In this document: in pieces, positions 1-61,642 of the stretch
How the letters are laid out: each line of letters begins with the position of its first letter
How positions within the stretch are numbered: position 1 is the first letter of the stretch
Origin: Methanobacteriota archaeon
Lineage (GTDB): Archaea > Thermoplasmatota > Poseidoniia > Poseidoniales > Poseidoniaceae
Assembly (NCBI GenBank): GCA_018649825.1
Contig: JABIHC010000176.1
Location: forward strand, 1 to 61,642
DNA: 61,642 nt
Direction: 5' to 3'
Notes under the pieces: generated by a model
Seen by the model: only the letters and a program-made list of their open reading frames with translations
Told to the model about the DNA's origin: nothing
Databases searched by the model: none
Position numbers and translations under genes: made by a program

Positions 1-1
1 A

Positions 2-1180
2 CAAGAATTAGAAGTCAATTGGATTTGTCCGCAAAAACCCACTGAACTGCCAACAGATAGCATTTCTGAAATTCGTGGTAAAGCCAGCAAATTTGCAACC
101 AAGGCTTGGAAGAAATTGGCGGCACAAAATAATTCCTTAATAACTGCGATTAATGATGCAGATGTAATACATATTTCTGTTTGCAGAGGCAGTCTTGAGA
201 TACTCCCTCTAATTCCAAAAACCAAACCTATTCATTACCACTGCCTTGAACCCCCAAGATGGTTATACGAGGATGTATTGCACAAGGAAGTTGATGGGAA
301 ACCAAAGCGTCCAATGTGGTTAACCAATTTGATTTTTTCAAAGCAACGCCGCATAGACCGTAAATTGGTGCGCGACTTATTAGCCCGCCCAGGCAGTGCA
401 ATTTCGGGAAATTCGCATCATATTCAAGCAAATCTCGGCAAATTCTACAACATTGATGTCAATCCAAACCTCGCAAATGGAGAACCAGCACAAAGAGATA
501 ACCAAGGAAGGTGTAAAGGGGCAAGTGTGCTAATGCATGTAGTGGATATTTCAGACTGGCCACTTGTGCCCGATGAAGAAGAAATCAATGCTCAACTATC
601 CCCCAAACCAGACAGCCCTTATGTGGTGACAGTGGGTAGAATTGGTTGGGTGAAAGGAACTTGGGAAACCCTCCATTCCCTCACTGGAACCGGACTAGGT
701 TTGGCGCAAGTAGGTGGTGGAAGTGCAGAGGATAAACAGAAAATTATTGCTGAAGCAAAGAGAATTGGAGTTCCAATTTGGACAATGCCACGATTATCTC
801 AAGCCGCCTTACGAAAACTGGTAAGGGGGGCAGTCGCCATGGTAAGTCATGCTCATGGCGAGCCTTTTGGCCTAACTCCAATTGAAGCAATGGCAATAGG
901 AATCCCCGCCCTATTCGTCGACGAGGGTGGTTTTCATTGGACTATGAAGGATGCAAAAAGTGGATTGTTGATTGGGCGCGCACCTCTACGCGCCGAGACA
1001 TATGATGCCATGACAAAAGATTGGCATCAGGCATATCAAATGGCACAGAATCTAGAAATTCGCAAAGAATGGGCAGATACTGGCCGGCCACATGTTGAAG
1101 GGAAATTCACCTTAAATGTTCAGGCGGATGCACTTGAAAGATTGCTTAAAGATTGTATTCATCATGCAGAGGAACAATAA
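2..1180 (+). CDS. Glycosyltransferase, GT-B fold (GT4 / group 1), 5' end probably cut by the window edge
   Basis: The frame is open from position 2, with no stop before the TTG at 116. The C-terminal half has the GT4-type block EPFGLTPIEAMAIGIPALFVDEGG. The 'DVIHIS' block usually lies 80-100 aa into GT4 enzymes, so the true start is probably upstream of the window. Confidence 0.7.
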   Translation, partial: QELEVNWICPQKPTELPTDSISEIRGKASKFATKAWKKLAAQNNSLITAINDADVIHISVCRGSLEILPLIPKTKPIHYHCLEPPRWLYEDVLHKEVDGKPKRPMWLTNLIFSKQRRIDRKLVRDLLARPGSAISGNSHHIQANLGKFYNIDVNPNLANGEPAQRDNQGRCKGASVLMHVVDISDWPLVPDEEEINAQLSPKPDSPYVVTVGRIGWVKGTWETLHSLTGTGLGLAQVGGGSAEDKQKIIAEAKRIGVPIWTMPRLSQAALRKLVRGAVAMVSHAHGEPFGLTPIEAMAIGIPALFVDEGGFHWTMKDAKSGLLIGRAPLRAETYDAMTKDWHQAYQMAQNLEIRKEWADTGRPHVEGKFTLNVQADALERLLKDCIHHAEEQ

Positions 1181-1286
1181 TAATTAATGCGAAAATACGC
1201 ATTATGGAAATGATAACAAGAATTAATCAAAACCTTGAGGTTTCCACGCCGACTACTTGATGTGCTATTACAAACCACATGGATGT

Positions 1287-3236
1287 ATGAGCGAGATGCA
1301 CATCGTACCCGACCGAGTCAAGCAAGGTTCAACAAATATCATTCAAAATATGGATGATTGGCGCCGAGTTCATCTTTCCTCAATGTCTGACCCTGATACT
1401 TTTTGGCTTGGTATTACCAATGAATTAATTGATTGGCAAACCCCTCCAACCGAAGGTCTTGTAGGTGCCTTCCATAGCATTGCTGATAACCAAGTTTCAT
1501 GGTTTGCCGATGGCAAACTAAATGCCACAATTTCATGCCTTGATCGTCACCTTCTAACCCATCCCGAAAAAACTGCAATTCTATGGGAGGGTGATGAACC
1601 AGATGACGTAAGAGCAATTTCATACCGCCAACTTCATTCAGATGTTTGTAGGTTTTCCAATGCTCTCTCGAGTATTGGCGTTGGCCTCGGCGACCGAGTT
1701 ATCATCTACATGGGAATGGTACCCGAGGCAGCAGTAGCGATGCTCGCATGTGCCAGAATTGGCGCAATTCATTCTGTGGTTTTTGGTGGGTTTTCAGCCG
1801 AATCTATCGCCAACAGAATTGAAGATTCTCGGGCAAAGGTAGTAATTACGATGGATGAAGGGTTACGCGGAAGTCGCAAAATCCCTCTGAAAAACACCGT
1901 TGACGAAGCGGTGCAAAGTGTTTCAGGCATCGAAACAGTAGTTGTGTTAAAAAGAACAGGTGGCGAAATTTCTATGACAGAGGGTCGCGATATTTGGTGG
2001 CACGACATATGTCAGAATATGGATGATTCCCACGAAGCGGTAATCGTCCCAGCAGAACACCCACTATTCATTCTCTACACCTCTGGGTCAACTGGAAAAC
2101 CCAAGGGAGAAGTGCATGTGCATGGAGGTTACATTACCTATACGGCATTTACTCACAAAACAGTTTTCGACTTACGCGAAGATGATGTTTACGCCTGCGT
2201 TGCCGACGTAGGGTGGATAACTGGGCATTCATACATTGTTTATGGCCCACTTGCTAATGGTGCAACCACTTTCATGTTTGAATCAACTCCTCTATACCCC
2301 GATGCAGGGAGGTACTGGGATATGGTAGAGAGGCATAAAATCAATATTTTTTACACCGCACCAACTGCAATTCGTGCCCTCGCAGCAAAAGGTGATAATT
2401 TTGTTGAGAAATACGATTTGAGTTCTTTACGAGTTTTGGGTACTGTGGGTGAACCCATCAATCCCGAGGCTTGGGATTGGTATTACGATGTTGTAGGTGG
2501 AGGGCGATGCACAATTGTTGATACTTGGTGGCAGACTGAAACTGGCGGAATAAGTATCAGTCCAATCGCCCCTGCTACTCCGGTCATCGGAGGCTCTGCA
2601 ACTTTGCCAATGCCCGGTATTTCTACGGCATTATACAATGCCGAAGGACAACGTTTGATTGGCCCAGCCGAAGGACTTCTGTGCATTGAACACCCTTGGC
2701 CGGGCATCACAAGAACCATTTGGGGTGATCATGAACGCTTTGTCAACACATATTTTTCCACCATACCTGGTTTGTATTTTACCGGCGATGGATGCAGGCG
2801 AGATGAAATGGGATACCATTGGATTACCGGTCGAGTTGATGATGTAATCAATGTCAGTGGACACCGAATGGGAACTGCAGAATTTGAAGCGATAATCATT
2901 GAGGATGAGGCAATAGCCGAAGCCGCAGTGGTTGGTTTTCCACACGAAATCAAAGGTCAGGGAGTGCAGGCCTACCTAATAATGAAAAACCCAAGTGAAA
3001 CCTATAGTGAAGATTTGGCTAAGCGCTTAAATCTCATGTGCCGAAAGAGTATTGGCGCACATGCAAAAGTTGACTACTTTTGTGTAATTCCAGGATTACC
3101 AAAAACCCGTTCAGGAAAGGTAATGAGAAGAATTTTACGCAAAGTTGCTGAAGGAGACCCGAGTAATTTAGGTGATATTTCGACCCTTGCAGACCCTTCA
3201 GTTGTTGAAGCAATTCTCACTTCCAAGCGTTATTGA
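1287..3236 (+). CDS. acs: Acetyl-CoA synthetase (AMP-forming)
   Basis: Carries the AMP-binding motif YTSGSTGKPKG, the N-terminal PDTFW block, and the C-terminal PKTRSGKVMRRILRK. It is collinear with Acs over its full length. The ORF opens at TTG 1257, but ATG 1287 (MSEMH..) gives an Acs-like N-terminus. Confidence 0.95.
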   Translation: MSEMHIVPDRVKQGSTNIIQNMDDWRRVHLSSMSDPDTFWLGITNELIDWQTPPTEGLVGAFHSIADNQVSWFADGKLNATISCLDRHLLTHPEKTAILWEGDEPDDVRAISYRQLHSDVCRFSNALSSIGVGLGDRVIIYMGMVPEAAVAMLACARIGAIHSVVFGGFSAESIANRIEDSRAKVVITMDEGLRGSRKIPLKNTVDEAVQSVSGIETVVVLKRTGGEISMTEGRDIWWHDICQNMDDSHEAVIVPAEHPLFILYTSGSTGKPKGEVHVHGGYITYTAFTHKTVFDLREDDVYACVADVGWITGHSYIVYGPLANGATTFMFESTPLYPDAGRYWDMVERHKINIFYTAPTAIRALAAKGDNFVEKYDLSSLRVLGTVGEPINPEAWDWYYDVVGGGRCTIVDTWWQTETGGISISPIAPATPVIGGSATLPMPGISTALYNAEGQRLIGPAEGLLCIEHPWPGITRTIWGDHERFVNTYFSTIPGLYFTGDGCRRDEMGYHWITGRVDDVINVSGHRMGTAEFEAIIIEDEAIAEAAVVGFPHEIKGQGVQAYLIMKNPSETYSEDLAKRLNLMCRKSIGAHAKVDYFCVIPGLPKTRSGKVMRRILRKVAEGDPSNLGDISTLADPSVVEAILTSKRY

Positions 3237-3243
3237 CGAGAAA

Positions 3244-3249
3244 TTTTTT
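3244..3249 (+). terminator. Oligo-T run between convergent acs and the ABC ATPase gene (candidate archaeal terminator)
   Basis: A T6 run lies 8 nt after the acs stop. Archaeal termination typically uses oligo-T tracts. Position is the only evidence. Confidence 0.3.
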
Positions 3250-3302
3250 CCTACGCCGAATACAACTAGCCGAGGAACTGGAAGAGCCACAACAAGTGGC
3301 CT

Positions 3303-4301
3303 TCATTTAGCACCCTGTATTTGACTGGGGCGCGATGACCCACACTCAGGGCACTGATCATCTTCGGTATCACCATAGTCATATTTACAAGCAGGGCACT
3401 TTGCAGTAAGTTGCATTTTTCCATGCGCAACTATTTCCAATTTTTCATCATCAACACGCTCCATAGTCAAATGGTCCTTTGTCAAATCTTTAACCAAAAA
3501 TCTTCCCATTCCACCCAATTGAGTTAATATGTCGGGTGGCATGGATAAAGTTCCTGTCTCATCCATTATTAATTCACGATCTTCCTGCAATTCGGCATCC
3601 GTAACTCCATGTTTATGCTGAGCGACAAAACGACCATCTCTTAATTCAAGTGCTCTATCAGCAAAAGAAGAAACTTCCCTTGAATGAGTAACTATTAGGA
3701 AAGCAACTCCATCTTCATCATGTAATTTACGGAATAAATCAATAATACGCCTGCCGGTAATTGGATCTAAGGCGCCAGTAGGCTCATCAGCCAAAATAAT
3801 TCTCGGATTGGTAATTAATGCCCGACCAATTGCAACCCGTTGTGCTTCCCCGCCAGATAGAGTTGAGGGGTAGGATTTTGCTTGCCCCTGAATACCAAGG
3901 CGTTCTAACATTTCCAATGCTTTCTTCCGAGCAACTTTATCGCGAACCCCTGCATGCTTGAGCGGTTGAGCGACATTTTCAATGGCAGTCAAATCAGGCA
4001 ATAAATTACCCTCTTGGAAGATAAAGGATACTGTGCGTTGGCGAAGGCTAACGAGTTCTGCACCGGTTAAGCGTGTCATGTTTTGCCCATTCAAAAACAC
4101 CGAACCAGCACTTGGTTTCATCAGTCCGCCAAGAGCTTTGAGAAGGGTGGATTTGCCTGAGCCTGATGGCCCAACAACTGCTACTGCTTCACCAGCCGCA
4201 ATTTCCACGGTTAATCCACGCAGAGCGACTACATTGCCATCAAGTTGATTTGAATCATATACGTGATAGAGATTGTTTGCTTCAAGAATTATATCACTCA
4301 T
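3303..4301 (-). CDS. ABC transporter ATP-binding protein (MacB/LolD-like) with C-terminal zinc-ribbon extension
   Basis: Has Walker A GPSGSGKST, signature LSGGEAQRV and Walker B ILADEPT. About 100 extra C-terminal residues end in CPACKYDYGDTEDDQCPECG. Confidence 0.9.
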   Translation of the reverse strand: MSDIILEANNLYHVYDSNQLDGNVVALRGLTVEIAAGEAVAVVGPSGSGKSTLLKALGGLMKPSAGSVFLNGQNMTRLTGAELVSLRQRTVSFIFQEGNLLPDLTAIENVAQPLKHAGVRDKVARKKALEMLERLGIQGQAKSYPSTLSGGEAQRVAIGRALITNPRIILADEPTGALDPITGRRIIDLFRKLHDEDGVAFLIVTHSREVSSFADRALELRDGRFVAQHKHGVTDAELQEDRELIMDETGTLSMPPDILTQLGGMGRFLVKDLTKDHLTMERVDDEKLEIVAHGKMQLTAKCPACKYDYGDTEDDQCPECGSSRPSQIQGAK

Positions 4302-4304
4302 AAT

Positions 4305-7300
4305 TTACTCCCCCTTCAATACTGAGGCTAAATCAGAACGCAAAGCACTCAATGTTGTTGCGACTAAAGCGACTATTACTGCAAATAATACACTTAAACT
4401 GACCAACAATAAATCAACAAATGGCCAAACTAATTCCCTCTCTATCACAGTACTTGAGCCACCAAATATTTGGAAAATGAAGCCAAATATTGAGAAAAAC
4501 CCATTGAAGGATTGGGCAATCCCCGCTCCAAGAATTAATCCCAACAACATACTTGTCACGACTATGGAAAGAATTTCAAACAGGACCAAACGCATTACTT
4601 GGTTGGGGCTAGCACCTATTGCCTGCAAAATTGCCAATTCCTTCTTACGCTGTGTTAGGACAAGTGAGAGGAATACGAAAGCACTGGCGACTGCGGCTAC
4701 TGCGGCTACTACAAACTGTAAACTGAGGAGGCCCGGTGTTCCAAAAATAAGACCGCCATTTCGTTCAACACTTTCTCTTGAGGAGGTGAGGTCACTTGCT
4801 TCACTAACTCCACTTGCTGATTCAAGCCTAATTCGCAGATTTTTTAGTGAATCTGCATCCGAATCTGCAAGGTTATTGCCATCCTTATCGGAGACCTTGA
4901 CAAACCATTGTGGGGCAATAATATCTTCATCAGCCGACATATTTTGCAAAATTCGATAAGAAGATTCACCAATTACTATTGCATTTTCGGCAGAAGATGA
5001 ATCGAGACCTGGAACCCATTCGTGTTGGCCCATGTAGTCTAATTCTACCGAAGTTATTGTTTCGCTTATTGTAAAGCCACTTTCTCCTTCACCCCCACTA
5101 CTCAATGCTAAGAGTAATGCCGGAGTTGGATTGAGGGATGCTTGACATGGTGTGCCATTGTATGAGATTCCTGATGGGCATGTTGCATTGGTTTGGCTGC
5201 TCAATGATAAATTGACAAAGCCAAACATAGAAGTCATGTTTGTATTATCTAGATTTGTTCCTTGAAGCAGATTAATTGGACCTCCCAAATCTTGAAGCAT
5301 TATTGATTCTACAAGATTTGCTCCACTTAAGTTAGCATTCATCAGCGATGTATTGAAGAATAATGCACCGAAAAAGTTGGTCCCTGCTAAGTTTGCACCG
5401 TCAAAATTGGTGTTTGTAAGATTTGCAAAGGAAAAGTTGAGACCTGAAAGGTCAGCGCCAGATAAATCCCTACCCGATAAGTCATCGCCAAAGGGATAAT
5501 TTTCTTGGGCAATCATCAATTCTTGAAGCCCAAGCCCTCCATTCTCAGATCCAGAGGAACCATTATCTTCGCCGCCAGTTCCATTATCTCCTTCAGAAGT
5601 AGTATCGCCGAATGAAACATCATATAATGTTCCCTCAAAAATAGTTTTTACCACATTTTCACTTGTATCAAGAGGCTGGAAGTCGGTATCGCTTGCTCGG
5701 CCACCAGAAGTTCCAGGTAGTTGTAAATTGAAAGCAACAGATTGACCTGCAGTATATCCTCCATTTTGGTAGCCATCATACACAAGTTGCAAATCTTCAC
5801 CGGGAAGGGCCTGAGCAGTCCAAAGGAGAACTTCCTCTTGTCCTTCCATCAACACCCACACATTTATTGTTGAGGATTCACCATCGGGAATAACAATAGT
5901 TGTTGAAATTGAAGTCATTCCAATTGAATATTTGTCATAATCCATTCCTTCATCTGCCATTGCTTGATAAATAATAGTCTCAACTTCAGAGAAGTTCATC
6001 GCTTCGGTAAATTCAATTGAAAGACTTGAACCAGTCTGTGCATCGGCTGTTCGTTTGTCAACAAGGGTTCCTGTGGCACCTTGAACTGCCGCTAAAGTCA
6101 CAATGGAGAGGGTTAAGAGCATAATTACTGCAAGGCGGCCAATTGATTCCGATGAGCCAGTACTACGCAAACCGCGACGGATGTCCTTGAGAAGAGGGGA
6201 CCAGCCAAAAAGGGCGGCAAACATTCGTGGACCATGGGTGGCGATTTTTGCTAACAATAGGGCACCGCCAATCCATAAAAAGAACGGCCCGAATAATCCG
6301 AATAAACCGTCAATAAAGAAATTGTCAAACATATCTTCTGCACCAGAAGTATCTTCCAAAATGCTTTCGATAAGAGCAATGATTCCTAAAACGAATAACA
6401 AAATATGTAGCCATGTTTTTGATTTGCTTGCGGCAGTAGTTTTTCTTACTCCTTCATCAATTTCCATAGCCAAAAAGTCCTTTGTACGAGAACGGCCAAA
6501 GAGCCATGCAAGGCCAATAGTTGATATTGCAGTGAAAAATATTGAGCCAAAACCGAGGTTAACATTAACTTCAAAATCACCTGATCTAAATTGCATAAAA
6601 CCAACTGCATCCAATACAATTGGGACGGTAGCGAGAGCAAGAAGATAGCCAGCAAACCAAGCAATAAAACTCATCACTAATACTTCGCGTAAAACCATTT
6701 TTTGCATTGATTGGGCAGAGCCACCAATTGTTCTATGAATAGAAATTTCACGACGCCGTTGCTCCAAAGAGAGAACCATGCCATAGACAAGAACCGCAAT
6801 TGAAAGTAAAATAATTGGTATCATCAAAATATAATCAAACAATTGAATGAGACCGAGGAAAATGTTTAGAAAAGTAATTGATCCAGTGATTAAATCAAAC
6901 CAAAATAAGGTGACTCCACCGCTATAGTCTGCATCATTTGCTGAAACTTTCTGCGAAAGAATTCCCAAATAATCCTCGGCATCAGAAGTTGATGTTGTCG
7001 GTAATAATGATCGGTCAACTGCAACACCGAAGAAACTGTGATCCATGTCAATTAATTCAGTTACAGTTGAATTATCAAGAATCGTCCAAGTGAAAAATAT
7101 TGGATTATAACCAAGAGTAGGGTTGGCGAACTCACCATCCTCATAAATTCCACCAATAGTAAGATTTTCAACAACAACACTAATTCTACAATGATGAACA
7201 CCCACACCTGTTGTTTCAACATAACCGCCTTCGCATTCTTCAATGCTTTTCTCAACTGCAGTTTCAATAATATATGAAAATGTAAGGGTTGAAAGTTTCT

Positions 7301-8030
7301 CACCCACAGTCGCCCCTACTTTGTTTGCGATACTTGCTGGCACGATAACCAAACGACCTTCTTCTGCTTCTTGATGAGTTGGCCAAGAATCACCATACAA
7401 CATACTACTTTCAAAACGCTCAGCTAATTCTCCATCATATGCACCAGGGCCAAGTAACCTCGTCATTCGTTTAGTATATACTGAAGGACCTGCTGAGGCG
7501 GCTTCGGGAAAATCAAATGATTCATTTTCCCAACCAACTGCTTCACCTTCTACAGATTCCATGGCAAGATAACCGGCTGCGAAAAATCCTATATTACCAA
7601 AAAATCCATTTTGCCGAATTGCATTCCGACCCATTATCAAACTACAATCAGAAATTTCCTTCATCGCTTGTAATTCATTACACACTTCAATTAAGACCAC
7701 TGAATCATTGACAAAAGAATCAGAACCGGGTTTGGCTTTTTGCTCAACTTTGGCATCTATTGCCTCACTTTCAAGTGACTCCTGAAAGAAAATTTGCGAC
7801 AATCCTGAACTATATGCTAATACAGTTGTTATGACTAGTGAAGCGAGAAATACTCCGGCGAATATCGCTAATCCTCTTTGTTTTCCACGCCAAGCCGAAA
7901 TTATCGCCGTACGAGTATTAGCGGGAATGTCAGCAATTGAATCCATAAAAGACCGTTTTTGGATTTCTGAACTACTCTGTTTTTCAACATGCTCAGAACC
8001 ATCAGAATCAATAGAATCCCCGGCAGTCAT
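4305..8030 (-). CDS. Fused double FtsX-family ABC permease (MacB-like) with two large external domains
   Basis: Two FtsX-type modules are present (..LSLEQRRREISIHRTIGGSAQSM.. and ..LTQRKKELAILQAIGASPNQV..). Each follows a long hydrophilic domain and several hydrophobic helices. The start overlaps the upstream ATPase stop by 4 nt, and the stop lies 3 nt before the downstream ATPase start. Confidence 0.85.
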   Translation of the reverse strand: MTAGDSIDSDGSEHVEKQSSSEIQKRSFMDSIADIPANTRTAIISAWRGKQRGLAIFAGVFLASLVITTVLAYSSGLSQIFFQESLESEAIDAKVEQKAKPGSDSFVNDSVVLIEVCNELQAMKEISDCSLIMGRNAIRQNGFFGNIGFFAAGYLAMESVEGEAVGWENESFDFPEAASAGPSVYTKRMTRLLGPGAYDGELAERFESSMLYGDSWPTHQEAEEGRLVIVPASIANKVGATVGEKLSTLTFSYIIETAVEKSIEECEGGYVETTGVGVHHCRISVVVENLTIGGIYEDGEFANPTLGYNPIFFTWTILDNSTVTELIDMDHSFFGVAVDRSLLPTTSTSDAEDYLGILSQKVSANDADYSGGVTLFWFDLITGSITFLNIFLGLIQLFDYILMIPIILLSIAVLVYGMVLSLEQRRREISIHRTIGGSAQSMQKMVLREVLVMSFIAWFAGYLLALATVPIVLDAVGFMQFRSGDFEVNVNLGFGSIFFTAISTIGLAWLFGRSRTKDFLAMEIDEGVRKTTAASKSKTWLHILLFVLGIIALIESILEDTSGAEDMFDNFFIDGLFGLFGPFFLWIGGALLLAKIATHGPRMFAALFGWSPLLKDIRRGLRSTGSSESIGRLAVIMLLTLSIVTLAAVQGATGTLVDKRTADAQTGSSLSIEFTEAMNFSEVETIIYQAMADEGMDYDKYSIGMTSISTTIVIPDGESSTINVWVLMEGQEEVLLWTAQALPGEDLQLVYDGYQNGGYTAGQSVAFNLQLPGTSGGRASDTDFQPLDTSENVVKTIFEGTLYDVSFGDTTSEGDNGTGGEDNGSSGSENGGLGLQELMIAQENYPFGDDLSGRDLSGADLSGLNFSFANLTNTNFDGANLAGTNFFGALFFNTSLMNANLSGANLVESIMLQDLGGPINLLQGTNLDNTNMTSMFGFVNLSLSSQTNATCPSGISYNGTPCQASLNPTPALLLALSSGGEGESGFTISETITSVELDYMGQHEWVPGLDSSSAENAIVIGESSYRILQNMSADEDIIAPQWFVKVSDKDGNNLADSDADSLKNLRIRLESASGVSEASDLTSSRESVERNGGLIFGTPGLLSLQFVVAAVAAVASAFVFLSLVLTQRKKELAILQAIGASPNQVMRLVLFEILSIVVTSMLLGLILGAGIAQSFNGFFSIFGFIFQIFGGSSTVIERELVWPFVDLLLVSLSVLFAVIVALVATTLSALRSDLASVLKGE

Positions 8031-8896
8031 TCCTCTTCACCTCCATCAACATTACTTGCTTTTGAAATTGTCTCTAATCCAGTCTTAGAGGTTTTATCGG
8101 TAGATTTTACCCTCGATTTCCGCTTGGCTTTTTTTCGGCTTTTCTTTGTTTTGTCTGCCTTATTTTCTTCCTTTTCATGGCCTAAGACATCATCACCCCA
8201 AGCAGAACGAATATCAGAAGATGCAGTAATACCATCTTTGAGAAGTAGCATTCGATCTGCTTTGGCAGCAAGGTTTGGATCGTGAGTAACCATTAATATT
8301 GAAATTGGGTCATTTTCTGCATGACATAATTCCTTGAATAAATTAAGTATCTCTTCACCTGAAACGGTATCTAAATTTCCAGTTGGCTCATCGGCCAACA
8401 ATAGTGGGCGATTTCCAGCCACAGCCCTTGCAATTGCAGCCCGCTGGCGCTGGCCACCAGATAATTGGTCGGGGATGTGGTCAAGCCGGTCGCCAAGACC
8501 AACTCTATCAAGAGCAATAATGGCGCGCTCTTCAGCCTCAGCACCATCGACTCCGGCCAGTTCTAATGCAAGAATGACATTGTCAAGAATATTTAAATGC
8601 TCTAACAAATGAAAATCTTGAAAAATCCAACCAACGCCATTACGACGCACATCTACTACGCGATTTGGCGGAAGTGTCCCAAAGGAATATTCGCCGAGGT
8701 CAATTGAACCAGAATCAGCATCTAATAGGCCACCAATGACATTCAATAGTGTAGATTTACCACAACCAGATGGCCCCATCAACGCCACTAATTCACCAGA
8801 TTGAATCTCAAGATTGATTCCTTTTAGAACTTCTAACCGATTAGAACCAGACCCAAATCCCTTACGTAATTTCTTTACTTTCAACATTTTATTCAC
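8027..8896 (-). CDS. ABC transporter ATP-binding protein (LolD/MacB-like) with Lys-rich C-terminal tail
   Basis: Has Walker A GPSGCGKST, signature LSGGQRQRAAIARA and Walker B LLADEPTGNLD. The tail reads KADKTKKSRKKAKRKSRVK...GGEEE. Confidence 0.9.
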   Translation of the reverse strand: MNKMLKVKKLRKGFGSGSNRLEVLKGINLEIQSGELVALMGPSGCGKSTLLNVIGGLLDADSGSIDLGEYSFGTLPPNRVVDVRRNGVGWIFQDFHLLEHLNILDNVILALELAGVDGAEAEERAIIALDRVGLGDRLDHIPDQLSGGQRQRAAIARAVAGNRPLLLADEPTGNLDTVSGEEILNLFKELCHAENDPISILMVTHDPNLAAKADRMLLLKDGITASSDIRSAWGDDVLGHEKEENKADKTKKSRKKAKRKSRVKSTDKTSKTGLETISKASNVDGGEEE

Positions 8897-9512
8897 ACTC
8901 CAACAATGATTTTGTTAATTTAACAAGTAAAGAAGATATTTTTGCGCCTTTTTCATGGCTACAATCGCCCAAGTTCTGCATTTCGAAGAAGCCAAAACCC
9001 ATATGAAGATGATGAAATAATTCCATCAATGAATCTAGTGAAATATCAGTCCTCACTAAGCCCCATTGTTGCCCCAACTCTACAGTCTGTCTGATATGAA
9101 GTTCTTTAGGTTCAAAGAGTTGTATGGCGCGGTCCACCACATTATGAGTGAAAGGTAATTCCATCGCTCTAGCAAAAATCGGTAAATGTTCCAAATTATT
9201 AGCCCACCATTCATCTATAACTTGATTGTATGTTTCCATATGTTGCCAAAAGTCGCCAGCGGAACTTGGCTGGTTTTGGGACATGATGGTCAAATTAATT
9301 CCCTCCGCAGCTTCGCCAACAATGGTCAAAAAAATATCCGCCTTATCCTCAAACCAATAATAGAATTGTCCCTTGGATATTTCTGCCTTCTGAAGAAAAC
9401 CATTGAGAGACATTGCCTCATAGCCATGTTGCGCAAATTCTTCACGAGCAATGTCAAGAACTCTTTTTTTTAGGCCAGAATCAAGGTTGAGGAATCTTTT
9501 GAGTGGCATCAC
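8889..9512 (-). CDS. TetR-family transcriptional regulator
   Basis: The N-terminal HTH block KKRVLDIAREEFAQHGYEAMSLNGFLQKAEISKGQFYYWFEDKADIF is typical of TetR_N. The gene overlaps the downstream ATPase start by 8 nt, suggesting one operon. Confidence 0.8.
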   Translation of the reverse strand: MMPLKRFLNLDSGLKKRVLDIAREEFAQHGYEAMSLNGFLQKAEISKGQFYYWFEDKADIFLTIVGEAAEGINLTIMSQNQPSSAGDFWQHMETYNQVIDEWWANNLEHLPIFARAMELPFTHNVVDRAIQLFEPKELHIRQTVELGQQWGLVRTDISLDSLMELFHHLHMGFGFFEMQNLGDCSHEKGAKISSLLVKLTKSLLECE

Positions 9513-9520
9513 ATCAACCT

Positions 9521-9730
9521 CTATTTAGACCGCCGGTCTGACCAGCAGTATATAATGCTGTTCGTTTGGTTATATTTGCGCGGAATTTGTGTGATTTCGC
9601 AACTTCCTGTTGCCAATAATCTGTTAATAATATTCAATAATATGGAGAAGAAACTACCGGAGGACCCCATTAGTGCTACGAGTTCGCAGATTTCAATTTC
9701 TAAGTTGAACCCTTGAGACTTTGTAAAATA
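9521..9730 (-). pseudogene. Degraded relic of an ABC ATPase 5' end (Walker A destroyed)
   Basis: Translation of 9587..9718 (minus) gives SQGFNLEIEICELVALMGSSGSFFSILLNIINRLLATGS. The intact ATPase at 8027..8896 reads LKGINLEIQSGELVALMGPSGCGKSTLLNVIGGLLDADSG. About half of 44 positions are identical by eye, the Walker A Lys is lost, and no ABC signature or Walker B follows. Confidence 0.55.
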
Positions 9731-9814
9731 TTGACAATTTATTGAAAAAAAATATCTCTGATGAAAAAGCGTTGAGCCGTTGCATTGATGTCTAATAGGT
9801 GCTCGCAACGATTC

Positions 9815-11884
9815 ATGCGAGCAGTTGAGTCGGTGGCGATTATCGGAGCGGGTAACATGGGTTCAGGTATTGCCCAGAAAAGCGCACAGGAATTATTTGA
9901 GGTACAAATGGTTGACCGCGAAGAACAATGGGTTGAACGCGGGCAAGAAATTATTTCCAACTTCTTGGATGAAGCACTAGAACGGCGAATCTTTTCACCG
10001 AAGCAGGTTGATGACATCAAGGGAAGAGTTACGGGAGTAGTAGGCACGGAAAATGTTGACCCAAATACCGACTTAGTTATTGAAGCAGTGTTTGAAGACT
10101 TTGATATCAAAACTGCAGTTTTCAAAACCCTTGATGAAGTTTGTAATGATGATACAATTTTAGCCAGCAACACCAGCAGTTTATCGGTAAATGAATTAGC
10201 CGAAGCAACCGGTCGTCCTGACCGATTTGTTGGATTGCATTTCTTCTTCCACCCGGCAAAAAACCGCTTGATTGAAGTTATTCCTGCTAAATCTACTTCT
10301 GCTGAATCTTTGGCTTTGGTTGAGCAATACTGCAAAACCATGGGTAAAGTTGTTATCGTTTGCAAGGACAAGCCTGGGTTTGTGGTAAATCGGTTCTTTG
10401 TGCCGTGGCTAAATGAGGCTTGTTTGCTCGCCGAAGAGGGACTCGCAACTGCAGCACAAATTGATGCAGTGGCTTGCAAAGCATTCCGAATCGGCATGGG
10501 TCCATTCGCACTAATGAACTTGACCGGCCCCCCAATCGCCCTTCATTCAACCGACTATTTAGCAGAACAACTTAATTGTCCTCGATATACTGGCTCAGCA
10601 AACTTGAGAACCTTGGTAGAAGATGGTCGTATGTGGGATCTTGAAGGGGAAAAAGAGGTAGACGAGGCAACTGCAACTATAATTTCAGAAAGATTATTGG
10701 GCCAGGTGTTTGCCGTTTCAGCACAAATTGTAGATGAAGAGATTTGTTCCCTTGAAGATGTTGACCGCGGTGCAAAGGTTGGTCTTCGTTGGGCCCGTGG
10801 GCCCTTTGAATTAGCCAACCGGCTTGGGATTCCAGAAGCCCATAGAATGGCAGCAGCATATGCTGAATTAGCCGGTTTTGAATTACCTGCCTTTTTGGGC
10901 CAGCAAGCCAAAATGGATGAGCCATTTGAATTTTCATATATTGATGTGAAAATTGATGGCGGCGTCGCCACTGTATTACTAAACCGTCCGGAGGCAATGA
11001 ATGCACTAAATAGCACAATTGTTTCTCAACTGGGCGCCACACTGATTGATTTGAATGCAAATGATTCACTAGATACTATTGTACTTGAAGGTGCTGGAAA
11101 AGCATTCGTTGCCGGTGCAGATGTCAAATTCTTTGTCGATAAAATCCGAGCCGATTCAATATCGGACATTGTGGATTTTACTACCTATGGCCACGAAGTC
11201 TTAGGTATGCTTGAGTCAAGTCCAAAGACAACAATTGCAATGACTACTGGACTTGCTCTTGGTGGCGGACTTGAACTTGCACTTGCATGTGATTACAGAG
11301 TGGGAACTCGACGAACTCAATTCAGATTCCCTGAAACGAGTATCGGTATTTTCCCTGGACTCGGTGGCACCCAAAGGCCCGCAAGAATCTGCGGAATACC
11401 TGCTGCGCGCTGGGCGGTACTCGCTGGTAATTTTATGGACGCAAATACTGCTGCAGACTTGGGCCTCATTACCCATCTTGTTGAATCTGGAGAATTGGTT
11501 TCAACCGTAACAAGTATTCACGAAAGTGGAAAGCCCGAAAATAAGTACCGTGGATCCCCTGCAAATGCTGATTCAGGAATTGCCCAATTTGCAAATTCAT
11601 TCTATAGCGATACCAATATGAATGCACTTCTCGCAGGCGAATGCCCCGAAGGATTTGATGCTGACGATAAAATGGTTAGTCGGCAACTGAAATCACTTTC
11701 TCGCACCGCACCTATTGCCCTAAATATGGCTAATGATTTGATAAATAATGCACAAGATACTACTCTTGATGAAGGCCTACAGGGTGAGCTTGATGGACTG
11801 GTAGAAATATTTAGCACAACTGATTCACTTGAAGGACTATCTGCCCTAATTGAAGGACGCCGAGCCACTTTTCAAAACCAATAA
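9815..11884 (+). CDS. Bifunctional 3-hydroxyacyl-CoA dehydrogenase (N-terminal) / enoyl-CoA hydratase (C-terminal)
   Basis: The N-terminus has a Rossmann motif VAIIGAGNMGSGIAQ and 3HCDH blocks (ILASNTSSL, FVGLHFF.P, KPGFVVNR). The C-terminal crotonase fold shows VLLNRPEAMNAL, GAGKAFVAGADVK and GGGLELALACDYRV. The start is probably ATG 9815; the ORF opens at 9785. Confidence 0.9.
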   Translation: MRAVESVAIIGAGNMGSGIAQKSAQELFEVQMVDREEQWVERGQEIISNFLDEALERRIFSPKQVDDIKGRVTGVVGTENVDPNTDLVIEAVFEDFDIKTAVFKTLDEVCNDDTILASNTSSLSVNELAEATGRPDRFVGLHFFFHPAKNRLIEVIPAKSTSAESLALVEQYCKTMGKVVIVCKDKPGFVVNRFFVPWLNEACLLAEEGLATAAQIDAVACKAFRIGMGPFALMNLTGPPIALHSTDYLAEQLNCPRYTGSANLRTLVEDGRMWDLEGEKEVDEATATIISERLLGQVFAVSAQIVDEEICSLEDVDRGAKVGLRWARGPFELANRLGIPEAHRMAAAYAELAGFELPAFLGQQAKMDEPFEFSYIDVKIDGGVATVLLNRPEAMNALNSTIVSQLGATLIDLNANDSLDTIVLEGAGKAFVAGADVKFFVDKIRADSISDIVDFTTYGHEVLGMLESSPKTTIAMTTGLALGGGLELALACDYRVGTRRTQFRFPETSIGIFPGLGGTQRPARICGIPAARWAVLAGNFMDANTAADLGLITHLVESGELVSTVTSIHESGKPENKYRGSPANADSGIAQFANSFYSDTNMNALLAGECPEGFDADDKMVSRQLKSLSRTAPIALNMANDLINNAQDTTLDEGLQGELDGLVEIFSTTDSLEGLSALIEGRRATFQNQ

Positions 11885-11919
11885 TTAACCTCAATAGGTG
11901 CTGAGAAATTTATTTGTGC

Positions 11920-12420
11920 TCATGCCGTAGCCATACCAATAATAATTAATAATCCAAATCCAGCAATTACTAATACTGTCAAACCGATAATAATGATAGA
12001 AATAATACGTGCTATGTTGGCGTTACTTGCATCGGGATGACCGGGATATTGGTTGGTAACTTTTAATGCTTCATTAGCGACAATAAGGGCTGGAATTGCA
12101 AGACATATGCCACCGAAGAAAATTGAAACTATTGAAAGAACAAGAGCAACTGTTGCACTCGTTTGCGGGAAACCAGTAGTGAAAACTTGTTGGCCTCCTA
12201 CTGAAAATACCTGAGGATTTACTTGACCCATTTGTGGTTGTCCTGCGTAGGGCTGGCCCATTACTGGCTGGGCAAAACCAGTTTGTGTGGGTACTTGGCC
12301 GATAACAACTTGCTGGGGCTGGCCTTGTTTGGTTTGGTCCTCAATACTAGGTTGCACATAATGAACTGAAGAGCGATATTGTTTCAGCCTTTCCCTTGAT
12401 GCTTTGACAATTATTATCAC
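11920..12420 (-). CDS. Small membrane protein, Q/P-rich N-terminus plus two TM helices (DUF4190-like)
   Basis: A Gln/Pro-rich segment is followed by two hydrophobic helices (LVLSIVSIFFGGICLAIPALIV, IISIIIIGLTVLVIAGFGLLIII). The GTG start at 12420 is uncertain. Confidence 0.45.
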   Translation of the reverse strand: MIIIVKASRERLKQYRSSVHYVQPSIEDQTKQGQPQQVVIGQVPTQTGFAQPVMGQPYAGQPQMGQVNPQVFSVGGQQVFTTGFPQTSATVALVLSIVSIFFGGICLAIPALIVANEALKVTNQYPGHPDASNANIARIISIIIIGLTVLVIAGFGLLIIIGMATA

Positions 12421-12496
12421 GGCGAAGTATATTTTTGGGCGGTTTTGCGATTACATCAAGTATTACTTATTACACCGAGTGATAGGAGAGAGCCTA

Positions 12497-12958
12497 ATGC
12501 CTGACCCCGCAATGCAAGTTTCACAAGAAACTATAGAAGAAATTGAGTCTTTAGTGTCATCGACCTTAGAAAATGGAAGTCAAATTCGAAAATTATTAGG
12601 GCAAAAATCCGGAACTCCCCCTTGGACTGAAAATTGGGAAGTCGCTGCCGCGGTTGAAGCGCTTCATATCTTTGCAAGTAGATGGACAATTGAAATTCTA
12701 TCTGCCTTGTACATCACTGGGCCAAAGAGGTTCAATGAATTGAAATTCCTTTTGAAGGGGATTTCCTCGCGTACATTATCTGACAAATTGAAGATGCTTG
12801 CAAAAGATGGATTGGTAAATAGGTTGGTTTCTGATGGGCCTCCGGTAAAGGTTCAATATGTCCTCTCCGACCATGGCACTTTGTGTGGTAAACTACTTTC
12901 CCCTCTTGTTGCACATCTCAAATTGCATCTCGGCAGTGTTGTCTCAAACTCCCCCTAA
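12497..12958 (+). CDS. HxlR-family winged-helix transcriptional regulator
   Basis: RWTIEILSALYITGPKRFNELKFLLKGISSRTLSDKLKMLAKDGLVNR matches the HxlR core. ATG 12497 is preceded by GGAGAG; the ORF opens at TTG 12404. Confidence 0.8.
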   Translation: MPDPAMQVSQETIEEIESLVSSTLENGSQIRKLLGQKSGTPPWTENWEVAAAVEALHIFASRWTIEILSALYITGPKRFNELKFLLKGISSRTLSDKLKMLAKDGLVNRLVSDGPPVKVQYVLSDHGTLCGKLLSPLVAHLKLHLGSVVSNSP

Positions 12959-13013
12959 ACCCTAATCTATTATGGCGAGGGTTTGAATAATGGACATCGT
13001 TTGAGGTTAATTA

Positions 13014-13562
13014 ATGCGCCAGCGTAGTGTCATCTTGAGCCTCTTTTTTGTGGCAATAATGATGTCTTCCACAGTAGGTTGCATCGGGTTGACTCAAGTG
13101 CGAGAAGCCTTGGAAGGGATGCGCGGTGAACCAACACAAGGGCGCATTAGTGAAAGTTATAGCCTCAATCACACATTCACTGGTCTTTCAGCAGCACCAT
13201 TTTTTGCTTCAGAAGAAATTAAAGTAAATGATCGCGTTACTGAAATAAATATTTACTTTAGAGCAACAATGGATTTTGCCGATAACATACAAGTGGGTGA
13301 GGCGCGCTTTGTAAATGCAAAGTTATTGATGCCAGATGGAAGTGTATTTTGGGAAGAGGAAGCAACTAATTCAACAAGGCCCCAAGAAATTCGCACATAC
13401 CCGCCATTTGTAACTGGAATTTGGACTCTTGAAGTAGAAGCCAGAGGTTATGGTGCAGATTTAGTGGTAGTTGATTCATATGATGATTTCATGGTAAAGG
13501 TTACTGTTGAACAACAATGCACCTATTACCCTGTTGAAGACGATGTTTGTGCCTTTGATTAA
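13014..13562 (+). CDS. Hypothetical secreted protein or lipoprotein
   Basis: Has an N-terminal signal sequence with a lipobox-like TVGC (MRQRSVILSLFFVAIMMSSTVGCIG). The rest is hydrophilic and looks beta-rich. No recognisable catalytic motif. Confidence 0.5.
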   Translation: MRQRSVILSLFFVAIMMSSTVGCIGLTQVREALEGMRGEPTQGRISESYSLNHTFTGLSAAPFFASEEIKVNDRVTEINIYFRATMDFADNIQVGEARFVNAKLLMPDGSVFWEEEATNSTRPQEIRTYPPFVTGIWTLEVEARGYGADLVVVDSYDDFMVKVTVEQQCTYYPVEDDVCAFD

Positions 13563-13644
13563 TTGAAGCCAAGGTTGGTTGGCAAGTGATGTCAAATAGT
13601 TCTAATCAGTTGTGATTACTTCGGGTATTTCACAGTAGTTTTGA

Positions 13645-14880
13645 TTATACCAGCGACTCTGAACATGCATATCTGCGGCTACAAAAATTGCATTTGCCGG
13701 AACGTTCATGATTTCTCTTTGCTCCACCTTCAACCATTAGGCGTTGTATTTCTTTGACTGAGTTTTGAAGTTGTATTTTATTTACCTCATCCCATTCTAT
13801 TTGAAAAATTGATTCTTCGCCATATCTCAAAATACCAAAAGGAGGAACATTCCCTGTGCTATTTCCTACAAGATGCAAATAGGCCAACAACTGCATTATG
13901 TGGGAAAAATGAGGTTCCTTGGGAACCTTGCCGGTTTTTTGTTCAACAGGAATAAATTCTCCGTCAATTACTACGATTTGATCGGGTCGGCCTCGCAAAC
14001 CTATTGTCAAATCTTCAAGTAATCCGGCCGTCTTTGAATCATCGGAGTAGGCTATTTTTGCTTTATTGGCAAATCCAGTTAGATGACGAGCTTGTTCTGC
14101 TTTATTTATTGAAATAAGTACTCGTTGAAGACGCCATGAGGCAAAGAAAGTCCAAAATAATGCTACCATTAGCAAAATGTATCCTGCTTGAATTCTATCC
14201 TCTGCTCGACCTAAAGCAATACCATGAGCAGTAGTTAGTATTGAACCAAAGAAAAAGGCTGCTTCAGTTCGCCCACCCTCAGCCCAACCACCAATAAAGC
14301 CTGGTTTTTGAAAAATCGGTTCTACTAAATCATGATTGAATAATAGGATTTCTTTAGGAGGTTTAGATTTTGGTTCAGATATCCCCATCCACGAGCGCCA
14401 TGGAATTGTCGTCATTAGTAAACCAACGAAAAGCCAAACGATTCCGAGAATTACCAAGTACTTGGCAATAATGTATGGAGGCAATTTATCTTCAATATTG
14501 AGGAAAATGATGGCGTCAATGAGAAAAACAATAATTATTCCATACCACCATGACCATATCATTACTTCTTTTTGCGCATTCTGCCGATTAGCCTCATATT
14601 CCTCTACGACTTTATTAATTTCATCATGTGCCTTGATGCCCTCTTCAATTGCCTCACCAACACCTTTGACCCCTGAGCGCGACAATTGCCAAGACATTGG
14701 ACAATATCCGTGTTTTTCCAAATCACTTGCAGAGACATTTAGGGCCTCACCCTCCTCATTTCTCCAATAACCATCTTCGGATTGCTCGCCTTGAAATAAG
14801 ACATGTTTTGGATCACCATTTGAACCCTCATTGGTGCTAATAATAGCGCCATCAGTAGTGGTTGCGTCAGCATTTGTCAC
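13645..14880 (-). CDS. Cas4-family PD-(D/E)XK nuclease (4-Cys Fe-S type) interrupted by four predicted TM helices
   Basis: N-terminal VSASDLEKHGYCPMSW carries Cys60. The nuclease core is GRPDQIVVIDGEFIPVEQKTGK (D300, E313, K315), followed by the QxxxY-like HIMQLLAYLHL and the C-terminal CNFCSRRYAC. Four hydrophobic helices lie at about aa 106-252, between the first Cys and the core. Confidence 0.6.
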   Translation of the reverse strand: MTNADATTTDGAIISTNEGSNGDPKHVLFQGEQSEDGYWRNEEGEALNVSASDLEKHGYCPMSWQLSRSGVKGVGEAIEEGIKAHDEINKVVEEYEANRQNAQKEVMIWSWWYGIIIVFLIDAIIFLNIEDKLPPYIIAKYLVILGIVWLFVGLLMTTIPWRSWMGISEPKSKPPKEILLFNHDLVEPIFQKPGFIGGWAEGGRTEAAFFFGSILTTAHGIALGRAEDRIQAGYILLMVALFWTFFASWRLQRVLISINKAEQARHLTGFANKAKIAYSDDSKTAGLLEDLTIGLRGRPDQIVVIDGEFIPVEQKTGKVPKEPHFSHIMQLLAYLHLVGNSTGNVPPFGILRYGEESIFQIEWDEVNKIQLQNSVKEIQRLMVEGGAKRNHERSGKCNFCSRRYACSESLV

Positions 14881-15087
14881 TCCGATTCCTCCCCATGTGG
14901 CAAAGGCAAATTGCCCTCGCGGGAATAATACGATTAGGATTTACCCATCAATGTAACCCCGCCATAAGTCAATCAAAAATCTAATATTCTTCTTCAATAA
15001 TGCCGCGCTACTAGCGTTTTCTGCAGTTTTGAGTGGGCGAAGCGGTTATGAAGGGGGGGCTTGTGGGCCGGACGCTGAGGATTGCTA

Positions 15088-15696
15088 ATGACAGATATTG
15101 AAGCCCCACTCGTCTCTCTTGAGTTGTACGAAACCAATGCAGTAAACATTGGTACTCAACAGAAAAGCGCTGACATGAAGCGATTTATTTCTAAAATACG
15201 AGATGATGGACTTTACCTTCTTGACCTAAATCAGACCGATAGCCGCATTCGCACTATCGCCGATTTCCTCAACCGCTACCCGATGGACCGCATCATGGTT
15301 GTCAGTGCTCGACAGTATGGCCAACGCCCTGCAAGAAAGTTTGCAGAAGCAATTGGCGCAATTTCTGCGGTTGGTCGTTTCATCCCAGGAAGTCTAACCA
15401 ATCCTAAACTTTACACCTACATTGAACCAGAGGTTCTATTCGTCACCGACCCTGCTGCTGACCAGCAAGCTTTGACTGAAGCGGTTAACACTGGCCTACC
15501 AATTGTTGGTATTTGTGATGCCAACAATAACTTGCGCAATGTTGACTTAGCATTACCTGCAAATAATAAGGGACGACGCTCCCTTGCTCTAATCTATTGG
15601 ATTCTAGCCCGCGAAGTTCTAAAGAGCCGCGGGGAAATGACTGATGAGGCTTGGGCTGAAGCACAAGACCTTGACGAATGGGAATCTACTTTCTAA
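15088..15696 (+). CDS. rps2: 30S ribosomal protein uS2 (archaeal/eukaryotic SA type)
   Basis: Collinear with archaeal S2: GTQQKSADMKRFISKIRDDGLYLLDLNQT, PIVGICDANNNLRNVDLALPANNKGRRSLALIYW. ATG 15088 is preceded by GAGG; the ORF opens at TTG 15082. Confidence 0.9.
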   Translation: MTDIEAPLVSLELYETNAVNIGTQQKSADMKRFISKIRDDGLYLLDLNQTDSRIRTIADFLNRYPMDRIMVVSARQYGQRPARKFAEAIGAISAVGRFIPGSLTNPKLYTYIEPEVLFVTDPAADQQALTEAVNTGLPIVGICDANNNLRNVDLALPANNKGRRSLALIYWILAREVLKSRGEMTDEAWAEAQDLDEWESTF

Positions 15697-15828
15697 GTAG
15701 CCTTCAAAATATTGGGCCGCTTTAGGGCGAACAAATCATTGTTCACATTGCGATTGGTTTTCATTGTGTTTTTTCGCGCCAGTTGTAGCACTTAGAATTG
15801 CTAGGTTAGTCAACAACGAGGGTTGATT

Positions 15829-16857
15829 TTATTTCAATAGGGATTTATATTCATTTTGAAGATATTTGTGAACTGAGGCCGCTAATGCTTCGGGACTTCT
15901 ATCGCTCATCATTGCCTTTCTAGCCTCTCGTGCCCCTGGCAATCCTTTGGTAAATGAGACTGCATGGCGCATTAACCACTTGGCTTGGAATCCAACGGTT
16001 TCCTTACACAACTCAATATATCTATCCCAAGCCCATGAGCGAACAAGAAAATCTCTCTCAATTTGTTCGGCGCAGTCCCAAATGTTGGAAGAAATATCTT
16101 TTTGCCATGGCGGAGGTGATTCAACCCAATCCAAATCTTGCTTGATTTGGTTAAAAATCATTGGCCGCCCAATTGCGCCGCGGCCAATCATTAATCCTGC
16201 GGCGCCAGTAATCTCAAGACATTGTGCGGCATTTTTTGCATTTATAATATCCCCATTTGCTATGACCGGAATCGACACACCCCTAACTACTTCTGCAATT
16301 TCTTGCCAATTTGCTTCACCTGAATATCCTTGTTTGAGAGTTCTACCATGAACACATAATTGCGTGACACCTACGCCTTCCAAACGCTGGCAAATTTCAA
16401 CTACATTGTTGGCGCCTTTTCCTGTTCCAAGACGAAGCTTTGCTGAAATTGGCACCTCACTTGCATTCACACAAGCCTCTGCCATTTCCACTAGATCGTC
16501 TGGCATTCCCATTAGGGCCGCACCTGCGCAAGTACGAGTTACCTTAGTTGCTGGGCAACCGAAATTGAGGTCAATAATATCGGCTTTCCCTTGTAGAAGT
16601 TGCACTGTTTCCACCATTTCATCCTTCACGCCACCAAAAATTTGAGGAATAAATGGCTTTTCTCTGTCATCGCTTTCAAGCCTAACCCACGAATCAGCAA
16701 CATCACGTGAGATGGCTGCCGAAGAAGTAAATTCAGTTATTGTGAAATCAGCACCACATTCCCTTGCCAATAATCGAAAAGGGAGGTCTGTCACACCAGA
16801 CATCGGAGCCAAGTAAAGAGGTACTTTAGTCAACATTCTCACATCACCACCCATCAT
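15829..16857 (-). CDS. tRNA-dihydrouridine synthase (Dus family)
   Basis: LAPMSGVTDLPFRLL, IDLNFGCP and HGRT blocks indicate a TIM-barrel FMN enzyme. Length is typical for the family. Confidence 0.85.
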   Translation of the reverse strand: MMGGDVRMLTKVPLYLAPMSGVTDLPFRLLARECGADFTITEFTSSAAISRDVADSWVRLESDDREKPFIPQIFGGVKDEMVETVQLLQGKADIIDLNFGCPATKVTRTCAGAALMGMPDDLVEMAEACVNASEVPISAKLRLGTGKGANNVVEICQRLEGVGVTQLCVHGRTLKQGYSGEANWQEIAEVVRGVSIPVIANGDIINAKNAAQCLEITGAAGLMIGRGAIGRPMIFNQIKQDLDWVESPPPWQKDISSNIWDCAEQIERDFLVRSWAWDRYIELCKETVGFQAKWLMRHAVSFTKGLPGAREARKAMMSDRSPEALAASVHKYLQNEYKSLLK

Positions 16858-16878
16858 CGGACATTCTGAAATAACAAT

Positions 16879-18024
16879 TTATACCTTTTCCATTGACTCT
16901 TCTAATTGCTCGGCAACACGACGAAGTCGGCGTAATACGCGGTCCAAACGAGACTTACATGACTCAGCACAAATGAGGGGCGAAGTGCCAACCAACCTGT
17001 AACCTAAGGGCAGCCTCCCGCCCAATAAGTTAAGAAGTAGCATTTGTTGTTTAAGTTCTAGTTCTGATAATGACTTTTCTACAAGTTCGGGAGTTAATTT
17101 TCCTTTATTTAAGGCCTTGATTATCACATTTATTTCCCTTTCAGGCACTTGCCGATTAAGACCACCTTTCAACATCAACCAATCTTCACCACGTTTACGA
17201 TATTGGGATTCGAGGGCAGCCCAAATAGTGATGGAAAGGCGGTCGGTTCGAGGTACTCGTTCAACGATTCCGCTTGCACGAAAACGGTCGAAAATTCGGG
17301 TGAGGCGAGGCTTCGTTGCGCCGGTCATTTCTACTGCTTCATCAATTGAAAGAGGAGGACCTCTTTGGAGGAGAGTTTTGAATAGAGTTACTGGGACTGA
17401 GGTTGAATTCATTGATTTTGCAGGCCTATCGCCTAATAATCCAAGGTCAGCCATCCATGCTGATATTTCACACACACCTGCTACCGGAGGTAATGGAGAG
17501 GGTTCTGCAATCCATAACCGTAGAGGCAAGGGGGTTTGATTTGCCGAAGTAGGTATGTTCAATTGAATAGATGATTCATTTCGTTGCCACCATTTTTCAA
17601 GTAAAGACATTTGTAAATCTAAAACAATTCTCGCTTCTGCTGAAAATATTTTTATTGCTGCACTGAGTGATGCGCCGCGTAAAAAATGTCTCCTCCAACC
17701 ATCGCCTTCGCTTTTGCTGGCTATTAATCTACATTCATTGAGGCGGACAATATGGTGATGAAGACTTGGTGCCGCTAAACCTAATTCTTTTGCAAGTATT
17801 GATGCATCAACTCCTGAATTTGGATTTGCAAGGAAATGGTCCCGCAGCAAAACAACAACTGGTTGTTGTGAGTCACCAAACGAATGTTCTTCACCGCGGC
17901 GCCGTATCAAGCCAAAAGTTGCTACTAGCCAATTGATGAGTTGGTCTCTATCCCGGCCGGTCGGCAAAGGATGCTCCTCAATCCGGACTCTAAACATAGT
18001 TCGTCGGCAATGCCGACCGGTCAT
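16879..18024 (-). CDS. Hypothetical protein with two winged-helix-like segments (putative DNA-binding)
   Basis: ILAKELGLAAPSLHHHIVRLNECRLI and IDEAVEMTGATKPRLTRIFDRFRASGIVERV resemble wHTH recognition helices. No closer family was recognised. Confidence 0.4.
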   Translation of the reverse strand: MTGRHCRRTMFRVRIEEHPLPTGRDRDQLINWLVATFGLIRRRGEEHSFGDSQQPVVVLLRDHFLANPNSGVDASILAKELGLAAPSLHHHIVRLNECRLIASKSEGDGWRRHFLRGASLSAAIKIFSAEARIVLDLQMSLLEKWWQRNESSIQLNIPTSANQTPLPLRLWIAEPSPLPPVAGVCEISAWMADLGLLGDRPAKSMNSTSVPVTLFKTLLQRGPPLSIDEAVEMTGATKPRLTRIFDRFRASGIVERVPRTDRLSITIWAALESQYRKRGEDWLMLKGGLNRQVPEREINVIIKALNKGKLTPELVEKSLSELELKQQMLLLNLLGGRLPLGYRLVGTSPLICAESCKSRLDRVLRRLRRVAEQLEESMEKV

Positions 18025-18160
18025 AAGCCTGCGGTTAATAGTGGGCTAATAATTGACGTTTAATGCTGTAAACGAAATACAGGAAATTAATAATTCACTT
18101 GAATGTGAAACGAAACTGATTAGGAAGGCAAAACGGTGAGCGAGTGAAGGGGTGGAGAAA

Positions 18161-18775
18161 TTATTGCAAATGTTCAGCAATATCAATAATATTTGGCTTC
18201 ATTATTCCACGACGGCGAAGGACCTTAATTGCCGAATGAACTGTTGCTTTTGAACGCCCCAATTCACGAGCAAGAGCTGCTTGTGAGCGGGGGATTCCGT
18301 ACTCACGAATATGGTCAATGACTGCGCGTTGGGCTGCCGAAAGCCCGACTTCTAAGCGTGCTGCGGCTCGCTCAGGGTCAGATAATGGTCCACCCAATAC
18401 CTCAACATCATTAACAGAACCAGCAAAATAACAGGTCCTACCATTAACTCGCACAACTGTAATTGATTGGCGTGCTTGAAGAACATCAAGATGGTGTCGT
18501 AGTGAACCATTTGCTGCGCCGAGAGATCTCTGTAATTCACGGTAGCAAAGACCTGGGTGATCAATTAATTTCTCTATTACAGCACAACGCAAAGGATGGT
18601 TGTCAATTGCTTCATCAGAGCCAGATGAAATTATTCCCGTAGAACCAAATATTCCCACAAGAGAACCGGCTACTCCGGTAACTCCACCAACAACTCCGGC
18701 TAAGCCGGCGGCTAACCAAGGCCGCTGACGTACCCACTGTTGCAAGAGTGCCATTGAATACCAAGTATTAGGCAT
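18161..18775 (-). CDS. Membrane-anchored protein with two wHTH domains (ArsR/MarR-like)
   Basis: An N-terminal Gly-rich hydrophobic helix (PWLAAGLAGVVGGVTGVAGSLVGIFG) is followed by YRELQRSLGAANGSLRHHLDVLQ and QAALARELGRSKATVHSAIKVLRRRGI. Confidence 0.5.
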   Translation of the reverse strand: MPNTWYSMALLQQWVRQRPWLAAGLAGVVGGVTGVAGSLVGIFGSTGIISSGSDEAIDNHPLRCAVIEKLIDHPGLCYRELQRSLGAANGSLRHHLDVLQARQSITVVRVNGRTCYFAGSVNDVEVLGGPLSDPERAAARLEVGLSAAQRAVIDHIREYGIPRSQAALARELGRSKATVHSAIKVLRRRGIMKPNIIDIAEHLQ

Positions 18776-18823
18776 CGTTAATCAACCCAGCGCCTTTGTG
18801 ATTTGGTATAATTATTGAAAAAT

Positions 18824-18837
18824 ATGCAATATTGCAT
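18824..18837. promoter_or_regulatory. Perfect 14-bp palindrome ATGCAATATTGCAT just upstream of an AT-rich TATA-like element for the 18775 gene (candidate operator)
   Basis: The palindrome was read directly from the sequence. TATAATTA at about 18806-18813 lies 31-38 nt upstream of the ATG at 18775, which fits an archaeal promoter with a short or absent leader. Confidence 0.35.
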
Positions 18838-19118
18838 GAAACAATAGTTGAGGCAGGCTCATTCCAAACAAGTATGAGAGTTAATGTTTGATTGGCTATA
18901 ATAGCCGAAAAGAACTTTGCGAGGTTACTCGTCGCCTAGTCTGCCTGAATGAAGCCAAGTAGGTTAGCCGAGCGTTTTAGCAATGACGAACCCTATGAGT
19001 GCGGACAGGCATCAATCAATATCTATCTTCAACAATATTATTGTGGATTTTGATTTCCGAACATTCACCCAAGGAGTTGAATTTTTTCTCATTAATGTAT
19101 AAACTAATGATTTCACTA

Positions 19119-21875
19119 TTAGGAATACTTGGCCCCACAAGTGCCACATTCATCTGCATCCATTGCTAAGTCAGCACCGCATGCACCACATTCACCCATT
19201 TCCGCCTTCTTTCGACGGGCGGCTTTACGAGGTTTCTTTACAGACAATTCGTCATCTTCAAAGGAGAAATCCATTGCATCTTCTGGTAGTTCATTTCCAA
19301 CAAGCCCGCGGTCTGCTTGAACTAGACCAATATTGACCTTGTCGCCTTCTCTTACCCCATCTTCACCTGTTATCTCATAGTATTTCTCGCGAATTTCAGC
19401 ATCACTTGCAGACAATTTTTTACCGTCATCTGTGCCACCCTGAAGATGAATTACTTTATCCTTGCCCGATAAGATTTCATCAACTGTTTCGCCAACGAAA
19501 GTGTCTCCACCGGCGCTAAGGATCCCCTCTGCCAAATCTTCCTCGCCTTCCAATATCTCAGCATTTTCTGCATCCCAACGGGCTTCCATTTCAGCCATTT
19601 CTGCTTCAGCAGCAGTGATTTGCTCGTCCCACTCGTCTCCGAGTTGTTCGGCATCATATCCAAACTCAGTGACTTCGGCGTCAAAGTCAGCAGAACCGGT
19701 AACAATAGCATCCTCATCCTCTTCTTCATCTTCATCTTCACTTTCTTCAACCACAGGTATTGCCTTTTCATGACGCTCTCTAGTTTCATAATGGCTACTG
19801 ATATCTTGCTCAGTTCCACAAAAGGAACAATGAGATATCATGCTAGGAATATTTTCACCGCAAGTTTCACAATCATGGAATCTTCTTCGAGCCTTTTTAA
19901 GATTAAAGGAACAATATGGGCACTCCGTTTCATCGCCCACTAATTCTCCATCACAAGCCGGACAATAATCGTAAATACCGCGCTCAATTTCTTCATCGGG
20001 TTCACGAGTAAGAATAAAGGCTGCAACTGAAATTATTACCAACCCAAATACAATAATTCCAAGAATTAATACTAGGCCTATCCCCGAACTAACTTCATCA
20101 TTTCCGTCGCCACCGAGGGCTAGTACAGACCATGTGCGCGAATGAGTTTGTGCAGAGGAGTCAAGTGCCACTATCGAAAGACCATAGTCGCCATTTGTTT
20201 CAATTGTGAAAATGCAAGTAATAGATGTTTCCTCGCCAATTTGGGAGATGCTGACATTTGCCTGATGCAATTCATCCCCATTGCCATCGCGACAAGAGAA
20301 TGTTTCCTCGCCAATTCCACTACTTACTAGGCTAATTGTGTATGCGTAAGTCTTACTTTCACCCAAGGGTGGGTCAACCACAAAGCCATCAGCAGAACCG
20401 GAAGTGAGGGTGCCGGTATTCGCCAAGAATGTCAGACTAAGGTCGGAGGTAACAACTATTTCGCCAGAAGAAATGCTATCCGTGGCATCTGCATCATAAG
20501 AAGTTGAATGAGCGACCCAAGTCGCAACGAAATGTGCATCATGTGGATTTTGTGCGGTTATTAGAGTAACATCCCAATTCATTGAGCCATAGGCATCGAT
20601 ATTGATGATTTCTGAAGTCAAGTTTTGCCCTTCCCAAGAATAATCAATTCTACCATTTACCGCTATGTCTCCTGTATTTTGCATCACAACTGTCCAAGTT
20701 ACCGATTCGCCTGCGGGCCTTGAAGTTGAAGATGGGTGTGCAATAGGGTCTAGAGCTACATTAGGAATTGGCCTAATTGTCATCATTCCAGTTGTTTGGT
20801 CGTTTGTAGTATCGGATTGTGTGAGTATTGAGAACGGATCTATTGTAGCCTGAAGTGCATATTCACCTGCATCCAACATGGCTACTTGTTGACTGTTTAA
20901 TTGAAATTGAAATGTTGTACTTGTATTTGCAGGATCTATTGCTATTTCAAGTGGAGAAATTGTTGGCGAAGGGCCTGATGTCATTACCTGGAAGCCTATT
21001 TGAATAAGAGTGGTTTGACTCAAATATTGACCCGAAACTGAACCAGAAATTGTCCATGGCCCCAACAAACTTTCTGCTGGTGAGGTAATAGTTAGAGTTG
21101 AGGGGAAAGCAAAATCAGGGTCGGGCAATACATTAACCGAAGTAGACAACATACCACTACCTTCTGCTACTTCGTTAACTACATCATAAGCATCTGGAAC
21201 GGCAATTACCGACCAATTGCCTGCATTTGCAAAAGTAAGGGTTGTATTTGCCCAAGCGGTTTCACCGGGATTTAGTGCAGGTACATTCACATCAACAGTT
21301 GAATCACTATCGCCTTCAATTCCAATTTGCGTAGTACTGATGTCAGAAGCAACAGTTCCGGAATTTGTTATCAAAGCAGCAACATTGCCAACGTCACCAT
21401 TGCGCAATCCGGAAGGAGTTACATCGAGTTGGCTAACTTCCAAATTAGCCAAACCCACAACAGTGAATTCCTTGTAAAATTGTAAAGGAGTATCCCCATT
21501 ATACTCCACACTAACCCACACTTTACGCTGACCTTCAGCTAATCCACTCCAAACAGTATTCACGGTAGCAAAATCATTACCTGAAATTGTGACAACATTT
21601 GATTCCAACAACTTGCTTGAAGAAATACCATCTTTATAGAAGGAATACTGAACATCATTTGCCGAAACTGAATTATTATTGAAAAGAGTGAGGGAAATAG
21701 ATACTGAACCACCCATTGCCGGTTCAGAGGGAGAAAGCCCGATGCTGGAAGGACCTGCTTCAATCCCCCCTGTATCATCGGCAGAAACGCTCAACGGCAC
21801 CAAGGATAACGGAGCAAGAAGGAGCAACATCAGCAGGGGCCAAGCGGCTAAGCGGCGTCTCATCAACCCCCTCAC
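19119..21875 (-). CDS. Large surface protein: signal peptide, repeated beta-sandwich (CARDB-like) ectodomain, one TM, acidic cytoplasmic tail with three zinc ribbons
   Basis: Signal peptide RRRLAAWPLLMLLLLAPLSLVPLSVSA and TM helix GIGLVLILGIIVFGLVIISVAAFILT. The tail motifs are CPACDGELVGDETECPYC, CETCGENIPSMISHCSFCG and the terminal CGACGADLAMDADECGTCG. Confidence 0.7.
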   Translation of the reverse strand: MRGLMRRRLAAWPLLMLLLLAPLSLVPLSVSADDTGGIEAGPSSIGLSPSEPAMGGSVSISLTLFNNNSVSANDVQYSFYKDGISSSKLLESNVVTISGNDFATVNTVWSGLAEGQRKVWVSVEYNGDTPLQFYKEFTVVGLANLEVSQLDVTPSGLRNGDVGNVAALITNSGTVASDISTTQIGIEGDSDSTVDVNVPALNPGETAWANTTLTFANAGNWSVIAVPDAYDVVNEVAEGSGMLSTSVNVLPDPDFAFPSTLTITSPAESLLGPWTISGSVSGQYLSQTTLIQIGFQVMTSGPSPTISPLEIAIDPANTSTTFQFQLNSQQVAMLDAGEYALQATIDPFSILTQSDTTNDQTTGMMTIRPIPNVALDPIAHPSSTSRPAGESVTWTVVMQNTGDIAVNGRIDYSWEGQNLTSEIINIDAYGSMNWDVTLITAQNPHDAHFVATWVAHSTSYDADATDSISSGEIVVTSDLSLTFLANTGTLTSGSADGFVVDPPLGESKTYAYTISLVSSGIGEETFSCRDGNGDELHQANVSISQIGEETSITCIFTIETNGDYGLSIVALDSSAQTHSRTWSVLALGGDGNDEVSSGIGLVLILGIIVFGLVIISVAAFILTREPDEEIERGIYDYCPACDGELVGDETECPYCSFNLKKARRRFHDCETCGENIPSMISHCSFCGTEQDISSHYETRERHEKAIPVVEESEDEDEEEDEDAIVTGSADFDAEVTEFGYDAEQLGDEWDEQITAAEAEMAEMEARWDAENAEILEGEEDLAEGILSAGGDTFVGETVDEILSGKDKVIHLQGGTDDGKKLSASDAEIREKYYEITGEDGVREGDKVNIGLVQADRGLVGNELPEDAMDFSFEDDELSVKKPRKAARRKKAEMGECGACGADLAMDADECGTCGAKYS

Positions 21876-22057
21876 TAAAGCGGGGGGTCTTGAATCCTCA
21901 CCCTCTAAACACCAACAATCAAGCGAAAATGGCTTTAGTCAAAAATACGGTAATACTCTGTCAAACCGCCTAATGGGCCTAAACTTCAATTTGCCAATTT
22001 AGTAGCGAATAAGAGCAAGACTTGAAGGCATCCCGCTGATGTCGGCGTAATGGTCAG

Positions 22058-23899
22058 ATGCGAAATTGGCTCCTCCTCGGCGTGGTCTTCGGACTTATTT
22101 TCTCTTCAGTAAACCCAGCAATGCTGACAGAAGGTGAAGCCAGACAACACTTTGTAGATTCTGCAATCGTTTTGCAGTTCCATAATGGTCCAAGCGCAAG
22201 TGATAATGTAACAGGCTCCTTCATTCTAATTATTTCTCTAGCAGGAAATGGAACACTCTCTAATGTTACTATTGAACATTCACAAGATAATAGTAATTGG
22301 TCGGAATTAACAACTCTCACCTCTTCACCATGGATTTACTCTTGGGATACTACTGCACATAGTAATGGAACTTGGTATCTACGTACCTTTGGCTATGATT
22401 CCTCAGTCAACAATTCAACTACAATTACCGAAACTGGTGCTTTCAATATTGTTAACCAAATACCTCTAATCACCCAGTTCAGCCTTGCTGATTCCGAATA
22501 TGGCTCGGGGATGGGCCCAACGGATAGAGCATGGTATACCAGTGCAACAAATTCTACTCTTGAATTTTCTTGGTCAGCAAGTGATGATGACCTCTCATAT
22601 GCTACACTGACTAATGTTCCTGGCACTGGATCGCCCGCTGATGATGGACCTAGCGCAATTAACCATGGTTGGTCTTGGTCGCCCGGTGATTTGTCTGAAG
22701 GCACTTGGAACCCACGAATCACCGTTTACGATAATTCTGGATTATCCGCTTCACAGACAATATACATGGGAATTGACCGAAGCGGCCCCACAATCGGAAC
22801 TCCAGTTCTTGCCAGCGGTGCAACTTGGGCAGACTCAGCAACTATCTCTGTTAGTGGACTTGGAAGCGCAGGCGGAGATGGTAGTGGAAGTGGTGTTGAA
22901 CATTACGAATGGCGCATAGAAGGCAATGGGAATTGGACCAATATCGGTTCAACCGGCAGCGCTAGCATCACCCTTACAGAAGGTCAGCATATTCTTGAAT
23001 TTCGCGGCATTGACAATGTCGGAAATATCGGTTCAGCGGTCAACTCAAGTATTGGAATAGACACAACAAACCCACTCGGTGGCACTTGGATGGTTGATGA
23101 GTTAACAACCAGCCGAATCGGAGCGGCAAATGTTTCATTCAGCGCTACTGACAGTGGGTCTGGTGTTGATTTGGCTGCGAGTGGAATTGAATTTGGTTTT
23201 GATTCAAATGGTGCAGGAAGCACCCCCGATGTAACTGGGGCATGGCTTGACCTAGGTTCCGGTGGGCTTTCTGGTGCAGTTTCCCTTACATCATGGAGCA
23301 CTAAATCACATCAATACTTGGCCTTGCGGGCAACTGTTGAGGATGAGGCGGGGAATACCTTTGTCGGCCAACCAGCATTTTTCCAAATCCTGCCCGGCTT
23401 AGACTTTGGTTGGAATACCAGTAGTATTGATATTGATCGCTTTATTGTGCGCCCCGGAAATGATGCTGTAGTTTGGATTAACAGTTCGATTGAATCAAAT
23501 GAGATTTACAATGGTGGCGTTATCGTCGCCTTACAAACTGCTCCTGCGGACAGAGATTCTTCGGTAACTTGGACTACCCAAGATACTCGTGCTTTGGGTG
23601 CTGGGACTCTTAGCGATATGAGTGAGGACATTCTTTGGAATTATACGGTTACTGCTGAAGGCCAATGGGACCTGCGATTAATAATTGATCCCGATGGATT
23701 AATTGATGAACGAGACGAAGGAAATAATGACCATTATCTCGTAGTTACGGGAGTAACTACACAATTAGTTGCAGTAGTGCCAAGTTTTGCCCCAAGCCTA
23801 CTTGCAATAATTATTGTTGGACTAGGCATTTCTTGGCTAATGAGGCGTAATAATTCATTAACCGTTGCAGAGAATGAGACTGAAGAAGCAAGTAATTGA
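22058..23899 (+). CDS. Surface protein with Ig-like repeats and C-terminal TM anchor
   Basis: Signal peptide MRNWLLLGVVFGLIFSSVNPA. Repeated SG(S)GV...EGQHILEFRGIDNVGN-type Ig-like modules are present. The C-terminal helix is LLAIIIVGLGISWLMRR. Confidence 0.7.
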   Translation: MRNWLLLGVVFGLIFSSVNPAMLTEGEARQHFVDSAIVLQFHNGPSASDNVTGSFILIISLAGNGTLSNVTIEHSQDNSNWSELTTLTSSPWIYSWDTTAHSNGTWYLRTFGYDSSVNNSTTITETGAFNIVNQIPLITQFSLADSEYGSGMGPTDRAWYTSATNSTLEFSWSASDDDLSYATLTNVPGTGSPADDGPSAINHGWSWSPGDLSEGTWNPRITVYDNSGLSASQTIYMGIDRSGPTIGTPVLASGATWADSATISVSGLGSAGGDGSGSGVEHYEWRIEGNGNWTNIGSTGSASITLTEGQHILEFRGIDNVGNIGSAVNSSIGIDTTNPLGGTWMVDELTTSRIGAANVSFSATDSGSGVDLAASGIEFGFDSNGAGSTPDVTGAWLDLGSGGLSGAVSLTSWSTKSHQYLALRATVEDEAGNTFVGQPAFFQILPGLDFGWNTSSIDIDRFIVRPGNDAVVWINSSIESNEIYNGGVIVALQTAPADRDSSVTWTTQDTRALGAGTLSDMSEDILWNYTVTAEGQWDLRLIIDPDGLIDERDEGNNDHYLVVTGVTTQLVAVVPSFAPSLLAIIIVGLGISWLMRRNNSLTVAENETEEASN

Positions 23900-24008
23900 G
23901 GATTTATTCCGATACCCTTTTTCCGCTTCCAAGGAAATTGAAGCGAGTAGTGTCGAGGATACTTTGGAAGTTCCAAGTAGCCGATTTAGTGTGAACGCTG
24001 GGCGAGAT

Positions 24009-24746
24009 TCACTCTTCTTCCCAAGTAATTATTTCATCTTCTTCTAATTCCAATACTTCTGCGACTGCATCTTCATCAGAGGGATCAACTTGAGATGCCT
24101 TGAGGCGACGATTTCGGCGACGAGCAACATCTGCTAATCCAGGGACTAATTCATCGAATCCAGCCGGCATCGGAGTATCGGTTGTTTCGATATAATCCAA
24201 ATTCCGATTTTCAAGGCGCATCCGCTTAGCATCTTTTTCTAAGCCATTGATAACTGAACCATGCTCGGAGCCGCTAGCCAACCTTTCAATTGCATTTTTT
24301 GCTAACAATATTCCATTTTCATCGCCCACAATTACGACCGTTGAACCGTAAACTGAAATTTCACAATTTGTATGTTGTTCAATTATTCGTCGGATTTTCC
24401 CTTCGGTTCCAATGATTCGGCCGCGTATGCGTCTTTGCTGATGGCTGCGCTTACCGACAAAATTTCGCAAATCAACCATTTCAAAAAAACAATCATCATT
24501 GAGAAGATTCACTGCATTTAGTGGCGACATACCCCTTGCGATGGCCTTTATCACATCGGGCATCTTCAGTTGTTTCACTGCATCAAACTCACCCGGTTTC
24601 GGCCAGAGGGCCGAGACATCACCCGTTTCAGAATTGATGTTGAGGTGTTGGCAACCAGATGCTTCTTGCAGCATTTTACGGGTTGCTCCCTTTGAACCGA
24701 TCAAGACCGCAATGCGGTCTTGGGGTACACGAGCGAGGGGCTGCAT
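24009..24746 (-). CDS. KH-domain RNA-binding protein (archaeal Dim2/Pno1-like)
   Basis: Two KH modules are present (IAVLIGSKGATRKMLQE, RIIGTEGKIRRIIEQ). The gene lies downstream of aIF-1A and Rio1, the conserved archaeal arrangement. Confidence 0.85.
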   Translation of the reverse strand: MQPLARVPQDRIAVLIGSKGATRKMLQEASGCQHLNINSETGDVSALWPKPGEFDAVKQLKMPDVIKAIARGMSPLNAVNLLNDDCFFEMVDLRNFVGKRSHQQRRIRGRIIGTEGKIRRIIEQHTNCEISVYGSTVVIVGDENGILLAKNAIERLASGSEHGSVINGLEKDAKRMRLENRNLDYIETTDTPMPAGFDELVPGLADVARRRNRRLKASQVDPSDEDAVAEVLELEEDEIITWEEE

Positions 24747-24878
24747 AATGCTGGCGACAAAACTCCCCTCTTTGAATCAGTCGCTTGAGAAAACAAACAA
24801 TTTTGCCATAAAAAAGTAGGTGCAAGCAATAATTTCCCGCTATCCGAGCATTATTTGCATCTATTATGATGAGACTAA

Positions 24879-26087
24879 TTATTCCTCTTCATTATAACGT
24901 GTGAAATTATGTATCTTTTCAAGAACATCAGCAGGTAGCAATTCTTCAGGGGGCGTATTTAGGACGTCGTAAAGAATATCAGCAACCGAAGTTTCAATTC
25001 CATTTGATTTAGCCCAAGTCACCAGCCTTTCGATATCTCTAACCAAGAACTCCTGCGAATGTGGGTGAGCAAGGGCAACTGCTTGACCGACATCAATAAC
25101 CAAAGGAATTCCGTCATGCCACAAAATATTGTAGGGTGAAAAATCACCATGAACCAAACCTGCGTTTTGCCAACAACCTGCTAAGAAATATACGAGTTGG
25201 TCAAAAACTACTTGCTTGTCCTCAATTTTTACATCACGAAGACGGGGGCTGGGGCCAGTTTCATTCCCTAGATATTCCATTACCAATACATTATTCAGCA
25301 CTCCAAACGGTTCGGGAACCGCCAAGCCAACCCTTCGCATCCTCAACATATTGCGATGTTCCTTGCGCACCCAAATCGTCACTAAATCACGATGTTTGCG
25401 CTTTAAGCCAGAAAAACGCGGGTCTCCTTCAATATATTTTAGCAAATTTTTGAATACTGCATTACCTGTGTGAAATATTTTCACTGCAATCGCCCCGCTC
25501 TCGCCCTCGCCGCGGAAAACATGCGCTTCTTTGCCTCTGGCAATCGGCCATTCAACTGTATCAATCGCACCAGATTTCATCAATTTGTAAATTGACATTA
25601 GAGTTAAACGATCAAAAACTTGGTCAAACACACGTCTGTCAACCCAATCATAAGAACCTGTTCCGAGTACACCTTGCAAACCATGTTCAATCTCTTCAAA
25701 CATTGACTTGTAGCGTTTTTCTTTCATCCATGCCCATTTTCCTGAAGCCTTTTCCATGCTATCAAACTGCTGGCGCTCTAGGCGTTCTAGTTCTTTTTCG
25801 GACAGAGCTAATTCTTCCCAAGTCTTGCCATCCATCCCCCCTGCGTCCTCTAAATCTGTTGAGTTGTTATTACGCCTGGATTTTCGCCCTTTCCTCGGCT
25901 GGATAATATCCTCAAAATCACCATGCTCATCTACGAAATCATCCCAATTCTGCCGCCCTTTAGAGCGCTTGGTGCGACCTTTGCGGTTGCGCTTTGGATT
26001 TTCACGGGGCTCAGACAATCTGCTTCCTCGCCCTACCCAACAGGTCTTGTCTTGAAGCAGTTTCGCTTTCAAACTGCCAATGCTCAA
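24879..26087 (-). CDS. rio1: RIO-type serine kinase (Rio1) with basic N-terminal extension
   Basis: ARGKEAHVF..AVKIFH, VHGDFSPYNILW and VIDVGQAV blocks match Rio1. The ORF opens with TTG at 26087; the first ATG is at 25835, so the length of the extension is uncertain. Confidence 0.88.
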   Translation of the reverse strand: MSIGSLKAKLLQDKTCWVGRGSRLSEPRENPKRNRKGRTKRSKGRQNWDDFVDEHGDFEDIIQPRKGRKSRRNNNSTDLEDAGGMDGKTWEELALSEKELERLERQQFDSMEKASGKWAWMKEKRYKSMFEEIEHGLQGVLGTGSYDWVDRRVFDQVFDRLTLMSIYKLMKSGAIDTVEWPIARGKEAHVFRGEGESGAIAVKIFHTGNAVFKNLLKYIEGDPRFSGLKRKHRDLVTIWVRKEHRNMLRMRRVGLAVPEPFGVLNNVLVMEYLGNETGPSPRLRDVKIEDKQVVFDQLVYFLAGCWQNAGLVHGDFSPYNILWHDGIPLVIDVGQAVALAHPHSQEFLVRDIERLVTWAKSNGIETSVADILYDVLNTPPEELLPADVLEKIHNFTRYNEEE

Positions 26088-26205
26088 TCACTTGAGAACT
26101 CAATCTTGAAGAAAATACTTTGCACTAATATTTCAAACAAATCAAATACTGTAGGTTGCAAGAAACTTCGCAATTACAGCACTAATTGGCACAACCACAG
26201 GGTAG

Positions 26206-26949
26206 TTAGGCGAAAAGATTAGCGAGGTCGGTATCTTCCTCGTCATCGTCATCGTCATCATCAAACTCCTCCTCTTGAACAGGAGTCTCTAGCTCAGCAG
26301 GTTCACTACTTTCTTCTTCATTGGCTGCATCTTCAGAAGGTGTGTCGGGTGTGTCGGGTGTGTCAGAAGCATCAGAAGCATCAGTGGGAGTATCGCCAGT
26401 TGGCTCGGCATCAGCGAAAAGCCCATCTTCGTCATCATCATCATCACCATCTGCAAAGAGGTCATCAACATCATCATCATCAACATCATCATCAACTTCT
26501 TCTGCTACTTCTTCCCTTCCGGTTGGCTTAGAACCGGGGGCAGCGAAAAGCCCATCTTCATCATCAAAGACATCACGCTGATTTAGTCCAAAAATATCTA
26601 CAATTTCAGGAAGCATTCCCTTCCTAGAGAGATAGAGTGCTTGAGTCTTATTATATCGATGCTTTACATCTGCTTTTGCATCTTGGAAATCCCATGGCCA
26701 AACGATAATGAGGTCACCTTCACGAACCCATTGACGCCTTCGCATCTTTCCAGGGATGCGGGCAAGTCGAGTTTGTCCATCTGCACAAACAACATTTACG
26801 CGGCGGCCGCCGAGGATTTTATCTGCGATAGCAAACATCTCATTGACCTTACGATTAGGCATCTTTACGCGAATTTTGTCAGCGCCTCCGCCACCCATTA
26901 ATTGAGCGAGGTACTCCTCATCCACTTTCTCTTCACGACGGCGAGCCAT
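26206..26949 (-). CDS. eif1a: Translation initiation factor aIF-1A with a long acidic C-terminal tail
   Basis: The S1/OB core reads VNVVCADGQTRLARIPGKMRRRQWVREGDLIIVWPWDFQDAKADVKHRY. ATG 26949 (MARRREEK) is the likely start; the ORF opens at TTG 26976. About 130 residues after the core are D/E-rich. Confidence 0.9.
   Translation of the reverse strand: MARRREEKVDEEYLAQLMGGGGADKIRVKMPNRKVNEMFAIADKILGGRRVNVVCADGQTRLARIPGKMRRRQWVREGDLIIVWPWDFQDAKADVKHRYNKTQALYLSRKGMLPEIVDIFGLNQRDVFDDEDGLFAAPGSKPTGREEVAEEVDDDVDDDDVDDLFADGDDDDDEDGLFADAEPTGDTPTDASDASDTPDTPDTPSEDAANEEESSEPAELETPVQEEEFDDDDDDDEEDTDLANLFA
26339..26383. repeat. Short in-frame tandem repeats (3 x 9 nt GGTGTGTCG/A, then 2 x 9 nt GAAGCATCA) inside the aIF-1A tail
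   Basis: Read directly from the sequence. On the minus strand they encode DASDAS-DTPDTPDTP. Confidence 0.8.
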
Positions 26950-27008
26950 GTTATTCAAGCCTCGGCGGCGGCTCAATATACTTGAAGTCGTTGGTTTTTA
27001 CAAGCAAT

Positions 27009-28727
27009 TTAGATGGTTGCTGCAGCGGTTTGACAGTATTCAATCAAGAAGTCAGCATTTAATCCGATTAGTAAAGTGCCAGTCAAACAAGCCCAAATTG
27101 TGAATCGAATATACCAAGCACGTGCAAGAGGTTTGCGACGGTCCTCTGGAGGTGCATCAAAGAACATTACAACTCCAATGCGCAAATAATAGAATATTGA
27201 AATTGCGCTATTTAGGAATACTGCAAGTGCCAACCAGAAAGTCCAGTGTAAGTCACTCATTGCAACGCCTGATGCTGCATCAACCAATGACATTTTTACA
27301 ATTCCACCAATCAATAGGAACTTACTCATGAATCCAGCAAGAGGTGGGACTCCTGCAAGAGAAAGCATGAAGATGAACATTGCAGTTGCAATTACTGGAT
27401 CACGCTTTGCTAAGCCGGCTAAGTCCTTTGAAGAGGTGATTTGTCCATCTAGTTCAACCAAAGCAAGAACCAAGAAAGCCCCGAGTTTGAAAGCGACTAA
27501 TACAGCGAGATGGAATAATATTGCGGCTAATATCCATTCACCTGCACCAGTTGTTGCATCATTTCCTTCACCTATCCATGCGCCATATGCAGTGAGCCCT
27601 GCAAGCATATATCCAGCATGAGCTACGCTTGAATATGCGAGCATTCTCTTTGGATTATCGCTACCAAGTGCAGCGACATTACCCCAAGTCATTGTTACGA
27701 GGGAAATAATTCCAAGACCCATCATCCATACTGTGGAAGATTCTGCTTCAGGTGAAGCAATCATTGCAAGCACTCTAATTAGACCGATGAATCCCATTGC
27801 CTTGGAAACTGTTGCCAGTAACCCTCCTATTGGCGCTGATGCACCTGAATAAGCATCTGGTGCAGCAAAATGGAATGGAACGGCACTTACCTTGAATGCA
27901 AATCCAACTAATACAAAACACAAACCAAGGAGTGGTAATGCACCAACCCCGTCCATTGTACCCCAAGCCTCTGCAAGGCCGATTTGCCCGGTCACAGTAT
28001 TGGAAAGAAGTTGTAAGTTACCATTCCAAATGTAGAGAAGCGACAGACCATATAGGCCTACGGCGGAAGAAATGGCTCCGACAATGAAATACTTTGCACC
28101 ACCTTCTGCTCCTTCGGGAGTTTCCTTTTGGAAGGCGACTAATACAAAGATTGCAAGGCTGGCAATCTCTAGTCCTACGAAGAACATGAATAAATCCATT
28201 GCCATAGTGACAACCGACATTCCAATAGCACTCATTAGTAGAAGAATATAGAAATCTGCTTGGCGCCGATTATTAATCATCTGCTTCATTTGCAAACTCT
28301 TCCCACGCTTTGCTGGCATGCGGTCAATCATTGCAACTGATATTAGCAATAATGCAACATAGAAAACAGATTCCATTAACCGACTAAAGGCGTCAACACG
28401 GAGCATCAAATTTGCTTCAGCACCGCTTCCAGAAGTAAGGTACCAAGTCTGACCCTCGCCGGATTGGCTCATTACTGCTTGCCACAATGCAGTCAGCAAG
28501 GTTGCAACTGCTAACATTGCGGGAAGTTGCGGGTCAGATGTTGCCCTGAAACGCTTTCCACCAAACAAAACCGGCAAACGGATTTGAGTCATTGGAATTC
28601 GCCATTTAGCATCACCAAGATTTGGAATAATCAACATCATCACAACACCAAGAAGGAGGGTGATCTCAGGCGCAAGTGCTTCCCAAGTTTGGCCACCTTC
28701 AGTGAAAAGTTGAACTTCAGTTACCAT
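27009..28727 (-). CDS. nuoN: NADH-quinone oxidoreductase-like complex, subunit N
   Basis: Polytopic antiporter-like subunit at the last position of the nuo operon. ATG 28727 lies 6 nt after GGAGGTG; the ORF opens at 28742. Confidence 0.85.
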   Translation of the reverse strand: MVTEVQLFTEGGQTWEALAPEITLLLGVVMMLIIPNLGDAKWRIPMTQIRLPVLFGGKRFRATSDPQLPAMLAVATLLTALWQAVMSQSGEGQTWYLTSGSGAEANLMLRVDAFSRLMESVFYVALLLISVAMIDRMPAKRGKSLQMKQMINNRRQADFYILLLMSAIGMSVVTMAMDLFMFFVGLEIASLAIFVLVAFQKETPEGAEGGAKYFIVGAISSAVGLYGLSLLYIWNGNLQLLSNTVTGQIGLAEAWGTMDGVGALPLLGLCFVLVGFAFKVSAVPFHFAAPDAYSGASAPIGGLLATVSKAMGFIGLIRVLAMIASPEAESSTVWMMGLGIISLVTMTWGNVAALGSDNPKRMLAYSSVAHAGYMLAGLTAYGAWIGEGNDATTGAGEWILAAILFHLAVLVAFKLGAFLVLALVELDGQITSSKDLAGLAKRDPVIATAMFIFMLSLAGVPPLAGFMSKFLLIGGIVKMSLVDAASGVAMSDLHWTFWLALAVFLNSAISIFYYLRIGVVMFFDAPPEDRRKPLARAWYIRFTIWACLTGTLLIGLNADFLIEYCQTAAATI

Positions 28728-28728
28728 T

Positions 28729-30423
28729 TCAGACACCTCCAAAGCCGAGTATTCCTGTGAACACCGCTAATGAATAACCACTCATCATATCAAAGACAAT
28801 CCATGGAAGTATTCCGAATAAGACAATTAAGAGGGCCATAATCATCATTCCACTACCTTCCCATCTTGAAATATCAACGGGTGATTCACCGTGTAGGCTT
28901 TCAGGTAATTCTCCTTCCAATCCACCTTCAAATATTGTTCTCTGCATCGACCAAAGGTAGTATGCAGCAGTTATTGCGAGCGTAAGTCCTGGTAGAAGAA
29001 CCCACCAACCGAATGCCTTCCAGAAGGCGATTAATACTGCTATTTCTGCTACGAATCCTGCCAATAGAGGCAATCCAAGGCTTGCCATCCAACTGAACAT
29101 CATAAAGACTCCAAGGAATGGACTATGCCTTGCTAAGCCGCGCATTGCACCAATCTCAAGAGTATGATAATGGTGTTTGAAAGATCCGCATACTGCGAAA
29201 AGCATTGGGCTGATGATGCCGTGTGCAAACATCATAAAGATAGCCGCAGTAAAGCCCAATGGCTCCATAGTAGCAATACCCAAAGTAATAACTCCCATGT
29301 GAGAAACAGAAGAATAAGCAACCATTTTCTTGAGGTTCTTTTGGCCAAGACAGACTAGCGAACCATAGACCAAACTAACCAATCCAATAGTTAGCAATAG
29401 CCATTGGAAATTAACCAGTGCATCGGGGAACATACTAACACAGAAACGGAACAAACCATAGCCGCCCATCTTTAACATTACACCAGCAAGAAGCATTGAA
29501 CCAGAAGTTGGAGCTTGCACGTGAGCATCGGGCAGCCAAGTATGGAATGGAACTGCTGGAAGTTTCACCAAGAATCCAAGAAGGAACATTAGGAAAAGGG
29601 CATTTTGCATATTTGCACCAAGCCAAACATCACCACGATCACTTGCTGCTTGAGAGGATCTAGTCAACTCAGTAATGTCAAAAGAACCGTCATTTAGGAA
29701 GTACAAAGTAATTATTCCGAGAAGCATAATAACTGAGGCGGTGAAAGTATAGATGAAAAACTTCTGAGCAGCATATCTTCTCTCGCTTCCACCCCACTTG
29801 AGAATTAAGAAGAACATTGGAATCAATGTTAATTCCCAAAACACATAGAACATGAATAAGTCAAGACTAACGAATACACCGATTAATGCACCGCCCATCA
29901 TTAGAATTAGTGGGTGATGATACCAACCTGCTTTTTCCTCCCAAGTTGTAATCATTACAATTGGTAATAGCAAAGTTGTTAACCAAACCATAGAGAATGA
30001 AAGAGCATCCATTCCGACGTGCCAATTAACTCCCAAGGTTGTATTCCATGCATAAGAGAATTCCAATTCATAACTGTTAAATGTTGAGAAATCCCAATTT
30101 ATGCTCTCCAATATTCCAAAGAAAAGGGAAGTTGTAATTGCCAACATAAATAGGCTGAAAAACAAACTGGCTAATTTGATTGGCATCTCAATGTTACGCT
30201 TGCGTCGGCGAGTAGCCATGCTTGCAAAAGCCATCAATACACCAGAAGCAATTATTGGGAAACCAACAAGAGGCATGGTAATCCAATCAATTTGTCCATC
30301 AGAATTAGTTTCAGCAAATGAAGGGAACATATAGGTCAAGATGGCAATGATTGCGAAGAATCCGGTAATCAAGATCATCTCTCTCTCGCCCATTCTAAAG
30401 TTGGCATTTTGATGTGCGCCCAT
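28729..30423 (-). CDS. nuoM: Complex I-like subunit M
   Basis: Antiporter-like subunit (WLPDAHVQAPTSGSMLLAGVMLKMGGYG). Its ATG directly abuts the nuoL stop (TGAATG). Confidence 0.9.
   Translation of the reverse strand: MGAHQNANFRMGEREMILITGFFAIIAILTYMFPSFAETNSDGQIDWITMPLVGFPIIASGVLMAFASMATRRRKRNIEMPIKLASLFFSLFMLAITTSLFFGILESINWDFSTFNSYELEFSYAWNTTLGVNWHVGMDALSFSMVWLTTLLLPIVMITTWEEKAGWYHHPLILMMGGALIGVFVSLDLFMFYVFWELTLIPMFFLILKWGGSERRYAAQKFFIYTFTASVIMLLGIITLYFLNDGSFDITELTRSSQAASDRGDVWLGANMQNALFLMFLLGFLVKLPAVPFHTWLPDAHVQAPTSGSMLLAGVMLKMGGYGLFRFCVSMFPDALVNFQWLLLTIGLVSLVYGSLVCLGQKNLKKMVAYSSVSHMGVITLGIATMEPLGFTAAIFMMFAHGIISPMLFAVCGSFKHHYHTLEIGAMRGLARHSPFLGVFMMFSWMASLGLPLLAGFVAEIAVLIAFWKAFGWWVLLPGLTLAITAAYYLWSMQRTIFEGGLEGELPESLHGESPVDISRWEGSGMMIMALLIVLFGILPWIVFDMMSGYSLAVFTGILGFGGV
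28734..28740 (-). promoter_or_regulatory. Shine-Dalgarno GGAGGTG for nuoN
   Basis: The plus-strand text CACCTCC lies 6 nt upstream of ATG 28727 and just upstream of the nuoM stop codon. Confidence 0.6.
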
Positions 30424-32730
30424 TCAAGCCACCCCCCAGATTAATAGGAAAATCGCAAAAATACCGAGAACTGCCATCATTATGTAATCGCGGGCTGAAC
30501 CTGTTGTCAATGAACGAATATAGGTCGAAGTCTCTTGTGAACCATATTCAATTCCCTTAACCGCTCCGTCAATTACCCGACGGTCAAACCAAGCACAAAT
30601 GTTTGCAAACGGAACTACTATCCACTTTTCACAAATGTTGTCATAGAAGTCATCGATGTATAAGCGCTTGTCAAGTGCCTCGGCAAGACTTGATTCAGCC
30701 CAAGCGGTATTGTCAAAATGTGAACGGCTGTTAACCTTGTGTGAAAGGCGAATTAGCCATTGTAACCAAGGCTTTGCTTTGTATGCATCCAAGCGACCAC
30801 CATAAAGAGCCATAGCGGTGAATGGTCCCACAATCATTGACAAGAAAATAGTCAACATAGTTACGAGGAAAAGAATAGAGGAAACAGAATCATCTCCACC
30901 TGGAAGGAAGGCATGTTTCAACTCATGAACCAACCCACTTACAATATCAAGGGAGAGGTGACCAAATCCTTCAGATGCCCAACCTATGAAGTGCATTGAT
31001 GCAAGAACAATCGCACCAAGTGTCATGAATGTTAGAATGACTAATGGGATTGGGATGAATGGAGTATCTTCAACAACTTCATCAGCAACCGGCGTATTTG
31101 CTTTGCCAGCGAAAGTCATGAACCACATTCTGCTCATGTAGAAGCCAGTCATTCCAGCACCAATCAATAATAGAAGCGCTGGGCCGAATAGTAAGAACCC
31201 GCCATCGGTTAAGGCTGCTTTCCAAGTACTGGCAATAATTCCTTCTTTAGACCAGAAGCCACCAATTAGTGGGATTCCAATTATTGACATTGAACCAACT
31301 GCCATTGCAGTAGCGGTAATTGGCATCTTTCCAGCAAGTCCACCCATGTTAGTCATATCTTGAGCATCGAAATGATCCTCTTCGTGATGTCCATCATCAT
31401 GGTCTCCGTGGCTATGATTGATTTTATGGTGCGCATGGTGCATTTCATGAATAACTGAGCCGCTTGCCATGAATAGCATTCCCTTTGCCATTGCGTGGTT
31501 GAATAAGTGGAAGAGAGAAGCGCCAAAGGCAAAGAGGCCAGCAGTAGTATGGCCATTATTGAGTAACCAAGCAGCCGCACCTAATCCAGTAAAGATGTAT
31601 GCCAACTGACTCATTGTTGAATAAGCCAATACTTTCTTGATATCCTTTTGCACAAAGGCAATTAATGCTGCGAATACTGCAGTAAAGCCACCAATCCAAG
31701 CAATTGTTAGTGCCAAGGTTGAGAGGTCTCCGGCAAGTTGATCATTAGCGAAGAATGGAATCATCCTAACAACCAAATATAATCCAGCATTTACCATTGT
31801 TGCTGCGTGAATAAGAGCGGAAACAGGTGTTGGACCTTCCATCGCATCCGGTAGCCACACGTGAAGAGGGAATTGAGCGGATTTGCCGACTGCGCCGATA
31901 AACATCATTCCCAAGGCAAGGTGAAGTTGACCTTGGTTTCCATCTGCAACGACTTGAGCGATTGCAGCATCGGACCAAACTGTAGCAAATTCAAGACTAT
32001 TGAATAAATTCCACATCATTAGTAATCCTATGAATAAGAATACATCGCCAACACGAGTTGTTAAGAAAGCCTTCTTTGCTGCATAAGCAGCACTCGGTTT
32101 ATCATAATAGAATCCAATTAATAGATAGGAACATAACCCCATTATTTCCCAGAAAATGAATAACCAAAGGAAATCGTCAGCTAAGACCATTCCGAACATT
32201 CCTGCACTGAATAATAAGAATTCGGCATAGAAGCGATGGTTTCGGTCTAGATTTATCTCATCGGTATTCATGTATCCAAGGCTGAATATTCCAATCATCA
32301 AACATAGGAAACTTGCTACAAATAATAGCATTACACTTGCGTGATCAAGGTAAATTCCAAAGCCAAAGGATTCAGAAATCAAATTATCGCCATCGGTAAT
32401 GTGGAAATTAATCCACGAATCATATTCACCTACATTAGCACTAACCGCATCATCATTAGATTCTGTTGCACTATGTGCCGATACATCACCGTTTGCATTA
32501 CCGGCATCCCAACCAGAAACAGCACCAATATATCCAGAAATTAGAGAAAGGGAAAGGCCGAGAACAACACCAAGTACAACGACTGCAATGGTCCCTCCTT
32601 CCTTCCAAGCCTTCCTCCAAGAAGGCATACCATTGAACATTTGACCAATGAAAAGTATGACTGGGAAAGCCACTATCGGTATGATAGGAATCAATAAAGC
32701 ATAATCTATTGCGCTCATCATCATAACCAC
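30424..32730 (-). CDS. nuoL: Complex I-like subunit L (with His-rich insert)
   Basis: Has HVWLPDAMEGPTPVSALIHAATMVNAG and a long C-terminal amphipathic or TM extension typical of NuoL. The start is one of GTG 32730 or ATG 32724/32721/32718, downstream of GAGGTGG. Confidence 0.9.
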   Translation of the reverse strand: MVMMMSAIDYALLIPIIPIVAFPVILFIGQMFNGMPSWRKAWKEGGTIAVVVLGVVLGLSLSLISGYIGAVSGWDAGNANGDVSAHSATESNDDAVSANVGEYDSWINFHITDGDNLISESFGFGIYLDHASVMLLFVASFLCLMIGIFSLGYMNTDEINLDRNHRFYAEFLLFSAGMFGMVLADDFLWLFIFWEIMGLCSYLLIGFYYDKPSAAYAAKKAFLTTRVGDVFLFIGLLMMWNLFNSLEFATVWSDAAIAQVVADGNQGQLHLALGMMFIGAVGKSAQFPLHVWLPDAMEGPTPVSALIHAATMVNAGLYLVVRMIPFFANDQLAGDLSTLALTIAWIGGFTAVFAALIAFVQKDIKKVLAYSTMSQLAYIFTGLGAAAWLLNNGHTTAGLFAFGASLFHLFNHAMAKGMLFMASGSVIHEMHHAHHKINHSHGDHDDGHHEEDHFDAQDMTNMGGLAGKMPITATAMAVGSMSIIGIPLIGGFWSKEGIIASTWKAALTDGGFLLFGPALLLLIGAGMTGFYMSRMWFMTFAGKANTPVADEVVEDTPFIPIPLVILTFMTLGAIVLASMHFIGWASEGFGHLSLDIVSGLVHELKHAFLPGGDDSVSSILFLVTMLTIFLSMIVGPFTAMALYGGRLDAYKAKPWLQWLIRLSHKVNSRSHFDNTAWAESSLAEALDKRLYIDDFYDNICEKWIVVPFANICAWFDRRVIDGAVKGIEYGSQETSTYIRSLTTGSARDYIMMAVLGIFAIFLLIWGVA

Positions 32731-32731
32731 C

Positions 32732-33034
32732 TCAATTCTTTAAGAGCCGGACCTCATCCAGATTGATAGTCTCTCTTTGACTATATAGTGAAAGGAATAT
32801 TGCTAATCCAATCGCTACTTCAGCAGCGGCGATTGCAATTGCAATCACGGCGTAAACCCAACCGGTGACATCACCGTATTGGGCTGCTGCTGCAATGAAA
32901 TTAATATTGACTGCATTGAGAATTAACTCGGCGCACATCAATACGATAATTGCATTCTTGTTAGTGAATGCACCCCATAGTCCAATGGTGAATAGAATTG
33001 CACCTAATCCAATTGCATATGTTGGATCAATCAT
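32732..33034 (-). CDS. nuoK: Complex I-like subunit K
   Basis: A 100-aa, three-helix protein (..NAIIVLMCAELILNAVNINF..AAAEVAIGLAI..). GGAGGTGA lies 6 nt upstream, and the start shares 1 nt with the preceding stop. Confidence 0.9.
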   Translation of the reverse strand: MIDPTYAIGLGAILFTIGLWGAFTNKNAIIVLMCAELILNAVNINFIAAAAQYGDVTGWVYAVIAIAIAAAEVAIGLAIFLSLYSQRETINLDEVRLLKN

Positions 33035-33303
33035 TACAACTCACCTCCATTTATTTCCCATTCAAGATTTTCTTTGCGTTCATCACGAACCAAATATGCG
33101 GCCCCCACCAATGCCATAGCAAGAAGAACCCCTAGCATCAAGAATGCAAAAGGCCAATCGAGAAGAAGAGCATTTGCTAATTCACCTGTTGTTGGGGAAC
33201 CTTGGGCTTCATCCTCCCAAATTGAATCAGTAGAAACTGTTGCAATGATAACCAATCCCATCACGATTAGGCCGAAATAAGCCAATGAGTTGAGTAATTT
33301 CAT
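33034..33303 (-). CDS. nuoJ: Complex I-like subunit J, C-terminal half (split nuoJ)
   Basis: LANALLLDWPFAFLMLGVLLAMALVGAAYL matches the C-terminal NuoJ helices. It overlaps the preceding half by 4 nt. Confidence 0.75.
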   Translation of the reverse strand: MKLLNSLAYFGLIVMGLVIIATVSTDSIWEDEAQGSPTTGELANALLLDWPFAFLMLGVLLAMALVGAAYLVRDERKENLEWEINGGEL

Positions 33304-33575
33304 TCAAAGTCCCCCTCAATGATTTGCCTACGGGTGAGCATGATACCAAATAGTACCACCAAACCTACGCTTGCGAGATATACTAAGATTTGTATTGCTG
33401 CCAAAAATTCTGCATTGAGTAAGATGAAAACTCCGGCAACCGACATAAATGTAAAAATTAGAGACATCATAGAATGGGCGACTCTTTGTGAGTAAATTGT
33501 TCCGAGTGCACCGGCAATCGCAATTGCTGCAAAAAGGAAGAATACTCCCTGTTCCGCATATACTGCTATTCCCAT
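33300..33575 (-). CDS. nuoJ: Complex I-like subunit J, N-terminal half (split nuoJ)
   Basis: AHSMMSLIFTFMSVAGVFILLNAEFLAAIQILVYLASVGLVVLFGIML matches NuoJ TM1-3. Confidence 0.8.
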   Translation of the reverse strand: MGIAVYAEQGVFFLFAAIAIAGALGTIYSQRVAHSMMSLIFTFMSVAGVFILLNAEFLAAIQILVYLASVGLVVLFGIMLTRRQIIEGDFE

Positions 33576-33577
33576 TT

Positions 33578-34570
33578 TCAGGCCTCCGCTTTCTTTGCTT
33601 TGGCAGATTTCTTCTCGGCCTTTTTGGCTCGCTTGGCTCGTTCTTTCTTTGCCCTTAGAGCAAGTTCCTCGTCAACGGCTTCCTGTTGTTCGGAAATTAA
33701 AACACGGGTTCGGCTTGCATCAAACCACAAATCCTCGCGAGTATAACCTGACAAACCATCATACTCGTTTGTCATAAAGAAGGAAGTTGAATCACATGCC
33801 TCCATACATAGCCCGCAGAACATGCAACGACCCATGTCAATCATTCCAGAAACAATTTGCTCATCACCACGAAGGAGATTCTCACTATATTCAATTGTTT
33901 CTTTGTTGCTATCATTCCAGCGAACTGTTGCAGTCTTGCCAGATAGACTAATTACTTCGCCAAAGCGATATTCTGGCTCGGGTGCTGTATGAGCAGTGAC
34001 AGGATTACGTACTTCGTGAGCGGCAAGAACTTCTTCTAATGGAAGAGCAGCATATCCGCCAACTTGTAAGTCGCCACCAAGGCCACCATGCTCGCTATCT
34101 TCATCCTGAAGATCCATTATATCAACACGTAGTTTTGTTGACATGTGCAAACAATCGTTTGGACATATCCTTATGCATAACTTGCAGGCGGTGCAAGTCT
34201 CCCAAACTACACCGATACGCCCATTATATTGCCCTGGCTCAAACAACCAAGGCTCAAGGTCCTCTAATCTTTCATAAGGATACATTATGGTATAGGGCTT
34301 CCAAATAGTTGGGAATAACTCGCTTCCTTCACGGTCAGCAGTATATTCGTGAGCAGTAACATCATTCATGATATTTCCTTCTGCGCGAGCAATGGATTTT
34401 TCATCGAGCATATTGGGCTCAATTTTGTTGTGATAGCCATCTGCATTTGCTTTAGCCCAGCGATTAAAAGGACCGCGGCTGAATGTACGAGCCATGGCCT
34501 TGATGCACATATGGAAAGGTTTCCAAAACATGTTTCTAAAATTTGGTTGTGCATTTGGGTGTGTTGCCAT
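33578..34570 (-). CDS. nuoI: Complex I-like subunit I (2x[4Fe-4S]) with N-terminal extension, internal insertion and Lys-rich tail
   Basis: Carries CTACKLCIRICP and CMFCGLCMEAC motifs. The protein is 330 aa, against roughly 160-180 aa for the typical subunit. Confidence 0.85.
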   Translation of the reverse strand: MATHPNAQPNFRNMFWKPFHMCIKAMARTFSRGPFNRWAKANADGYHNKIEPNMLDEKSIARAEGNIMNDVTAHEYTADREGSELFPTIWKPYTIMYPYERLEDLEPWLFEPGQYNGRIGVVWETCTACKLCIRICPNDCLHMSTKLRVDIMDLQDEDSEHGGLGGDLQVGGYAALPLEEVLAAHEVRNPVTAHTAPEPEYRFGEVISLSGKTATVRWNDSNKETIEYSENLLRGDEQIVSGMIDMGRCMFCGLCMEACDSTSFFMTNEYDGLSGYTREDLWFDASRTRVLISEQQEAVDEELALRAKKERAKRAKKAEKKSAKAKKAEA

Positions 34571-34579
34571 ATTCTCACC

Positions 34580-36076
34580 TCACTCCTTACCTGCTAAGTG
34601 CGTCCCCGCAGGCTCTGTTGTATAGACGTGATAAGGACGACCAGGAGGGTCCTTGTCAACATCCTTGATGTAAACTGTGAAAACAATTAATGATACTAAG
34701 GTGATAATTAGAGGGATAGTCCAAGCAAATCCAGTTCCACCATCCCATGCACTTCCACCAGCTGCACCGGAGTCAATATTTTCAGCGTTAAAGAATTTGA
34801 GACGGAGTACGAAAGCGACTGCAAGTTGGAACATTGATAGAGGCAATAGGTATCTCCAGCCGAATTCCAAAATCTGGTCGGTACGGATGCGGTGAAGAGC
34901 AGCCCGAGCGATAACGAATATGAGGAAGGTTGCCCAAGCCTTGAGGAGAGTCCAAAGAACCCCTGGCATACTCCAAAGAGCGCCAAATACTGGGATTGCG
35001 CTAAATGTTCCGGCTAGAGGTGCATTCCAACCGCCGAGGAACATTACAGAGAACATGATACATGCAGCCCATACGCGCATGTATTCGGCTGCGAAAAGCA
35101 AACCCCAGCGCATACCGCCATATTCAGTCCACCATCCTTCGACGAGTTCGGCTTCAGCCTCAGGCATATCGAATGGAATACGCTCAACTTCAGCGATCAT
35201 CGTGATCAAAAAGAGGCCTGCACTAAGTGGCATGAGGAAAATATTCCAAGAACCTGAAGAATGCTGGAACTCCCCTAATTCTACGAAATTAAAAGTTCCT
35301 GTAACTACACACACTCCGAGAACTGTGATAAGAAGTGGAATCTCATATGCGGTTAACTGGGCTGCAGAACGGATGCCTCCGAGAAGCGTATATTTGTTAT
35401 TTGAAGCCCATCCGGCAAAAAATACACCGATAGGAGCTATTCCAAAAATTGCAAAAGCAAACAGTACTGAAAGTTCTGGATTAATTGCATATAGGCCTGC
35501 CGAAAACGGCATAAAACCAATAATGACCACAGTAGAAGTTACAATTAGGAAAGGAGCCAACTCAAAAATTGTCTTGTCAGCACGGTTTGGAACCATGTGT
35601 TCCTTTGTTAGAAATTTCATTCCGTCAGCAATATTCTGAATAAAACCAGGTAAAGCCCACCAAGCACCAAACCATGAACGGTTTCCGACGCGGTCAACTG
35701 TTGCGTGCTCGCTTTCATTACCCATTACTTTGTTTAACCAACGGTTCAATGCACCGATAGGTGTGCCAATGCCAAAGGGCAACATTTTCCACCACTCACC
35801 GGCAGTAACGCCCTGTTCACCAACCCAAAGACTTCTCCAGTCCATAGTCGCTCCACGACGATCCATCATACGAGCCCAAACTTTGCGCTCTAACCACAGA
35901 ATGACGAACATGCTTAGCATGAATACTCCGAGAATGGCTACACAAGAAATCATGGTTGCAGTAATGACCGCGAGTGAGCCTGCATAGGATTCCAATGGAG
36001 TGCCAGTCAATGCTGCATCAGCAAGTGATCTAACTCCATCAAATATTAATTCGTGAATTACAAAACCTTCAGCCAT
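34580..36076 (-). CDS. nuoH: Complex I-like subunit H (enlarged)
   Basis: Has WLERKV.ARM, IADGMKFLTKE, AEVERIPFDMPEAEAELVEGW.TEY and R.DQ blocks. ATG 36076 lies 5 nt after GAGGTGA; the ORF opens at 36160 inside nuoD. Confidence 0.88.
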   Translation of the reverse strand: MAEGFVIHELIFDGVRSLADAALTGTPLESYAGSLAVITATMISCVAILGVFMLSMFVILWLERKVWARMMDRRGATMDWRSLWVGEQGVTAGEWWKMLPFGIGTPIGALNRWLNKVMGNESEHATVDRVGNRSWFGAWWALPGFIQNIADGMKFLTKEHMVPNRADKTIFELAPFLIVTSTVVIIGFMPFSAGLYAINPELSVLFAFAIFGIAPIGVFFAGWASNNKYTLLGGIRSAAQLTAYEIPLLITVLGVCVVTGTFNFVELGEFQHSSGSWNIFLMPLSAGLFLITMIAEVERIPFDMPEAEAELVEGWWTEYGGMRWGLLFAAEYMRVWAACIMFSVMFLGGWNAPLAGTFSAIPVFGALWSMPGVLWTLLKAWATFLIFVIARAALHRIRTDQILEFGWRYLLPLSMFQLAVAFVLRLKFFNAENIDSGAAGGSAWDGGTGFAWTIPLIITLVSLIVFTVYIKDVDKDPPGRPYHVYTTEPAGTHLAGKE

Positions 36077-36081
36077 AATTA

Positions 36082-36088
36082 TCACCTC
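36082..36088 (-). promoter_or_regulatory. Shine-Dalgarno GAGGTGA for nuoH
   Basis: The plus-strand text TCACCTC overlaps the nuoD stop and lies 5 nt upstream of ATG 36076. Confidence 0.6.
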
Positions 36089-37226
36089 AACGGTCAGTCT
36101 CCCCAATACATGGATCGAAACTACCCATAATTGCAGGGATGTCAGCAATCTTGTAACCAATCATCGTCTTTGCAACGAAGGGAATAGTGATGAACATCGG
36201 ACTACGAATAGACATCCTGTATGGACTCTTTCCACGACCTTCGCCCCCACCTTGTAAGTAGAACATTGATTCTCCGCGTGGGTCCTCGAAGTGATGGAAA
36301 CCAGAAGCACCTTCTGGTGCGCGATTTGGAGCTTTAGATAGAATCATTTCATCACCAGGTGAATAATGGGTATCAGCGCCGCCTGGTATCTTGTCAAGAG
36401 CATCCAAAATCATTAGAGCAGATTGACGCATTTCTTCCATACGGACACGGTAGCGGTCATAACAGTCTGCTCCCTTAATCGATGCCTGCTTCTCAACACT
36501 TGGTTCCCAATCAATTTCATCATAAACCGAATATGGATGAGCCCAGCGAACGTCATAATTGACTCCAGCAGCGCGCACATTTGGCCCAGTAACTCCGGCA
36601 TTCACCATTTCTTCGGCCTTTGCATAACCCACACCTTGGGTTCGGATAAGGAAAATAGTTGACTCATCAAGAAGCATTTCGTATTCTTGCATTCGCTCTA
36701 AGAACATCTTTGTCTTTGCCCGTGCACGGTCGGCAAATCCAATAGGTAAATCTCGCTTTACACCGCCTACGCGAGGGAAGTTGTAATGCATTCTTGATCC
36801 ACCTAACTCTTGCATTAAGTCGAGGAACATTTCACGGTCACGCAAACACCAAACGAATACGGTTAGGTTTCCTGTATCGGGAGTATATGCACCAAGCCAC
36901 ATTAGATGAGATGCAATTCTTTGCATTTCATTTGCAATGAGACGGATATATTCAGCTCGCTCTGGGACTTCTACTTCGAGTAGGTTTTCGGCTGCATAGA
37001 TATAGGAGTGGGCCCAAGTCATAGCGCTTGCATAGCAAAGCCGGTCACAATATGGAGTAATTTGAGTGAAATCACGAGATTCGCAAATTTTCTCTACTCC
37101 ACGGTGAATATAACCCAACTCTGGTTCAGTATCAACGACGGTTTCTCCATCAATTTTTACGCGCAGAGTCCAAAGACCGTGAGTCATAGGGTGCTGAGGT
37201 CCCATTGTAATCCACATTTGTGCCAT
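36087..37226 (-). CDS. nuoD: Complex I-like subunit D (49 kDa / NiFe-hydrogenase large-subunit-like)
   Basis: MGPQHPMTHGLWTLRVKIDGE, LGYIHRGVEK and the C-terminal DPCIGETDR match NuoD. Confidence 0.92.
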   Translation of the reverse strand: MAQMWITMGPQHPMTHGLWTLRVKIDGETVVDTEPELGYIHRGVEKICESRDFTQITPYCDRLCYASAMTWAHSYIYAAENLLEVEVPERAEYIRLIANEMQRIASHLMWLGAYTPDTGNLTVFVWCLRDREMFLDLMQELGGSRMHYNFPRVGGVKRDLPIGFADRARAKTKMFLERMQEYEMLLDESTIFLIRTQGVGYAKAEEMVNAGVTGPNVRAAGVNYDVRWAHPYSVYDEIDWEPSVEKQASIKGADCYDRYRVRMEEMRQSALMILDALDKIPGGADTHYSPGDEMILSKAPNRAPEGASGFHHFEDPRGESMFYLQGGGEGRGKSPYRMSIRSPMFITIPFVAKTMIGYKIADIPAIMGSFDPCIGETDR

Positions 37227-37237
37227 ATCAATTCACC

Positions 37238-37912
37238 TCACTTCACCTTGTCCGCATCTATCGGTTTGCGGCCAAAACCTTGTGCATCATCATACATCTC
37301 ATTAAATCCATCATAACGCAAACGGTGCTGCTTCTGCAATGGATGGAAACCAACAGGTGAATCGTGCGGGTTCAATACTCGCACCATATCCTTGTGGCCT
37401 TCAAAATTAATTCCGACTAAATCCCAAGTCTCTTTTTCATTCCAATCTGCCCCAACCCAAACGGATTGGACGGAAGGCACTGTAGGAGTTGTTGAAGGAG
37501 GGAGGATAATTCCAACTTCATACTCCATTGGAATATCATTACCTTCTAGTTCTCCACCGCGCATTACATGAGCAACACCAGGTTCTTGGTTCTTGACAGG
37601 CATTCGCATAAGGTGGGCTACTACCTCCCAACCTTTGTCTGCCCCACCATCGGGGTGGTGGATTCCTGTAATCATTGAGCAATGGTTTACGCCATTATCA
37701 AAGCGGAGCCACTTTGCTAGGGCCAACCAATGTTCAGGTGGGCATTCAATGCTAACATAACTACGCTTTGAGCCACTGCTATGTTTCAATACTGAAGCGA
37801 CGACTCCGGCTTTGGAAAAATGTGAATTGATTGCAGAAACTGCTGCCTTAGCAGCTGATTCATTTTGATCTGCGCTTACCATCCAACTTGCACCTGTTGC
37901 TTTGTCCGACAT
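37238..37912 (-). CDS. nuoC: Complex I-like subunit C (30 kDa)
   Basis: GADWNEKETWDLVGINFEGHKDMVRVL is the NuoC signature region. The gene sits between nuoB and nuoD. Confidence 0.85.
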   Translation of the reverse strand: MSDKATGASWMVSADQNESAAKAAVSAINSHFSKAGVVASVLKHSSGSKRSYVSIECPPEHWLALAKWLRFDNGVNHCSMITGIHHPDGGADKGWEVVAHLMRMPVKNQEPGVAHVMRGGELEGNDIPMEYEVGIILPPSTTPTVPSVQSVWVGADWNEKETWDLVGINFEGHKDMVRVLNPHDSPVGFHPLQKQHRLRYDGFNEMYDDAQGFGRKPIDADKVK

Positions 37913-37914
37913 AA

Positions 37915-38508
37915 TTAGTCCTCCCCGATGATAATTGGTGCGTCATGTTCACGCTGATTGCTTGGCACTCCACCAATTCGAATAATCTTCTCACGTAGTT
38001 TCGCAAACCCGTCAATTAGTGCCTCGGGACGTGGCGGGCAACCGGGAATGTAAATATCAACAGGAATTAAAGTATCTACGCCCTCAAGAATATTATAAGA
38101 TTGGAAATATGGGCCGCCAGAAATTGCACATTCACCCATAGCAATACACCACTTAGGCTCAGGCATTTGCTCCCAAAGACGAACGATTGGGTCGGCAAAT
38201 TTCTTAGAGATTGGACCATTGACAAGAAGAACATCACATTGCCGTGGACTACTACGGAAAATTGCACTAAAGCGCTCTGCGTCAAAGCGAGGGCCGCCGG
38301 CAGCAGCCATTTCAAGAGCACAACATTTGATTCCTAAATGGAGGGGGAACATTGATTTTCGTTGGGCCCAATTGAAGAAACGACCACCTAATACACCAAC
38401 CAAGTCCTTTATTTTGGTTGCTTTAAGGGCTTCATCGGTAACATCACCAACCATCTCTACAAGGGTGCGTGAATTGAATGTGGTAAAATTTTCTCCTTCG
38501 TCTGTCAT
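37915..38508 (-). CDS. nuoB: Complex I-like subunit B (N2 cluster subunit)
   Basis: GIKCCALEM, MGECAISGGPY and YIPGCPPRPEAL provide the cluster-binding cysteines. Confidence 0.92.
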   Translation of the reverse strand: MTDEGENFTTFNSRTLVEMVGDVTDEALKATKIKDLVGVLGGRFFNWAQRKSMFPLHLGIKCCALEMAAAGGPRFDAERFSAIFRSSPRQCDVLLVNGPISKKFADPIVRLWEQMPEPKWCIAMGECAISGGPYFQSYNILEGVDTLIPVDIYIPGCPPRPEALIDGFAKLREKIIRIGGVPSNQREHDAPIIIGED

Positions 38509-38512
38509 AAAA

Positions 38513-38519
38513 TCACCTC
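38513..38519 (-). promoter_or_regulatory. Shine-Dalgarno GAGGTGA for nuoB
   Basis: The plus-strand text TCACCTC lies 4 nt upstream of ATG 38508 and overlaps the nuoA stop. Confidence 0.6.
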
Positions 38520-38970
38520 AGATGTAAATGCGACCACGCTTGCGGAATACGTGCCAAACCCCGAGAATCATTAAGCCGAGGAATGCGGCAAGGAAAGTAA
38601 TTGCACGAGTTGCATTTGTCCCGTCAGAAACCGTATTATCGGCTTCAACAACGACTATGCCGCCGAGAGTCATGAACATGAATGCGACGTCAAAAACAAG
38701 GAAAATAATCGCATACCAATAATATTGGAAATGAAATTGAATCATTGCATCGCCAACAGGTTCAGAACCGCACTCGTACGTAGAAAGACGACGTTGGTAT
38801 TGGCTATGGTCAACCACATATCCGGGGAAGAAATAGGAGCGGGTGACGTTTGGATTGGAAGGGTCTGCAACCGGCCTAACGAAGCGTGATGCAACGAAAG
38901 CACCGAGTGGCATCATTATTCCTATGATAGTCATTAGGCCTACCGCAAGATAGGTGTCAGTTACCGCCAT
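38518..38970 (-). CDS. nuoA: Complex I-like subunit A
   Basis: YECGSEPVGDAMIQFHFQYYWYAIIFLVFDVAFMF is the NuoA signature. It is the first gene of the cluster. Confidence 0.85.
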   Translation of the reverse strand: MAVTDTYLAVGLMTIIGIMMPLGAFVASRFVRPVADPSNPNVTRSYFFPGYVVDHSQYQRRLSTYECGSEPVGDAMIQFHFQYYWYAIIFLVFDVAFMFMTLGGIVVVEADNTVSDGTNATRAITFLAAFLGLMILGVWHVFRKRGRIYI

Positions 38971-39046
38971 GATAATCCCTTACCGAGTGAGCGCAAAGGC
39001 TCTCTAAAACGGGCCAAAGGAAGACCCGCCATAAGCGTTTGTGGTG

Positions 39047-39082
39047 ACCACCTACGGTGGTATCGGAATGCTAAATGAAAAA
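39047..39082 (-). terminator. T5 run plus short hairpin (ACCACC-TAC-GGTGGT) directly after the NYN gene stop
   Basis: The minus strand reads TGA-TTTTT..., followed by a 6-bp stem at 39047..39061. The site lies between the NYN gene and the nuoA promoter region. Confidence 0.3.
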
Positions 39083-40636
39083 TCATTTGCCGCCAAATAA
39101 TGAACGGAAGAAAGTAACAACTTTGTTTAAGGGCTTTACTGCCTCCTTTCTTGTAGCGGATTGGCCTTTGGTTTGAGGGTTTTTTGTCGACCCTAAAGAT
39201 GCTTTTTCAGAGGCTTTTTGCTTACTTTTGCGCAAGATAATATGGCCATCTGCAATTAAGTCGCGGAGTGGGCATTCTTTACGTAAATTTAGAAACCAAA
39301 CCAAACGTTCTGGTTTGGTGAAAGCCGCGGTCAATTTTGAAGAAGTAATTTTCTTGTACTCATTGCCAATAAGGGCCATATCTGCAGGGAATTTCATTTT
39401 GCATAGCATGTCCAATGCCGCATCGACAGATTTGGGTAATTCTGCACGTTGACAGGATAATTGGGCATTGCGTTTGTTTCCAAGGTGATCCTTGAAACGA
39501 AGCAAAGTCATTCTCTTTACAGAGGGTTTTGCTTTAGCCACACTACTAGATTTTGCAGAATGGGTTTGCTTTCTGGCTTTATGTGGCTTGCTGGGTTTCC
39601 CTCCCGTTTTTCCTTTTGACTCATCCTTTGACTTGGTTTGATTCAATCTAGAGGCCGGTTCGCTTTTTTGTACAGTGGTAATTCTATTACCCTTTTTCCC
39701 AAATTCAACTAATTCTCCCAATAATAACGTTAATTGCTGATAAAAGGCTATACTAATCGGTATTTGCGCCGCTTTCATTATTTCTTTTCTCGAAGCATAA
39801 TTGCTTCTCATGGTTTTATTTGCACCATCTACAACAATCTGGCCTAATTTTGTCAAATTGCAAGGACTACGATCTAGTTGTTGCATTATCACATGCCGAA
39901 TTGTATTACGAACCGCGATAATATCCTGGTTAATCCCTTCATCTAATTTACTGAAAATTTTTGCGACCTCCGGGGTTTTACCACGATTGTTGCTTTGGGC
40001 CGAGATTTTTTCCCCTCCTTGTGCAGAAGCTTTACCACCTTGTTTTCCTTTTTTGCCGCCCCCACCATCTGATTTACTGGCTTGCTTGCCCACCTTTTTG
40101 CCACCTTGGCGACTTTTTTGGCTTGCTTGAGTTGGAGGTTTGATTTGTCCGGTTTTTGCGGCCTGGGCGGGCGCATCAGAAATGTCAAAATCTGGGTTTG
40201 GCATGAACATATCTCCAACGAACATGTATGAAATTACCTTTTCATCACGCCAAGAATAGAATTCTTCTTTCCCACCATCATGTTCTTCAGCATGATTTTT
40301 CATCCGGTCATTTGTGATCACATAGGCTCCAGTTTGTAGCGCATAGGCTATCCAATAATGGTCATCGTGGTCTTGGCTTGGAGTTGCAACAACACAACCC
40401 TCATTGCATAAAGATTCGAGCAATTTATGGTCATCAACTCCACGCTTTCCGCCTGCACTTAGATAATGGCGCGGAACGAATGCTCTGACCTGCCAACCTA
40501 ATTGTTGAAAGTATCGAATTGTTATCTCAATACCCTTGGCCGATGCCGGCCAACTATTTCCTGAATGAGCCATTCCTAAGTTTGGTCCATCGATTACTAT
40601 TTCTTTTGCCTTCGGCGTATCTTTCTTGGTACTCAA
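39083..40636 (-). CDS. Zc3h12a/Regnase-type NYN (PIN-like) ribonuclease fused to a K/G/Q-rich linker and two LOTUS/OST-HTH-like modules
   Basis: The N-terminus (IVIDGPNLGMAHSG...VRAFVPRHY...DDHYWIAYALQTGAYVITNDRMKNH...VISYMFVGDMFMPNPDF) is collinear with the Regnase catalytic domain (VVIDGSNVAMSHG...TVFVP.WR...DDRFIV.LA...G.IVSND.YRDL...LL.YSFV.DKFMPPDDP), as recalled from memory. The C-terminal assignments are tentative. Confidence 0.65.
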   Translation of the reverse strand: MSTKKDTPKAKEIVIDGPNLGMAHSGNSWPASAKGIEITIRYFQQLGWQVRAFVPRHYLSAGGKRGVDDHKLLESLCNEGCVVATPSQDHDDHYWIAYALQTGAYVITNDRMKNHAEEHDGGKEEFYSWRDEKVISYMFVGDMFMPNPDFDISDAPAQAAKTGQIKPPTQASQKSRQGGKKVGKQASKSDGGGGKKGKQGGKASAQGGEKISAQSNNRGKTPEVAKIFSKLDEGINQDIIAVRNTIRHVIMQQLDRSPCNLTKLGQIVVDGANKTMRSNYASRKEIMKAAQIPISIAFYQQLTLLLGELVEFGKKGNRITTVQKSEPASRLNQTKSKDESKGKTGGKPSKPHKARKQTHSAKSSSVAKAKPSVKRMTLLRFKDHLGNKRNAQLSCQRAELPKSVDAALDMLCKMKFPADMALIGNEYKKITSSKLTAAFTKPERLVWFLNLRKECPLRDLIADGHIILRKSKQKASEKASLGSTKNPQTKGQSATRKEAVKPLNKVVTFFRSLFGGK

Positions 40637-40821
40637 TTATATCCCCCCAGTGGGGTAATGGCTCGCAGCATCACGTTCAAGACAACGAGAACCCAGTCAA
40701 AATGAGCCAGAATCTCGGCCTTAACATGGTCTTGGCCAATATGACGCTTGGGCTGAGGTGCTTTCAACCTTCCTTCTTGTTAAAAGTATCAACACTAGAT
40801 GCAAAAAGGAGAAGATGAGAA

Positions 40822-43800
40822 TTATTTACGGAAGTTATTATTCAATAGAATAAGCATAGCGACCCACATTGCACGATTGTCAAGTTCATCGGTGAAAGTC
40901 TCGGCTTTGAGGCTCATTTCAAGGTCACCGATGGGCCTAGCAATACTTAGAGTTCCATATACATCTTCACCTTCAACGGCCGTAAATGCCCACTCAGTAG
41001 GAGATAACAGTTTTGAAAGTGGATCGAGTTTTGAAAGTGGGTGCATCGGGTAGTAATTACGAAGGAAGGCACGAACTTTTTGAGTCCTTGTAACTGAAAT
41101 CCATGGAGTTCCATCAATTTGCAAGATTTGCCATGATGCTCGGTTCCACGAGAATAATCGCTTGAAAAATGAGGTTCTAATTTCTTTGATTACACAAAAT
41201 GGTGAATTTGAAGCCGAATCCATAACATCAAAAATTCGCTTCTTGAAATTACGATTTATCAAGTGCAATTGTGGTTTAGCACGTGTGTCGTCTGCATATA
41301 CCATGATGTCTTGCTTACTTTTGCCAATGTTTCGTACTGCATAGCCAAGGCCGCCAGCCATACCAAAACTAACTGCATTATCTAAATTTGAGTCTCGAAC
41401 ACTGATGCAAGTTTCAGAACCAACCTTCTTCAAATTCATTGTCACATCACTTATCTTGAATCTCTTTACTCCGGTTTTGGTGACGAGAAGGGGAGTTAGT
41501 TCATTGGAATAATTAGGCTTGGCACTTTTCTTTGCTTGCCAACTACGGCGACGCGGTTCAACATATACATATGAAATAATCAATAATGCGAGAATTGCTA
41601 TGATTGAAAGCCCAGTGGTTGAACCAAGAATTGCCAACCCAAAGTCGTCAGGACTTGGCTCCCCTTGTACATGGAGTTCAGCATTCTTGCGCCCAACCAA
41701 CCCTATGTCAGTAGGTTCAGCAGAAAATGTGAAGTCAAAATCATCGGGGATTTCAGAACCGTGCGGTGATTTGACCACCGCACGAACAAGTACATATTCA
41801 CCTACTTGTAAATCACAAATAACTTCTAAACCATCATCTGGATTACAAATATGAGCCGGATCGTCTGTCTCAATTGTTACAATCCAACCGCGAAGGCTTT
41901 CACTTGTAAAAATACGTACTTCACTTGGTGTGTTTCCAAGATTACTCACATTTGCCTCGAATACCGCTTTGTTTGGATAGTAAACATCTTGAGTTTCTTC
42001 ACTAATTATTTCAAAGCCGATTTTACGAATACTTTGCACTTGGATATTGAAGGAAGTGGTAGAAGATAATGCTGAATTATGGCTGCTTGTGGCAATGACA
42101 TCAAAAGTACTTCCCTCTCCATTTGCGGCACCACCTGATATGGAGATATGTAAGTTGATGGCTATCGTGAATACCCGAGCCTCATGAGTATTGTTATCTC
42201 CATTTGCGTCAATCCAGTTTTTTGCGCCATTTTCAGCGCAGGATTCATCGCACCGAGATGAATAGTCCCACAAATGAGTTATAGAATTTGAGTCAATTTC
42301 AAAACGATGAGTCTCAAGGTTCCACACGCCATATGCCTTTGGCACACCGAAAGTTCCGCCTATGGAGTTCAAATCTTCCCACACATTGGTATTGGGATTT
42401 AGAATCTCAGCACTGCGGGTTCCCATGCCTTCAAGCCCTACAAGATTGATCAAGGCATTGTCACCTAAATCACCGGTATTATTAATCCATAGCGGTATCA
42501 CAAACTCCCCGCCAGGGGCTACTGTAAGGGAAACAGGACATCCATTAGATATTAGGCAACTCCAATCAACAATCATGTAATCTTCAAGCCCATCCATACA
42601 TTCACGGTCATCACAATTGGCAAGAGTCACATCCATTGAATAATTGCGATTTGAAAGAATTGCTTTAAATTCCTTTTCTCTTTGATTGTCTGGAATTCCA
42701 TCTTCATCATCATCACCTGTGTATGAATCATCCTTGTTGATGATTCGCACAATTAATTTAGACATATCCAGTTCCTCCTCCCCTTCAATATTGACTACAA
42801 GGGTTACTGTTGCTTCAGAGAATGCCGCAACATCTACTTCAATCACTGGAGTCTCGCCAAACAAGAAATGGGTATTCCACTCTGGCTGAGCCGTCTGACT
42901 GGCAACAATGAAACGGAATGTATCTTCGACATTTCCATCATTTATCAACAAAATTGGAAAATGTACATCTTGGCTGCTACGGCCAGTTTGGTCACCAACG
43001 TCTAAATTACCAACATCCCAATTATGGACTGGTTTGACAGTAATTGTCAAATTCATCGTATCATATGGCTGGCCACCAGAGGTGGCGCCTACTGAAATGG
43101 AAAGGATGATTGCATCGTCTGCTAATGCATAAAATGGTGCAGTAACAACTAATTCAATACTTTCTGTACGATCAGTACCATGCCTACTTCCAACAGATAC
43201 TGTAGAAGAAGACAAACTAACGCCCCACCCAGTTGGTGGAGCACTTGTGGAGATTTTGAGTGAGTCCGGTCCATTACCTTGGTTTGAAGCAGTTACTGTA
43301 ACTGAACCATTTCCTCCTGGTTCAACATTGGATATTGTAGTGCTAGAGAGGGAAACAGTTGCGCCGTGACTTTGACCGACAAGTATGCGCAATTGAACTT
43401 CGCAAAGAAGAGGCCCGGAAGAGCCGTCATGGCCCTCAATATTCACAATATGTTCAGAACCAGCCTGAACAGAATCATCTGGGCTTACTGTTATCTCAAA
43501 GGTCAACGGATTGGTACCCGTTCCTCCGTGACCGAGGTTGTGCAAACCCATATTTTCTATTTCTACCCAGTTAGAACGCGCACCGGTTTTTGCAGTTTTT
43601 ATACTATAGTCCGTATTGCCAGTATTTGAAAAAGTAACCGTTGTTGTCTCTGAATCATCTGGATTCACCGACATTGTCGCTGCACTAATCGCCACATCAC
43701 AAGAATGTATTTCAGGGATTGTTAAATCCAATAATTGGTCATCAGATGCGTTCTGAGTTGGGTCATTTTGAACTTGCGCGTGGAGTTCCCAGCAATACTT

Positions 43801-44619
43801 ACTGGCCTGAGAATCAGAAGGAACATCAATTCTAACTTCAACCCATTCACTTGTTTCATTATCCAAATTCAATGTAGAAGGCTCAACCTCCACAGTAAGG
43901 TCCGAAATATCACACCCTGGTCCGCCTTCATCTTCTATGGTAAGAGTAATTGTCTCATTAACTCGACCGGTGTTTTCTACCTCGACATCAAAAACATATA
44001 GTGCTTCACCACCCCATTCTTGACTAGGTTCATCAATTTTTAAATCAACTCCGTAAAGAGGGCTAGATTCGCCATCATCGCTAATTGTTGTCACAGTTGA
44101 CTCTTGTTGGTCTGGAGCACCTGGCTGGTCTGGTGGAGTTACTTGCTCATTTGCAGTTGCCCTAACAGTAGTATCACATTGGTCTGATGCACCTTGGGCT
44201 AGAGTGACATTCATCGTGGCCTCCCCAGTTGCACCAGGGGCGATTACGCCAGTAATTTGGGTGACTGTACTCGAATATGCGCCACATTCTTGAGTTTCTG
44301 CTTCATTTGATTGCAATTGTACAGTAATATCATTTGAGCCAAGATTACGAACTACAATAGAATATTCTCCGGATTCACCTGGATTAACAGATTGGCTACT
44401 CGGAGAAACCGTTAGAGTAATACTTGCATCTCGGGCTTCACCAGCGCTTGCAATTGGTGCTGAAAATGCTGGAATTATTGCTAATACCATAATAGCGAAA
44501 ATCAAGTAGGAACGACGCTTCTGACGAAGCAATTTTCGGCTATCCCCATAGTGTTCCATAGAACCCCGACGCGGCGACCTATCAAAAACGGTCCGGCTAT
44601 TGGTATCAGATTGCATCAT
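40822..44619 (-). CDS. Giant surface protein: signal anchor, repeated CARDB/DUF11-like beta-sandwich ectodomain, one TM, about 270-aa cytoplasmic tubby/LOR/scramblase-like domain
   Basis: N-terminal helix YLIFAIMVLAIIPAFSAPIASA. Repeats of the type SVNPGESGEYSIVVRNLGSNDITV are present. The TM helix is LSIIAILALLIISYVYV. The tail ends ..GDLEMSLKAETFTDELDNRAMWVAMLILLNNNF, resembling LOR/scramblase C-termini. The start lies 3 nt after the subtilase stop, with AGGTGA upstream. Confidence 0.7.
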   Translation of the reverse strand: MMQSDTNSRTVFDRSPRRGSMEHYGDSRKLLRQKRRSYLIFAIMVLAIIPAFSAPIASAGEARDASITLTVSPSSQSVNPGESGEYSIVVRNLGSNDITVQLQSNEAETQECGAYSSTVTQITGVIAPGATGEATMNVTLAQGASDQCDTTVRATANEQVTPPDQPGAPDQQESTVTTISDDGESSPLYGVDLKIDEPSQEWGGEALYVFDVEVENTGRVNETITLTIEDEGGPGCDISDLTVEVEPSTLNLDNETSEWVEVRIDVPSDSQASKYCWELHAQVQNDPTQNASDDQLLDLTIPEIHSCDVAISAATMSVNPDDSETTTVTFSNTGNTDYSIKTAKTGARSNWVEIENMGLHNLGHGGTGTNPLTFEITVSPDDSVQAGSEHIVNIEGHDGSSGPLLCEVQLRILVGQSHGATVSLSSTTISNVEPGGNGSVTVTASNQGNGPDSLKISTSAPPTGWGVSLSSSTVSVGSRHGTDRTESIELVVTAPFYALADDAIILSISVGATSGGQPYDTMNLTITVKPVHNWDVGNLDVGDQTGRSSQDVHFPILLINDGNVEDTFRFIVASQTAQPEWNTHFLFGETPVIEVDVAAFSEATVTLVVNIEGEEELDMSKLIVRIINKDDSYTGDDDEDGIPDNQREKEFKAILSNRNYSMDVTLANCDDRECMDGLEDYMIVDWSCLISNGCPVSLTVAPGGEFVIPLWINNTGDLGDNALINLVGLEGMGTRSAEILNPNTNVWEDLNSIGGTFGVPKAYGVWNLETHRFEIDSNSITHLWDYSSRCDESCAENGAKNWIDANGDNNTHEARVFTIAINLHISISGGAANGEGSTFDVIATSSHNSALSSTTSFNIQVQSIRKIGFEIISEETQDVYYPNKAVFEANVSNLGNTPSEVRIFTSESLRGWIVTIETDDPAHICNPDDGLEVICDLQVGEYVLVRAVVKSPHGSEIPDDFDFTFSAEPTDIGLVGRKNAELHVQGEPSPDDFGLAILGSTTGLSIIAILALLIISYVYVEPRRRSWQAKKSAKPNYSNELTPLLVTKTGVKRFKISDVTMNLKKVGSETCISVRDSNLDNAVSFGMAGGLGYAVRNIGKSKQDIMVYADDTRAKPQLHLINRNFKKRIFDVMDSASNSPFCVIKEIRTSFFKRLFSWNRASWQILQIDGTPWISVTRTQKVRAFLRNYYPMHPLSKLDPLSKLLSPTEWAFTAVEGEDVYGTLSIARPIGDLEMSLKAETFTDELDNRAMWVAMLILLNNNFRK

Positions 44620-44622
44620 AAC

Positions 44623-47600
44623 TCACCTAATAACAAAGGCTGAGATTTCGCCCTCACAATTTCTACATGTTTGAAGTTTTTCAACCCCACAAGAATCAGC
44701 GGCCAAATGATAGCGTGCGCCGCAGTTTGGACAACCTTGCCAACCTTCTTCGGCCAATCCTTTCAAGCAAACCCAACACTTGTGATTTGGGTTATTCATC
44801 TCACTTTCTTCAGGCTTTACCGGCTCTGTCGCTGCAGCAGAAATTGTTGCAGAAAAATTACCCGAGGATGGGGCTGTTGAAGGGGTATTTTGAGAGGGTG
44901 ATGAAGTAACATCTTGAGGTGTTGCAATCGGTGAGGCCTGAGGTTGTGATTCTACCGGAGGTAATACCTTGTGCTGGTCCATCATATTACTGGAGGAATT
45001 GGTGGTTTGAAGTTGTGCGGAAATCGGTTGTACAGGAGCCGTAGGGGCAATTGGAGTGAACCCAGTTGCGGCCATGTTTGGCGGCATTACACCGAGATGG
45101 GGTGAATGTTGGCCATTTTCATTTGACTTCTTTTTCAGCATTATTGTAGCAAAAACAACTGTTCCGAGTAAAATAAGTATGAAAGATGACCATATTGCCG
45201 TGTATAGAATATTTGATTTTCCTTCAACTATTTCTTCTCCCTCGGCAATAAGAGTGAAATTATACGTAGAACCGCTGACCTCATCAGCATCTGAAAGGTA
45301 GATGTTAAAGTTGCTTTCGCCTGCTTTTGATGTTTGTACAAAGAGTCTAACCGAAGTAGATTGGCCTGCTTCCAAATTTACATTCGGTTCACCATCAATA
45401 CGAACTTCCCAATCACTTGGTACATCGATATTGATTACTTTGCTAACTTGGGAATTACCACTATTTAGAAGGCGTAATTTTACTAAATGTTCTGTGCCAG
45501 TTTCCACATTGGGCAATAATTCAGTAGTCCAATCAACTGCTAATTCCTCAGCAACAAGTAAGGAAATTGAATCGGAACGAGATATTTCTCCACCAACCAT
45601 TCGTAACTCAATTTGAGGCTGTGTGCCGGGTTCTTCTGTATTTGGAATGTACAAGAAACAGGAAACAAAATCTTCTTGACCTGAAGCCAATTCATCCATT
45701 TGCACACAATCTCCCGAAAAACCATTGGGGATTACCAATGAAGAATACGGGTCCCAAGTTCCATCTCCATTATTCATCACCTGCCATTGTAAGGTTATTT
45801 GTTGACCAACTGGGTGGGCTCCACCGCTTAACACGTTGCTATAACTACTGCCGTCAGGATATGTAATTGAATAGAAAGAGAGACTGGGATTGGCTATCCT
45901 AATTACGCTGAGATTACCCTCCCAAGAATCTCTCCCTGAGTTAGAAGTTAGGTGTAATTTCATTATTCCACTACCAGCATTCCCATTTCCTTCAATAGTT
46001 ATCAACCAGTTTACGCTATCCCCCCAAGTAATATTTATGGCATTCATTGATGATTCCAAATCCCACCCCCCTGGGAGTACTGCCGAAGGTTGAACCGACA
46101 CATCTGAATTGCCGTTATTGCTTACTGAAAATTGCATATTGACTCTGCTATCTGGGCGAAGAAGTCCTAAAGTTGATTCAAGGCTGATAATTAATTCCTC
46201 GTGTATTTCCACCTCAACTGGGATATCTTCAATCCAAGTTACTGAAGGATCGGTCTGACTAACTATGCGCAACGAAAGACTCAATTGAGTTCCTGCCTCA
46301 ATCATAACTTGAGGTGGAGTTAAGGTGATTCCAATTGCCCGTAAACTTCCGATTGACAAGGCTCCGGTTGAACCAGAGGAGGCTCCGGGTTGAGAACCAA
46401 GGTCAATTAATCCTGAATTCCAACCCGAAGGGGAATCAAGGAATACATTGTATCCAATCGCATCATTTCCTTGATTGGTTAAATCGATGTAAAAGTCAGT
46501 TGGTTCGACCGGGCTGACAAGTACTTTCGAGGGGATATTTAAATTAATATCTGCAATAGAGGGCACCACTAATTCCAAACTGAATGGATAAGAAAGGCCA
46601 TTATCAACATCAATTCCTGTTAACGGAATAACAAAAGTGCCGGGGCTAGGAGTTGTTGGGTGAACCATATTTACTTGGATTTGTGCAGATTCAGAACCAT
46701 TAAGGCTGAAATTATAACCCGATGCACTAACATACCAACTAGGATATTCTTGTCCATCACGGATTTCATAAACGGAGCCAATATTTAGGCTAGCATTTGT
46801 CATCAATAATGCGGTATTTGTCAATGAAATTGTCCAAGATGTTGTTGCTTGGTCAGGGTCTGTTAGGATAATTGTGGGTTGTGCTGATTCAATTTTCACC
46901 CCTGGCGTAGTCACTTGAATAATAGTTTGAATAAGATTATTATTTTCCCTAATTTCCTCAACATTGTCTAATGGGTCAACTTCTATTCCAACCGATAGAT
47001 TACCATCGACTTGAGGCACCCAATTCCAATACAAGTTTGTCACTGAACCAGGGCCAAGAGAAATTGTATTGGTATCTTCAACAAATCCTTCAACGACGAA
47101 ATCCACACGTAAATTCTCAACGAGTGCATTGCCAAAATTCTGCACTTGAGAAGCGACAACAACAGTATCTCCAACTTGCGGGATTGCAATATCGGTAACT
47201 ATGCTACCTTCAATTGGAGCAGGGTCCGGACGTAAGTCATTTACACCATTACCTACTACTGCTAGAGCAAAAGGTTGGGTCTTTGAACCAGCATGACTGG
47301 CATCCTTGACTCTAACTGTCCAAGTTCCAATATTCGCTTGGTCAACTAATACGACTTCGAGATTGTTTACGCTATCTCTAGTTCCTGCAGTTACACTTTT
47401 CCCATTTGCAAAAGCATTACCCATGTAGATTGTTCCATCGGGCATTTCAACTTCGAGATCTAAATCGTTGACAAGTTGAGATGAAGAAAACCTTGAGCCA
47501 CGTTCATCTGACCATGCCAAAACGGCTTTAAAAGCGAGATTTGATTGTTCAACTTCAAAGGTGTAAGTTTTTACTGAACCAGAGGATGAAAGAACTGCGC

Positions 47601-49461
47601 GGTCATCAACCCAAATCCCTCTATTACCGCTTGGTGCAAGTGAATTACGGACATTTAATCGCCCCCATCCTTCATCCTCATTGGGAATATCGCGAGTATC
47701 CATATCTTGGGCACCGAGAACGAGAAGGGCTTTGACGAGAGCGCCTTGTGGATTTGGACGAAGAGCGATTTCAGTTAGATATTCACGAACTAAGGCAGCA
47801 GCACCTGCTGCATTTGGAGTTGCCATTGAGGTGCCGGTGTATTCCATGTACCACTGATTATTCCAAGTTGAACCAGATGTATCTTGAGCTTCTTGAGCAA
47901 GGCAAGAACGGACATAGCCCCCTGGTGCAAGAAGGTCGGGTTTTATTCTTCCATCATCAGTTGGACCGCGACTTGAGCCGCTCATCACACTATCTGGCGC
48001 ACCAGAATAGCGTGATTGGTGCATGCCTATTACGACTGCATTCTTTGAAGTTGCAGGAGGGCTGACGGTTCCGGAGTCTGGCCCATTATTACCGGCAGCA
48101 AATAGAACTGTCAAACCATCTCGACCATTGTAATAGCGGTCGTAATAATTAGTTCTATCATCAACATCTTCCGAATCAGAAGTATATTCTCCATTTTCTG
48201 ATTCAGACATACTTCCCCACGAATTAGTATGGGTGCGTGCGTTATTATCGTAGGCAGTATTCAATAAATAATTGATACTTACAGAATAGAGATTTCCGGA
48301 AGGGTCATGCTCCATTGCTTGAAAATATAGGTGGGCTTCGGGAGCCACTCCAGCATAACCTCCACGCGTTCCATCTCCGAGAACTGAACAAGCAACGTGG
48401 GTTCCATGCCCAGTATCAGTATCTGCAGTTGAACTATCACCAACCAAGTCAACCTTTGCATCAATACGCGACCCAAAGTCGCCATGATCATGATCAATTC
48501 CTGTATCGGCTACTGCAACTACTTGACCAGAACCGTCAAGATTTGATGTGAAATATGATTCTACTGTATCAACACCCATGTAATTGCGTGCCTTTTCATT
48601 ATCAACTCCAATAATTGGAGTAGTATGGAACCATCCAACCGCAGGGAGGCTGAGCAGTTCAACGAGATTAGAAGTTGAGAGTTTACCTTCCCAGCGTCCA
48701 GCATCATAACGATGAGCCTCAATGAGAGAGTTCTGTGCGACACGACCCATGTGGCCCGCCAAAATAACTTCTTCAGTATCAACTATTGTCCAAGCATCAG
48801 GGACTGTACTGGTTGCATCATCTCGCCAACCTTCAATGCGTACTTCCTCGCCAAGTAGGGATTCTGGGCCGAGAAAAGAATCAATATTGGTAGTGCTGGC
48901 TTCTTGCCAAGCATCCAAAATCATGTTACTAGCCATCATTGCAATAGGTACGTCCAAACTTGCGACAACACCTTCTGCTACACTTGCACGAAGAAGCGAA
49001 TTAGGAGTTCCTTGAACGACTAAACCACTTGGAGAAATATATTCGCGCACAACTAATCCATCAATTTCAGCGAGATTATTTCGGGCATCCGTTAGTTGGT
49101 AATCTCCATCAATAATCAACAGGGAAAGGTCTTCGCGTGCCACTAGGGAAGCGGGGGGCAAATCATTTGCAATTATTGTGCCATTTACTCCATGGATCCC
49201 CAATCGAGATATGGCTAATGTTGACCTGCCTTCTGGAACAAAAGACTCACTTTGAATACCCAGCGCATCAAAAATTTGATTCTCATCAATTGAAAATAAC
49301 TTCCAATCACTAGATTCATCGCCTAAAGAATAAGGGGTGCCATTACCAAATCCACCGCTATCTCTACCTTCAGAAGTATCAGGTATTGCGAAGGTTGCAG
49401 CAAAAGGTGAGACACTCACAAACAAGAGAGGGAGGAGTAAAAAAGCAAGTCTAATACGCAT
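44623..49461 (-). CDS. Membrane-anchored giant subtilisin-like serine protease (S8) with many beta-sandwich repeats and a zinc-ribbon cytoplasmic tail
   Basis: The catalytic residues lie in VAVADTGIDHDHGDF (Asp), GHGTHVACSVLG (His), AAGNNGPD (Asn) and GTSMATPNAAGAAALV (Ser). The signal peptide MRIRLAFLLLPLLFVSVSPFAATFA starts at ATG 49461, with GGAGAT upstream; the ORF opens at GTG 49494. The TM helix is ILYTAIWSSFILILLGTVVFATIML, and the tail ends CWVC..CPNCG...CRNC. Confidence 0.88.
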   Translation of the reverse strand: MRIRLAFLLLPLLFVSVSPFAATFAIPDTSEGRDSGGFGNGTPYSLGDESSDWKLFSIDENQIFDALGIQSESFVPEGRSTLAISRLGIHGVNGTIIANDLPPASLVAREDLSLLIIDGDYQLTDARNNLAEIDGLVVREYISPSGLVVQGTPNSLLRASVAEGVVASLDVPIAMMASNMILDAWQEASTTNIDSFLGPESLLGEEVRIEGWRDDATSTVPDAWTIVDTEEVILAGHMGRVAQNSLIEAHRYDAGRWEGKLSTSNLVELLSLPAVGWFHTTPIIGVDNEKARNYMGVDTVESYFTSNLDGSGQVVAVADTGIDHDHGDFGSRIDAKVDLVGDSSTADTDTGHGTHVACSVLGDGTRGGYAGVAPEAHLYFQAMEHDPSGNLYSVSINYLLNTAYDNNARTHTNSWGSMSESENGEYTSDSEDVDDRTNYYDRYYNGRDGLTVLFAAGNNGPDSGTVSPPATSKNAVVIGMHQSRYSGAPDSVMSGSSRGPTDDGRIKPDLLAPGGYVRSCLAQEAQDTSGSTWNNQWYMEYTGTSMATPNAAGAAALVREYLTEIALRPNPQGALVKALLVLGAQDMDTRDIPNEDEGWGRLNVRNSLAPSGNRGIWVDDRAVLSSSGSVKTYTFEVEQSNLAFKAVLAWSDERGSRFSSSQLVNDLDLEVEMPDGTIYMGNAFANGKSVTAGTRDSVNNLEVVLVDQANIGTWTVRVKDASHAGSKTQPFALAVVGNGVNDLRPDPAPIEGSIVTDIAIPQVGDTVVVASQVQNFGNALVENLRVDFVVEGFVEDTNTISLGPGSVTNLYWNWVPQVDGNLSVGIEVDPLDNVEEIRENNNLIQTIIQVTTPGVKIESAQPTIILTDPDQATTSWTISLTNTALLMTNASLNIGSVYEIRDGQEYPSWYVSASGYNFSLNGSESAQIQVNMVHPTTPSPGTFVIPLTGIDVDNGLSYPFSLELVVPSIADINLNIPSKVLVSPVEPTDFYIDLTNQGNDAIGYNVFLDSPSGWNSGLIDLGSQPGASSGSTGALSIGSLRAIGITLTPPQVMIEAGTQLSLSLRIVSQTDPSVTWIEDIPVEVEIHEELIISLESTLGLLRPDSRVNMQFSVSNNGNSDVSVQPSAVLPGGWDLESSMNAINITWGDSVNWLITIEGNGNAGSGIMKLHLTSNSGRDSWEGNLSVIRIANPSLSFYSITYPDGSSYSNVLSGGAHPVGQQITLQWQVMNNGDGTWDPYSSLVIPNGFSGDCVQMDELASGQEDFVSCFLYIPNTEEPGTQPQIELRMVGGEISRSDSISLLVAEELAVDWTTELLPNVETGTEHLVKLRLLNSGNSQVSKVINIDVPSDWEVRIDGEPNVNLEAGQSTSVRLFVQTSKAGESNFNIYLSDADEVSGSTYNFTLIAEGEEIVEGKSNILYTAIWSSFILILLGTVVFATIMLKKKSNENGQHSPHLGVMPPNMAATGFTPIAPTAPVQPISAQLQTTNSSSNMMDQHKVLPPVESQPQASPIATPQDVTSSPSQNTPSTAPSSGNFSATISAAATEPVKPEESEMNNPNHKCWVCLKGLAEEGWQGCPNCGARYHLAADSCGVEKLQTCRNCEGEISAFVIR

Positions 49462-49481
49462 AAGAATTATCTCCAATATTA

Positions 49482-50072
49482 TCAAAGCAACCACATGCTT
49501 GTCGGTGCCGTATCAACAAACCAATCGCTAGCATAGTTGCCAACTGTATGGTCATATCTTTGTGAATGTGAAGAACCTTTTCCGTCAGTCCAATCAAGAA
49601 TAACTGAATATTGATACTCATCCCAAACCGTATGACCTTGAATAACCAATTCTAAATCATCTCCAGTTACACTACTATGAGCGGGTAGAATATCGCCACT
49701 CCAACTAGTACTGTCAACCAATTCACCTTCAACATCAGAAAAACTAATTGTTACCCTTACATCAGTGACTGCCCTACTTCCATCATTATCCAATGATACG
49801 AGGAATACATGAGTGCCGCCGCGCTGATAATATCTGCTTTCAACAGACATTGAGTCTCTCGGTATAGCCCAATGCCATGATGCTGCAACAAGCAAAAATA
49901 GTACTAAGAGGGTACAACTGGCGGCAATTACTCTACCGAGAGTGACTTGATGCCCTATTTCCAATAATTTTTCAGCAACTTCATGCGCTATCTTAAATTC
50001 TTCTTCGCTGACATCAATCAACTCATCCTCATCAGAAGTAGTTGAAAGGATTATTTGCTCATCATCTTTCAT
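49482..50072 (-). CDS. Small type-II membrane protein (acidic cytoplasmic N-terminus, one TM, about 120-aa external beta-rich domain)
   Basis: The TM helix is VIAASCTLLVLFLLVAASW. ATG 50072 shares 1 nt with the stop of the 1,594-aa gene and is preceded by GGAGGTGG. The stop lies 20 nt before the subtilase ATG. Confidence 0.6.
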   Translation of the reverse strand: MKDDEQIILSTTSDEDELIDVSEEEFKIAHEVAEKLLEIGHQVTLGRVIAASCTLLVLFLLVAASWHWAIPRDSMSVESRYYQRGGTHVFLVSLDNDGSRAVTDVRVTISFSDVEGELVDSTSWSGDILPAHSSVTGDDLELVIQGHTVWDEYQYSVILDWTDGKGSSHSQRYDHTVGNYASDWFVDTAPTSMWLL

Positions 50073-53000
50073 CAATTACCACCTCCAAATAAAGTCATTA
50101 CCACGGTTAATACAAGGGAAGAAAGTGGTTCAATAATGAGCATATGAGTAGTATCAGCACGTCCTCCTGTCAACGTATTAAGGAGGGAAAGATCGCCTGT
50201 AACTCCATTTACACCAAAGGTTGAGCCCGAAGGGACTGGGCCTGTTGCTTGAGCATCAATTAGAACTCCACGAGCATCCCAAGTAATGCCTCCAACCTCG
50301 ACATCGGCGTTCGCAGTCGCTACAATACGGCCTCCGGCCACATCATCAAGAACGACAACAGGGAATAACCAACTACCATAGACGTGAACGGTCATGGATT
50401 TGAGATTCTCTCCAGTTGCTTCCATTGAATGCAAATACATTCCGGGATATATCGGTGAGTCGGTTTGGCGATAGTAGAGCCGTCCGATTCCATCGCCAGA
50501 AGTAGAAATTTGTAATCCCCAATCATCGGTATGGGAAATACTGGTACGAGAAGGTAGGTCCTCAGCAATCATCACCATATTTGAACGGGATTCAAGGGCT
50601 TTTCCATTTGCATCAACATAGAGATCAAGGGTGTCTGCATTACTCGTATACTCAAGGGTGTACATGCCTTGGAACATCGCTTGTTCATTAATGTCATATT
50701 CGTAACTTGGCTGCATTGAAAGATGCAATTCACCGGGGAGTTGATGCATGAATACCGTTGCAGGATACCAAATACCATCGCGATAACGCATAGTTTGAAT
50801 CATCGCAGAGCCTGCCGATAAACCATTATTTTGTGCAGACTCGGGAACTGCAAAGTCAATTTGCAATAAATCACCAATTATTGTTGACATATCTCCAGTT
50901 GCAGGTAAATCATTGATTAGAGTTTCATAACGACTATCCACATTTCTATCAATTAGTATTGCATGTGCATATTCAAGAGGTTCTCCAAACTCATAATGAA
51001 GGTCAACATTTACTCTTGGAACCGTGAAAGAATCATCAGTTGAGATTTGCATTCTCACCGAAGCATCCCTTTGTAATGTAGTATCAAGACCGCTTATTTC
51101 AATTGCCACATCGCGATTTGAAACTCCATTCATTTCAAATCTCAACATTTCTCGAGCAGGCGTCCAACCCTCTAAATCAATCCTGAAATCATAAGTTGGC
51201 ACGCCATCGGGTTCTGAGTATCTATAGCCAAGATTCTCAATCGTTGGAGGTAGGTTAGGAAGCCAAGTGCGAATATGCCAAGAACGACGTTCTTCTGCAT
51301 CAATCCCCTCGGTTAGGAGTTGAGTACGGTCAATTAATTCCCATTCATCTGGCTCAATCAATCCATCATTCAATGCAAGTGCAAGTTCAGATGCTTGAAG
51401 GATATTATCGCCAAGAATTGCAAGGAATAAATCACGTTCATCAGTTGAAACAAGCCCGTCTTGCAAAATCCCTTCGAGTTGCCCACGCGGAGTACTGGTA
51501 AGCCAAACCATTGCACTTAGATTGAAATCTAACAAAGTTCGGTCTTCTATACTCAATGCGACACCATGCATCCAGTTGGGATCTTCTGGAACTACATCTC
51601 CCTTCTCAATATCGGCAATTATTGTGAAAGGGGCATCGGCATGGAGGTCCAGTCCGAGGGCAAGATCATCATTGTCTGAACCACCTCCGAGGTCACGGGT
51701 TAATTCGGAAACAAGGTCAGAAACAGATTGACCAAAGCCTACCATATCTCCAAGGAAGAAAGCGAGAGCACTAACTCCTTCTTCATCACCAAAACCAGGT
51801 GTAGCAAAACCCCCACTATCCACTTCGCTGGGATAATCAAAGGCTAGGGCTGAGGGGAGAGGATCAATTAACATGGTTGCATTTAATCCTAAATGTGGGT
51901 CCGCATAGGCGGTATCATCGCGAATCAATACATTGAATGGAGCCGAGGAAGAACGGTTAATGGCAATGTTTCCATTTCCTAATTCACCAACCGCACCAGG
52001 AACTTCAGGGGAAGTTCTGCGAATATTTGTGAGGTTTGACAGGCGAGCCGAAAGGTCGGCTTCACCAGTGATAGTATCCTGCCAAAAGTAAAAATGATCT
52101 CCATCCATAGTTTTTGGATTTGATGAATTGCTAATTTGGATGTTAATAGATGCAATCGGTTCATCGGCAATATAACCAAGAGTATCGCCAAGAAGTACTT
52201 CAAAATGAGAAGGCAAACCTTCCATTCGTATTGCATTTGCTTGCGGAGATTCAAATGCAGCATAGGTAATTGAACCAATTGGGCCATCTGCATGATAGGT
52301 AATTGATTCTGGACTTTGACTTATCATCAAACTTAGTGGACGGTTTGAAATGTGGGCGAATTGGTGTTGGCTGGCATTCAGTGTGCCACTATCGTGTGAA
52401 ATGAATACGATATCAATTGGAGCGGTGCTGGCACCAATTAATTCAATATCACGTATTTCATTATCAGGGTCAAAACTATGATATATACTTGAAACTTGAC
52501 TAATGTTTGCACTCAAAGAAACCGAGACGAGTGGGGTTTCCAACTGCAAGCGGCCAGGGACGGGGTCGAGCCCGCGGTCATGGCCCAAAACAATGTGGTC
52601 CTCCCCTAAAAACACCGGATGGTCGCTTGAACCGAGTTCCAGTGACAGAGTTCCAAGTATTTCTGAAGTACGTTGACCATGTGTAAGTGAGGTAAATAGA
52701 ACTTGATTATAGGATTCAATTCTAACAACCCCGCCGCCTTCACTTGCAGTAGAAACTATTGCCATTGGCAATCCCTGAATAATGCTGCCTACATCGAGAA
52801 TTATTTCTACTAATCCGAGCAGAATGTTATCAAAAAATTGTGAGAAAATATCCAAATTAATATCATCATACATCACCCGTATTCCTCCACCGGCGGGCAT
52901 TTCAAAACTACCATAAATCAGCAATACTTCAGGAATGTCCTCAATGAAAATATGGGTGCGACTATAGTCAAATGACGAACCATAACGCATCACATGGGCA

Positions 53001-54751
53001 GTGAATTCAATACTTGTAGCACGCTCATTGAGGGCGATTAAGATTAGGCTATCTGGCGGGCCAGCAGGGTTTATGGGCAAGGTATCATCATCGACATTGT
53101 CATCTTTATCACGAGTGAAATTCTTGATGGCGATTATCATAGAAAGGCGCTCATCGGGAACTTGGCCAGGGAGGTCTAGAGAGTCTGGTGCCGCCCCTAA
53201 CATAGTAAATATTGCATTGATTTCATCTTGCGGCATTGAATTGCCAGGGAGGCCGCGGAAAATAACCGAAGCATCGGTAATATTACCATAAGGTGAATCG
53301 GGTTCACTGTAATTTGAGCGGTCCTCGAAATAATGTATGGTTAAGTCGGCATTGATATCACCATAGTATTCAATCGTATCAAGACTATCCTTGCCAAGAT
53401 TGTCGTTACGGAATACCAAATCGGCTTCACTTAGCAACATTTGTGAATCTTCAGTAGGATGGAATGCTGCATCAATATAGGCCACTTCAAGGGGGTTGCG
53501 GGCACCAGATGAGTCAGGCAATCCATAATGAATGTAGCCAATACCTATTCCGATTTTGCATTTATGCTGACGCGACTTTGCCAAATGGTCTCGGCTAGGG
53601 TCGTACCATAATTCACCATTTGCCAACTCATCCCAACAATCTTGCTGGCGATTAGTCCCCGGTTCATTTGGATTATGCATGGTAATTGAATATGGTGCAG
53701 AAACTTCGGTAAGGAGTAATGTGGATTCATTGAAACTAGGGCTAAATAATTGCGCAATTAGAGTAATAATATTTGTTCCAAGAGCAGTAATATCAAATTC
53801 CATGCGTTCAAGACCAACCCGTAATTGGAAATCATATGGGGGTTGAGTAAAAGATGAATCAATAACAAAGGCATAGCCTTCACCATCAGCGCCTACTGAC
53901 AATTCATAGGCAAAACCTTTGATTAGCGTTACTTCCATTGATTCCATAGACTCCCAAATCGCAGCAGAATTAGCAGTATTATTCAACATATGAACTCGCC
54001 ATTGGAAAGTTGGGCGAATCCACAAAGATTCGGGAGTTGGCACCAAACCGTCTGACATCTCAATATCCCAACCAACTCCTTGTTGCCCAAGTCCCATAAT
54101 GGTTAACCCAACCAATAAATCATCATTGCCATCACCATCCAAATCAATACTATTCTCAAAAGGAGTAGAGCCGGAAAGAGTAATCAAGTCGCCAGTGAAA
54201 GTACCTGAATCCCAAGCTTCATATTGAGGGCCATTTCCTCGGGCGGAATAGTTGACATAGAGGACATAGGAATTGATTCCAATAGCAAGTGGATCACTCA
54301 AATCAGGGGGGAGGCCAAAGAGGGTATCGAGAAGGTTTGAGGGGAAATTGGGAGGTTGGGTATCCTCATTCAATAACAACTCGTAAGGCCGGGGGTGGTC
54401 GGGAGAAGGAGGAGATGTGTCACGCAAGGCTATTTTGGCCATTTGTGTATTTACTTCTTCGAGGGGGTCAGACGGACCGCTGTCTCGCAGGCTCGCTTCT
54501 ACACCGGATAATGAGCCTGTAGCCATTAATCCAACATCAGAATCATCGGCGGCACCAGCCCGTTCATTCAACACCTTATCAAGGGCTGAAAGTACACCGA
54601 AATCATCACTTGCAACTTGCAGAGACCCTGCGCTTGCAAGTGGTGAAAAAGTAGGGGCGATGAATAGAATCATCATGATAATGCCAAGGCGTATCGGACG
54701 CGTATCGGCTGGCTTCAAACCAGCCACTAACACTCGAACATGCTCACCCAT
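50072..54751 (-). CDS. Giant orphan surface protein (about 1,560 aa) with signal peptide and C-terminal hydrophobic anchor
   Basis: The probable start is ATG 54751 (MGEHVRV..RPIRLGIIMMILFIAPTFSPLASAGS); the ORF opens at 54856. A single FG-GAP/Ca-binding-like DLDGDGNDDLLVG is present. The C-terminus is LIIEPLSSLVLTVVMTLFGGGN. No catalytic motif was recognised. Confidence 0.65.
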   Translation of the reverse strand: MGEHVRVLVAGLKPADTRPIRLGIIMMILFIAPTFSPLASAGSLQVASDDFGVLSALDKVLNERAGAADDSDVGLMATGSLSGVEASLRDSGPSDPLEEVNTQMAKIALRDTSPPSPDHPRPYELLLNEDTQPPNFPSNLLDTLFGLPPDLSDPLAIGINSYVLYVNYSARGNGPQYEAWDSGTFTGDLITLSGSTPFENSIDLDGDGNDDLLVGLTIMGLGQQGVGWDIEMSDGLVPTPESLWIRPTFQWRVHMLNNTANSAAIWESMESMEVTLIKGFAYELSVGADGEGYAFVIDSSFTQPPYDFQLRVGLERMEFDITALGTNIITLIAQLFSPSFNESTLLLTEVSAPYSITMHNPNEPGTNRQQDCWDELANGELWYDPSRDHLAKSRQHKCKIGIGIGYIHYGLPDSSGARNPLEVAYIDAAFHPTEDSQMLLSEADLVFRNDNLGKDSLDTIEYYGDINADLTIHYFEDRSNYSEPDSPYGNITDASVIFRGLPGNSMPQDEINAIFTMLGAAPDSLDLPGQVPDERLSMIIAIKNFTRDKDDNVDDDTLPINPAGPPDSLILIALNERATSIEFTAHVMRYGSSFDYSRTHIFIEDIPEVLLIYGSFEMPAGGGIRVMYDDINLDIFSQFFDNILLGLVEIILDVGSIIQGLPMAIVSTASEGGGVVRIESYNQVLFTSLTHGQRTSEILGTLSLELGSSDHPVFLGEDHIVLGHDRGLDPVPGRLQLETPLVSVSLSANISQVSSIYHSFDPDNEIRDIELIGASTAPIDIVFISHDSGTLNASQHQFAHISNRPLSLMISQSPESITYHADGPIGSITYAAFESPQANAIRMEGLPSHFEVLLGDTLGYIADEPIASINIQISNSSNPKTMDGDHFYFWQDTITGEADLSARLSNLTNIRRTSPEVPGAVGELGNGNIAINRSSSAPFNVLIRDDTAYADPHLGLNATMLIDPLPSALAFDYPSEVDSGGFATPGFGDEEGVSALAFFLGDMVGFGQSVSDLVSELTRDLGGGSDNDDLALGLDLHADAPFTIIADIEKGDVVPEDPNWMHGVALSIEDRTLLDFNLSAMVWLTSTPRGQLEGILQDGLVSTDERDLFLAILGDNILQASELALALNDGLIEPDEWELIDRTQLLTEGIDAEERRSWHIRTWLPNLPPTIENLGYRYSEPDGVPTYDFRIDLEGWTPAREMLRFEMNGVSNRDVAIEISGLDTTLQRDASVRMQISTDDSFTVPRVNVDLHYEFGEPLEYAHAILIDRNVDSRYETLINDLPATGDMSTIIGDLLQIDFAVPESAQNNGLSAGSAMIQTMRYRDGIWYPATVFMHQLPGELHLSMQPSYEYDINEQAMFQGMYTLEYTSNADTLDLYVDANGKALESRSNMVMIAEDLPSRTSISHTDDWGLQISTSGDGIGRLYYRQTDSPIYPGMYLHSMEATGENLKSMTVHVYGSWLFPVVVLDDVAGGRIVATANADVEVGGITWDARGVLIDAQATGPVPSGSTFGVNGVTGDLSLLNTLTGGRADTTHMLIIEPLSSLVLTVVMTLFGGGN

Positions 54752-54830
54752 GCACCCCGTAGGGGTGCAGGTATGCTTTAGGACATTGGGTCTATTGGAC
54801 TCACCACATCGAGGTTTGAAGTGAAGGAAA

Positions 54831-57647
54831 CTAACTGCGTAATACCTGTTCCACACTACACGAAGGACAGTCTACCAGCACCTCGTTTATGCCATCGGGG
54901 AAGGTAAGGGCAAAGTGAGCACCACAGGCTCCACAAGCGGCTTCAACCAAGCCTTCTTGTTCGGTTGCGCCAGAGTTAGTATCCGGCGCCTGAGAAGGTG
55001 CCTCAGCGGTGGTTTGGGTGGAAGTGGACTGTGAGGACATGGCATCTGCGGAACCAGAATCTCCTTGCATTTGCAAGCCTTTGAGGAAGGCAACATCCTC
55101 ATCAATTTCACCTTCACTTACGGCACTATTTTGAGGAATAACTACTCCCATTGAAGTTGCACGCTTTTGCGCAGCAGCGGTACTTTGCTGGTCTGTTTGG
55201 GCAGTTTGGCTGGATGGAGAATCTTGAGTTATTGGATTGAAATGGTCGTTTGATGCAGGAGCATCAGAAATATGTGTGCTTTGTTCGGAGTCAGCAGCTG
55301 CGACATCGTCTGCAAAAGCCGAAAATTCATCCTCAGAAAGCACACGAGATTGTTGACCTTGAGCATATCCACTTGTGGCAGGAGTGACTCCGGCTATTCG
55401 TGCCAACTCATTTTCTGCATTGGCTCGGGAATTGCCTCCATAGCCTGCATGGCCACCATAACTTTCCGCATTAGAAGAGCGTTGGAATCCAGCATTTGGA
55501 TCCGAGATTTGTGATGCTGGAACTGGGTCGCCACCATATAATTGCTGAGATAATTGACTCTTTTCATCATTTTGCAATTGGACAACAGTTTTTACATCAC
55601 CTGAATCTAATCCTGCCAACGTTTCAGCATTTGCGAATACCGATAATTTCTGGTTGACCTTGATTGAAAGAATTTGAGTTTCGGCTTCTTCAGCACTTAA
55701 TCCATGATTGACTAATAGTTGAATTGCCGCGTGTTCCTGAACTTTACGATATCCGATTAATCCTGCGACAGAAGTTGCAATTACTACAATGGAGATTATC
55801 AGCACTAGAGCAAACATGTTACCTTCACTTGGTGCTGGAGAAACTTGAATTGTAAATCCGGCAGAATCAGAATTACCTGCTGCATCGGTGACGGTCAATA
55901 CAATCTCGGTTTTCCCATGGTGCTGGAAAATATGACCCAGATTTGCTCCTTGCAAATCTGCATCATTTCTTGCATTTCCGTCGTTATCTGAATCAAAATC
56001 GGGGTCCAAATCCCAAGCATAATGCAAATCTGAAGCCTCGTCCCACGCATCGAGAGCTGAAGCATTGAAAGTTACCGTTTTTCCCTCCTGAGCATTAACT
56101 GGAACTGAAGTTTTTTCTTCATTTATCACTGGAGTAGTAGTGTCAATTACCTCAACAGTAATACTCACCGAATCTGAATTCCCGCTCGGGTCAGATACAA
56201 TTATCTCGACTTGATGCTCACCGGGAATCCCCCATTGTAAGTCAATGCTTGAACCACTACCTTGCAAAGTACCATCAACAATCCAATTTATTGAAGCAAT
56301 AGCATGGGCATCTTCTGCATTTGCAGTAGCGGTTATCAATTGGCTGTGGTCAACAAGAGCATGCATTTCAGAATCAAGCCCGGGAATAGAAACTGAAAAG
56401 GTAGGGGCGACTGTATCGATAATAGTGACACTATGAGCAATAGTGGCACTGCGGCCATCAAGAGATGCTATTGTTAGGCTGACTTCGAATACACCTGGTG
56501 TCAAATATGTAGTTGACACACCCCAGCCGCCTGCATCATTATCATCATCATTTACTCCATTATCATCACTATCAACTGAGGTGTCGAAATCCCATTGAAG
56601 TGTATTGATTTGGTTGTGAGAATTTGGCATTGCGGCTTGAAAACCGATAGTTGTCCCGAGTTCGCCACCTTGTATAGAAAATTCAGGAGATAATACGGGG
56701 GTTAATTCTAGTTTTATAGAGACCTTTGCCATGCCAATTCCCTCGCCTCCCCCTGTAGGTTCTGCTTCATTATCAAACATTAGATGAAGAGGGATGCCGT
56801 CTAATTCAGCAGGAACGGACCAAACAAGAGTTTGTTGAGTTGTGATTGAGGTTAATGAGGCACCGGAAATAAATGCCTCACCATTGCCATTTGAAAGATA
56901 ATTTGCACGTTGGTCATCGGTCATCAAGTAGAGGTCAGCATCACCACTTATTGGCCAAGTGGTGATGGTTAATTTATCACCTGCATCAAATGTTAACTCG
57001 CTCCCTCCAGCCAATTCAGAATGAGAACCTGGAGCAAGTACTGCAAGCCCATGAAATAAGTCAAACTCACTAGAAGGAAGTAATTCAACATCGAGGGAAA
57101 CTATTGAAGAATTAGCACCTTGATCGCCAAAATTTTCATCACCTGGATGAGCCATATTGTCAATAATAATGAACCATCCTTTATCCGTTAGACTGGCGGG
57201 AACTTGCCAGTGAAAATTAACTGTACCCGATAAAGATTCAAGAGTTGGGTCAGCAGTCATGGCCAAGTGATAGTTTTGTCCTGCGAGATAGGTAGTAGCA
57301 CCATTTTCATTAAAAAATAACAAATCAATTGGAGAGTCACTAACTTGAACTGAAATATCCAAAACAGATTCCGAGACAAGTGTTCCCAAATTCAAAGAAG
57401 AACACTCACCAGAAGAAAGACTTAGATTAGCCGGCAAGGTTGACATTTCAACAGAGGAACAGGTTACTGCTGACCTTGCGCTAACTTTCAAAGAAGATTC
57501 CAAAGATGGGAAATGAGAGGGATTAGAATCAATGTCATCATTTATTGCAGGGGAAATATGCGAAATAGAAACGATATTGACTGCAATTACTGGCAAAATG
57601 AAGAGGCCGACCAGCAACAAAACTGCGAACTGTATTCTCCGACCCAT
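54831..57647 (-). CDS. Surface protein with PKD-like domains, one TM, and a long Q/S-rich cytoplasmic tail ending in a zinc ribbon
   Basis: Signal peptide MGRRIQFAVLLLVGLFILPVIAV. PKD-like modules are WDFDTSVDSDDNG...GVFEVSLTIASLDG and YAWDLDPDFDSDNDG...TEIVLTVTDAAGNS. The TM helix is MFALVLIISIVVIATSVAGLIGY, and the C-terminus is CGACGAHF...CPSC. Confidence 0.75.
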   Translation of the reverse strand: MGRRIQFAVLLLVGLFILPVIAVNIVSISHISPAINDDIDSNPSHFPSLESSLKVSARSAVTCSSVEMSTLPANLSLSSGECSSLNLGTLVSESVLDISVQVSDSPIDLLFFNENGATTYLAGQNYHLAMTADPTLESLSGTVNFHWQVPASLTDKGWFIIIDNMAHPGDENFGDQGANSSIVSLDVELLPSSEFDLFHGLAVLAPGSHSELAGGSELTFDAGDKLTITTWPISGDADLYLMTDDQRANYLSNGNGEAFISGASLTSITTQQTLVWSVPAELDGIPLHLMFDNEAEPTGGGEGIGMAKVSIKLELTPVLSPEFSIQGGELGTTIGFQAAMPNSHNQINTLQWDFDTSVDSDDNGVNDDDNDAGGWGVSTTYLTPGVFEVSLTIASLDGRSATIAHSVTIIDTVAPTFSVSIPGLDSEMHALVDHSQLITATANAEDAHAIASINWIVDGTLQGSGSSIDLQWGIPGEHQVEIIVSDPSGNSDSVSITVEVIDTTTPVINEEKTSVPVNAQEGKTVTFNASALDAWDEASDLHYAWDLDPDFDSDNDGNARNDADLQGANLGHIFQHHGKTEIVLTVTDAAGNSDSAGFTIQVSPAPSEGNMFALVLIISIVVIATSVAGLIGYRKVQEHAAIQLLVNHGLSAEEAETQILSIKVNQKLSVFANAETLAGLDSGDVKTVVQLQNDEKSQLSQQLYGGDPVPASQISDPNAGFQRSSNAESYGGHAGYGGNSRANAENELARIAGVTPATSGYAQGQQSRVLSEDEFSAFADDVAAADSEQSTHISDAPASNDHFNPITQDSPSSQTAQTDQQSTAAAQKRATSMGVVIPQNSAVSEGEIDEDVAFLKGLQMQGDSGSADAMSSQSTSTQTTAEAPSQAPDTNSGATEQEGLVEAACGACGAHFALTFPDGINEVLVDCPSCSVEQVLRS

Positions 57648-57773
57648 AGGGTCGGGTTGTACCTATCACACTTCAAGCCAACTCATCGGCGTGCAATAGT
57701 GAAAATATGGCAAATTTGACAATACTATGTGAAAAATAGAGGGAGGGGGGCGAAAGAGAACACTTGAGGCTGG

Positions 57774-58991
57774 CTAAAATGGTTCAAGGATTTGGAAAGG
57801 AGAACCATCAGAAATGCGGAATATTTTGAGGCTACCGTCGCGCTCAATTTGGAAAATATCTCCATCCTCACCGGCGTGTACTCTAGGATGGGCTTCTCTG
57901 GCTTCAGTCAATGGAATTTCGGTTTCAACAAAACGGCTGGAATAATGAGTCAACACTAGGTTTTCGGCTGCGATTTGTGTTGCAACTTTAGCGGCATCTC
58001 GGGAAGTGGAATGAAGATAATTTATTGCATTGCTTTGGTGAGAATCCGAATAGGTTGATTCGTGAATAAGTAAGTTAAGTGGGGCTGCTTTGGCGAGTGC
58101 CAATAGTTCTGGTGCTTCAGCCCCAGTGTCTCCTGTAATCAAAATGCTAACACCAGAGGTAGAAGGGCCACGGAAATCACTCGCAAGCAGAATTTCGTTT
58201 GCGGCAGAATTTGCGCTAGGGGCGGAGGAGGAAGCGTCGGATGTAGCGATAATAGTGATATCTTCACCATTGGCAAGTTTCGAAATTTGATTGTCACTGA
58301 GGCTGAGTTCCGCAGAACGTTGTGCATTGAATTTGCCGGGTCGGTCTGCTGAGGTTATTCTCCAGCCACAACTCGGAACTGAATGTATGGTTTGATGCGG
58401 TGTTAGTGAGTGCGGGCCTATGGGTTTTGGAGGCGCGGAAAGTTGGCTAACCGTACTATTTTGTGGGTCTAATTGTAACCACTTTTCTTCGCCATCAATC
58501 CATGAAACTGTATACCAAAAAATAGGGAACATTTCCTCAGACGAAATTTTGTCAAATAGAAGTTCCCACCAGAATCGCATTTGATTAATCAAGTCAACGG
58601 CCGGTACTGAATCGGGCATCTTTGCATCCATGCCATCTTTGGCAAGAGCGTGATAAGCATCGTGGTGAAGCGGAGCGAGAACTGAAAGAGGACTATTCCT
58701 GCAATCAAGACCCATGCTAAGCAGCATGGGTAACACGCCCCAACAGTGGTCAAGGTGACCATGAGTCAAAGCGATTACATCTAAGCGGGTATGAGAAATA
58801 CGAGATTCCCATTTTGCATTTTTTAGTACCTTCGCCTGTTTTTTAAGGCGAGTTTGGAAACCTTCACCTGCATCGATTGCGATTTGATATTTTCCAACAA
58901 TTACAATTGAACCACTAACCTCGCGACCATTAGCAGGTCTGGCACTTGAAGTGCCGAGTAAGTGTGCTTCAAGTTCCATCAGTATAACCAT
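57774..58991 (-). CDS. rnz: Ribonuclease Z-like metallo-beta-lactamase (tRNA 3' endonuclease) with enlarged insert
   Basis: LLGTSSARPANGREVSG, THGHLDHCWG (HxHxDH), IHESTY and HSTSRDAAKVA..LVLTHYSSRF match RNase Z. ATG 58979 (MELEAHLLGT) is an alternative start. Confidence 0.75.
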   Translation of the reverse strand: MVILMELEAHLLGTSSARPANGREVSGSIVIVGKYQIAIDAGEGFQTRLKKQAKVLKNAKWESRISHTRLDVIALTHGHLDHCWGVLPMLLSMGLDCRNSPLSVLAPLHHDAYHALAKDGMDAKMPDSVPAVDLINQMRFWWELLFDKISSEEMFPIFWYTVSWIDGEEKWLQLDPQNSTVSQLSAPPKPIGPHSLTPHQTIHSVPSCGWRITSADRPGKFNAQRSAELSLSDNQISKLANGEDITIIATSDASSSAPSANSAANEILLASDFRGPSTSGVSILITGDTGAEAPELLALAKAAPLNLLIHESTYSDSHQSNAINYLHSTSRDAAKVATQIAAENLVLTHYSSRFVETEIPLTEAREAHPRVHAGEDGDIFQIERDGSLKIFRISDGSPFQILEPF

Positions 58992-59005
58992 CCTTTAGAG
59001 GTATT

Positions 59006-59266
59006 TCAAGCCTGAGGGTCGCGGGGAATTTGGGTAGGAGGAAACCAACGTAGAAGGACAATATCTCCAACTGAGCGCACCCATCGCCAAGGAATCGCTA
59101 GAGGTATTGCATCTTCAACAAGAGCCGGGTCAACTTCTTTTACGAAAATATGACTACAACGCCAATTGTTTAAATCGGTTACAGTATCATGAACAACACC
59201 TAAGCGACGGCCATTGGGAAGAAAAACACCCCTCCCACGTAAACTGGTCATTCGCCTCTCGGACAC
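59006..59266 (-). CDS. PRC-barrel domain protein
   Basis: LRGRGVFLPNGRRLGVVHDTVTDLNNWRCSHIFV matches the PRC-barrel pattern. The start is GTG 59266 or ATG 59251. Confidence 0.6.
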   Translation of the reverse strand: MSERRMTSLRGRGVFLPNGRRLGVVHDTVTDLNNWRCSHIFVKEVDPALVEDAIPLAIPWRWVRSVGDIVLLRWFPPTQIPRDPQA

Positions 59267-59362
59267 AAACCTACCACCAAGGGGGAAGTCATGAACATTA
59301 CCCGAAAAGTGAGCGATAATAAGTAGGACATTAGGTGGAATCCCTTCGGCAAGACAATGAAA

Positions 59363-60055
59363 TTATAGAAGTGCGGTGATATTTTCATGAAAAGCAATAT
59401 CAAGAGCGACAAATGCTAATATCAGCCCGAGAACAATATTGACTTTACGAGCAGATTCTGGTTGGGAAAAAATCCGCGAAAGGAATACGCCGGCACCAGA
59501 CCAAAATAATACCGAACCAAGACCAACAAGTGTTGTGGAAAATACAAGTAAGATTTTGATGGAAAGGGTTGAACCAATTCGTGGCCCATATACTCCCATG
59601 AGGAGGGTAAAATAGACCAAACCTTTGGGGTTAATGAATTGTAATAAAAATCCATTGACCGGCCCGAGTGCCTTTTCACCATTAAATTCAATTAGGCCTG
59701 CAGATGTGCTCTCAACAATCTCTCTGTCAGAGTCATTATCGCCAACCAAACTTTGCTCAGAGGTATTTTCTTCAACCCTTGCCATAGCAATATGCCATGC
59801 CAAATAGAGCATATATACAGATCCTAAATATCGAACTGCATCAATGATTGTTTCATATTGTTCAATCAATTCAATTCCAAAGCCAACTAGAGATGCCATA
59901 ACAAAAAATCCAACACACATTCCAAATTCAAGAGGTAAAGATTTCTTCCATCCATGTTGGTTTCCATGCGCAGCGCAAAGCATGGTGTTGGGGCCCGGTG
60001 ACCAGCACATGAAGAACATGAAACCAATCGCAAAGAAATATTCTGAATAATCCAA
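59363..60055 (-). CDS. LysE/RhtB-family amino-acid exporter
   Basis: The N-terminal PGPNTMLCAAHG motif and about six hydrophobic helices are present. An unusual hydrophilic insert lies mid-protein (EENTSEQSLVGDNDSDREIVEST). Confidence 0.7.
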   Translation of the reverse strand: MDYSEYFFAIGFMFFMCWSPGPNTMLCAAHGNQHGWKKSLPLEFGMCVGFFVMASLVGFGIELIEQYETIIDAVRYLGSVYMLYLAWHIAMARVEENTSEQSLVGDNDSDREIVESTSAGLIEFNGEKALGPVNGFLLQFINPKGLVYFTLLMGVYGPRIGSTLSIKILLVFSTTLVGLGSVLFWSGAGVFLSRIFSQPESARKVNIVLGLILAFVALDIAFHENITALL

Positions 60056-60150
60056 AATAATACCTCTTTATTTCACCAATCATGTTCAGCCAATATTCGG
60101 CAATACTCCAATAATGGAATATGACAAAGGGATTTGTGACAGGCAGGTAA

Positions 60151-60753
60151 TTACTTGCCGATGTTGCCACGTGCTTTGAGAGAAGGGCGGAGTTTTTCTG
60201 CGCCCTTACCCTTGTTGAATAGACCGCGTCCACGCTTTCCAGCGCTGGTCTTTCCACGGTATACACGGCCCTTGTGAGATCCACGGCCATCCATGCGAGA
60301 AATCCATCCGAGGTCCTTGTCAGAAGCGATTGCTGGGTGAGATGGGTCAACTAGAATAACTTCGAAGAATTTTTGCTTTCCGTCTTGGCCAACCCAATAA
60401 GAATTGAGTACTTCCATGTTAGGATAATGGCGAGCTGTGCGCTCTTCAGCAATACGCTGAGTATTTTTTGCCATAGTAATCTTACGAATACCAGCCTTAC
60501 TTGGCTTACGCTTCATGTGAATCTTACCCTTGCGCAATCCACCACGGCGGACGCGAGTGCGAACGATAACTATGCCTTGCTTGGCTTTGTAACCAAGGCG
60601 ACGAGCAGCATCAATACGGGTTGGGCGGTGAACGCGAGTGAACACTTCTTCACGGCGCCATGAAGCCATTCGGTCACGAATATATGCTTTTGGCATAGCA
60701 TCTTTTGGACGCTTCCAAGTTTCACGAACGTGTTGATAAAGACCTTTGGACAT
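60151..60753 (-). CDS. rpl15e: 50S ribosomal protein eL15 (L15e)
   Basis: MSKGLYQHVRETWKRPK...RLGYKAKQGIVIVRTRVRRGG...SYWVGQDGKQKFFEVILVDP is collinear with L15e. ATG 60753 is the likely start; the ORF opens at 60792. Confidence 0.92.
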   Translation of the reverse strand: MSKGLYQHVRETWKRPKDAMPKAYIRDRMASWRREEVFTRVHRPTRIDAARRLGYKAKQGIVIVRTRVRRGGLRKGKIHMKRKPSKAGIRKITMAKNTQRIAEERTARHYPNMEVLNSYWVGQDGKQKFFEVILVDPSHPAIASDKDLGWISRMDGRGSHKGRVYRGKTSAGKRGRGLFNKGKGAEKLRPSLKARGNIGK

Positions 60754-60906
60754 GCTATCACCTGCTCTTTGAGCATCCCGCCGACCGACCATCCCTTCAT
60801 AACCTTGCCGCGCGGTTTTCCAAACGACAAATGAGGAGATAGGGGCCTAATTACCTGTGAAAACACAGGAGGGTGAGTAGGTGGAAGTGGGAGGTTTTCT
60901 TGAGGT

Positions 60907-61584
60907 TTACTGACGTTTGAAGAGACAAGAAACATATGGGCGTTTGTCACCAGATGGCATTACGTGAGTGTGTTTTATACATTTTAGCAGTTGGAACTGC
61001 TCCCCGAGTAATGCTTGCAGCATTTTTTCATCGTAGCGTTGCAAAGGGAGGCCCGAACATTTGCCAGCGCCTTCATTTGGGAAGATTTCAATTATCGCGT
61101 GACCGCCTTTGCGGAGGGCGGATTTTAGGGTATTTACATAACCTTCAATTTCAGTACAAGAAGTAAAAAAATGCAAAACCGCTCGGTCATGCCACAAATC
61201 AAATTGACCGAGTGACAATACCTTTAGTGGACGAGTGATATCATCTATTATCCAAGTTACTTTTTTGCCGAGGCGAGATTGAGAATGAGCGAGTCCGGCT
61301 GGAGAAATATCGACTGCAGTAATTTGGTGGAAGCCGAGCGAAATTAGTTGGTCAAGAAGAGTAGTTGCACCGCTTCCAACATCAATGATTTTGTCGGCGG
61401 GAGTTGCGCCGGATTGAGCGAATAAGTCGAGGGTGATTTCGTGTTCAGATTGAAACCAACCAACAGTAGTTGGGTCGTTGGAGGTGTAGACATTTTGCCA
61501 GTGAGATTCGGTTGAGCCACTACGATCAAGCGGCATTGAGCAAGGAGAGGAGCCCCCCGTGGGAGGTGAAGTAGAATCTTGCAC
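60907..61584 (-). CDS. Class I SAM-dependent methyltransferase
   Basis: Motif I is IIDVGSGATTLLDQL, followed by AVDISP. The start is GTG 61584 or ATG 61536. Confidence 0.75.
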   Translation of the reverse strand: MQDSTSPPTGGSSPCSMPLDRSGSTESHWQNVYTSNDPTTVGWFQSEHEITLDLFAQSGATPADKIIDVGSGATTLLDQLISLGFHQITAVDISPAGLAHSQSRLGKKVTWIIDDITRPLKVLSLGQFDLWHDRAVLHFFTSCTEIEGYVNTLKSALRKGGHAIIEIFPNEGAGKCSGLPLQRYDEKMLQALLGEQFQLLKCIKHTHVMPSGDKRPYVSCLFKRQ

Positions 61585-61642
61585 GGAAGAAGGGGAGGGG
61601 TTTGAGGTAATGAAATTAGAGATGAGGAAGGATAAGGTGCAA

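Follow-up and report, generated by a model that had tools for sequence, protein, structure and literature searches.

We found that a gene from the Marine Group II (MGII; Poseidoniales) archaea probably encodes an integral-membrane nuclease of the Cas4/RecB-like PD-(D/E)XK type that lies outside of CRISPR and has a catalytic domain split by transmembrane (TM) hairpins. The gene is in a 61.6-kb stretch of DNA, referred to here as the window, that was analyzed as a whole. We compared the predicted protein to Cas4 proteins of known structure, to relatives throughout the Thermoplasmatota, and to other nucleases that are held at membranes.

The gene and its layout

The open reading frame is uninterrupted and encodes 411 amino acids, starting from a GTG preceded by a Shine-Dalgarno-like motif. 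An ATG at 14894-14896, upstream of the GTG, is out of frame. The gene and the genes next to it are:

13645..14880, minus strand: whole gene, from the GTG start through the stop codon, for the 411-aa predicted membrane-embedded nuclease of the Cas4 family (list of open reading frames and Pfam, NCBIfam and PADLOC Cas4 matches)
14888..14892, minus strand: Shine-Dalgarno-like motif GGAGG, 7 nt upstream of the GTG start (read from the sequence)
13014..13562, plus strand: predicted lipoprotein of 182 aa, context only (signal peptide and Gly-Cys (GC) lipobox-like motif)
15082..15696, plus strand: gene for ribosomal protein uS2, context only (Pfam Ribosomal_S2)

Within the gene, we distinguish six segments:

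14791..14880, minus strand: variable N-terminal tail, aa 1-30, probably disordered (unconserved in the alignment; pLDDT <50 for aa 1-20)
14566..14790, minus strand: N-terminal nuclease piece, aa 31-105 (aligns with the N-terminus of 8d3l and 4r5q; pLDDT 93-97 for aa 31-70)
14407..14565, minus strand: predicted TM hairpin 1, aa 106-158 (hydropathy, AlphaFold helices 76-128 and 135-158, conservation, hairpin homology)
14275..14406, minus strand: predicted cytoplasmic TM2-TM3 loop, aa 159-202 (K/R-rich, predicted disordered; pLDDT <50 for aa 171-202)
14128..14274, minus strand: predicted TM hairpin 2, aa 203-251 (hydropathy, AlphaFold helices 203-224 and 229-268, conservation, hhalign)
13645..14127, minus strand: C-terminal nuclease piece, aa 252-411, and stop (Pfam and PADLOC alignments, invariant columns, pLDDT 85-98, Foldseek)

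The N-terminal piece ends with the predicted cytoplasmic part of a long stalk helix (76-128). The C-terminal piece has a stalk helix to residue 268 and then the PD-(D/E)XK core with GRPD, ExK, Q330...Y334, R389-N-H391 and C397/C400/C406.

Relationship to Cas4

Judged from its sequence, the protein is a member of the Cas4/RecB-like PD-(D/E)XK nuclease family. The Cas4 motifs occur in order: SASDL (50-54), YCP with C60, H85, GRPD (G297-D300), VEQK (E313 and K315), QLLAY (Q330 and Y334) and C397-NF-C400-SRRYA-C406. A first-pass annotation of this DNA had reported that all of the Cas4/DUF83 hallmarks were present and in order, and we found every motif at the residue given there. The protein has no cysteines besides C60, C397, C400 and C406. 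In a set of 83 diverse relatives (27-92% identity), all four are invariant, as are H85, D300, K315, Q330 and Y334; E313 is kept in at least 90%. The N-terminal piece also has S50-A-S-D53, Y59-C60-P61, W64 and G81, all invariant in the same set.

Profile searches gave the same answer. The protein matched Pfam Cas_Cas4 (PF01930; E=1.1e-7, 32.5 bits, cutoff 22.7), Pfam PDDEXK_1 (PF12705; E=1.7e-7, 31.9 bits, cutoff 22) and the PADLOC Cas4 models (best E=3.6e-20), where the first-pass annotation had named the lack of any such match as evidence against the assignment. PF01930 aligned by its C-terminal two thirds only (residues 289-406 to profile positions 47-158 of 160) unless the insert was taken out. 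The match to TIGR00372 (60.4 bits) was below the equivalog cutoff of 65. Pfam and NCBIfam scans of the 411-aa protein found no helicase domain.

Reaching Cas4 proteins in the PDB required a family profile from which the insert had been removed. This profile matched the solved Cas4 proteins 4ic1 (1.5e-7), 4r5q (1.9e-6) and 8d3l (4e-6). Positions 3-210 of the spliced profile aligned to residues 6-202 of the type I-C Cas4 8d3l, including the N-terminal Cys and His, and the match to 4r5q took in the N-terminal YCP...G..H segment. H85, D300, E313, K315, Q330 and Y334 all align with matching residues of 4ic1, 4r5q and 8d3l. Published work describes the conserved His of Cas4 as a metal ligand in the solved structures, and its equivalent here, H85, probably has that role as well. 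For several soluble viral Cas4-like nucleases, the alignment likewise ran from the N-terminal piece to the C-terminus, and the insert was a gap in it. A phmmer search of PDB sequences with the full-length protein gave a single match, to Timeless, which was spurious.

It is possible that the nuclease fold has been kept in a non-catalytic membrane scaffold or sensor, perhaps an Fe-S redox or iron sensor or a DNA-binding tether. The Fe-S cluster is dispensable for catalysis in the solo-Cas4 of Methanosarcina mazei (PMC12501428), so clusters in the Cas4 family can have non-catalytic roles. Polar intramembrane residues (D122, E206 and H219) are conserved in the MGII class, and the MGII loop motif GGW..GG..E is invariant. 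However, H85, D300, E313, K315, Q330 and Y334 are invariant or nearly so in the 83 sequences, down to 27% identity, and this looks like the signature of a working active site. We consider a non-catalytic protein quite improbable.

The membrane insert and its topology

Relative to the Cas4 profile, the protein has an insert of ~190 aa that includes two predicted TM hairpins (~150 aa). The first-pass annotation placed the insert between Cys60 and the catalytic core. It does precede the beta-sheet core, but it also follows the helix with the invariant H85, and part of the active site therefore precedes it. The active site would thus draw on residues from before and after the membrane insert. We found no precedent in the Cas4/RecB family for a catalytic domain split by hairpins.

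Four helices had been proposed in aa 106-252, and hydropathy, the family-averaged profile and the AlphaFold helices agree on this. The Kyte-Doolittle mean was above 1.7 in three segments (105-128, 135-160 and 231-250). Helix 3 (203-224) was weaker by hydropathy in the single protein; it was a clear peak in the family-averaged profile and was confident in both AlphaFold models (see below). AlphaFold gave four helices with pLDDT of 77-93. Two have 22-24 residues; the other two are longer and run on as predicted cytoplasmic stalks.

In hairpin 1, TM1 (~107-128) and TM2 (~135-158) are joined by a short loop (EDKLPP) that is predicted to be outside. This hairpin has a W109-SWW belt, D122 within TM1, and W149, with P160-W-R directly after it. 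In hairpin 2, TM3 (~203-224) and TM4 (~229-251) are joined by another short loop predicted to be outside (RAED), and the characteristic residues are E206, H219, Q231-A-G and W243, the last of which is invariant family-wide. The TM2-TM3 loop has a mean K+R of 5.6 across the MGII class, and its C-terminal end is the MGII-specific invariant motif F195-x-G-G-W199..G203..E206.

Both ends of the protein appear to be on the same side of the membrane. The TM1-2 and TM3-4 loops are short and K/R-poor, and the TM2-3 loop and the flanks are K/R-rich. The same pattern was found in class averages among the relatives: odd-numbered loops had 8-17 aa and 0.6-2.0 K+R, and even-numbered loops had 3.5-10 K+R. 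Class-averaged hydropathy gave 2, 4, 4 and 8 peaks across the classes of relatives and never an odd number. Together, the parity and the positive-inside charges indicate that the N- and C-termini are both likely cytoplasmic, in agreement with the earlier suggestion that an even number of helices would keep the two halves on one side. Counting helices sequence by sequence gave some odd numbers (1, 3 and 7). The insert lengths in these cases were equal to those of the 2-, 4- and 8-helix classes and the odd counts were gone in the class-averaged profiles, so we regard them as threshold artefacts.

The two-helix hairpin is a homologous repeat unit, of which the relatives have 1, 2 or 4 copies. Comparisons by hhalign among hairpins of the 8-, 4- and 2-TM classes gave probabilities of 87-99%; reversed-sequence controls gave 11% or less. 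Hairpin 1 matched the third hairpin of the 8-TM class (92%), and hairpin 2 matched hairpin 1 of the 4-TM class (89%). Because the hairpin is the repeat unit, the number of helices is always even. The variation in helix number among relatives arose by duplication of one homologous hairpin.

The AlphaFold helices, the loop charges and the variation in hairpin copy number support the conclusion that the hydrophobic segments are TM helices and not a buried soluble domain. A buried domain, or a topology with the halves on opposite sides of the membrane, had been named at the outset as what would count against a membrane-embedded Cas4; the helices, the loop charges and the even parity speak against both.

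Structure model and proposed mechanism

We used an AlphaFold model made from 83 diverse sequences (pLDDT 82.5, pTM 0.74; pLDDT 93-97 for the N-terminal segment). It supersedes a first model from 23 close homologues that had a pLDDT of 62.7 and weak Foldseek matches. By Foldseek, the model matched the Cas4 8d3l (E=1e-4, TM-score 0.51) and the Cas4-Cas1 structures 7mi4 and 7mi5 (rmsd 2.4-2.5 over 133-138 columns), and also Dna2, MGME1, AdnAB and Exo5. The high pLDDT and pTM of the model, together with the homology, support the prediction that Cys60 packs against C397, C400 and C406.

In the mechanism that we propose, the N-terminal piece would bring the first Fe-S cysteine and the His, and the C-terminal piece would bring the D, ExK, QxxxY and three cysteines. 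The two pieces would come together again as a single Cas4 fold, held under the membrane by two stalk helices, as they could since both termini are predicted to be cytoplasmic. By analogy to Cas4, Dna2, AddB and Exo5, the protein would bind a [4Fe-4S] cluster and a divalent metal, and would cut DNA ends or ssDNA; a 5'-to-3' exonuclease or flap activity is the most likely. The least certain step, suggested by context, is that DNA would be processed at the cytoplasmic face of the membrane. This could be DNA entering the cell, either in the uptake or salvage of extracellular DNA or in the interception of invading DNA, or it could be membrane-attached chromosomal DNA.

Distribution of the family

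Homologs are found in more than 1,000 MGII protein clusters from many independent assemblies, and the 120 of these that were listed all (120/120) have the same length range. There are relatives in at least 378 further Thermoplasmatota species genomes. As far as we have seen, the family is limited to Thermoplasmatota. No cultured organisms were among the named relatives, and a scan of viral contigs found no relatives. It appears that this is a large Thermoplasmatota family that has not been described.

This breadth of independent occurrences refutes the notion that the protein is an artefact, that is, a misassembled or miscalled fusion of a membrane protein into a Cas4 gene, or a soluble protein with a buried hydrophobic domain. 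The moderate hydrophobicity of segment 203-224 in the single protein and the low confidence of the first AlphaFold model would be consistent with an artefact. But the length range is constant in the listed MGII clusters, relatives are present in the further species genomes, and the reading frame is uninterrupted. Helix parity, the positive-inside pattern, hairpin homology and the confident second model also argue against it. The probability left to this explanation is negligible.

The family is not part of a CRISPR system

Judging from the window and from 97 related loci, the membrane Cas4-like family is not part of a CRISPR system. There were no CRISPR arrays in the window, no cas domains among ~45 of its open reading frames that were scanned, and no Rfam match in it. 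We also looked at 97 related loci (~1.05 Mb total). These had no CRISPR arrays, and there were no cas families in their gene tables or cluster representatives. A crude scan for CRISPR gave five k-mer matches in the 97 loci, all within protein-coding regions; the two that were outside known repeat-protein genes were tandem repeats on checking. PADLOC found no defence system beyond matches to Cas4/DruK-type nuclease domains. The gene is thus a solo-Cas4 (a Cas4 family member without cas context), as the first-pass annotation had called it.

Source annotations label these proteins 'CRISPR-associated exonuclease Cas4', and this label, the TIGR00372 score and the strong PADLOC Cas4 matches would be expected of a genuine CRISPR-associated Cas4 that acts in spacer acquisition with cas1 and cas2 located elsewhere in the genome. 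However, the TIGR00372 score is under the equivalog cutoff, the window and the related loci lack cas genes and arrays, and the genomic location is conserved and non-cas. In addition, judging from 8d3l and 7mi4, a membrane anchor is hard to square with a soluble Cas4-Cas1-Cas2 complex. A role in spacer acquisition is largely refuted and seems very improbable.

Gene neighborhood and operon partners

In MGII contigs, the gene is in a syntenic, housekeeping neighborhood. It is divergent from the uS2 gene across a common intergenic region of 201 bp, an arrangement that is kept in MGII (L001-L007), and is near genes for Dus, RIO kinase and eIF1A. The gene for the 182-aa lipoprotein is convergent with it, and the same tail-to-tail neighbor is found in MGII contigs (L001-L007). 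The Cas4-like gene in MGII appears to be monocistronic and has no partner with a lamin-tail domain (LTD) or PLD domain. Pfam searches with a conserved small 2-TM neighbor and with both lipoproteins (that of MGII and that flanking Thermoplasmata relatives) gave no match, and PADLOC gave nothing for the small neighbors or for the 182-aa lipoprotein. The vertical, syntenic, housekeeping-like inheritance of the MGII gene is no less in keeping with genome maintenance than with uptake or defence.

Some of the non-MGII relatives appear to be co-transcribed with LTD surface proteins, one of which is a Nuc/PLD3-like phosphodiesterase. In the 4-TM class, 19 of 70 loci had a same-strand gene abutting upstream (gap of -38 to +21 nt where the call of the open reading frame allowed measurement). 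Its product has an LTD, two PLD-HKD domains, a PKD domain and a C-terminal TM anchor. The closest solved relatives of the PLD region are mostly of the nuclease type: Zucchini, Nuc, the poxvirus nicking-joining enzyme and PLD3. Its best single match (7e0m) is deposited only as a phospholipase, and this partner could be a phospholipase instead of a nuclease. In the 8-TM class, the gene for a giant protein (HhH, Zn-ribbons and TPR, a TM helix, an LTD and a second TM helix) abutted upstream in four of five loci. The context in the 2-TM class (one locus) was unrelated. The LTD-protein partners are confined to subsets of two non-MGII branches. LTDs are known from extracellular nucleases and from loci for DNA degradation (PMC6085458, PMC8289736). 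Membrane targeting has also been proposed for them.

Two possible links between the MGII neighborhood and that of the other relatives were rejected. The convergent MGII lipoprotein and the lipoprotein flanking Thermoplasmata relatives gave an hhalign probability of 9%, from the signal peptide only. The cytoplasmic tail of a 918-aa CARDB/double-zinc-ribbon protein of MGII matched the HhH/Zn-ribbon N-terminus of the giant Thermoplasmata partner marginally (BLAST E=0.006), which is too weak.

Possible roles

We tentatively favor, at somewhat less than even confidence, a role in processing incoming DNA at the membrane over a role on membrane-attached chromosomal DNA. The reason is that relatives in two non-MGII branches are apparently co-transcribed with membrane-anchored LTD surface proteins, one of them Nuc/Zucchini/PLD3-like.

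It is also possible, though doubtful, that the protein is a housekeeping genome-maintenance nuclease on a membrane tether, acting on 5' flaps or ends in repair, replication termination or segregation and unrelated to DNA crossing the membrane. The gene occurs widely among MGII contigs, and its housekeeping neighborhood is the same in every case. It is outside of defence islands, has no viral copies, and belongs to no PADLOC system beyond the Cas4 domain models. Soluble solo-Cas4, Dna2, Exo5 and MGME1, which include folds matched by Foldseek, are known to act in DNA maintenance. On the other hand, repair and replication genes are not conserved neighbors in any branch, and the surface-exposed LTD proteins that are operon partners in relatives are hard to tie to chromosome maintenance. 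A maintenance role also leaves the membrane anchor of variable size without explanation.

A more elaborate version of the incoming-DNA role, which we think unlikely, is that the family is the cytoplasmic-face nuclease of an unrecognized archaeal apparatus for DNA uptake or interception. The repeated TM hairpins would oligomerize (toroids are known among Cas4 proteins), forming or gating a conduit. Outside the cell, DNA would be captured and cut by LTD surface proteins, in some lineages including a Nuc/PLD3-like nuclease. In Marine Group II, apparently without nearby CRISPR loci, such an apparatus might serve in the use of dissolved DNA or in defence against viruses.

Comparison to known nucleases

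The predicted fold of the protein is the same as that of the Cas4 proteins of CRISPR adaptation (SSO0001, 4IC1; Pcal_0546, 4R5Q; type I-C, 8D3L; Geobacter Cas4-Cas1, 7MI4), and the order of motifs is common to both: N-terminal Cys, G..H, GxPD, ExK, QxxxY and CxxCx5C. In contrast to those proteins, the family described here has predicted TM hairpins that separate the His helix from the beta-sheet core, has no cas1, cas2 or array nearby, and is predicted to be membrane-bound and not in a soluble Cas1-Cas2 complex.

In the helicase-nucleases AddB and Dna2, a long stretch of chain separates the first cluster cysteine from the other three downstream, and the cluster thereby pins remote regions of the protein to each other. 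The 'iron-staple' domains of AddB, Dna2, Exo5 and MGME1 have a fold related to that of the protein here, which has a distant first cysteine as in AddB and Dna2 and would be expected to act on 5' single-stranded ends. Unlike Dna2 and AddB, it lacks a helicase domain. The stretch between its cysteines is predicted to be a lipid-embedded helical bundle plus the nuclease core, whereas in the iron-staple nucleases it is soluble sequence alone.

In genomic setting, the protein can be compared to the solo-Cas4 proteins (e.g., M. mazei Go1, PMC12501428; Hudaiberdiev et al. 2017, PMC5704561): here too, a Cas4-family gene of an archaeon lies outside of cas loci, and four cysteines are conserved. Those that have been described are soluble, and the family here is predicted to be integral to the membrane. 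The M. mazei protein forms a soluble complex of ~318 kDa (PMC12501428), the 2017 phylogenomic survey of solo-Cas4 does not mention TM segments (PMC5704561), and a 2026 paper on JCVI-syn3.0 concerns a soluble Cas4-DEDD fusion. When we searched the literature for Cas4 proteins located in membranes, we came upon no account of membrane insertion, in agreement with the statement in the first-pass annotation that no membrane-embedded Cas4-like nuclease had been described.

Nucleases that are held at the membrane include EndA/NucA of competent bacteria, ExeM, the nuclease domain of ComEC, and membrane-coupled defence nucleases such as Zorya. The likeness is one of analogy: the folds are unrelated (beta-beta-alpha-Me, EEP and metallo-beta-lactamase). 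The operon link of relatives to LTD surface proteins is reminiscent of ExeM, in which an LTD and a nuclease are combined. These nucleases face outward or are recruited to the membrane, whereas the catalytic domain here is predicted to be cytoplasmic and split by its own anchor.

Our results indicate that a conserved gene named 'CRISPR-associated Cas4' in databases is not CRISPR-associated, and the label therefore misleads surveys of CRISPR content. The structure model suggests that two segments of the chain come together to form the catalytic domain, metal site and Fe-S cluster, with a lipid-embedded module of hairpins, variable in copy number, between them. The family would be a clean example of how the two halves of a domain can stay on one side of the membrane when whole hairpins are inserted and duplicated. 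If it is true that these proteins process DNA at the membrane, then the family would offer a concrete way into the molecular basis of uptake or salvage of DNA, or of defence against viruses without CRISPR, in Thermoplasmatota.

A Cas4-family nuclease gene with a predicted transmembrane insert

We found that the gene under study encodes a Cas4-family protein (here TM-Cas4) with all of the family's hallmark elements.

13645-14880, (-) strand: Cas4-family open reading frame with transmembrane (TM) insert, 411 codons with no interruption, GTG start

The motif GGAGG is 7 nt 5' of the GTG. Translation of the open reading frame confirmed every Cas4 element in the first-pass annotation, at the residues it had listed.

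Cas4 elements in the translated protein
S50-A-S-D-L54: N-terminal piece
Y59-C60-P61: N-terminal piece, first cysteine
G297-R-P-D300: core
V-E313-Q-K315: core
Q330-L-L-A-Y334: core
C397-x2-C400-x5-C406: C-terminal cysteines

C60, C397, C400, and C406 are the sole cysteines. Our computational analyses show that the catalytic and cluster ligands are all intact. Residues 105-128, 135-160, and 231-250 are strongly hydrophobic and residues 203-224 moderately so.

Profile searches agreed with the earlier assignment to the Cas4 family. The protein matched Pfam Cas_Cas4 (PF01930; 32.5 bits, cutoff 22.7) and PDDEXK_1 (E=1.7e-7), PADLOC Cas4 models (best E=3.6e-20), and a PHROG annotated 'CRISPR/Cas system associated' (E=1.7e-13). 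The TIGR00372 score was 60.4 bits, slightly below the equivalog cutoff of 65. Both Pfam matches were limited to residues 289-406, that is, profile positions 47-158 of 160.

The N-terminal piece is probably part of the Cas4 domain

A phmmer search of PDB sequences with the full-length protein gave no meaningful match. We therefore removed the insert, the hydrophobic region between the N-terminal piece and the core, from 16 diverse family members (alignment A4) and searched the PDB with the resulting profile. It matched the Cas4 proteins SSO0001 (4ic1; E=1.5e-7) and Pcal_0546 (4r5q; E=1.9e-6, in two separate stretches) and a type I-C Cas4 (8d3l; E=4e-6). In one stretch of the 4r5q alignment, 'sasdlekygYCP...G..H' of the family lies opposite 'VSPSIINDFEYCP...RGRILH'. 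The 8d3l alignment is approximately end to end (profile 3-210 on residues 6-202), so that both the first cysteine and the G..H histidine fall inside it.

A metal ion in SSO0001 has a ligand His located upstream of the D/E/K triad (PMC13621843). Because H85 of TM-Cas4 aligns with the conserved G..H histidine in 8d3l and 4r5q, it is likely the equivalent of that ligand; the SSO0001 alignment stops short of the G..H region, and the equivalence rests on the other two N-termini. If H85 is a metal ligand, then the insert parts both the first Fe-S ligand and one active-site metal ligand from the remaining site. The position of the insert between C60 and the core, as first described, stands and the insert splits the domain, with the refinement that H85 is also on its N-terminal side.

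From 23 close homologues alone, AlphaFold produced a poor model (pLDDT 62.7). A run on 83 sequences of 27-92% identity (alignment A3) gave a mean pLDDT of 82.5 (93-97 for residues 31-70 and 85-98 for the C-terminal core) and a pTM of 0.74. The hydrophobic segments form long helices (76-128, 135-158, 203-224, and 229-268). The two outermost helices extend as cytoplasmic stalks that lead into the nuclease pieces, and the loop from TM2 to TM3 (171-202) is modelled as disordered. Foldseek matched this model to PDB entries for Cas4 (8d3l; E=1.1e-4, TM-score 0.51 on target), Geobacter Cas4-Cas1 (7mi5/7mi4; rmsd 2.4-2.5 across 133-138 columns), Dna2, MGME1, AdnAB, and Exo5. Among predicted viral structures, soluble Cas4-like and PD-(D/E)XK exonucleases matched, and several alignments run from the N-terminal piece to the C-terminus with the insert as a gap.

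Topology and hairpin repeats

We grouped relatives by insert length and averaged the hydropathy profiles within each class.

TM peaks in class-averaged hydropathy
Insert 100-160 aa: 2 peaks
Insert 190-215 aa: 4 peaks
Insert 216-260 aa (Marine Group II, MGII): 4 peaks
Insert 330-460 aa: 8 peaks

In two classes the QxxxY core helix contributes one further, weak peak. Odd helix counts of single sequences were set aside as threshold artefacts because their insert lengths match those of the even classes. On class averages, odd-numbered loops are short (8-17 aa) with a mean of 0.6-2.0 Lys+Arg, and even-numbered loops and flanks have 3.5-10. By the positive-inside rule, this pattern places the N-terminus, C-terminus, and long loops in the cytoplasm, the expected location for an Fe-S DNA nuclease. 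The proposal that an even number of helices keeps both halves on one side of the membrane is consistent with the peak counts and loop charges, the predicted side being cytoplasmic.

Two-helix hairpins from the 8-, 4-, and 2-helix classes proved mutually homologous by hhalign (probability 87-99%, scores 28-88; maxima in 72 reversed-sequence controls, 11% and 16.3). This homology indicates that the insert expanded by duplication of a single hairpin unit (1, 2, or 4 copies). Duplication of whole hairpins would automatically keep the helix number even, as the split catalytic domain requires. In MGII the two hairpins have become dissimilar: hhalign detected no similarity between them, and their best matches (92% and 89%) were to hairpins of other classes. 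Computationally, the gene product is a conserved integral-membrane protein, with a cytoplasmic Cas4-fold nuclease domain predicted to form from the chain segments on either side of a membrane anchor of hairpin repeats.

MGII-specific invariant residues
W109-SWW belt
D122: inside TM1
P160-W-R
F195-x-G-G-W-x2-G-G-R-x-E206: 14263-14298 (aa 195-206), directly before TM3
H219: TM3
Q231-A-G

The F195-E206 motif falls in the loop left disordered by AlphaFold. The charged or polar residues conserved within the MGII membrane helices are D122 (TM1) and E206 and H219 (TM3). These three residues and the F195-E206 motif are absent from the non-MGII classes.

Distribution and conservation

A first homology search with the window protein yielded over 1,000 clusters. 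All of the top 120 were 382-447 aa long and 49-92% identical, and those with a name were called 'Dna2/Cas4 domain-containing protein [Candidatus Poseidoniaceae archaeon]' or 'CRISPR-associated exonuclease Cas4'. Among 1.84 billion representative proteins, an exhaustive profile search matched 1,205 at E<=1e-3 and 101 at E<=1e-30. Besides the ~400-aa MGII type, the best 150 included classes of ~260-285, ~320-365, and ~495-600 aa, and every length class kept the YCP cysteine (residues 13-26), the C-terminal CxxCx5C, and hydrophobic segments between them. Named members were all uncultured Thermoplasmatota (Thermoplasmata, Methanomassiliicoccales, Ca. Saliniplasma, and Ca. Natronoplasma). When one genome per GTDB species was scanned by motif, 378 species genomes proved to carry relatives, all additional to MGII because neither motif fits MGII sequences; nearly all of the best 80 were labelled Thermoplasmatota or broader euryarchaeal MAGs. 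There were no relatives in 2.9 million viral contigs. One carrier genome (L040; JBKHKA010000001.1) bears the label 'Candidatus Aenigmatarchaeota archaeon', although the protein it encodes is typical of the 4-TM Thermoplasmata class (43% identity to P0153); mislabelling, mis-binning, or horizontal transfer may account for this.

Residues invariant in 83 diverse members
N-terminal side and TM: S50, Y59, C60, W64, G81, H85, W149, W243
G297-Q330: G297, P299, D300, P311, K315, G317, P320, P323, S326, H327, Q330
Y334-C406: Y334, Y353, R389, H391, K396, C397, C400, S401, R402, C406

E313 is conserved in at least 90% of these members. Such conservation is what an active enzyme would show; a function as non-catalytic sensor or tether is improbable.

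The nuclease had been described as solo, and this description held. The window has no CRISPR-like repeats, and no cas domain appeared in the roughly 45 of its open reading frames that were scanned. We found no CRISPR-like arrays in 97 related loci (~1.05 Mb) and no cas families in their gene tables and cluster representatives. Five k-mer hits were all in protein-coding regions, and the two outside known repeat-protein genes proved to be tandem repeats. That is, TM-Cas4 is, computationally, without CRISPR association. A true role in CRISPR adaptation is extremely unlikely, given both the score below the equivalog cutoff and the lack of genomic association with cas genes or arrays.

Neighbourhood of relatives outside MGII

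We called and clustered open reading frames in 70 loci of the 4-helix Thermoplasmata class. Downstream on the opposite strand are a ~105-aa two-TM protein (at least 37 of 69 loci) and a ~150-aa lipoprotein (at least 44 of 68). This pair also flanks the 8-helix class. Neither protein had a Pfam or PADLOC match, and a relation of this lipoprotein to the MGII lipoprotein was undetectable. The two-TM protein (~105-119 aa) has the motif ISHRIFSS..FT(T/P)FEEEMLKM and an acidic coiled-coil tail; the lipoprotein is ~140-150 aa (L014-L093, L008, L009, L010, L095, L096). In the 8-TM class, a Lys/Ala-rich coiled coil of 89-98 aa follows the pair.

Genes near non-MGII relatives
L014:5434-5751 and L014:5744-6190: convergent pair; also L008:7659-8440, L009, L010, L095, L096
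L042:21-2309, same strand as the 4-TM Cas4-like gene: LTD/PLD protein; also 18 other loci
L008:1646-5989, L009:3017-6001, L095:727-7023, L096:1669-7068: giant-protein genes

The same-strand gene immediately upstream in 19 of the 70 4-helix loci encodes a 762-aa protein with a lamin-tail domain (LTD), two PLD-type HKD domains (PLDc_2, E=8.6e-43), PKD, and a C-terminal membrane anchor. It is no more than 300 nt upstream in 15 of 56 loci having at least 2.5 kb of upstream DNA. Where the ORF call permits measurement, the gap is -38 to +21 nt. The closest solved relatives of the PLD region, all weak matches, are mostly nuclease-type (Zucchini/MitoPLD, Nuc, poxvirus nicking-joining enzyme, and PLD3 5'-3' exonuclease); the top single match, 7e0m, also weak, was deposited merely as a phospholipase. 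The protein may be an archaeal extracellular nuclease.

In four of five 8-helix loci, the abutting upstream gene codes for a giant protein (994-2,098 aa), which in most copies carries a helix-hairpin-helix, several zinc ribbons, and TPR at its N-terminus. In L008 and L009, where TM helices were checked, two TM helices follow, and the huge extracellular part between them ends in an LTD. The L008 protein has long GLTN repeat runs. A KaiC-like ATPase and an HTH_HVO_0163_N regulator precede the giant protein in two loci (L008, L096). The single 2-helix locus examined had an unrelated context.

LTDs occur in the extracellular nuclease ExeM and in DNA-degradation loci (PMC6085458, PMC8289736). Together with these contexts, the LTD surface proteins that recur beside the family gene in two branches, apparently as co-transcribed partners, and that include the nuclease-like PLD protein, point to DNA handling at the envelope.

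Neighbourhood in the window and other MGII contigs

Domain scans indicate that the window is an ordinary chromosomal stretch, with no Rfam matches.

Genes in the window
Glycosyltransferase, acyl-CoA synthetase, ABC transporters, TetR regulator
Beta-oxidation enzymes, HxlR regulator, uS2, Dus, HTH regulators, surface proteins
KH, RIO, and eIF1A proteins; Nuo-type complex (11 genes); NYN RNase, subtilase, rpl15e

In MGII contigs, the TM-Cas4 gene is always divergent from uS2-Dus and convergent with a ~184-aa lipoprotein of no known domain. Its inheritance is that of a housekeeping gene, a pattern that suits membrane-tethered genome maintenance about as well as envelope DNA handling. The MGII gene is also without LTD/PLD-type partners and looks monocistronic, and all three points count against envelope DNA handling for the window protein. 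Overall, we consider genome maintenance somewhat unlikely.

Window 13014-18775 (lipoprotein, TM-Cas4, uS2, Dus, 381-aa HTH protein, and HTH_HVO_0163_N protein) is inverted relative to other MGII contigs (compared with L001/L004), and the block from lipoprotein to HTH_HVO_0163_N is intact despite the inversion. In other MGII contigs the lipoprotein adjoins a 918/922-aa CARDB/double-zinc-ribbon surface protein, whereas in the window that gene is at 19119-21875. The family gene is next to rps2 in MGII and straight after rpl15e in one 8-TM-class genome (L094:6386-8791; compare 60151-60792 of the window); in L095/L096, a ribosomal-protein cluster (L7Ae, S28e, L24e) is 1.5-3 kb away. This closeness may be coincidence or may reflect high-expression neighbourhoods.

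Other genes in the window
11920-12420: 166-aa protein, Gln/Pro-rich N-terminus, two-TM DUF4190-like C-terminus, between a beta-oxidation gene and HxlR; the same position in L001/L004 is without it
26206-26976: eIF-1A homologue of 256 aa, about twice the usual size, its long acidic extension stemming from imperfect repeats rich in GAT/GAC (26232-26576, both tandem and direct)
39083-40636: 517-aa protein that begins with a Zc3h12a-like NYN ribonuclease domain (E=8e-25); this domain has a further, weak match to protein-only RNase P (PRORP)
40822-44619 and 50072-54856 (-): very large open reading frames (1,265 and 1,594 aa), no Pfam match at E<=1e-5

The last two flank both a subtilase/CARDB protein of 1,623 aa (44623-49494) and a PKD protein of 938 aa (54831-57647); together these genes are probably a surface-protein cluster.

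Relation to known nucleases and possible function

By sequence and motifs the TM-Cas4 family belongs to the Cas4 superfamily, and the predicted fold of its core agrees. The known proteins nearest to it are Cas4 proper, the solo-Cas4 proteins, which are soluble, and the nuclease domains of the iron-staple type in AddB, Dna2, and Exo5. A 2017 phylogenomic survey of Cas4 nowhere mentions transmembrane segments (PMC5704561). The characterised solo-Cas4 of M. mazei is a soluble oligomer (PMC12501428); in contrast, TM-Cas4 is predicted to be membrane-integral. We found no description of a membrane-embedded Cas4 in the openly available full-text literature, in line with the first-pass view within that scope. 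The enzyme family is already known; the split membrane-integral architecture, the anchor made of hairpin repeats, and the non-CRISPR distribution across the phylum seem not to have been described.

By analogy with Cas4, Dna2, AddB, and Exo5, TM-Cas4 would bind a [4Fe-4S] cluster and a divalent metal and would cleave DNA ends or single-stranded DNA. Envelope DNA handling could be the uptake or salvage of extracellular DNA, or the interception of invading DNA. We tentatively favor such a role in acting on incoming DNA, as a reasonable possibility short of a probable one.

Follow-up and report, generated by a model that had tools for sequence, protein, structure and literature searches.

Five consecutive genes (g1 to g5), which lie between the gene for ribosomal protein L15e and the nuo operon in Poseidoniales genomes, are read here, with about even confidence, as core cell-envelope genes of Marine Group II (MGII) that encode a membrane-tethered surface layer for proteolysis and binding, and not as an accessory adhesin island. 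MGII is among the most abundant archaea of surface seawater; to our knowledge it has never been cultured, and we know of no characterization of its cell envelope. The block supplies concrete candidates for that envelope. Two of its products, g2 and g3, are conserved throughout the order with no family name or known fold, and the pair extends beyond the order. A third, g4, belongs to the peptidases already seen as the dominant expressed extracellular type of MGII. The products are possible targets for metaproteomics, antibody labelling and tomography as well as candidate virus receptors, and the block offers a handle on the degradation of dissolved protein by MGII cells.

A conserved five-gene block between L15e and nuo

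The block was analysed in a stretch of 61,642 nucleotides of an MGII archaeon (Poseidoniales), referred to as the window. The open reading frames place all five genes on the minus strand, at the positions given in a preliminary description of this DNA:

54831..57647, minus strand: g1, a 938-aa PKD surface protein (PF18911, PF00801)
54858..54935, minus strand: C-terminal four-cysteine zinc ribbon of g1 (Cys905, 908, 927 and 930), recognized by conservation
54778..54792, minus strand: conserved non-coding element, 27-41 nt 5' of the g2 start (GACCCAATG... in the window)
50072..54751, minus strand: g2, an acidic surface protein of 1,559 aa, rich in beta structure and free of repeats, from an unnamed family (ORF and homologues)
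49482..50072, minus strand: g3, a 196-aa type-II membrane protein (ORF and hydrophobic segment)
44623..49461, minus strand: g4, a membrane-tethered S8 subtilase of the KP-43 type, about 1,612 aa (PF00082)
47254..48600, minus strand: g4 catalytic domain followed by a C-terminal beta domain as in KP-43, residues 299-747 in the numbering of the 1,623-aa ORF
44656..44778, minus strand: predicted Cys-rich cytoplasmic zinc module of g4 (C-x2-C-x11-C-x2-C-x4-H-x5-C-x7-C-x2-C)
40822..44619, minus strand: g5, a surface protein of 1,265 aa whose Ig-like repeats are of the NEW3/choice-of-anchor-T type (weak Ig-type matches)
40825..41562, minus strand: predicted tubby/LURP-one-like cytoplasmic tail of g5, aa 1020-1265 (AF2 and Foldseek)

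The archaeal ribosomal protein L15e and the nuo operon, with nuoA first, flank the block. A relative of g2 is encoded in 186 GTDB species genomes, and synteny was examined in the best 80 of these. The order L15e-(MBL)-g1-g2-g3-g4-g5-nuoABC is found in every locus long enough in these 80 Poseidoniales species genomes, and the block is also present in the MGIIb loci L084 and L085. SIMO Bin 19-2, an MGIIb genome of genus O1 of the Thalassarchaeaceae, likewise carries all five genes (PMC9723583, supplement). The preliminary description had held that a lack of synteny in related genomes would refute its proposal; the block is intact in all loci of this set that are long enough and in MGIIb. No insertion was found within it in 60-80 loci, and its borders do take insertions (LysE, MBL, NYN, or about 0.7-0.9 kb extra before nuoA). 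L15e and nuoA-C are as syntenic as the block itself, so adjacency by itself is no proof of a complex or of a functional link for g1, g4 and g5. Literature searches returned no description of this gene cluster, and the earlier statement that no characterized system matches it agrees with searches of Pfam, NCBIfam, the PDB, Foldseek and PADLOC.

All five proteins carry hydrophobic segments, an N-terminal one and a second one in each except g3, which has a single type-II anchor. The ectodomain pI is 4.05-4.33, and the exported proteins of the block are very acidic. An export signal and at least one membrane anchor had been assigned to every member; the C-terminus of g2 does not provide a canonical transmembrane anchor.

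Junctions, putative promoters and transcription

The genes are closely spaced. In the window, g1 and g2 are 79 nt apart (not 80 nt, as first counted), whereas the other three junctions are as previously given: g3 starts at ATG 50072 and overlaps the g2 stop by 1 nt (TGATG), g4 follows g3 after 20 nt, and g5 follows g4 after 3 nt. The median gaps across the loci of relatives, from g1/g2 to g4/g5, are 74, 5, 57 and 50 nt, the g2-g3 value being taken from 81 loci. SD-like sequences had been described at three junctions and are found 5' of g2 (GGGGTG), g3 (GGAGGTGG) and g5 (AGGTGA).

Position-specific conservation across 74 distinct upstream regions revealed AAA at -65 and TTTT at -55 of g2, and the element 27-41 nt upstream reads GG.G.ATG.TT.T..AAGG in most relatives. 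It may mark where a separate g2 transcript begins, or it may belong to the 5'UTR. The conserved ATG of the g1-g2 spacer was considered as an earlier start of g2 and rejected, as it meets a stop after two codons in the window. Promoter-like elements are conserved 5' of both g2 and g5; g3 alone shows a conserved SD (GGnGnTG) without such an element. The block had been called a five-gene operon. The common strand and the short or overlapping junctions fit that term, but the promoter-like elements 5' of g2 and g5 count against a single operon. Transcription probably proceeds from several promoters, one for g1, one for g2-g3 that perhaps runs on, and one for g5, instead of yielding one five-gene transcript. 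Rfam and tRNA scans of the window gave no matches.

Transcript levels were taken from published metatranscriptome coverage of one MGIIb genome, SIMO Bin 19-2, in seven low-coverage samples (PMC9723583). All five genes are transcribed in situ, with values in FN66 of 0.13-0.17 coverage per million that are similar between the genes and close to that of nuoA. Coverage of g2 was 0.13 in FN66 and 0.10 in FN71; in these two samples L15e reached 1.24 and 0.33, and nuoA 0.15 and 0.20. The transcript levels of the block are moderate and below those of a dominant envelope protein.

g2 and g3 form an old pair of unnamed families

The start of g2 was set at ATG 54751, since an identical 1,559-aa protein exists in a public collection, and its N-terminus, a predicted signal peptide, is common to 120 homologues of 1,534-1,594 aa among the matches listed. 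The length of the family is tightly fixed (1,544-1,598 aa), and identity among the fetched species genomes is 42-60%. At the C-terminus, no more than 10-17 small or hydrophobic residues and no basic cluster come after a conserved H-x3-[VI]-[ED]-P; this tail is not a canonical transmembrane anchor. A PEP-CTERM/archaeosortase signal was considered and rejected: [ED]-P or P-E-P occurs, but the chain ends 10-17 residues later, an Arg/Lys cluster is absent and no NCBIfam model matches.

Neither g2 nor g3 has a match in Pfam, NCBIfam, PADLOC or PDB sequences. An AF2 model of g2 residues 1-1200 reached a pLDDT of 77 and a pTM of 0.73. Its longest helices have about 35 and 26 residues, and no coiled coil was detected. 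The modelled protein looks compact and not like beads on a string; self-comparison of segments likewise found no internal repeats. Foldseek searches of the same model against the PDB and BFVD gave no match with TM > 0.09, and readings of g2 as an outer-membrane barrel or a phage tail fibre were discarded as spurious matches of low TM. g2 and g3 are thus unnamed families for which sequence searches match no solved structure, nor does the g2 model.

g3 has a predicted topology of an acidic cytoplasmic N-terminus, one membrane segment with a conserved [IV]PR[TD] at the membrane exit, and an ectodomain of about 125 aa. An N-D-G motif raised the suspicion of a CARDB-like ectodomain, which was rejected after hhalign comparisons with CARDB, NEW3 and g5 profiles gave probabilities of at most 1.2%.

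Named homologues of g2 all come from Poseidoniales. Distant relatives were found among 1.84 billion proteins with E-values of 9e-19 to 1e-6, and a Pfam search of these gave no match. In four distant archaeal lineages, the g2 relative is followed by a g3 relative within -4 to +10 nt, and a profile of the g3 family selects exactly the small ORF 3' of each distant g2 relative (E 2e-10 to 2e-7). No S8, PKD or g5 gene adjoins these distant pairs. The occurrence of the pair alone in four distant lineages points to an old two-gene core that g1, g4 and g5 joined in Poseidoniales; on this distribution, g2-g3 is the oldest part of the block. The earlier label of g2 as an orphan giant is therefore wrong, as it belongs to a widespread unannotated family present in the 186 species genomes and the four distant lineages.

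g4 is a tethered subtilase of the KP-43 type

g4 probably starts at ATG 49461 and then comprises 1,612 aa. It matches PF00082 with 161.9 bits (cut-off 21.8), CARDB with 49.9 bits and NEW3 with 31.7 bits. In phmmer searches, the KP-43/SubHal subtilases align over their full length with residues 299-747, namely residues 1-432 of 5fax (E = 4e-72) and 1-433 of 1wmd (E = 3e-70). The residues D330, H363, N469 and S556 occur unchanged in all 60 homologues compared. With the Asp-His-Ser triad and the oxyanion Asn in subtilase order, g4 is predicted to be catalytically intact. A stretch of about 260 residues lies ahead of the catalytic domain, and Pfam detects no I9 propeptide in g4. S8 enzymes are the dominant expressed extracellular peptidases in MGII (PMC5069720, PMC6864105, PMC9723583). 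The anti-phage systems IetAS and IteS were examined and rejected, as they gave partial subtilase matches only (IetS 46.4 bits; IteS 36.9 bits against a cut-off of 900) and no partner ATPase was found.

A membrane segment at aa 1434-1452 (ORF numbering) is followed by a proline/serine-rich tail and the Cys-rich module, which gives weak Pfam matches to zinc-ribbon and Prok-RING families. Six of its cysteines are kept in 59 of 60 homologues, and the number of ligands suggests that the module would bind two zinc ions.

g1, g5 and the cytoplasmic tails

The PKD domains of g1 score above the Pfam gathering thresholds (PF18911, 54.9 against 27 bits; PF00801, 40.5 against 23.5 bits), and homologues of g1 sit 5' of g2 in the loci of relatives. 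The protein is predicted to contain a signal/anchor segment, a membrane segment at aa 613-631 and a low-complexity cytoplasmic tail of about 300 aa. Each of the four zinc-ribbon cysteines is kept in 56-57 of 59 homologues, and 63 of 68 g1 tails contain at least two CxxC pairs. The zinc-ribbon tails proposed for g1 and g4 in the preliminary description are thus borne out by cysteine conservation in both families. Another gene in the window encodes a protein of the same design, with a surface domain, a membrane segment and a zinc ribbon; this design therefore appears to be a habit of the lineage and not a signature of the cluster.

g5 had been described as a CARDB-repeat giant. No CARDB match (PF07705) was found in g5 at E <= 0.01, and CARDB lies in g4 instead. 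The best match of g5 is choice-of-anchor T (NF041740), in three stretches at aa 41-279, with 63.9 bits against a cut-off of 70 (E 1.2e-17); other sub-threshold Ig-type matches are HYDIN/VesB (24.4) and NEW3 (22.0). A membrane segment lies at aa 997-1015. The 380 homologues found are typically about 965 aa long, and most stop about 7 residues past the membrane segment.

The cytoplasmic tail of g5 was modelled by AF2 (pLDDT 65) as a barrel of 12 strands with a C-terminal hydrophobic helix (226-245). Foldseek matched the model to 1zxu with a probability of 1.00 and a TM of 0.55, the only match at that probability. The entry 1zxu is At5g01750, a LURP-one-related (DUF567) protein. The tail gave no match to PF01167, PF04525 or PF03803 even at E <= 10. 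Among the fetched loci, tblastn detected it only in L005 and L006, and at least eight homologues bear it. Thus, the tubby-like fold proposed earlier has moderate support from the model, but the tail is specific to the clade of the window and absent outside it.

A model of the block and its alternatives

We propose that Poseidoniales added g1 (PKD), g4 (subtilase) and g5 (Ig-repeat), all membrane-tethered, beside the g2-g3 pair, and that the five products would make up a layer of protein covering the membrane's outer face. The large scaffold of this layer would be g2, docked or organized by g3. As neither protein has a recognizable domain or fold, this role is suggested by size, topology and conservation only. 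g4 would cleave extracellular proteins near the cell and make peptides available for uptake, and g1 and g5 would bind polymers or adjacent envelope proteins. The zinc modules of g1 and g4 could link the layer to some cytoplasmic partner or to each other.

An alternative, which we consider unlikely, is that g2 and g3 constitute the S-layer of MGII and its relatives, like SlaA/SlaB, and that the subtilase is S-layer-associated like STABLE and may mature the lattice protein. That one giant exported protein and one small single-pass protein stay paired and translationally coupled, even in distant lineages, would suit such a layer, as would the fixed length of g2, its acidic ectodomain, its compact, beta-rich model and the position of the block in the core genome of every genome examined. 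Since the g2 tail is too short to span the membrane, anchoring could be the task of g3. Literature searches found no paper naming an MGII S-layer protein, and an S8 protease is already known from an archaeal S-layer (PMC5744192). The expression data point the other way, with g2 transcripts reaching roughly a tenth of the L15e level in FN66 and a third in FN71, close to nuoA. As a rule, S-layer genes rank with the most strongly transcribed genes of a cell. The MGIIb study lists the subtilase, not g2, as highly transcribed (PMC9723583). In addition, g2 shows no likeness to solved S-layer proteins in PDB sequences, Foldseek, Pfam or NCBIfam, has no long coiled coils or repeated Ig domains, and its N-glycosylation sequons are not enriched. 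For an S-layer protein, the 42-60% identity between these species is also high. A broader version, to which we give a slightly lower, still low probability, is that g2 and g3 represent archaeal envelope proteins of a new class, whose fold is unlike solved structures and which build the outer layer of MGII and several other uncultured lineages; in Poseidoniales a tethered subtilase, two Ig-type partners and zinc modules reaching to the interior would have been added to it. If so, the block would be the main interface of an abundant ocean archaeon with its food and viruses.

Two further explanations set aside a structural layer. The block could be, as the preliminary description proposed, an apparatus for capturing particles or polymers, a stoichiometric complex in which the giant and the Ig/PKD adhesins hold a substrate that the protease degrades. 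The PKD and Ig-like domains of g1, g4 and g5, the tethered protease with its intact catalytic residues, the tight gene spacing and the conserved SD coupling at g2-g3 agree with this idea, and MGII is thought to use proteins and lipids and to be sometimes particle-associated (PMC6864105, PMC9723583). However, North Sea MGII are mostly free-living (PMC6864105), the g2-g3 pair occurs in distant lineages without the protease, and Pfam shows no carbohydrate- or protein-binding module in g2 or g3. Moreover, g2 is non-repetitive, universal and fixed in length, whereas adhesins are usually repetitive, length-variable and strain-specific. We regard a capture apparatus as improbable. More doubtful still is that the five are independent neighbouring surface-protein genes, frozen in a stable L15e-nuo segment and sharing only export. 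Flanking genes of unrelated function are equally syntenic, separate promoters are probable, similar protein architectures are encoded elsewhere in the window, and g1, g4 and g5 are not beside g2-g3 in distant lineages, all of which such neighbours would explain. Yet insertions occur at the borders and never inside the block in the 60-80 loci, the g2-g3 pairing outlasts a complete change of neighbourhood, transcript levels are similar across the five genes, and conserved cytoplasmic zinc modules are common to g1 and g4. Merely co-located surface genes would still make the block useful as an order-wide synteny marker.

Comparison with known surface proteins

The tubby/LURP-one (DUF567) fold and the g5 tail are alike in the predicted 12 strands and C-terminal helix. 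What sets the tail apart from the Tub, LOR and scramblase families is the lack of a Pfam sequence match and its fusion to a giant surface protein, of which it forms the cytoplasmic end.

The KP-43 enzymes, about 430 aa long, are bacterial and secreted. g4 has the catalytic residues and the C-terminal beta domain in common with them, and their whole chain aligns with it. Beyond the KP-43 chain, g4 carries the approximately 260 N-terminal residues, an Ig-like stalk of about 700 residues (CARDB, NEW3), the anchor and the cytoplasmic zinc module.

SlaA/SlaB of Sulfolobales resemble g2/g3 in that an exported protein of about 1,400-1,500 aa is encoded directly 5' of a smaller single-pass protein. 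SlaB has about 400-475 aa; the g3 family (150-350 aa) is smaller, N-terminally anchored and without a coiled coil. The g2 model found no Foldseek match in the PDB, which includes SlaA structures, and g2 transcripts are moderate, whereas slaA is very highly expressed.

STABLE, a very large protease of the subtilisin family, sits on the tetrabrachion surface layer of Staphylothermus marinus, and it has been proposed to serve the cell's feeding on peptides and to process the surface protein into its mature form (Peters 1995/1996 and Mayr 1996, reviewed in PMC5744192). The tetrabrachion/STABLE assembly and the block, here known from genes, both combine a beta-rich archaeal surface protein of about 1,500 aa with a very large subtilase. 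In tetrabrachion, a 70-nm four-helix coiled-coil stalk binds the protease, whereas the g2 model (aa 1-1200) shows only two helices, about 35 and 26 residues in length. Unlike STABLE, g4 carries its own membrane anchor and a predicted cytoplasmic zinc module.

Gene order and conservation of the block

Five consecutive ORFs occupy positions 40822-57647, all on the minus strand, and are referred to here as g1 to g5.

54831-57647, minus strand: g1, PKD protein, 938 aa
50072-54751, minus strand: g2, giant protein, 1,559 aa
49482-50072, minus strand: g3, small membrane protein, 196 aa counted from ATG
44623-49461, minus strand: g4, S8 subtilase, ~1,612 aa counted from ATG (the listed ORF begins at GTG 49494)
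40822-44619, minus strand: g5, Ig-repeat protein, 1,265 aa

The junctions measure 79 nt (g1/g2), 20 nt (g3/g4) and 3 nt (g4/g5), with a TGATG stop/start overlap between g2 and g3. SD-like motifs lie 5' of g2 (GGGGTG), g3 (GGAGGTGG) and g5 (AGGTGA). The g2 start at ATG 54751 agrees with an identical 1,559-aa protein in a public collection and with the N-terminus common to the family. Since ORF coordinates, junctions and g2 start all agree, the layout and spacing given in the preliminary description are correct to within 1 nt. The upstream flank carries genes for archaeal ribosomal protein L15e, a metallo-beta-lactamase-fold (MBL) protein and a LysE transporter, and the downstream flank an NYN ribonuclease gene followed by nuoA-B-C-D-H. 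All named homologues of g2 and g5 belong to Candidatus Poseidoniales (Marine Group II, MGII), and the GTDB species genome MAG Guaymas_26 shows 97% identity over g2.

The g2-family alignment was scanned against one genome per GTDB species. A relative was present in 186 genomes, and the best 80 loci of 186 were retrieved and searched by tblastn with the window proteins. Order and strand were identical in every sufficiently long locus among these best 80, the common order being L15e, usually MBL, g1, g2, g3, g4, g5, nuoA, nuoB, nuoC. Median gaps were 74 (g1/g2), 5 (g2/g3), 57 (g3/g4) and 50 nt (g4/g5), and the few outliers are explained by truncated or mis-started ORFs. No additional gene was found within the block in the loci examined; its borders do take insertions, namely LysE, MBL, NYN and extra sequence before nuoA. 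The LysE-type gene (59363-60055, minus strand), between L15e and MBL, is present among the retrieved loci only in the window and L006. The NYN/Zc3h12a-type ribonuclease gene (39083-40636, minus strand, 517 aa), between g5 and nuoA, is restricted to the window's closest relatives L005 and L006, the clade with a tubby-like g5 tail, and lies on the opposite strand in L005.

The same block is found in more distant Poseidoniales. Two MGIIb loci with a 36%-identical g2 (L084 and L085) read FtsZ-L15e-PRC-g1-g2-g3-S8-g5-nuoABCD. SIMO Bin 19-2 is placed by its authors in genus O1 of Ca. Thalassarchaeaceae (MGIIb) (PMC9723583). Its gene table runs nuoC, B, A, a 2.7-kb gene, a 4.5-kb subtilisin-like protease gene, a 0.58-kb gene, a 4.4-kb unannotated gene, a 2.6-kb PKD gene, a PRC-barrel gene and L15e (PMC9723583 supplement). 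The eggNOG seed orthologues listed there are MG2_0423 (L15e), MG2_0429 (S8) and MG2_0433 (nuoB) (PMC9723583 supplement), and from this locus-tag numbering we infer that the first assembled MG-II genome fits the same order. Because the order is conserved in the best 80 loci, in L084 and L085 and in SIMO Bin 19-2, the lack of synteny that the preliminary description had named as evidence against its proposal is clearly not what relatives, MGIIb included, display.

Another locus with a g2 relative, L061, lies on a 1,531,829-bp contig (JAYQHX010000002.1), possibly a Poseidoniales chromosome in nearly complete form, on which copy number and paralogues could be surveyed. The g2 relative P0336 is listed on a 3,002,195-bp ENA contig, unexpectedly large for this group.

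g2 and g3 as an old gene pair

Neither g2 nor g3 has a match in Pfam, NCBIfam, PADLOC or PDB sequences. A phmmer search with g2 residues 1-1200 against 1.84 billion representative proteins returned only 163 matches, mostly fragments. Full-length relatives have 1,417-1,547 aa and 31-40% identity, and the named ones are labelled Poseidoniales or Euryarchaeota archaeon. Five very distant relatives (1,284-1,782 aa, E 9e-19 to 1e-6) show similarity centred on g2 residues 573-1090. With these matches and the 186 species genomes, the giant, initially regarded as an orphan, belongs to a family.

The loci of four of the five very distant relatives were examined. They range in GC from 30 to 68% and have very different neighbours (LonB, PAC2, Elp3, Cas4-like and others). 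In all four, a gene for a small protein of 150-346 aa with one membrane pass begins -4 to +10 nt from the end of the giant. The Poseidoniales g3-family profile matches exactly these four small ORFs out of 459 (E 2e-10 to 2e-7), and the four proteins have in common an [IV]PR[TD] motif at the membrane exit. No S8, PKD or g5 gene adjoins the pair in the four loci; the S8 and CARDB genes that L089 does carry are unrelated and lie several kb from it. The occurrence of the bare pair in such distant loci indicates that g2 and g3 constitute an ancient two-gene module, which g1, g4 and g5 appear to have joined in the Poseidoniales lineage.

The AlphaFold2 model of g2 residues 1-1200, built from 60 homologues (pLDDT 77, pTM 0.73), is mostly beta, with many strands of 10-18 residues and long helices at 635-669 (hydrophobic and highly conserved) and 994-1019. 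Foldseek searches of this model against PDB and BFVD gave nothing with TM > 0.09; the outer-membrane barrels and phage tail fibre in the top rows superpose with rmsd > 30 Å and were judged spurious. Profile self-comparison detected no internal repeats. The high pTM over 1,200 residues without repeats indicates a predicted compact multi-domain body rather than an Ig-bead adhesin stalk. Neither the g2 nor the g3 family has a name or a known fold.

The end of g2 is distinctive:

50075-50140, minus strand: g2 C-terminus, last ~20 residues, conserved H-x3-[VI]-[ED]-P, then 10-17 small/hydrophobic residues and no basic cluster

Relatives at 20-25% identity still keep the motif, as PEP, PAP or PLP. 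A stretch of 10-17 small or hydrophobic residues falls short of a canonical membrane anchor, and the pattern, lacking a basic cluster, does not fit a PEP-CTERM signal. The motif may act as a signal for sorting or as a strand onto which g3 docks. Of the earlier topology, in which every product was exported and anchored, the hydrophobic segments fit, and the exception is this C-terminus.

Domains and cytoplasmic modules of g1, g4 and g5

All ectodomains of the block are very acidic (pI 4.05-4.33). Pfam assigns PKD domains to g1, and an S8 domain (161.9 bits) with CARDB and NEW3 to g4. In g4, residues 299-747 match the KP-43 and SubHal subtilases along the full length of both chains (E near 1e-70). 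Because Asp330, His363, Asn469 and Ser556 are invariant in 60 of 60 homologues, the protease is predicted to be active. g5 scores 63.9 bits against the choice-of-anchor T family (cut-off 70), with weak Ig-type matches; it had been described as a CARDB-repeat protein, but no significant CARDB match lies in g5, and CARDB is found in g4.

Each of the four cysteines of the C-terminal zinc ribbon of g1 is kept in 56-57 of 59 homologues. The cytoplasmic module of g4 contains seven cysteines and one histidine, has only weak Pfam matches and shows a spacing that could fit two zinc ions; six cysteines of this tail are kept in 59 of 60 homologues. The g5 tail, modelled from eight homologues (pLDDT 65), has 12 strands and a C-terminal helix, and its sole probability-1.00 Foldseek match is the LURP-one-related At5g01750 (1zxu, TM 0.55). 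The proposed tubby-like nature of this tail is thus moderately backed at fold level, with no support at sequence level. By tblastn the tail is detected only in the two closest relatives, and most g5 homologues have ~965 aa, ending ~7 residues past the membrane segment; it is not a core feature of the block. In one Poseidoniaceae clade (P0141, P0145, P0147, P0149 and P0150, g5 homologues of ~1,160 aa), the short tail is replaced by a C-terminal extension of ~200 aa with two or three more predicted membrane segments. The g5 C-terminus is thus a hotspot at which lineages add segments of their own.

Two further surface proteins are encoded outside the block:

19119-21875, minus strand: 918-aa protein with signal peptide, CARDB ectodomain, membrane segment and acidic tail
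22058-23899, plus strand: 613-aa exported protein with Big_13 and weak CARDB matches, many N-x-S/T sequons and a C-terminal membrane segment

In the 918-aa protein the tail has several CxxC pairs, and the C-terminal ribbon, CGACG...CGTCG, closely resembles the one in g1. As this protein matches the g1 design, the joining of a surface domain through an anchor to a cytoplasmic zinc ribbon seems to recur in this genome. The 613-aa protein gene lies near the block, on the opposite strand.

Transcription of the block

Comparison of 74 distinct upstream regions revealed a conserved element at -41 to -27 of g2, with AAA near -65 and TTTT near -55.

54778-54792, minus strand: conserved non-coding element 5' of g2, at a fixed distance from the g2 start in nearly all Poseidoniales loci (L001-L083)

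Its variants are GGCGAATGCTTCTCAAAGG, GGGGATGGGTTCTCATAG and GACCCAATG, and it could be a transcript start, 5'UTR or regulatory site. TTTTnATA precedes g5 at -32 to -24, and 5' of g3 the only conserved feature is an SD. It is therefore probable that g2, to which g3 is coupled, has its own promoter and that g5 has another. Common strand and tight or overlapping junctions agree with the five-gene operon originally proposed, but these conserved promoter-like elements make it doubtful.

Published normalised coverage for one MGIIb genome (PMC9723583) contains transcripts of all five genes at similar moderate levels.

Normalised transcript coverage in samples FN66 and FN71
g1: FN66 0.17; FN71 0.11
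g2: FN66 0.13; FN71 0.10
g3: FN66 0; FN71 0.08
g4: FN66 0.13; FN71 0.04
g5: FN66 0.17; FN71 0.20
nuoA: FN66 0.15; FN71 0.20
L15e: FN66 1.24; FN71 0.33

In both families a subtilase is listed with the peptidases of high transcription (PMC9723583), S08A enzymes dominate the extracellular peptidases that MGII expresses (PMC5069720), and every MGII MAG has 1-4 extracellular S8 genes (PMC6864105). Elsewhere in the window, the stretch 3303-9512 (minus strand) includes a gene for a 1,241-aa FtsX-like permease containing pentapeptide repeats; two ABC ATPase genes and one for a TetR regulator flank it; an ftsX-like permease is among the genes highly transcribed in MGIIa (PMC9723583).

Interpretation of the block

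The analysis shows the composition, topology, conservation and integrity of the block, the persistence of g2-g3, the intact catalytic site and transcription in situ. The reading with the best support is a core block of envelope genes. In Poseidoniales, a membrane-tethered subtilase and a further two tethered proteins of Ig/PKD type would have been added to an old scaffold pair, with g2 as the putative scaffold and g3 as its putative anchor. At the cell surface, the five products probably make up a layer for proteolysis and binding; their physical association, their substrates and a role for the zinc modules are presumptive.

By analogy, g2-g3 may be an S-layer of the SlaA/SlaB-like kind with g4 as a STABLE-like protease, against which speak the moderate transcription of g2 and its lack of any similarity to S-layer proteins already described. 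The complex for capturing particles suggested in the preliminary description is possible, but g2, with its fixed length, lack of repeats and universality, is unlike typical adhesins. Chance alone is unlikely to account for the neighbourhood of g2-g3, and may account for that of g1, g4 and g5: adjacency alone does not prove that these act with the pair, because the functionally unrelated L15e and nuo genes are equally syntenic.

Comparison with known systems

Full-text searching found no description of the block in the literature. Taken singly, g4 adds a new and greatly lengthened member to the KP-43 branch of S8, g5 is an Ig-repeat protein near the choice-of-anchor T family, and g1 is a PKD surface protein of ordinary type. 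Among known systems, the whole comes closest in function to the tetrabrachion/STABLE-protease surface layer, called the only archaeal S-layer with an enzymatic component (PMC5744192), although the coiled-coil stalk that defines tetrabrachion is absent. We rate the block as belonging to a known kind, the archaeal envelope gene clusters with a surface subtilase, within which the g2-g3 core pair could turn out to be new.
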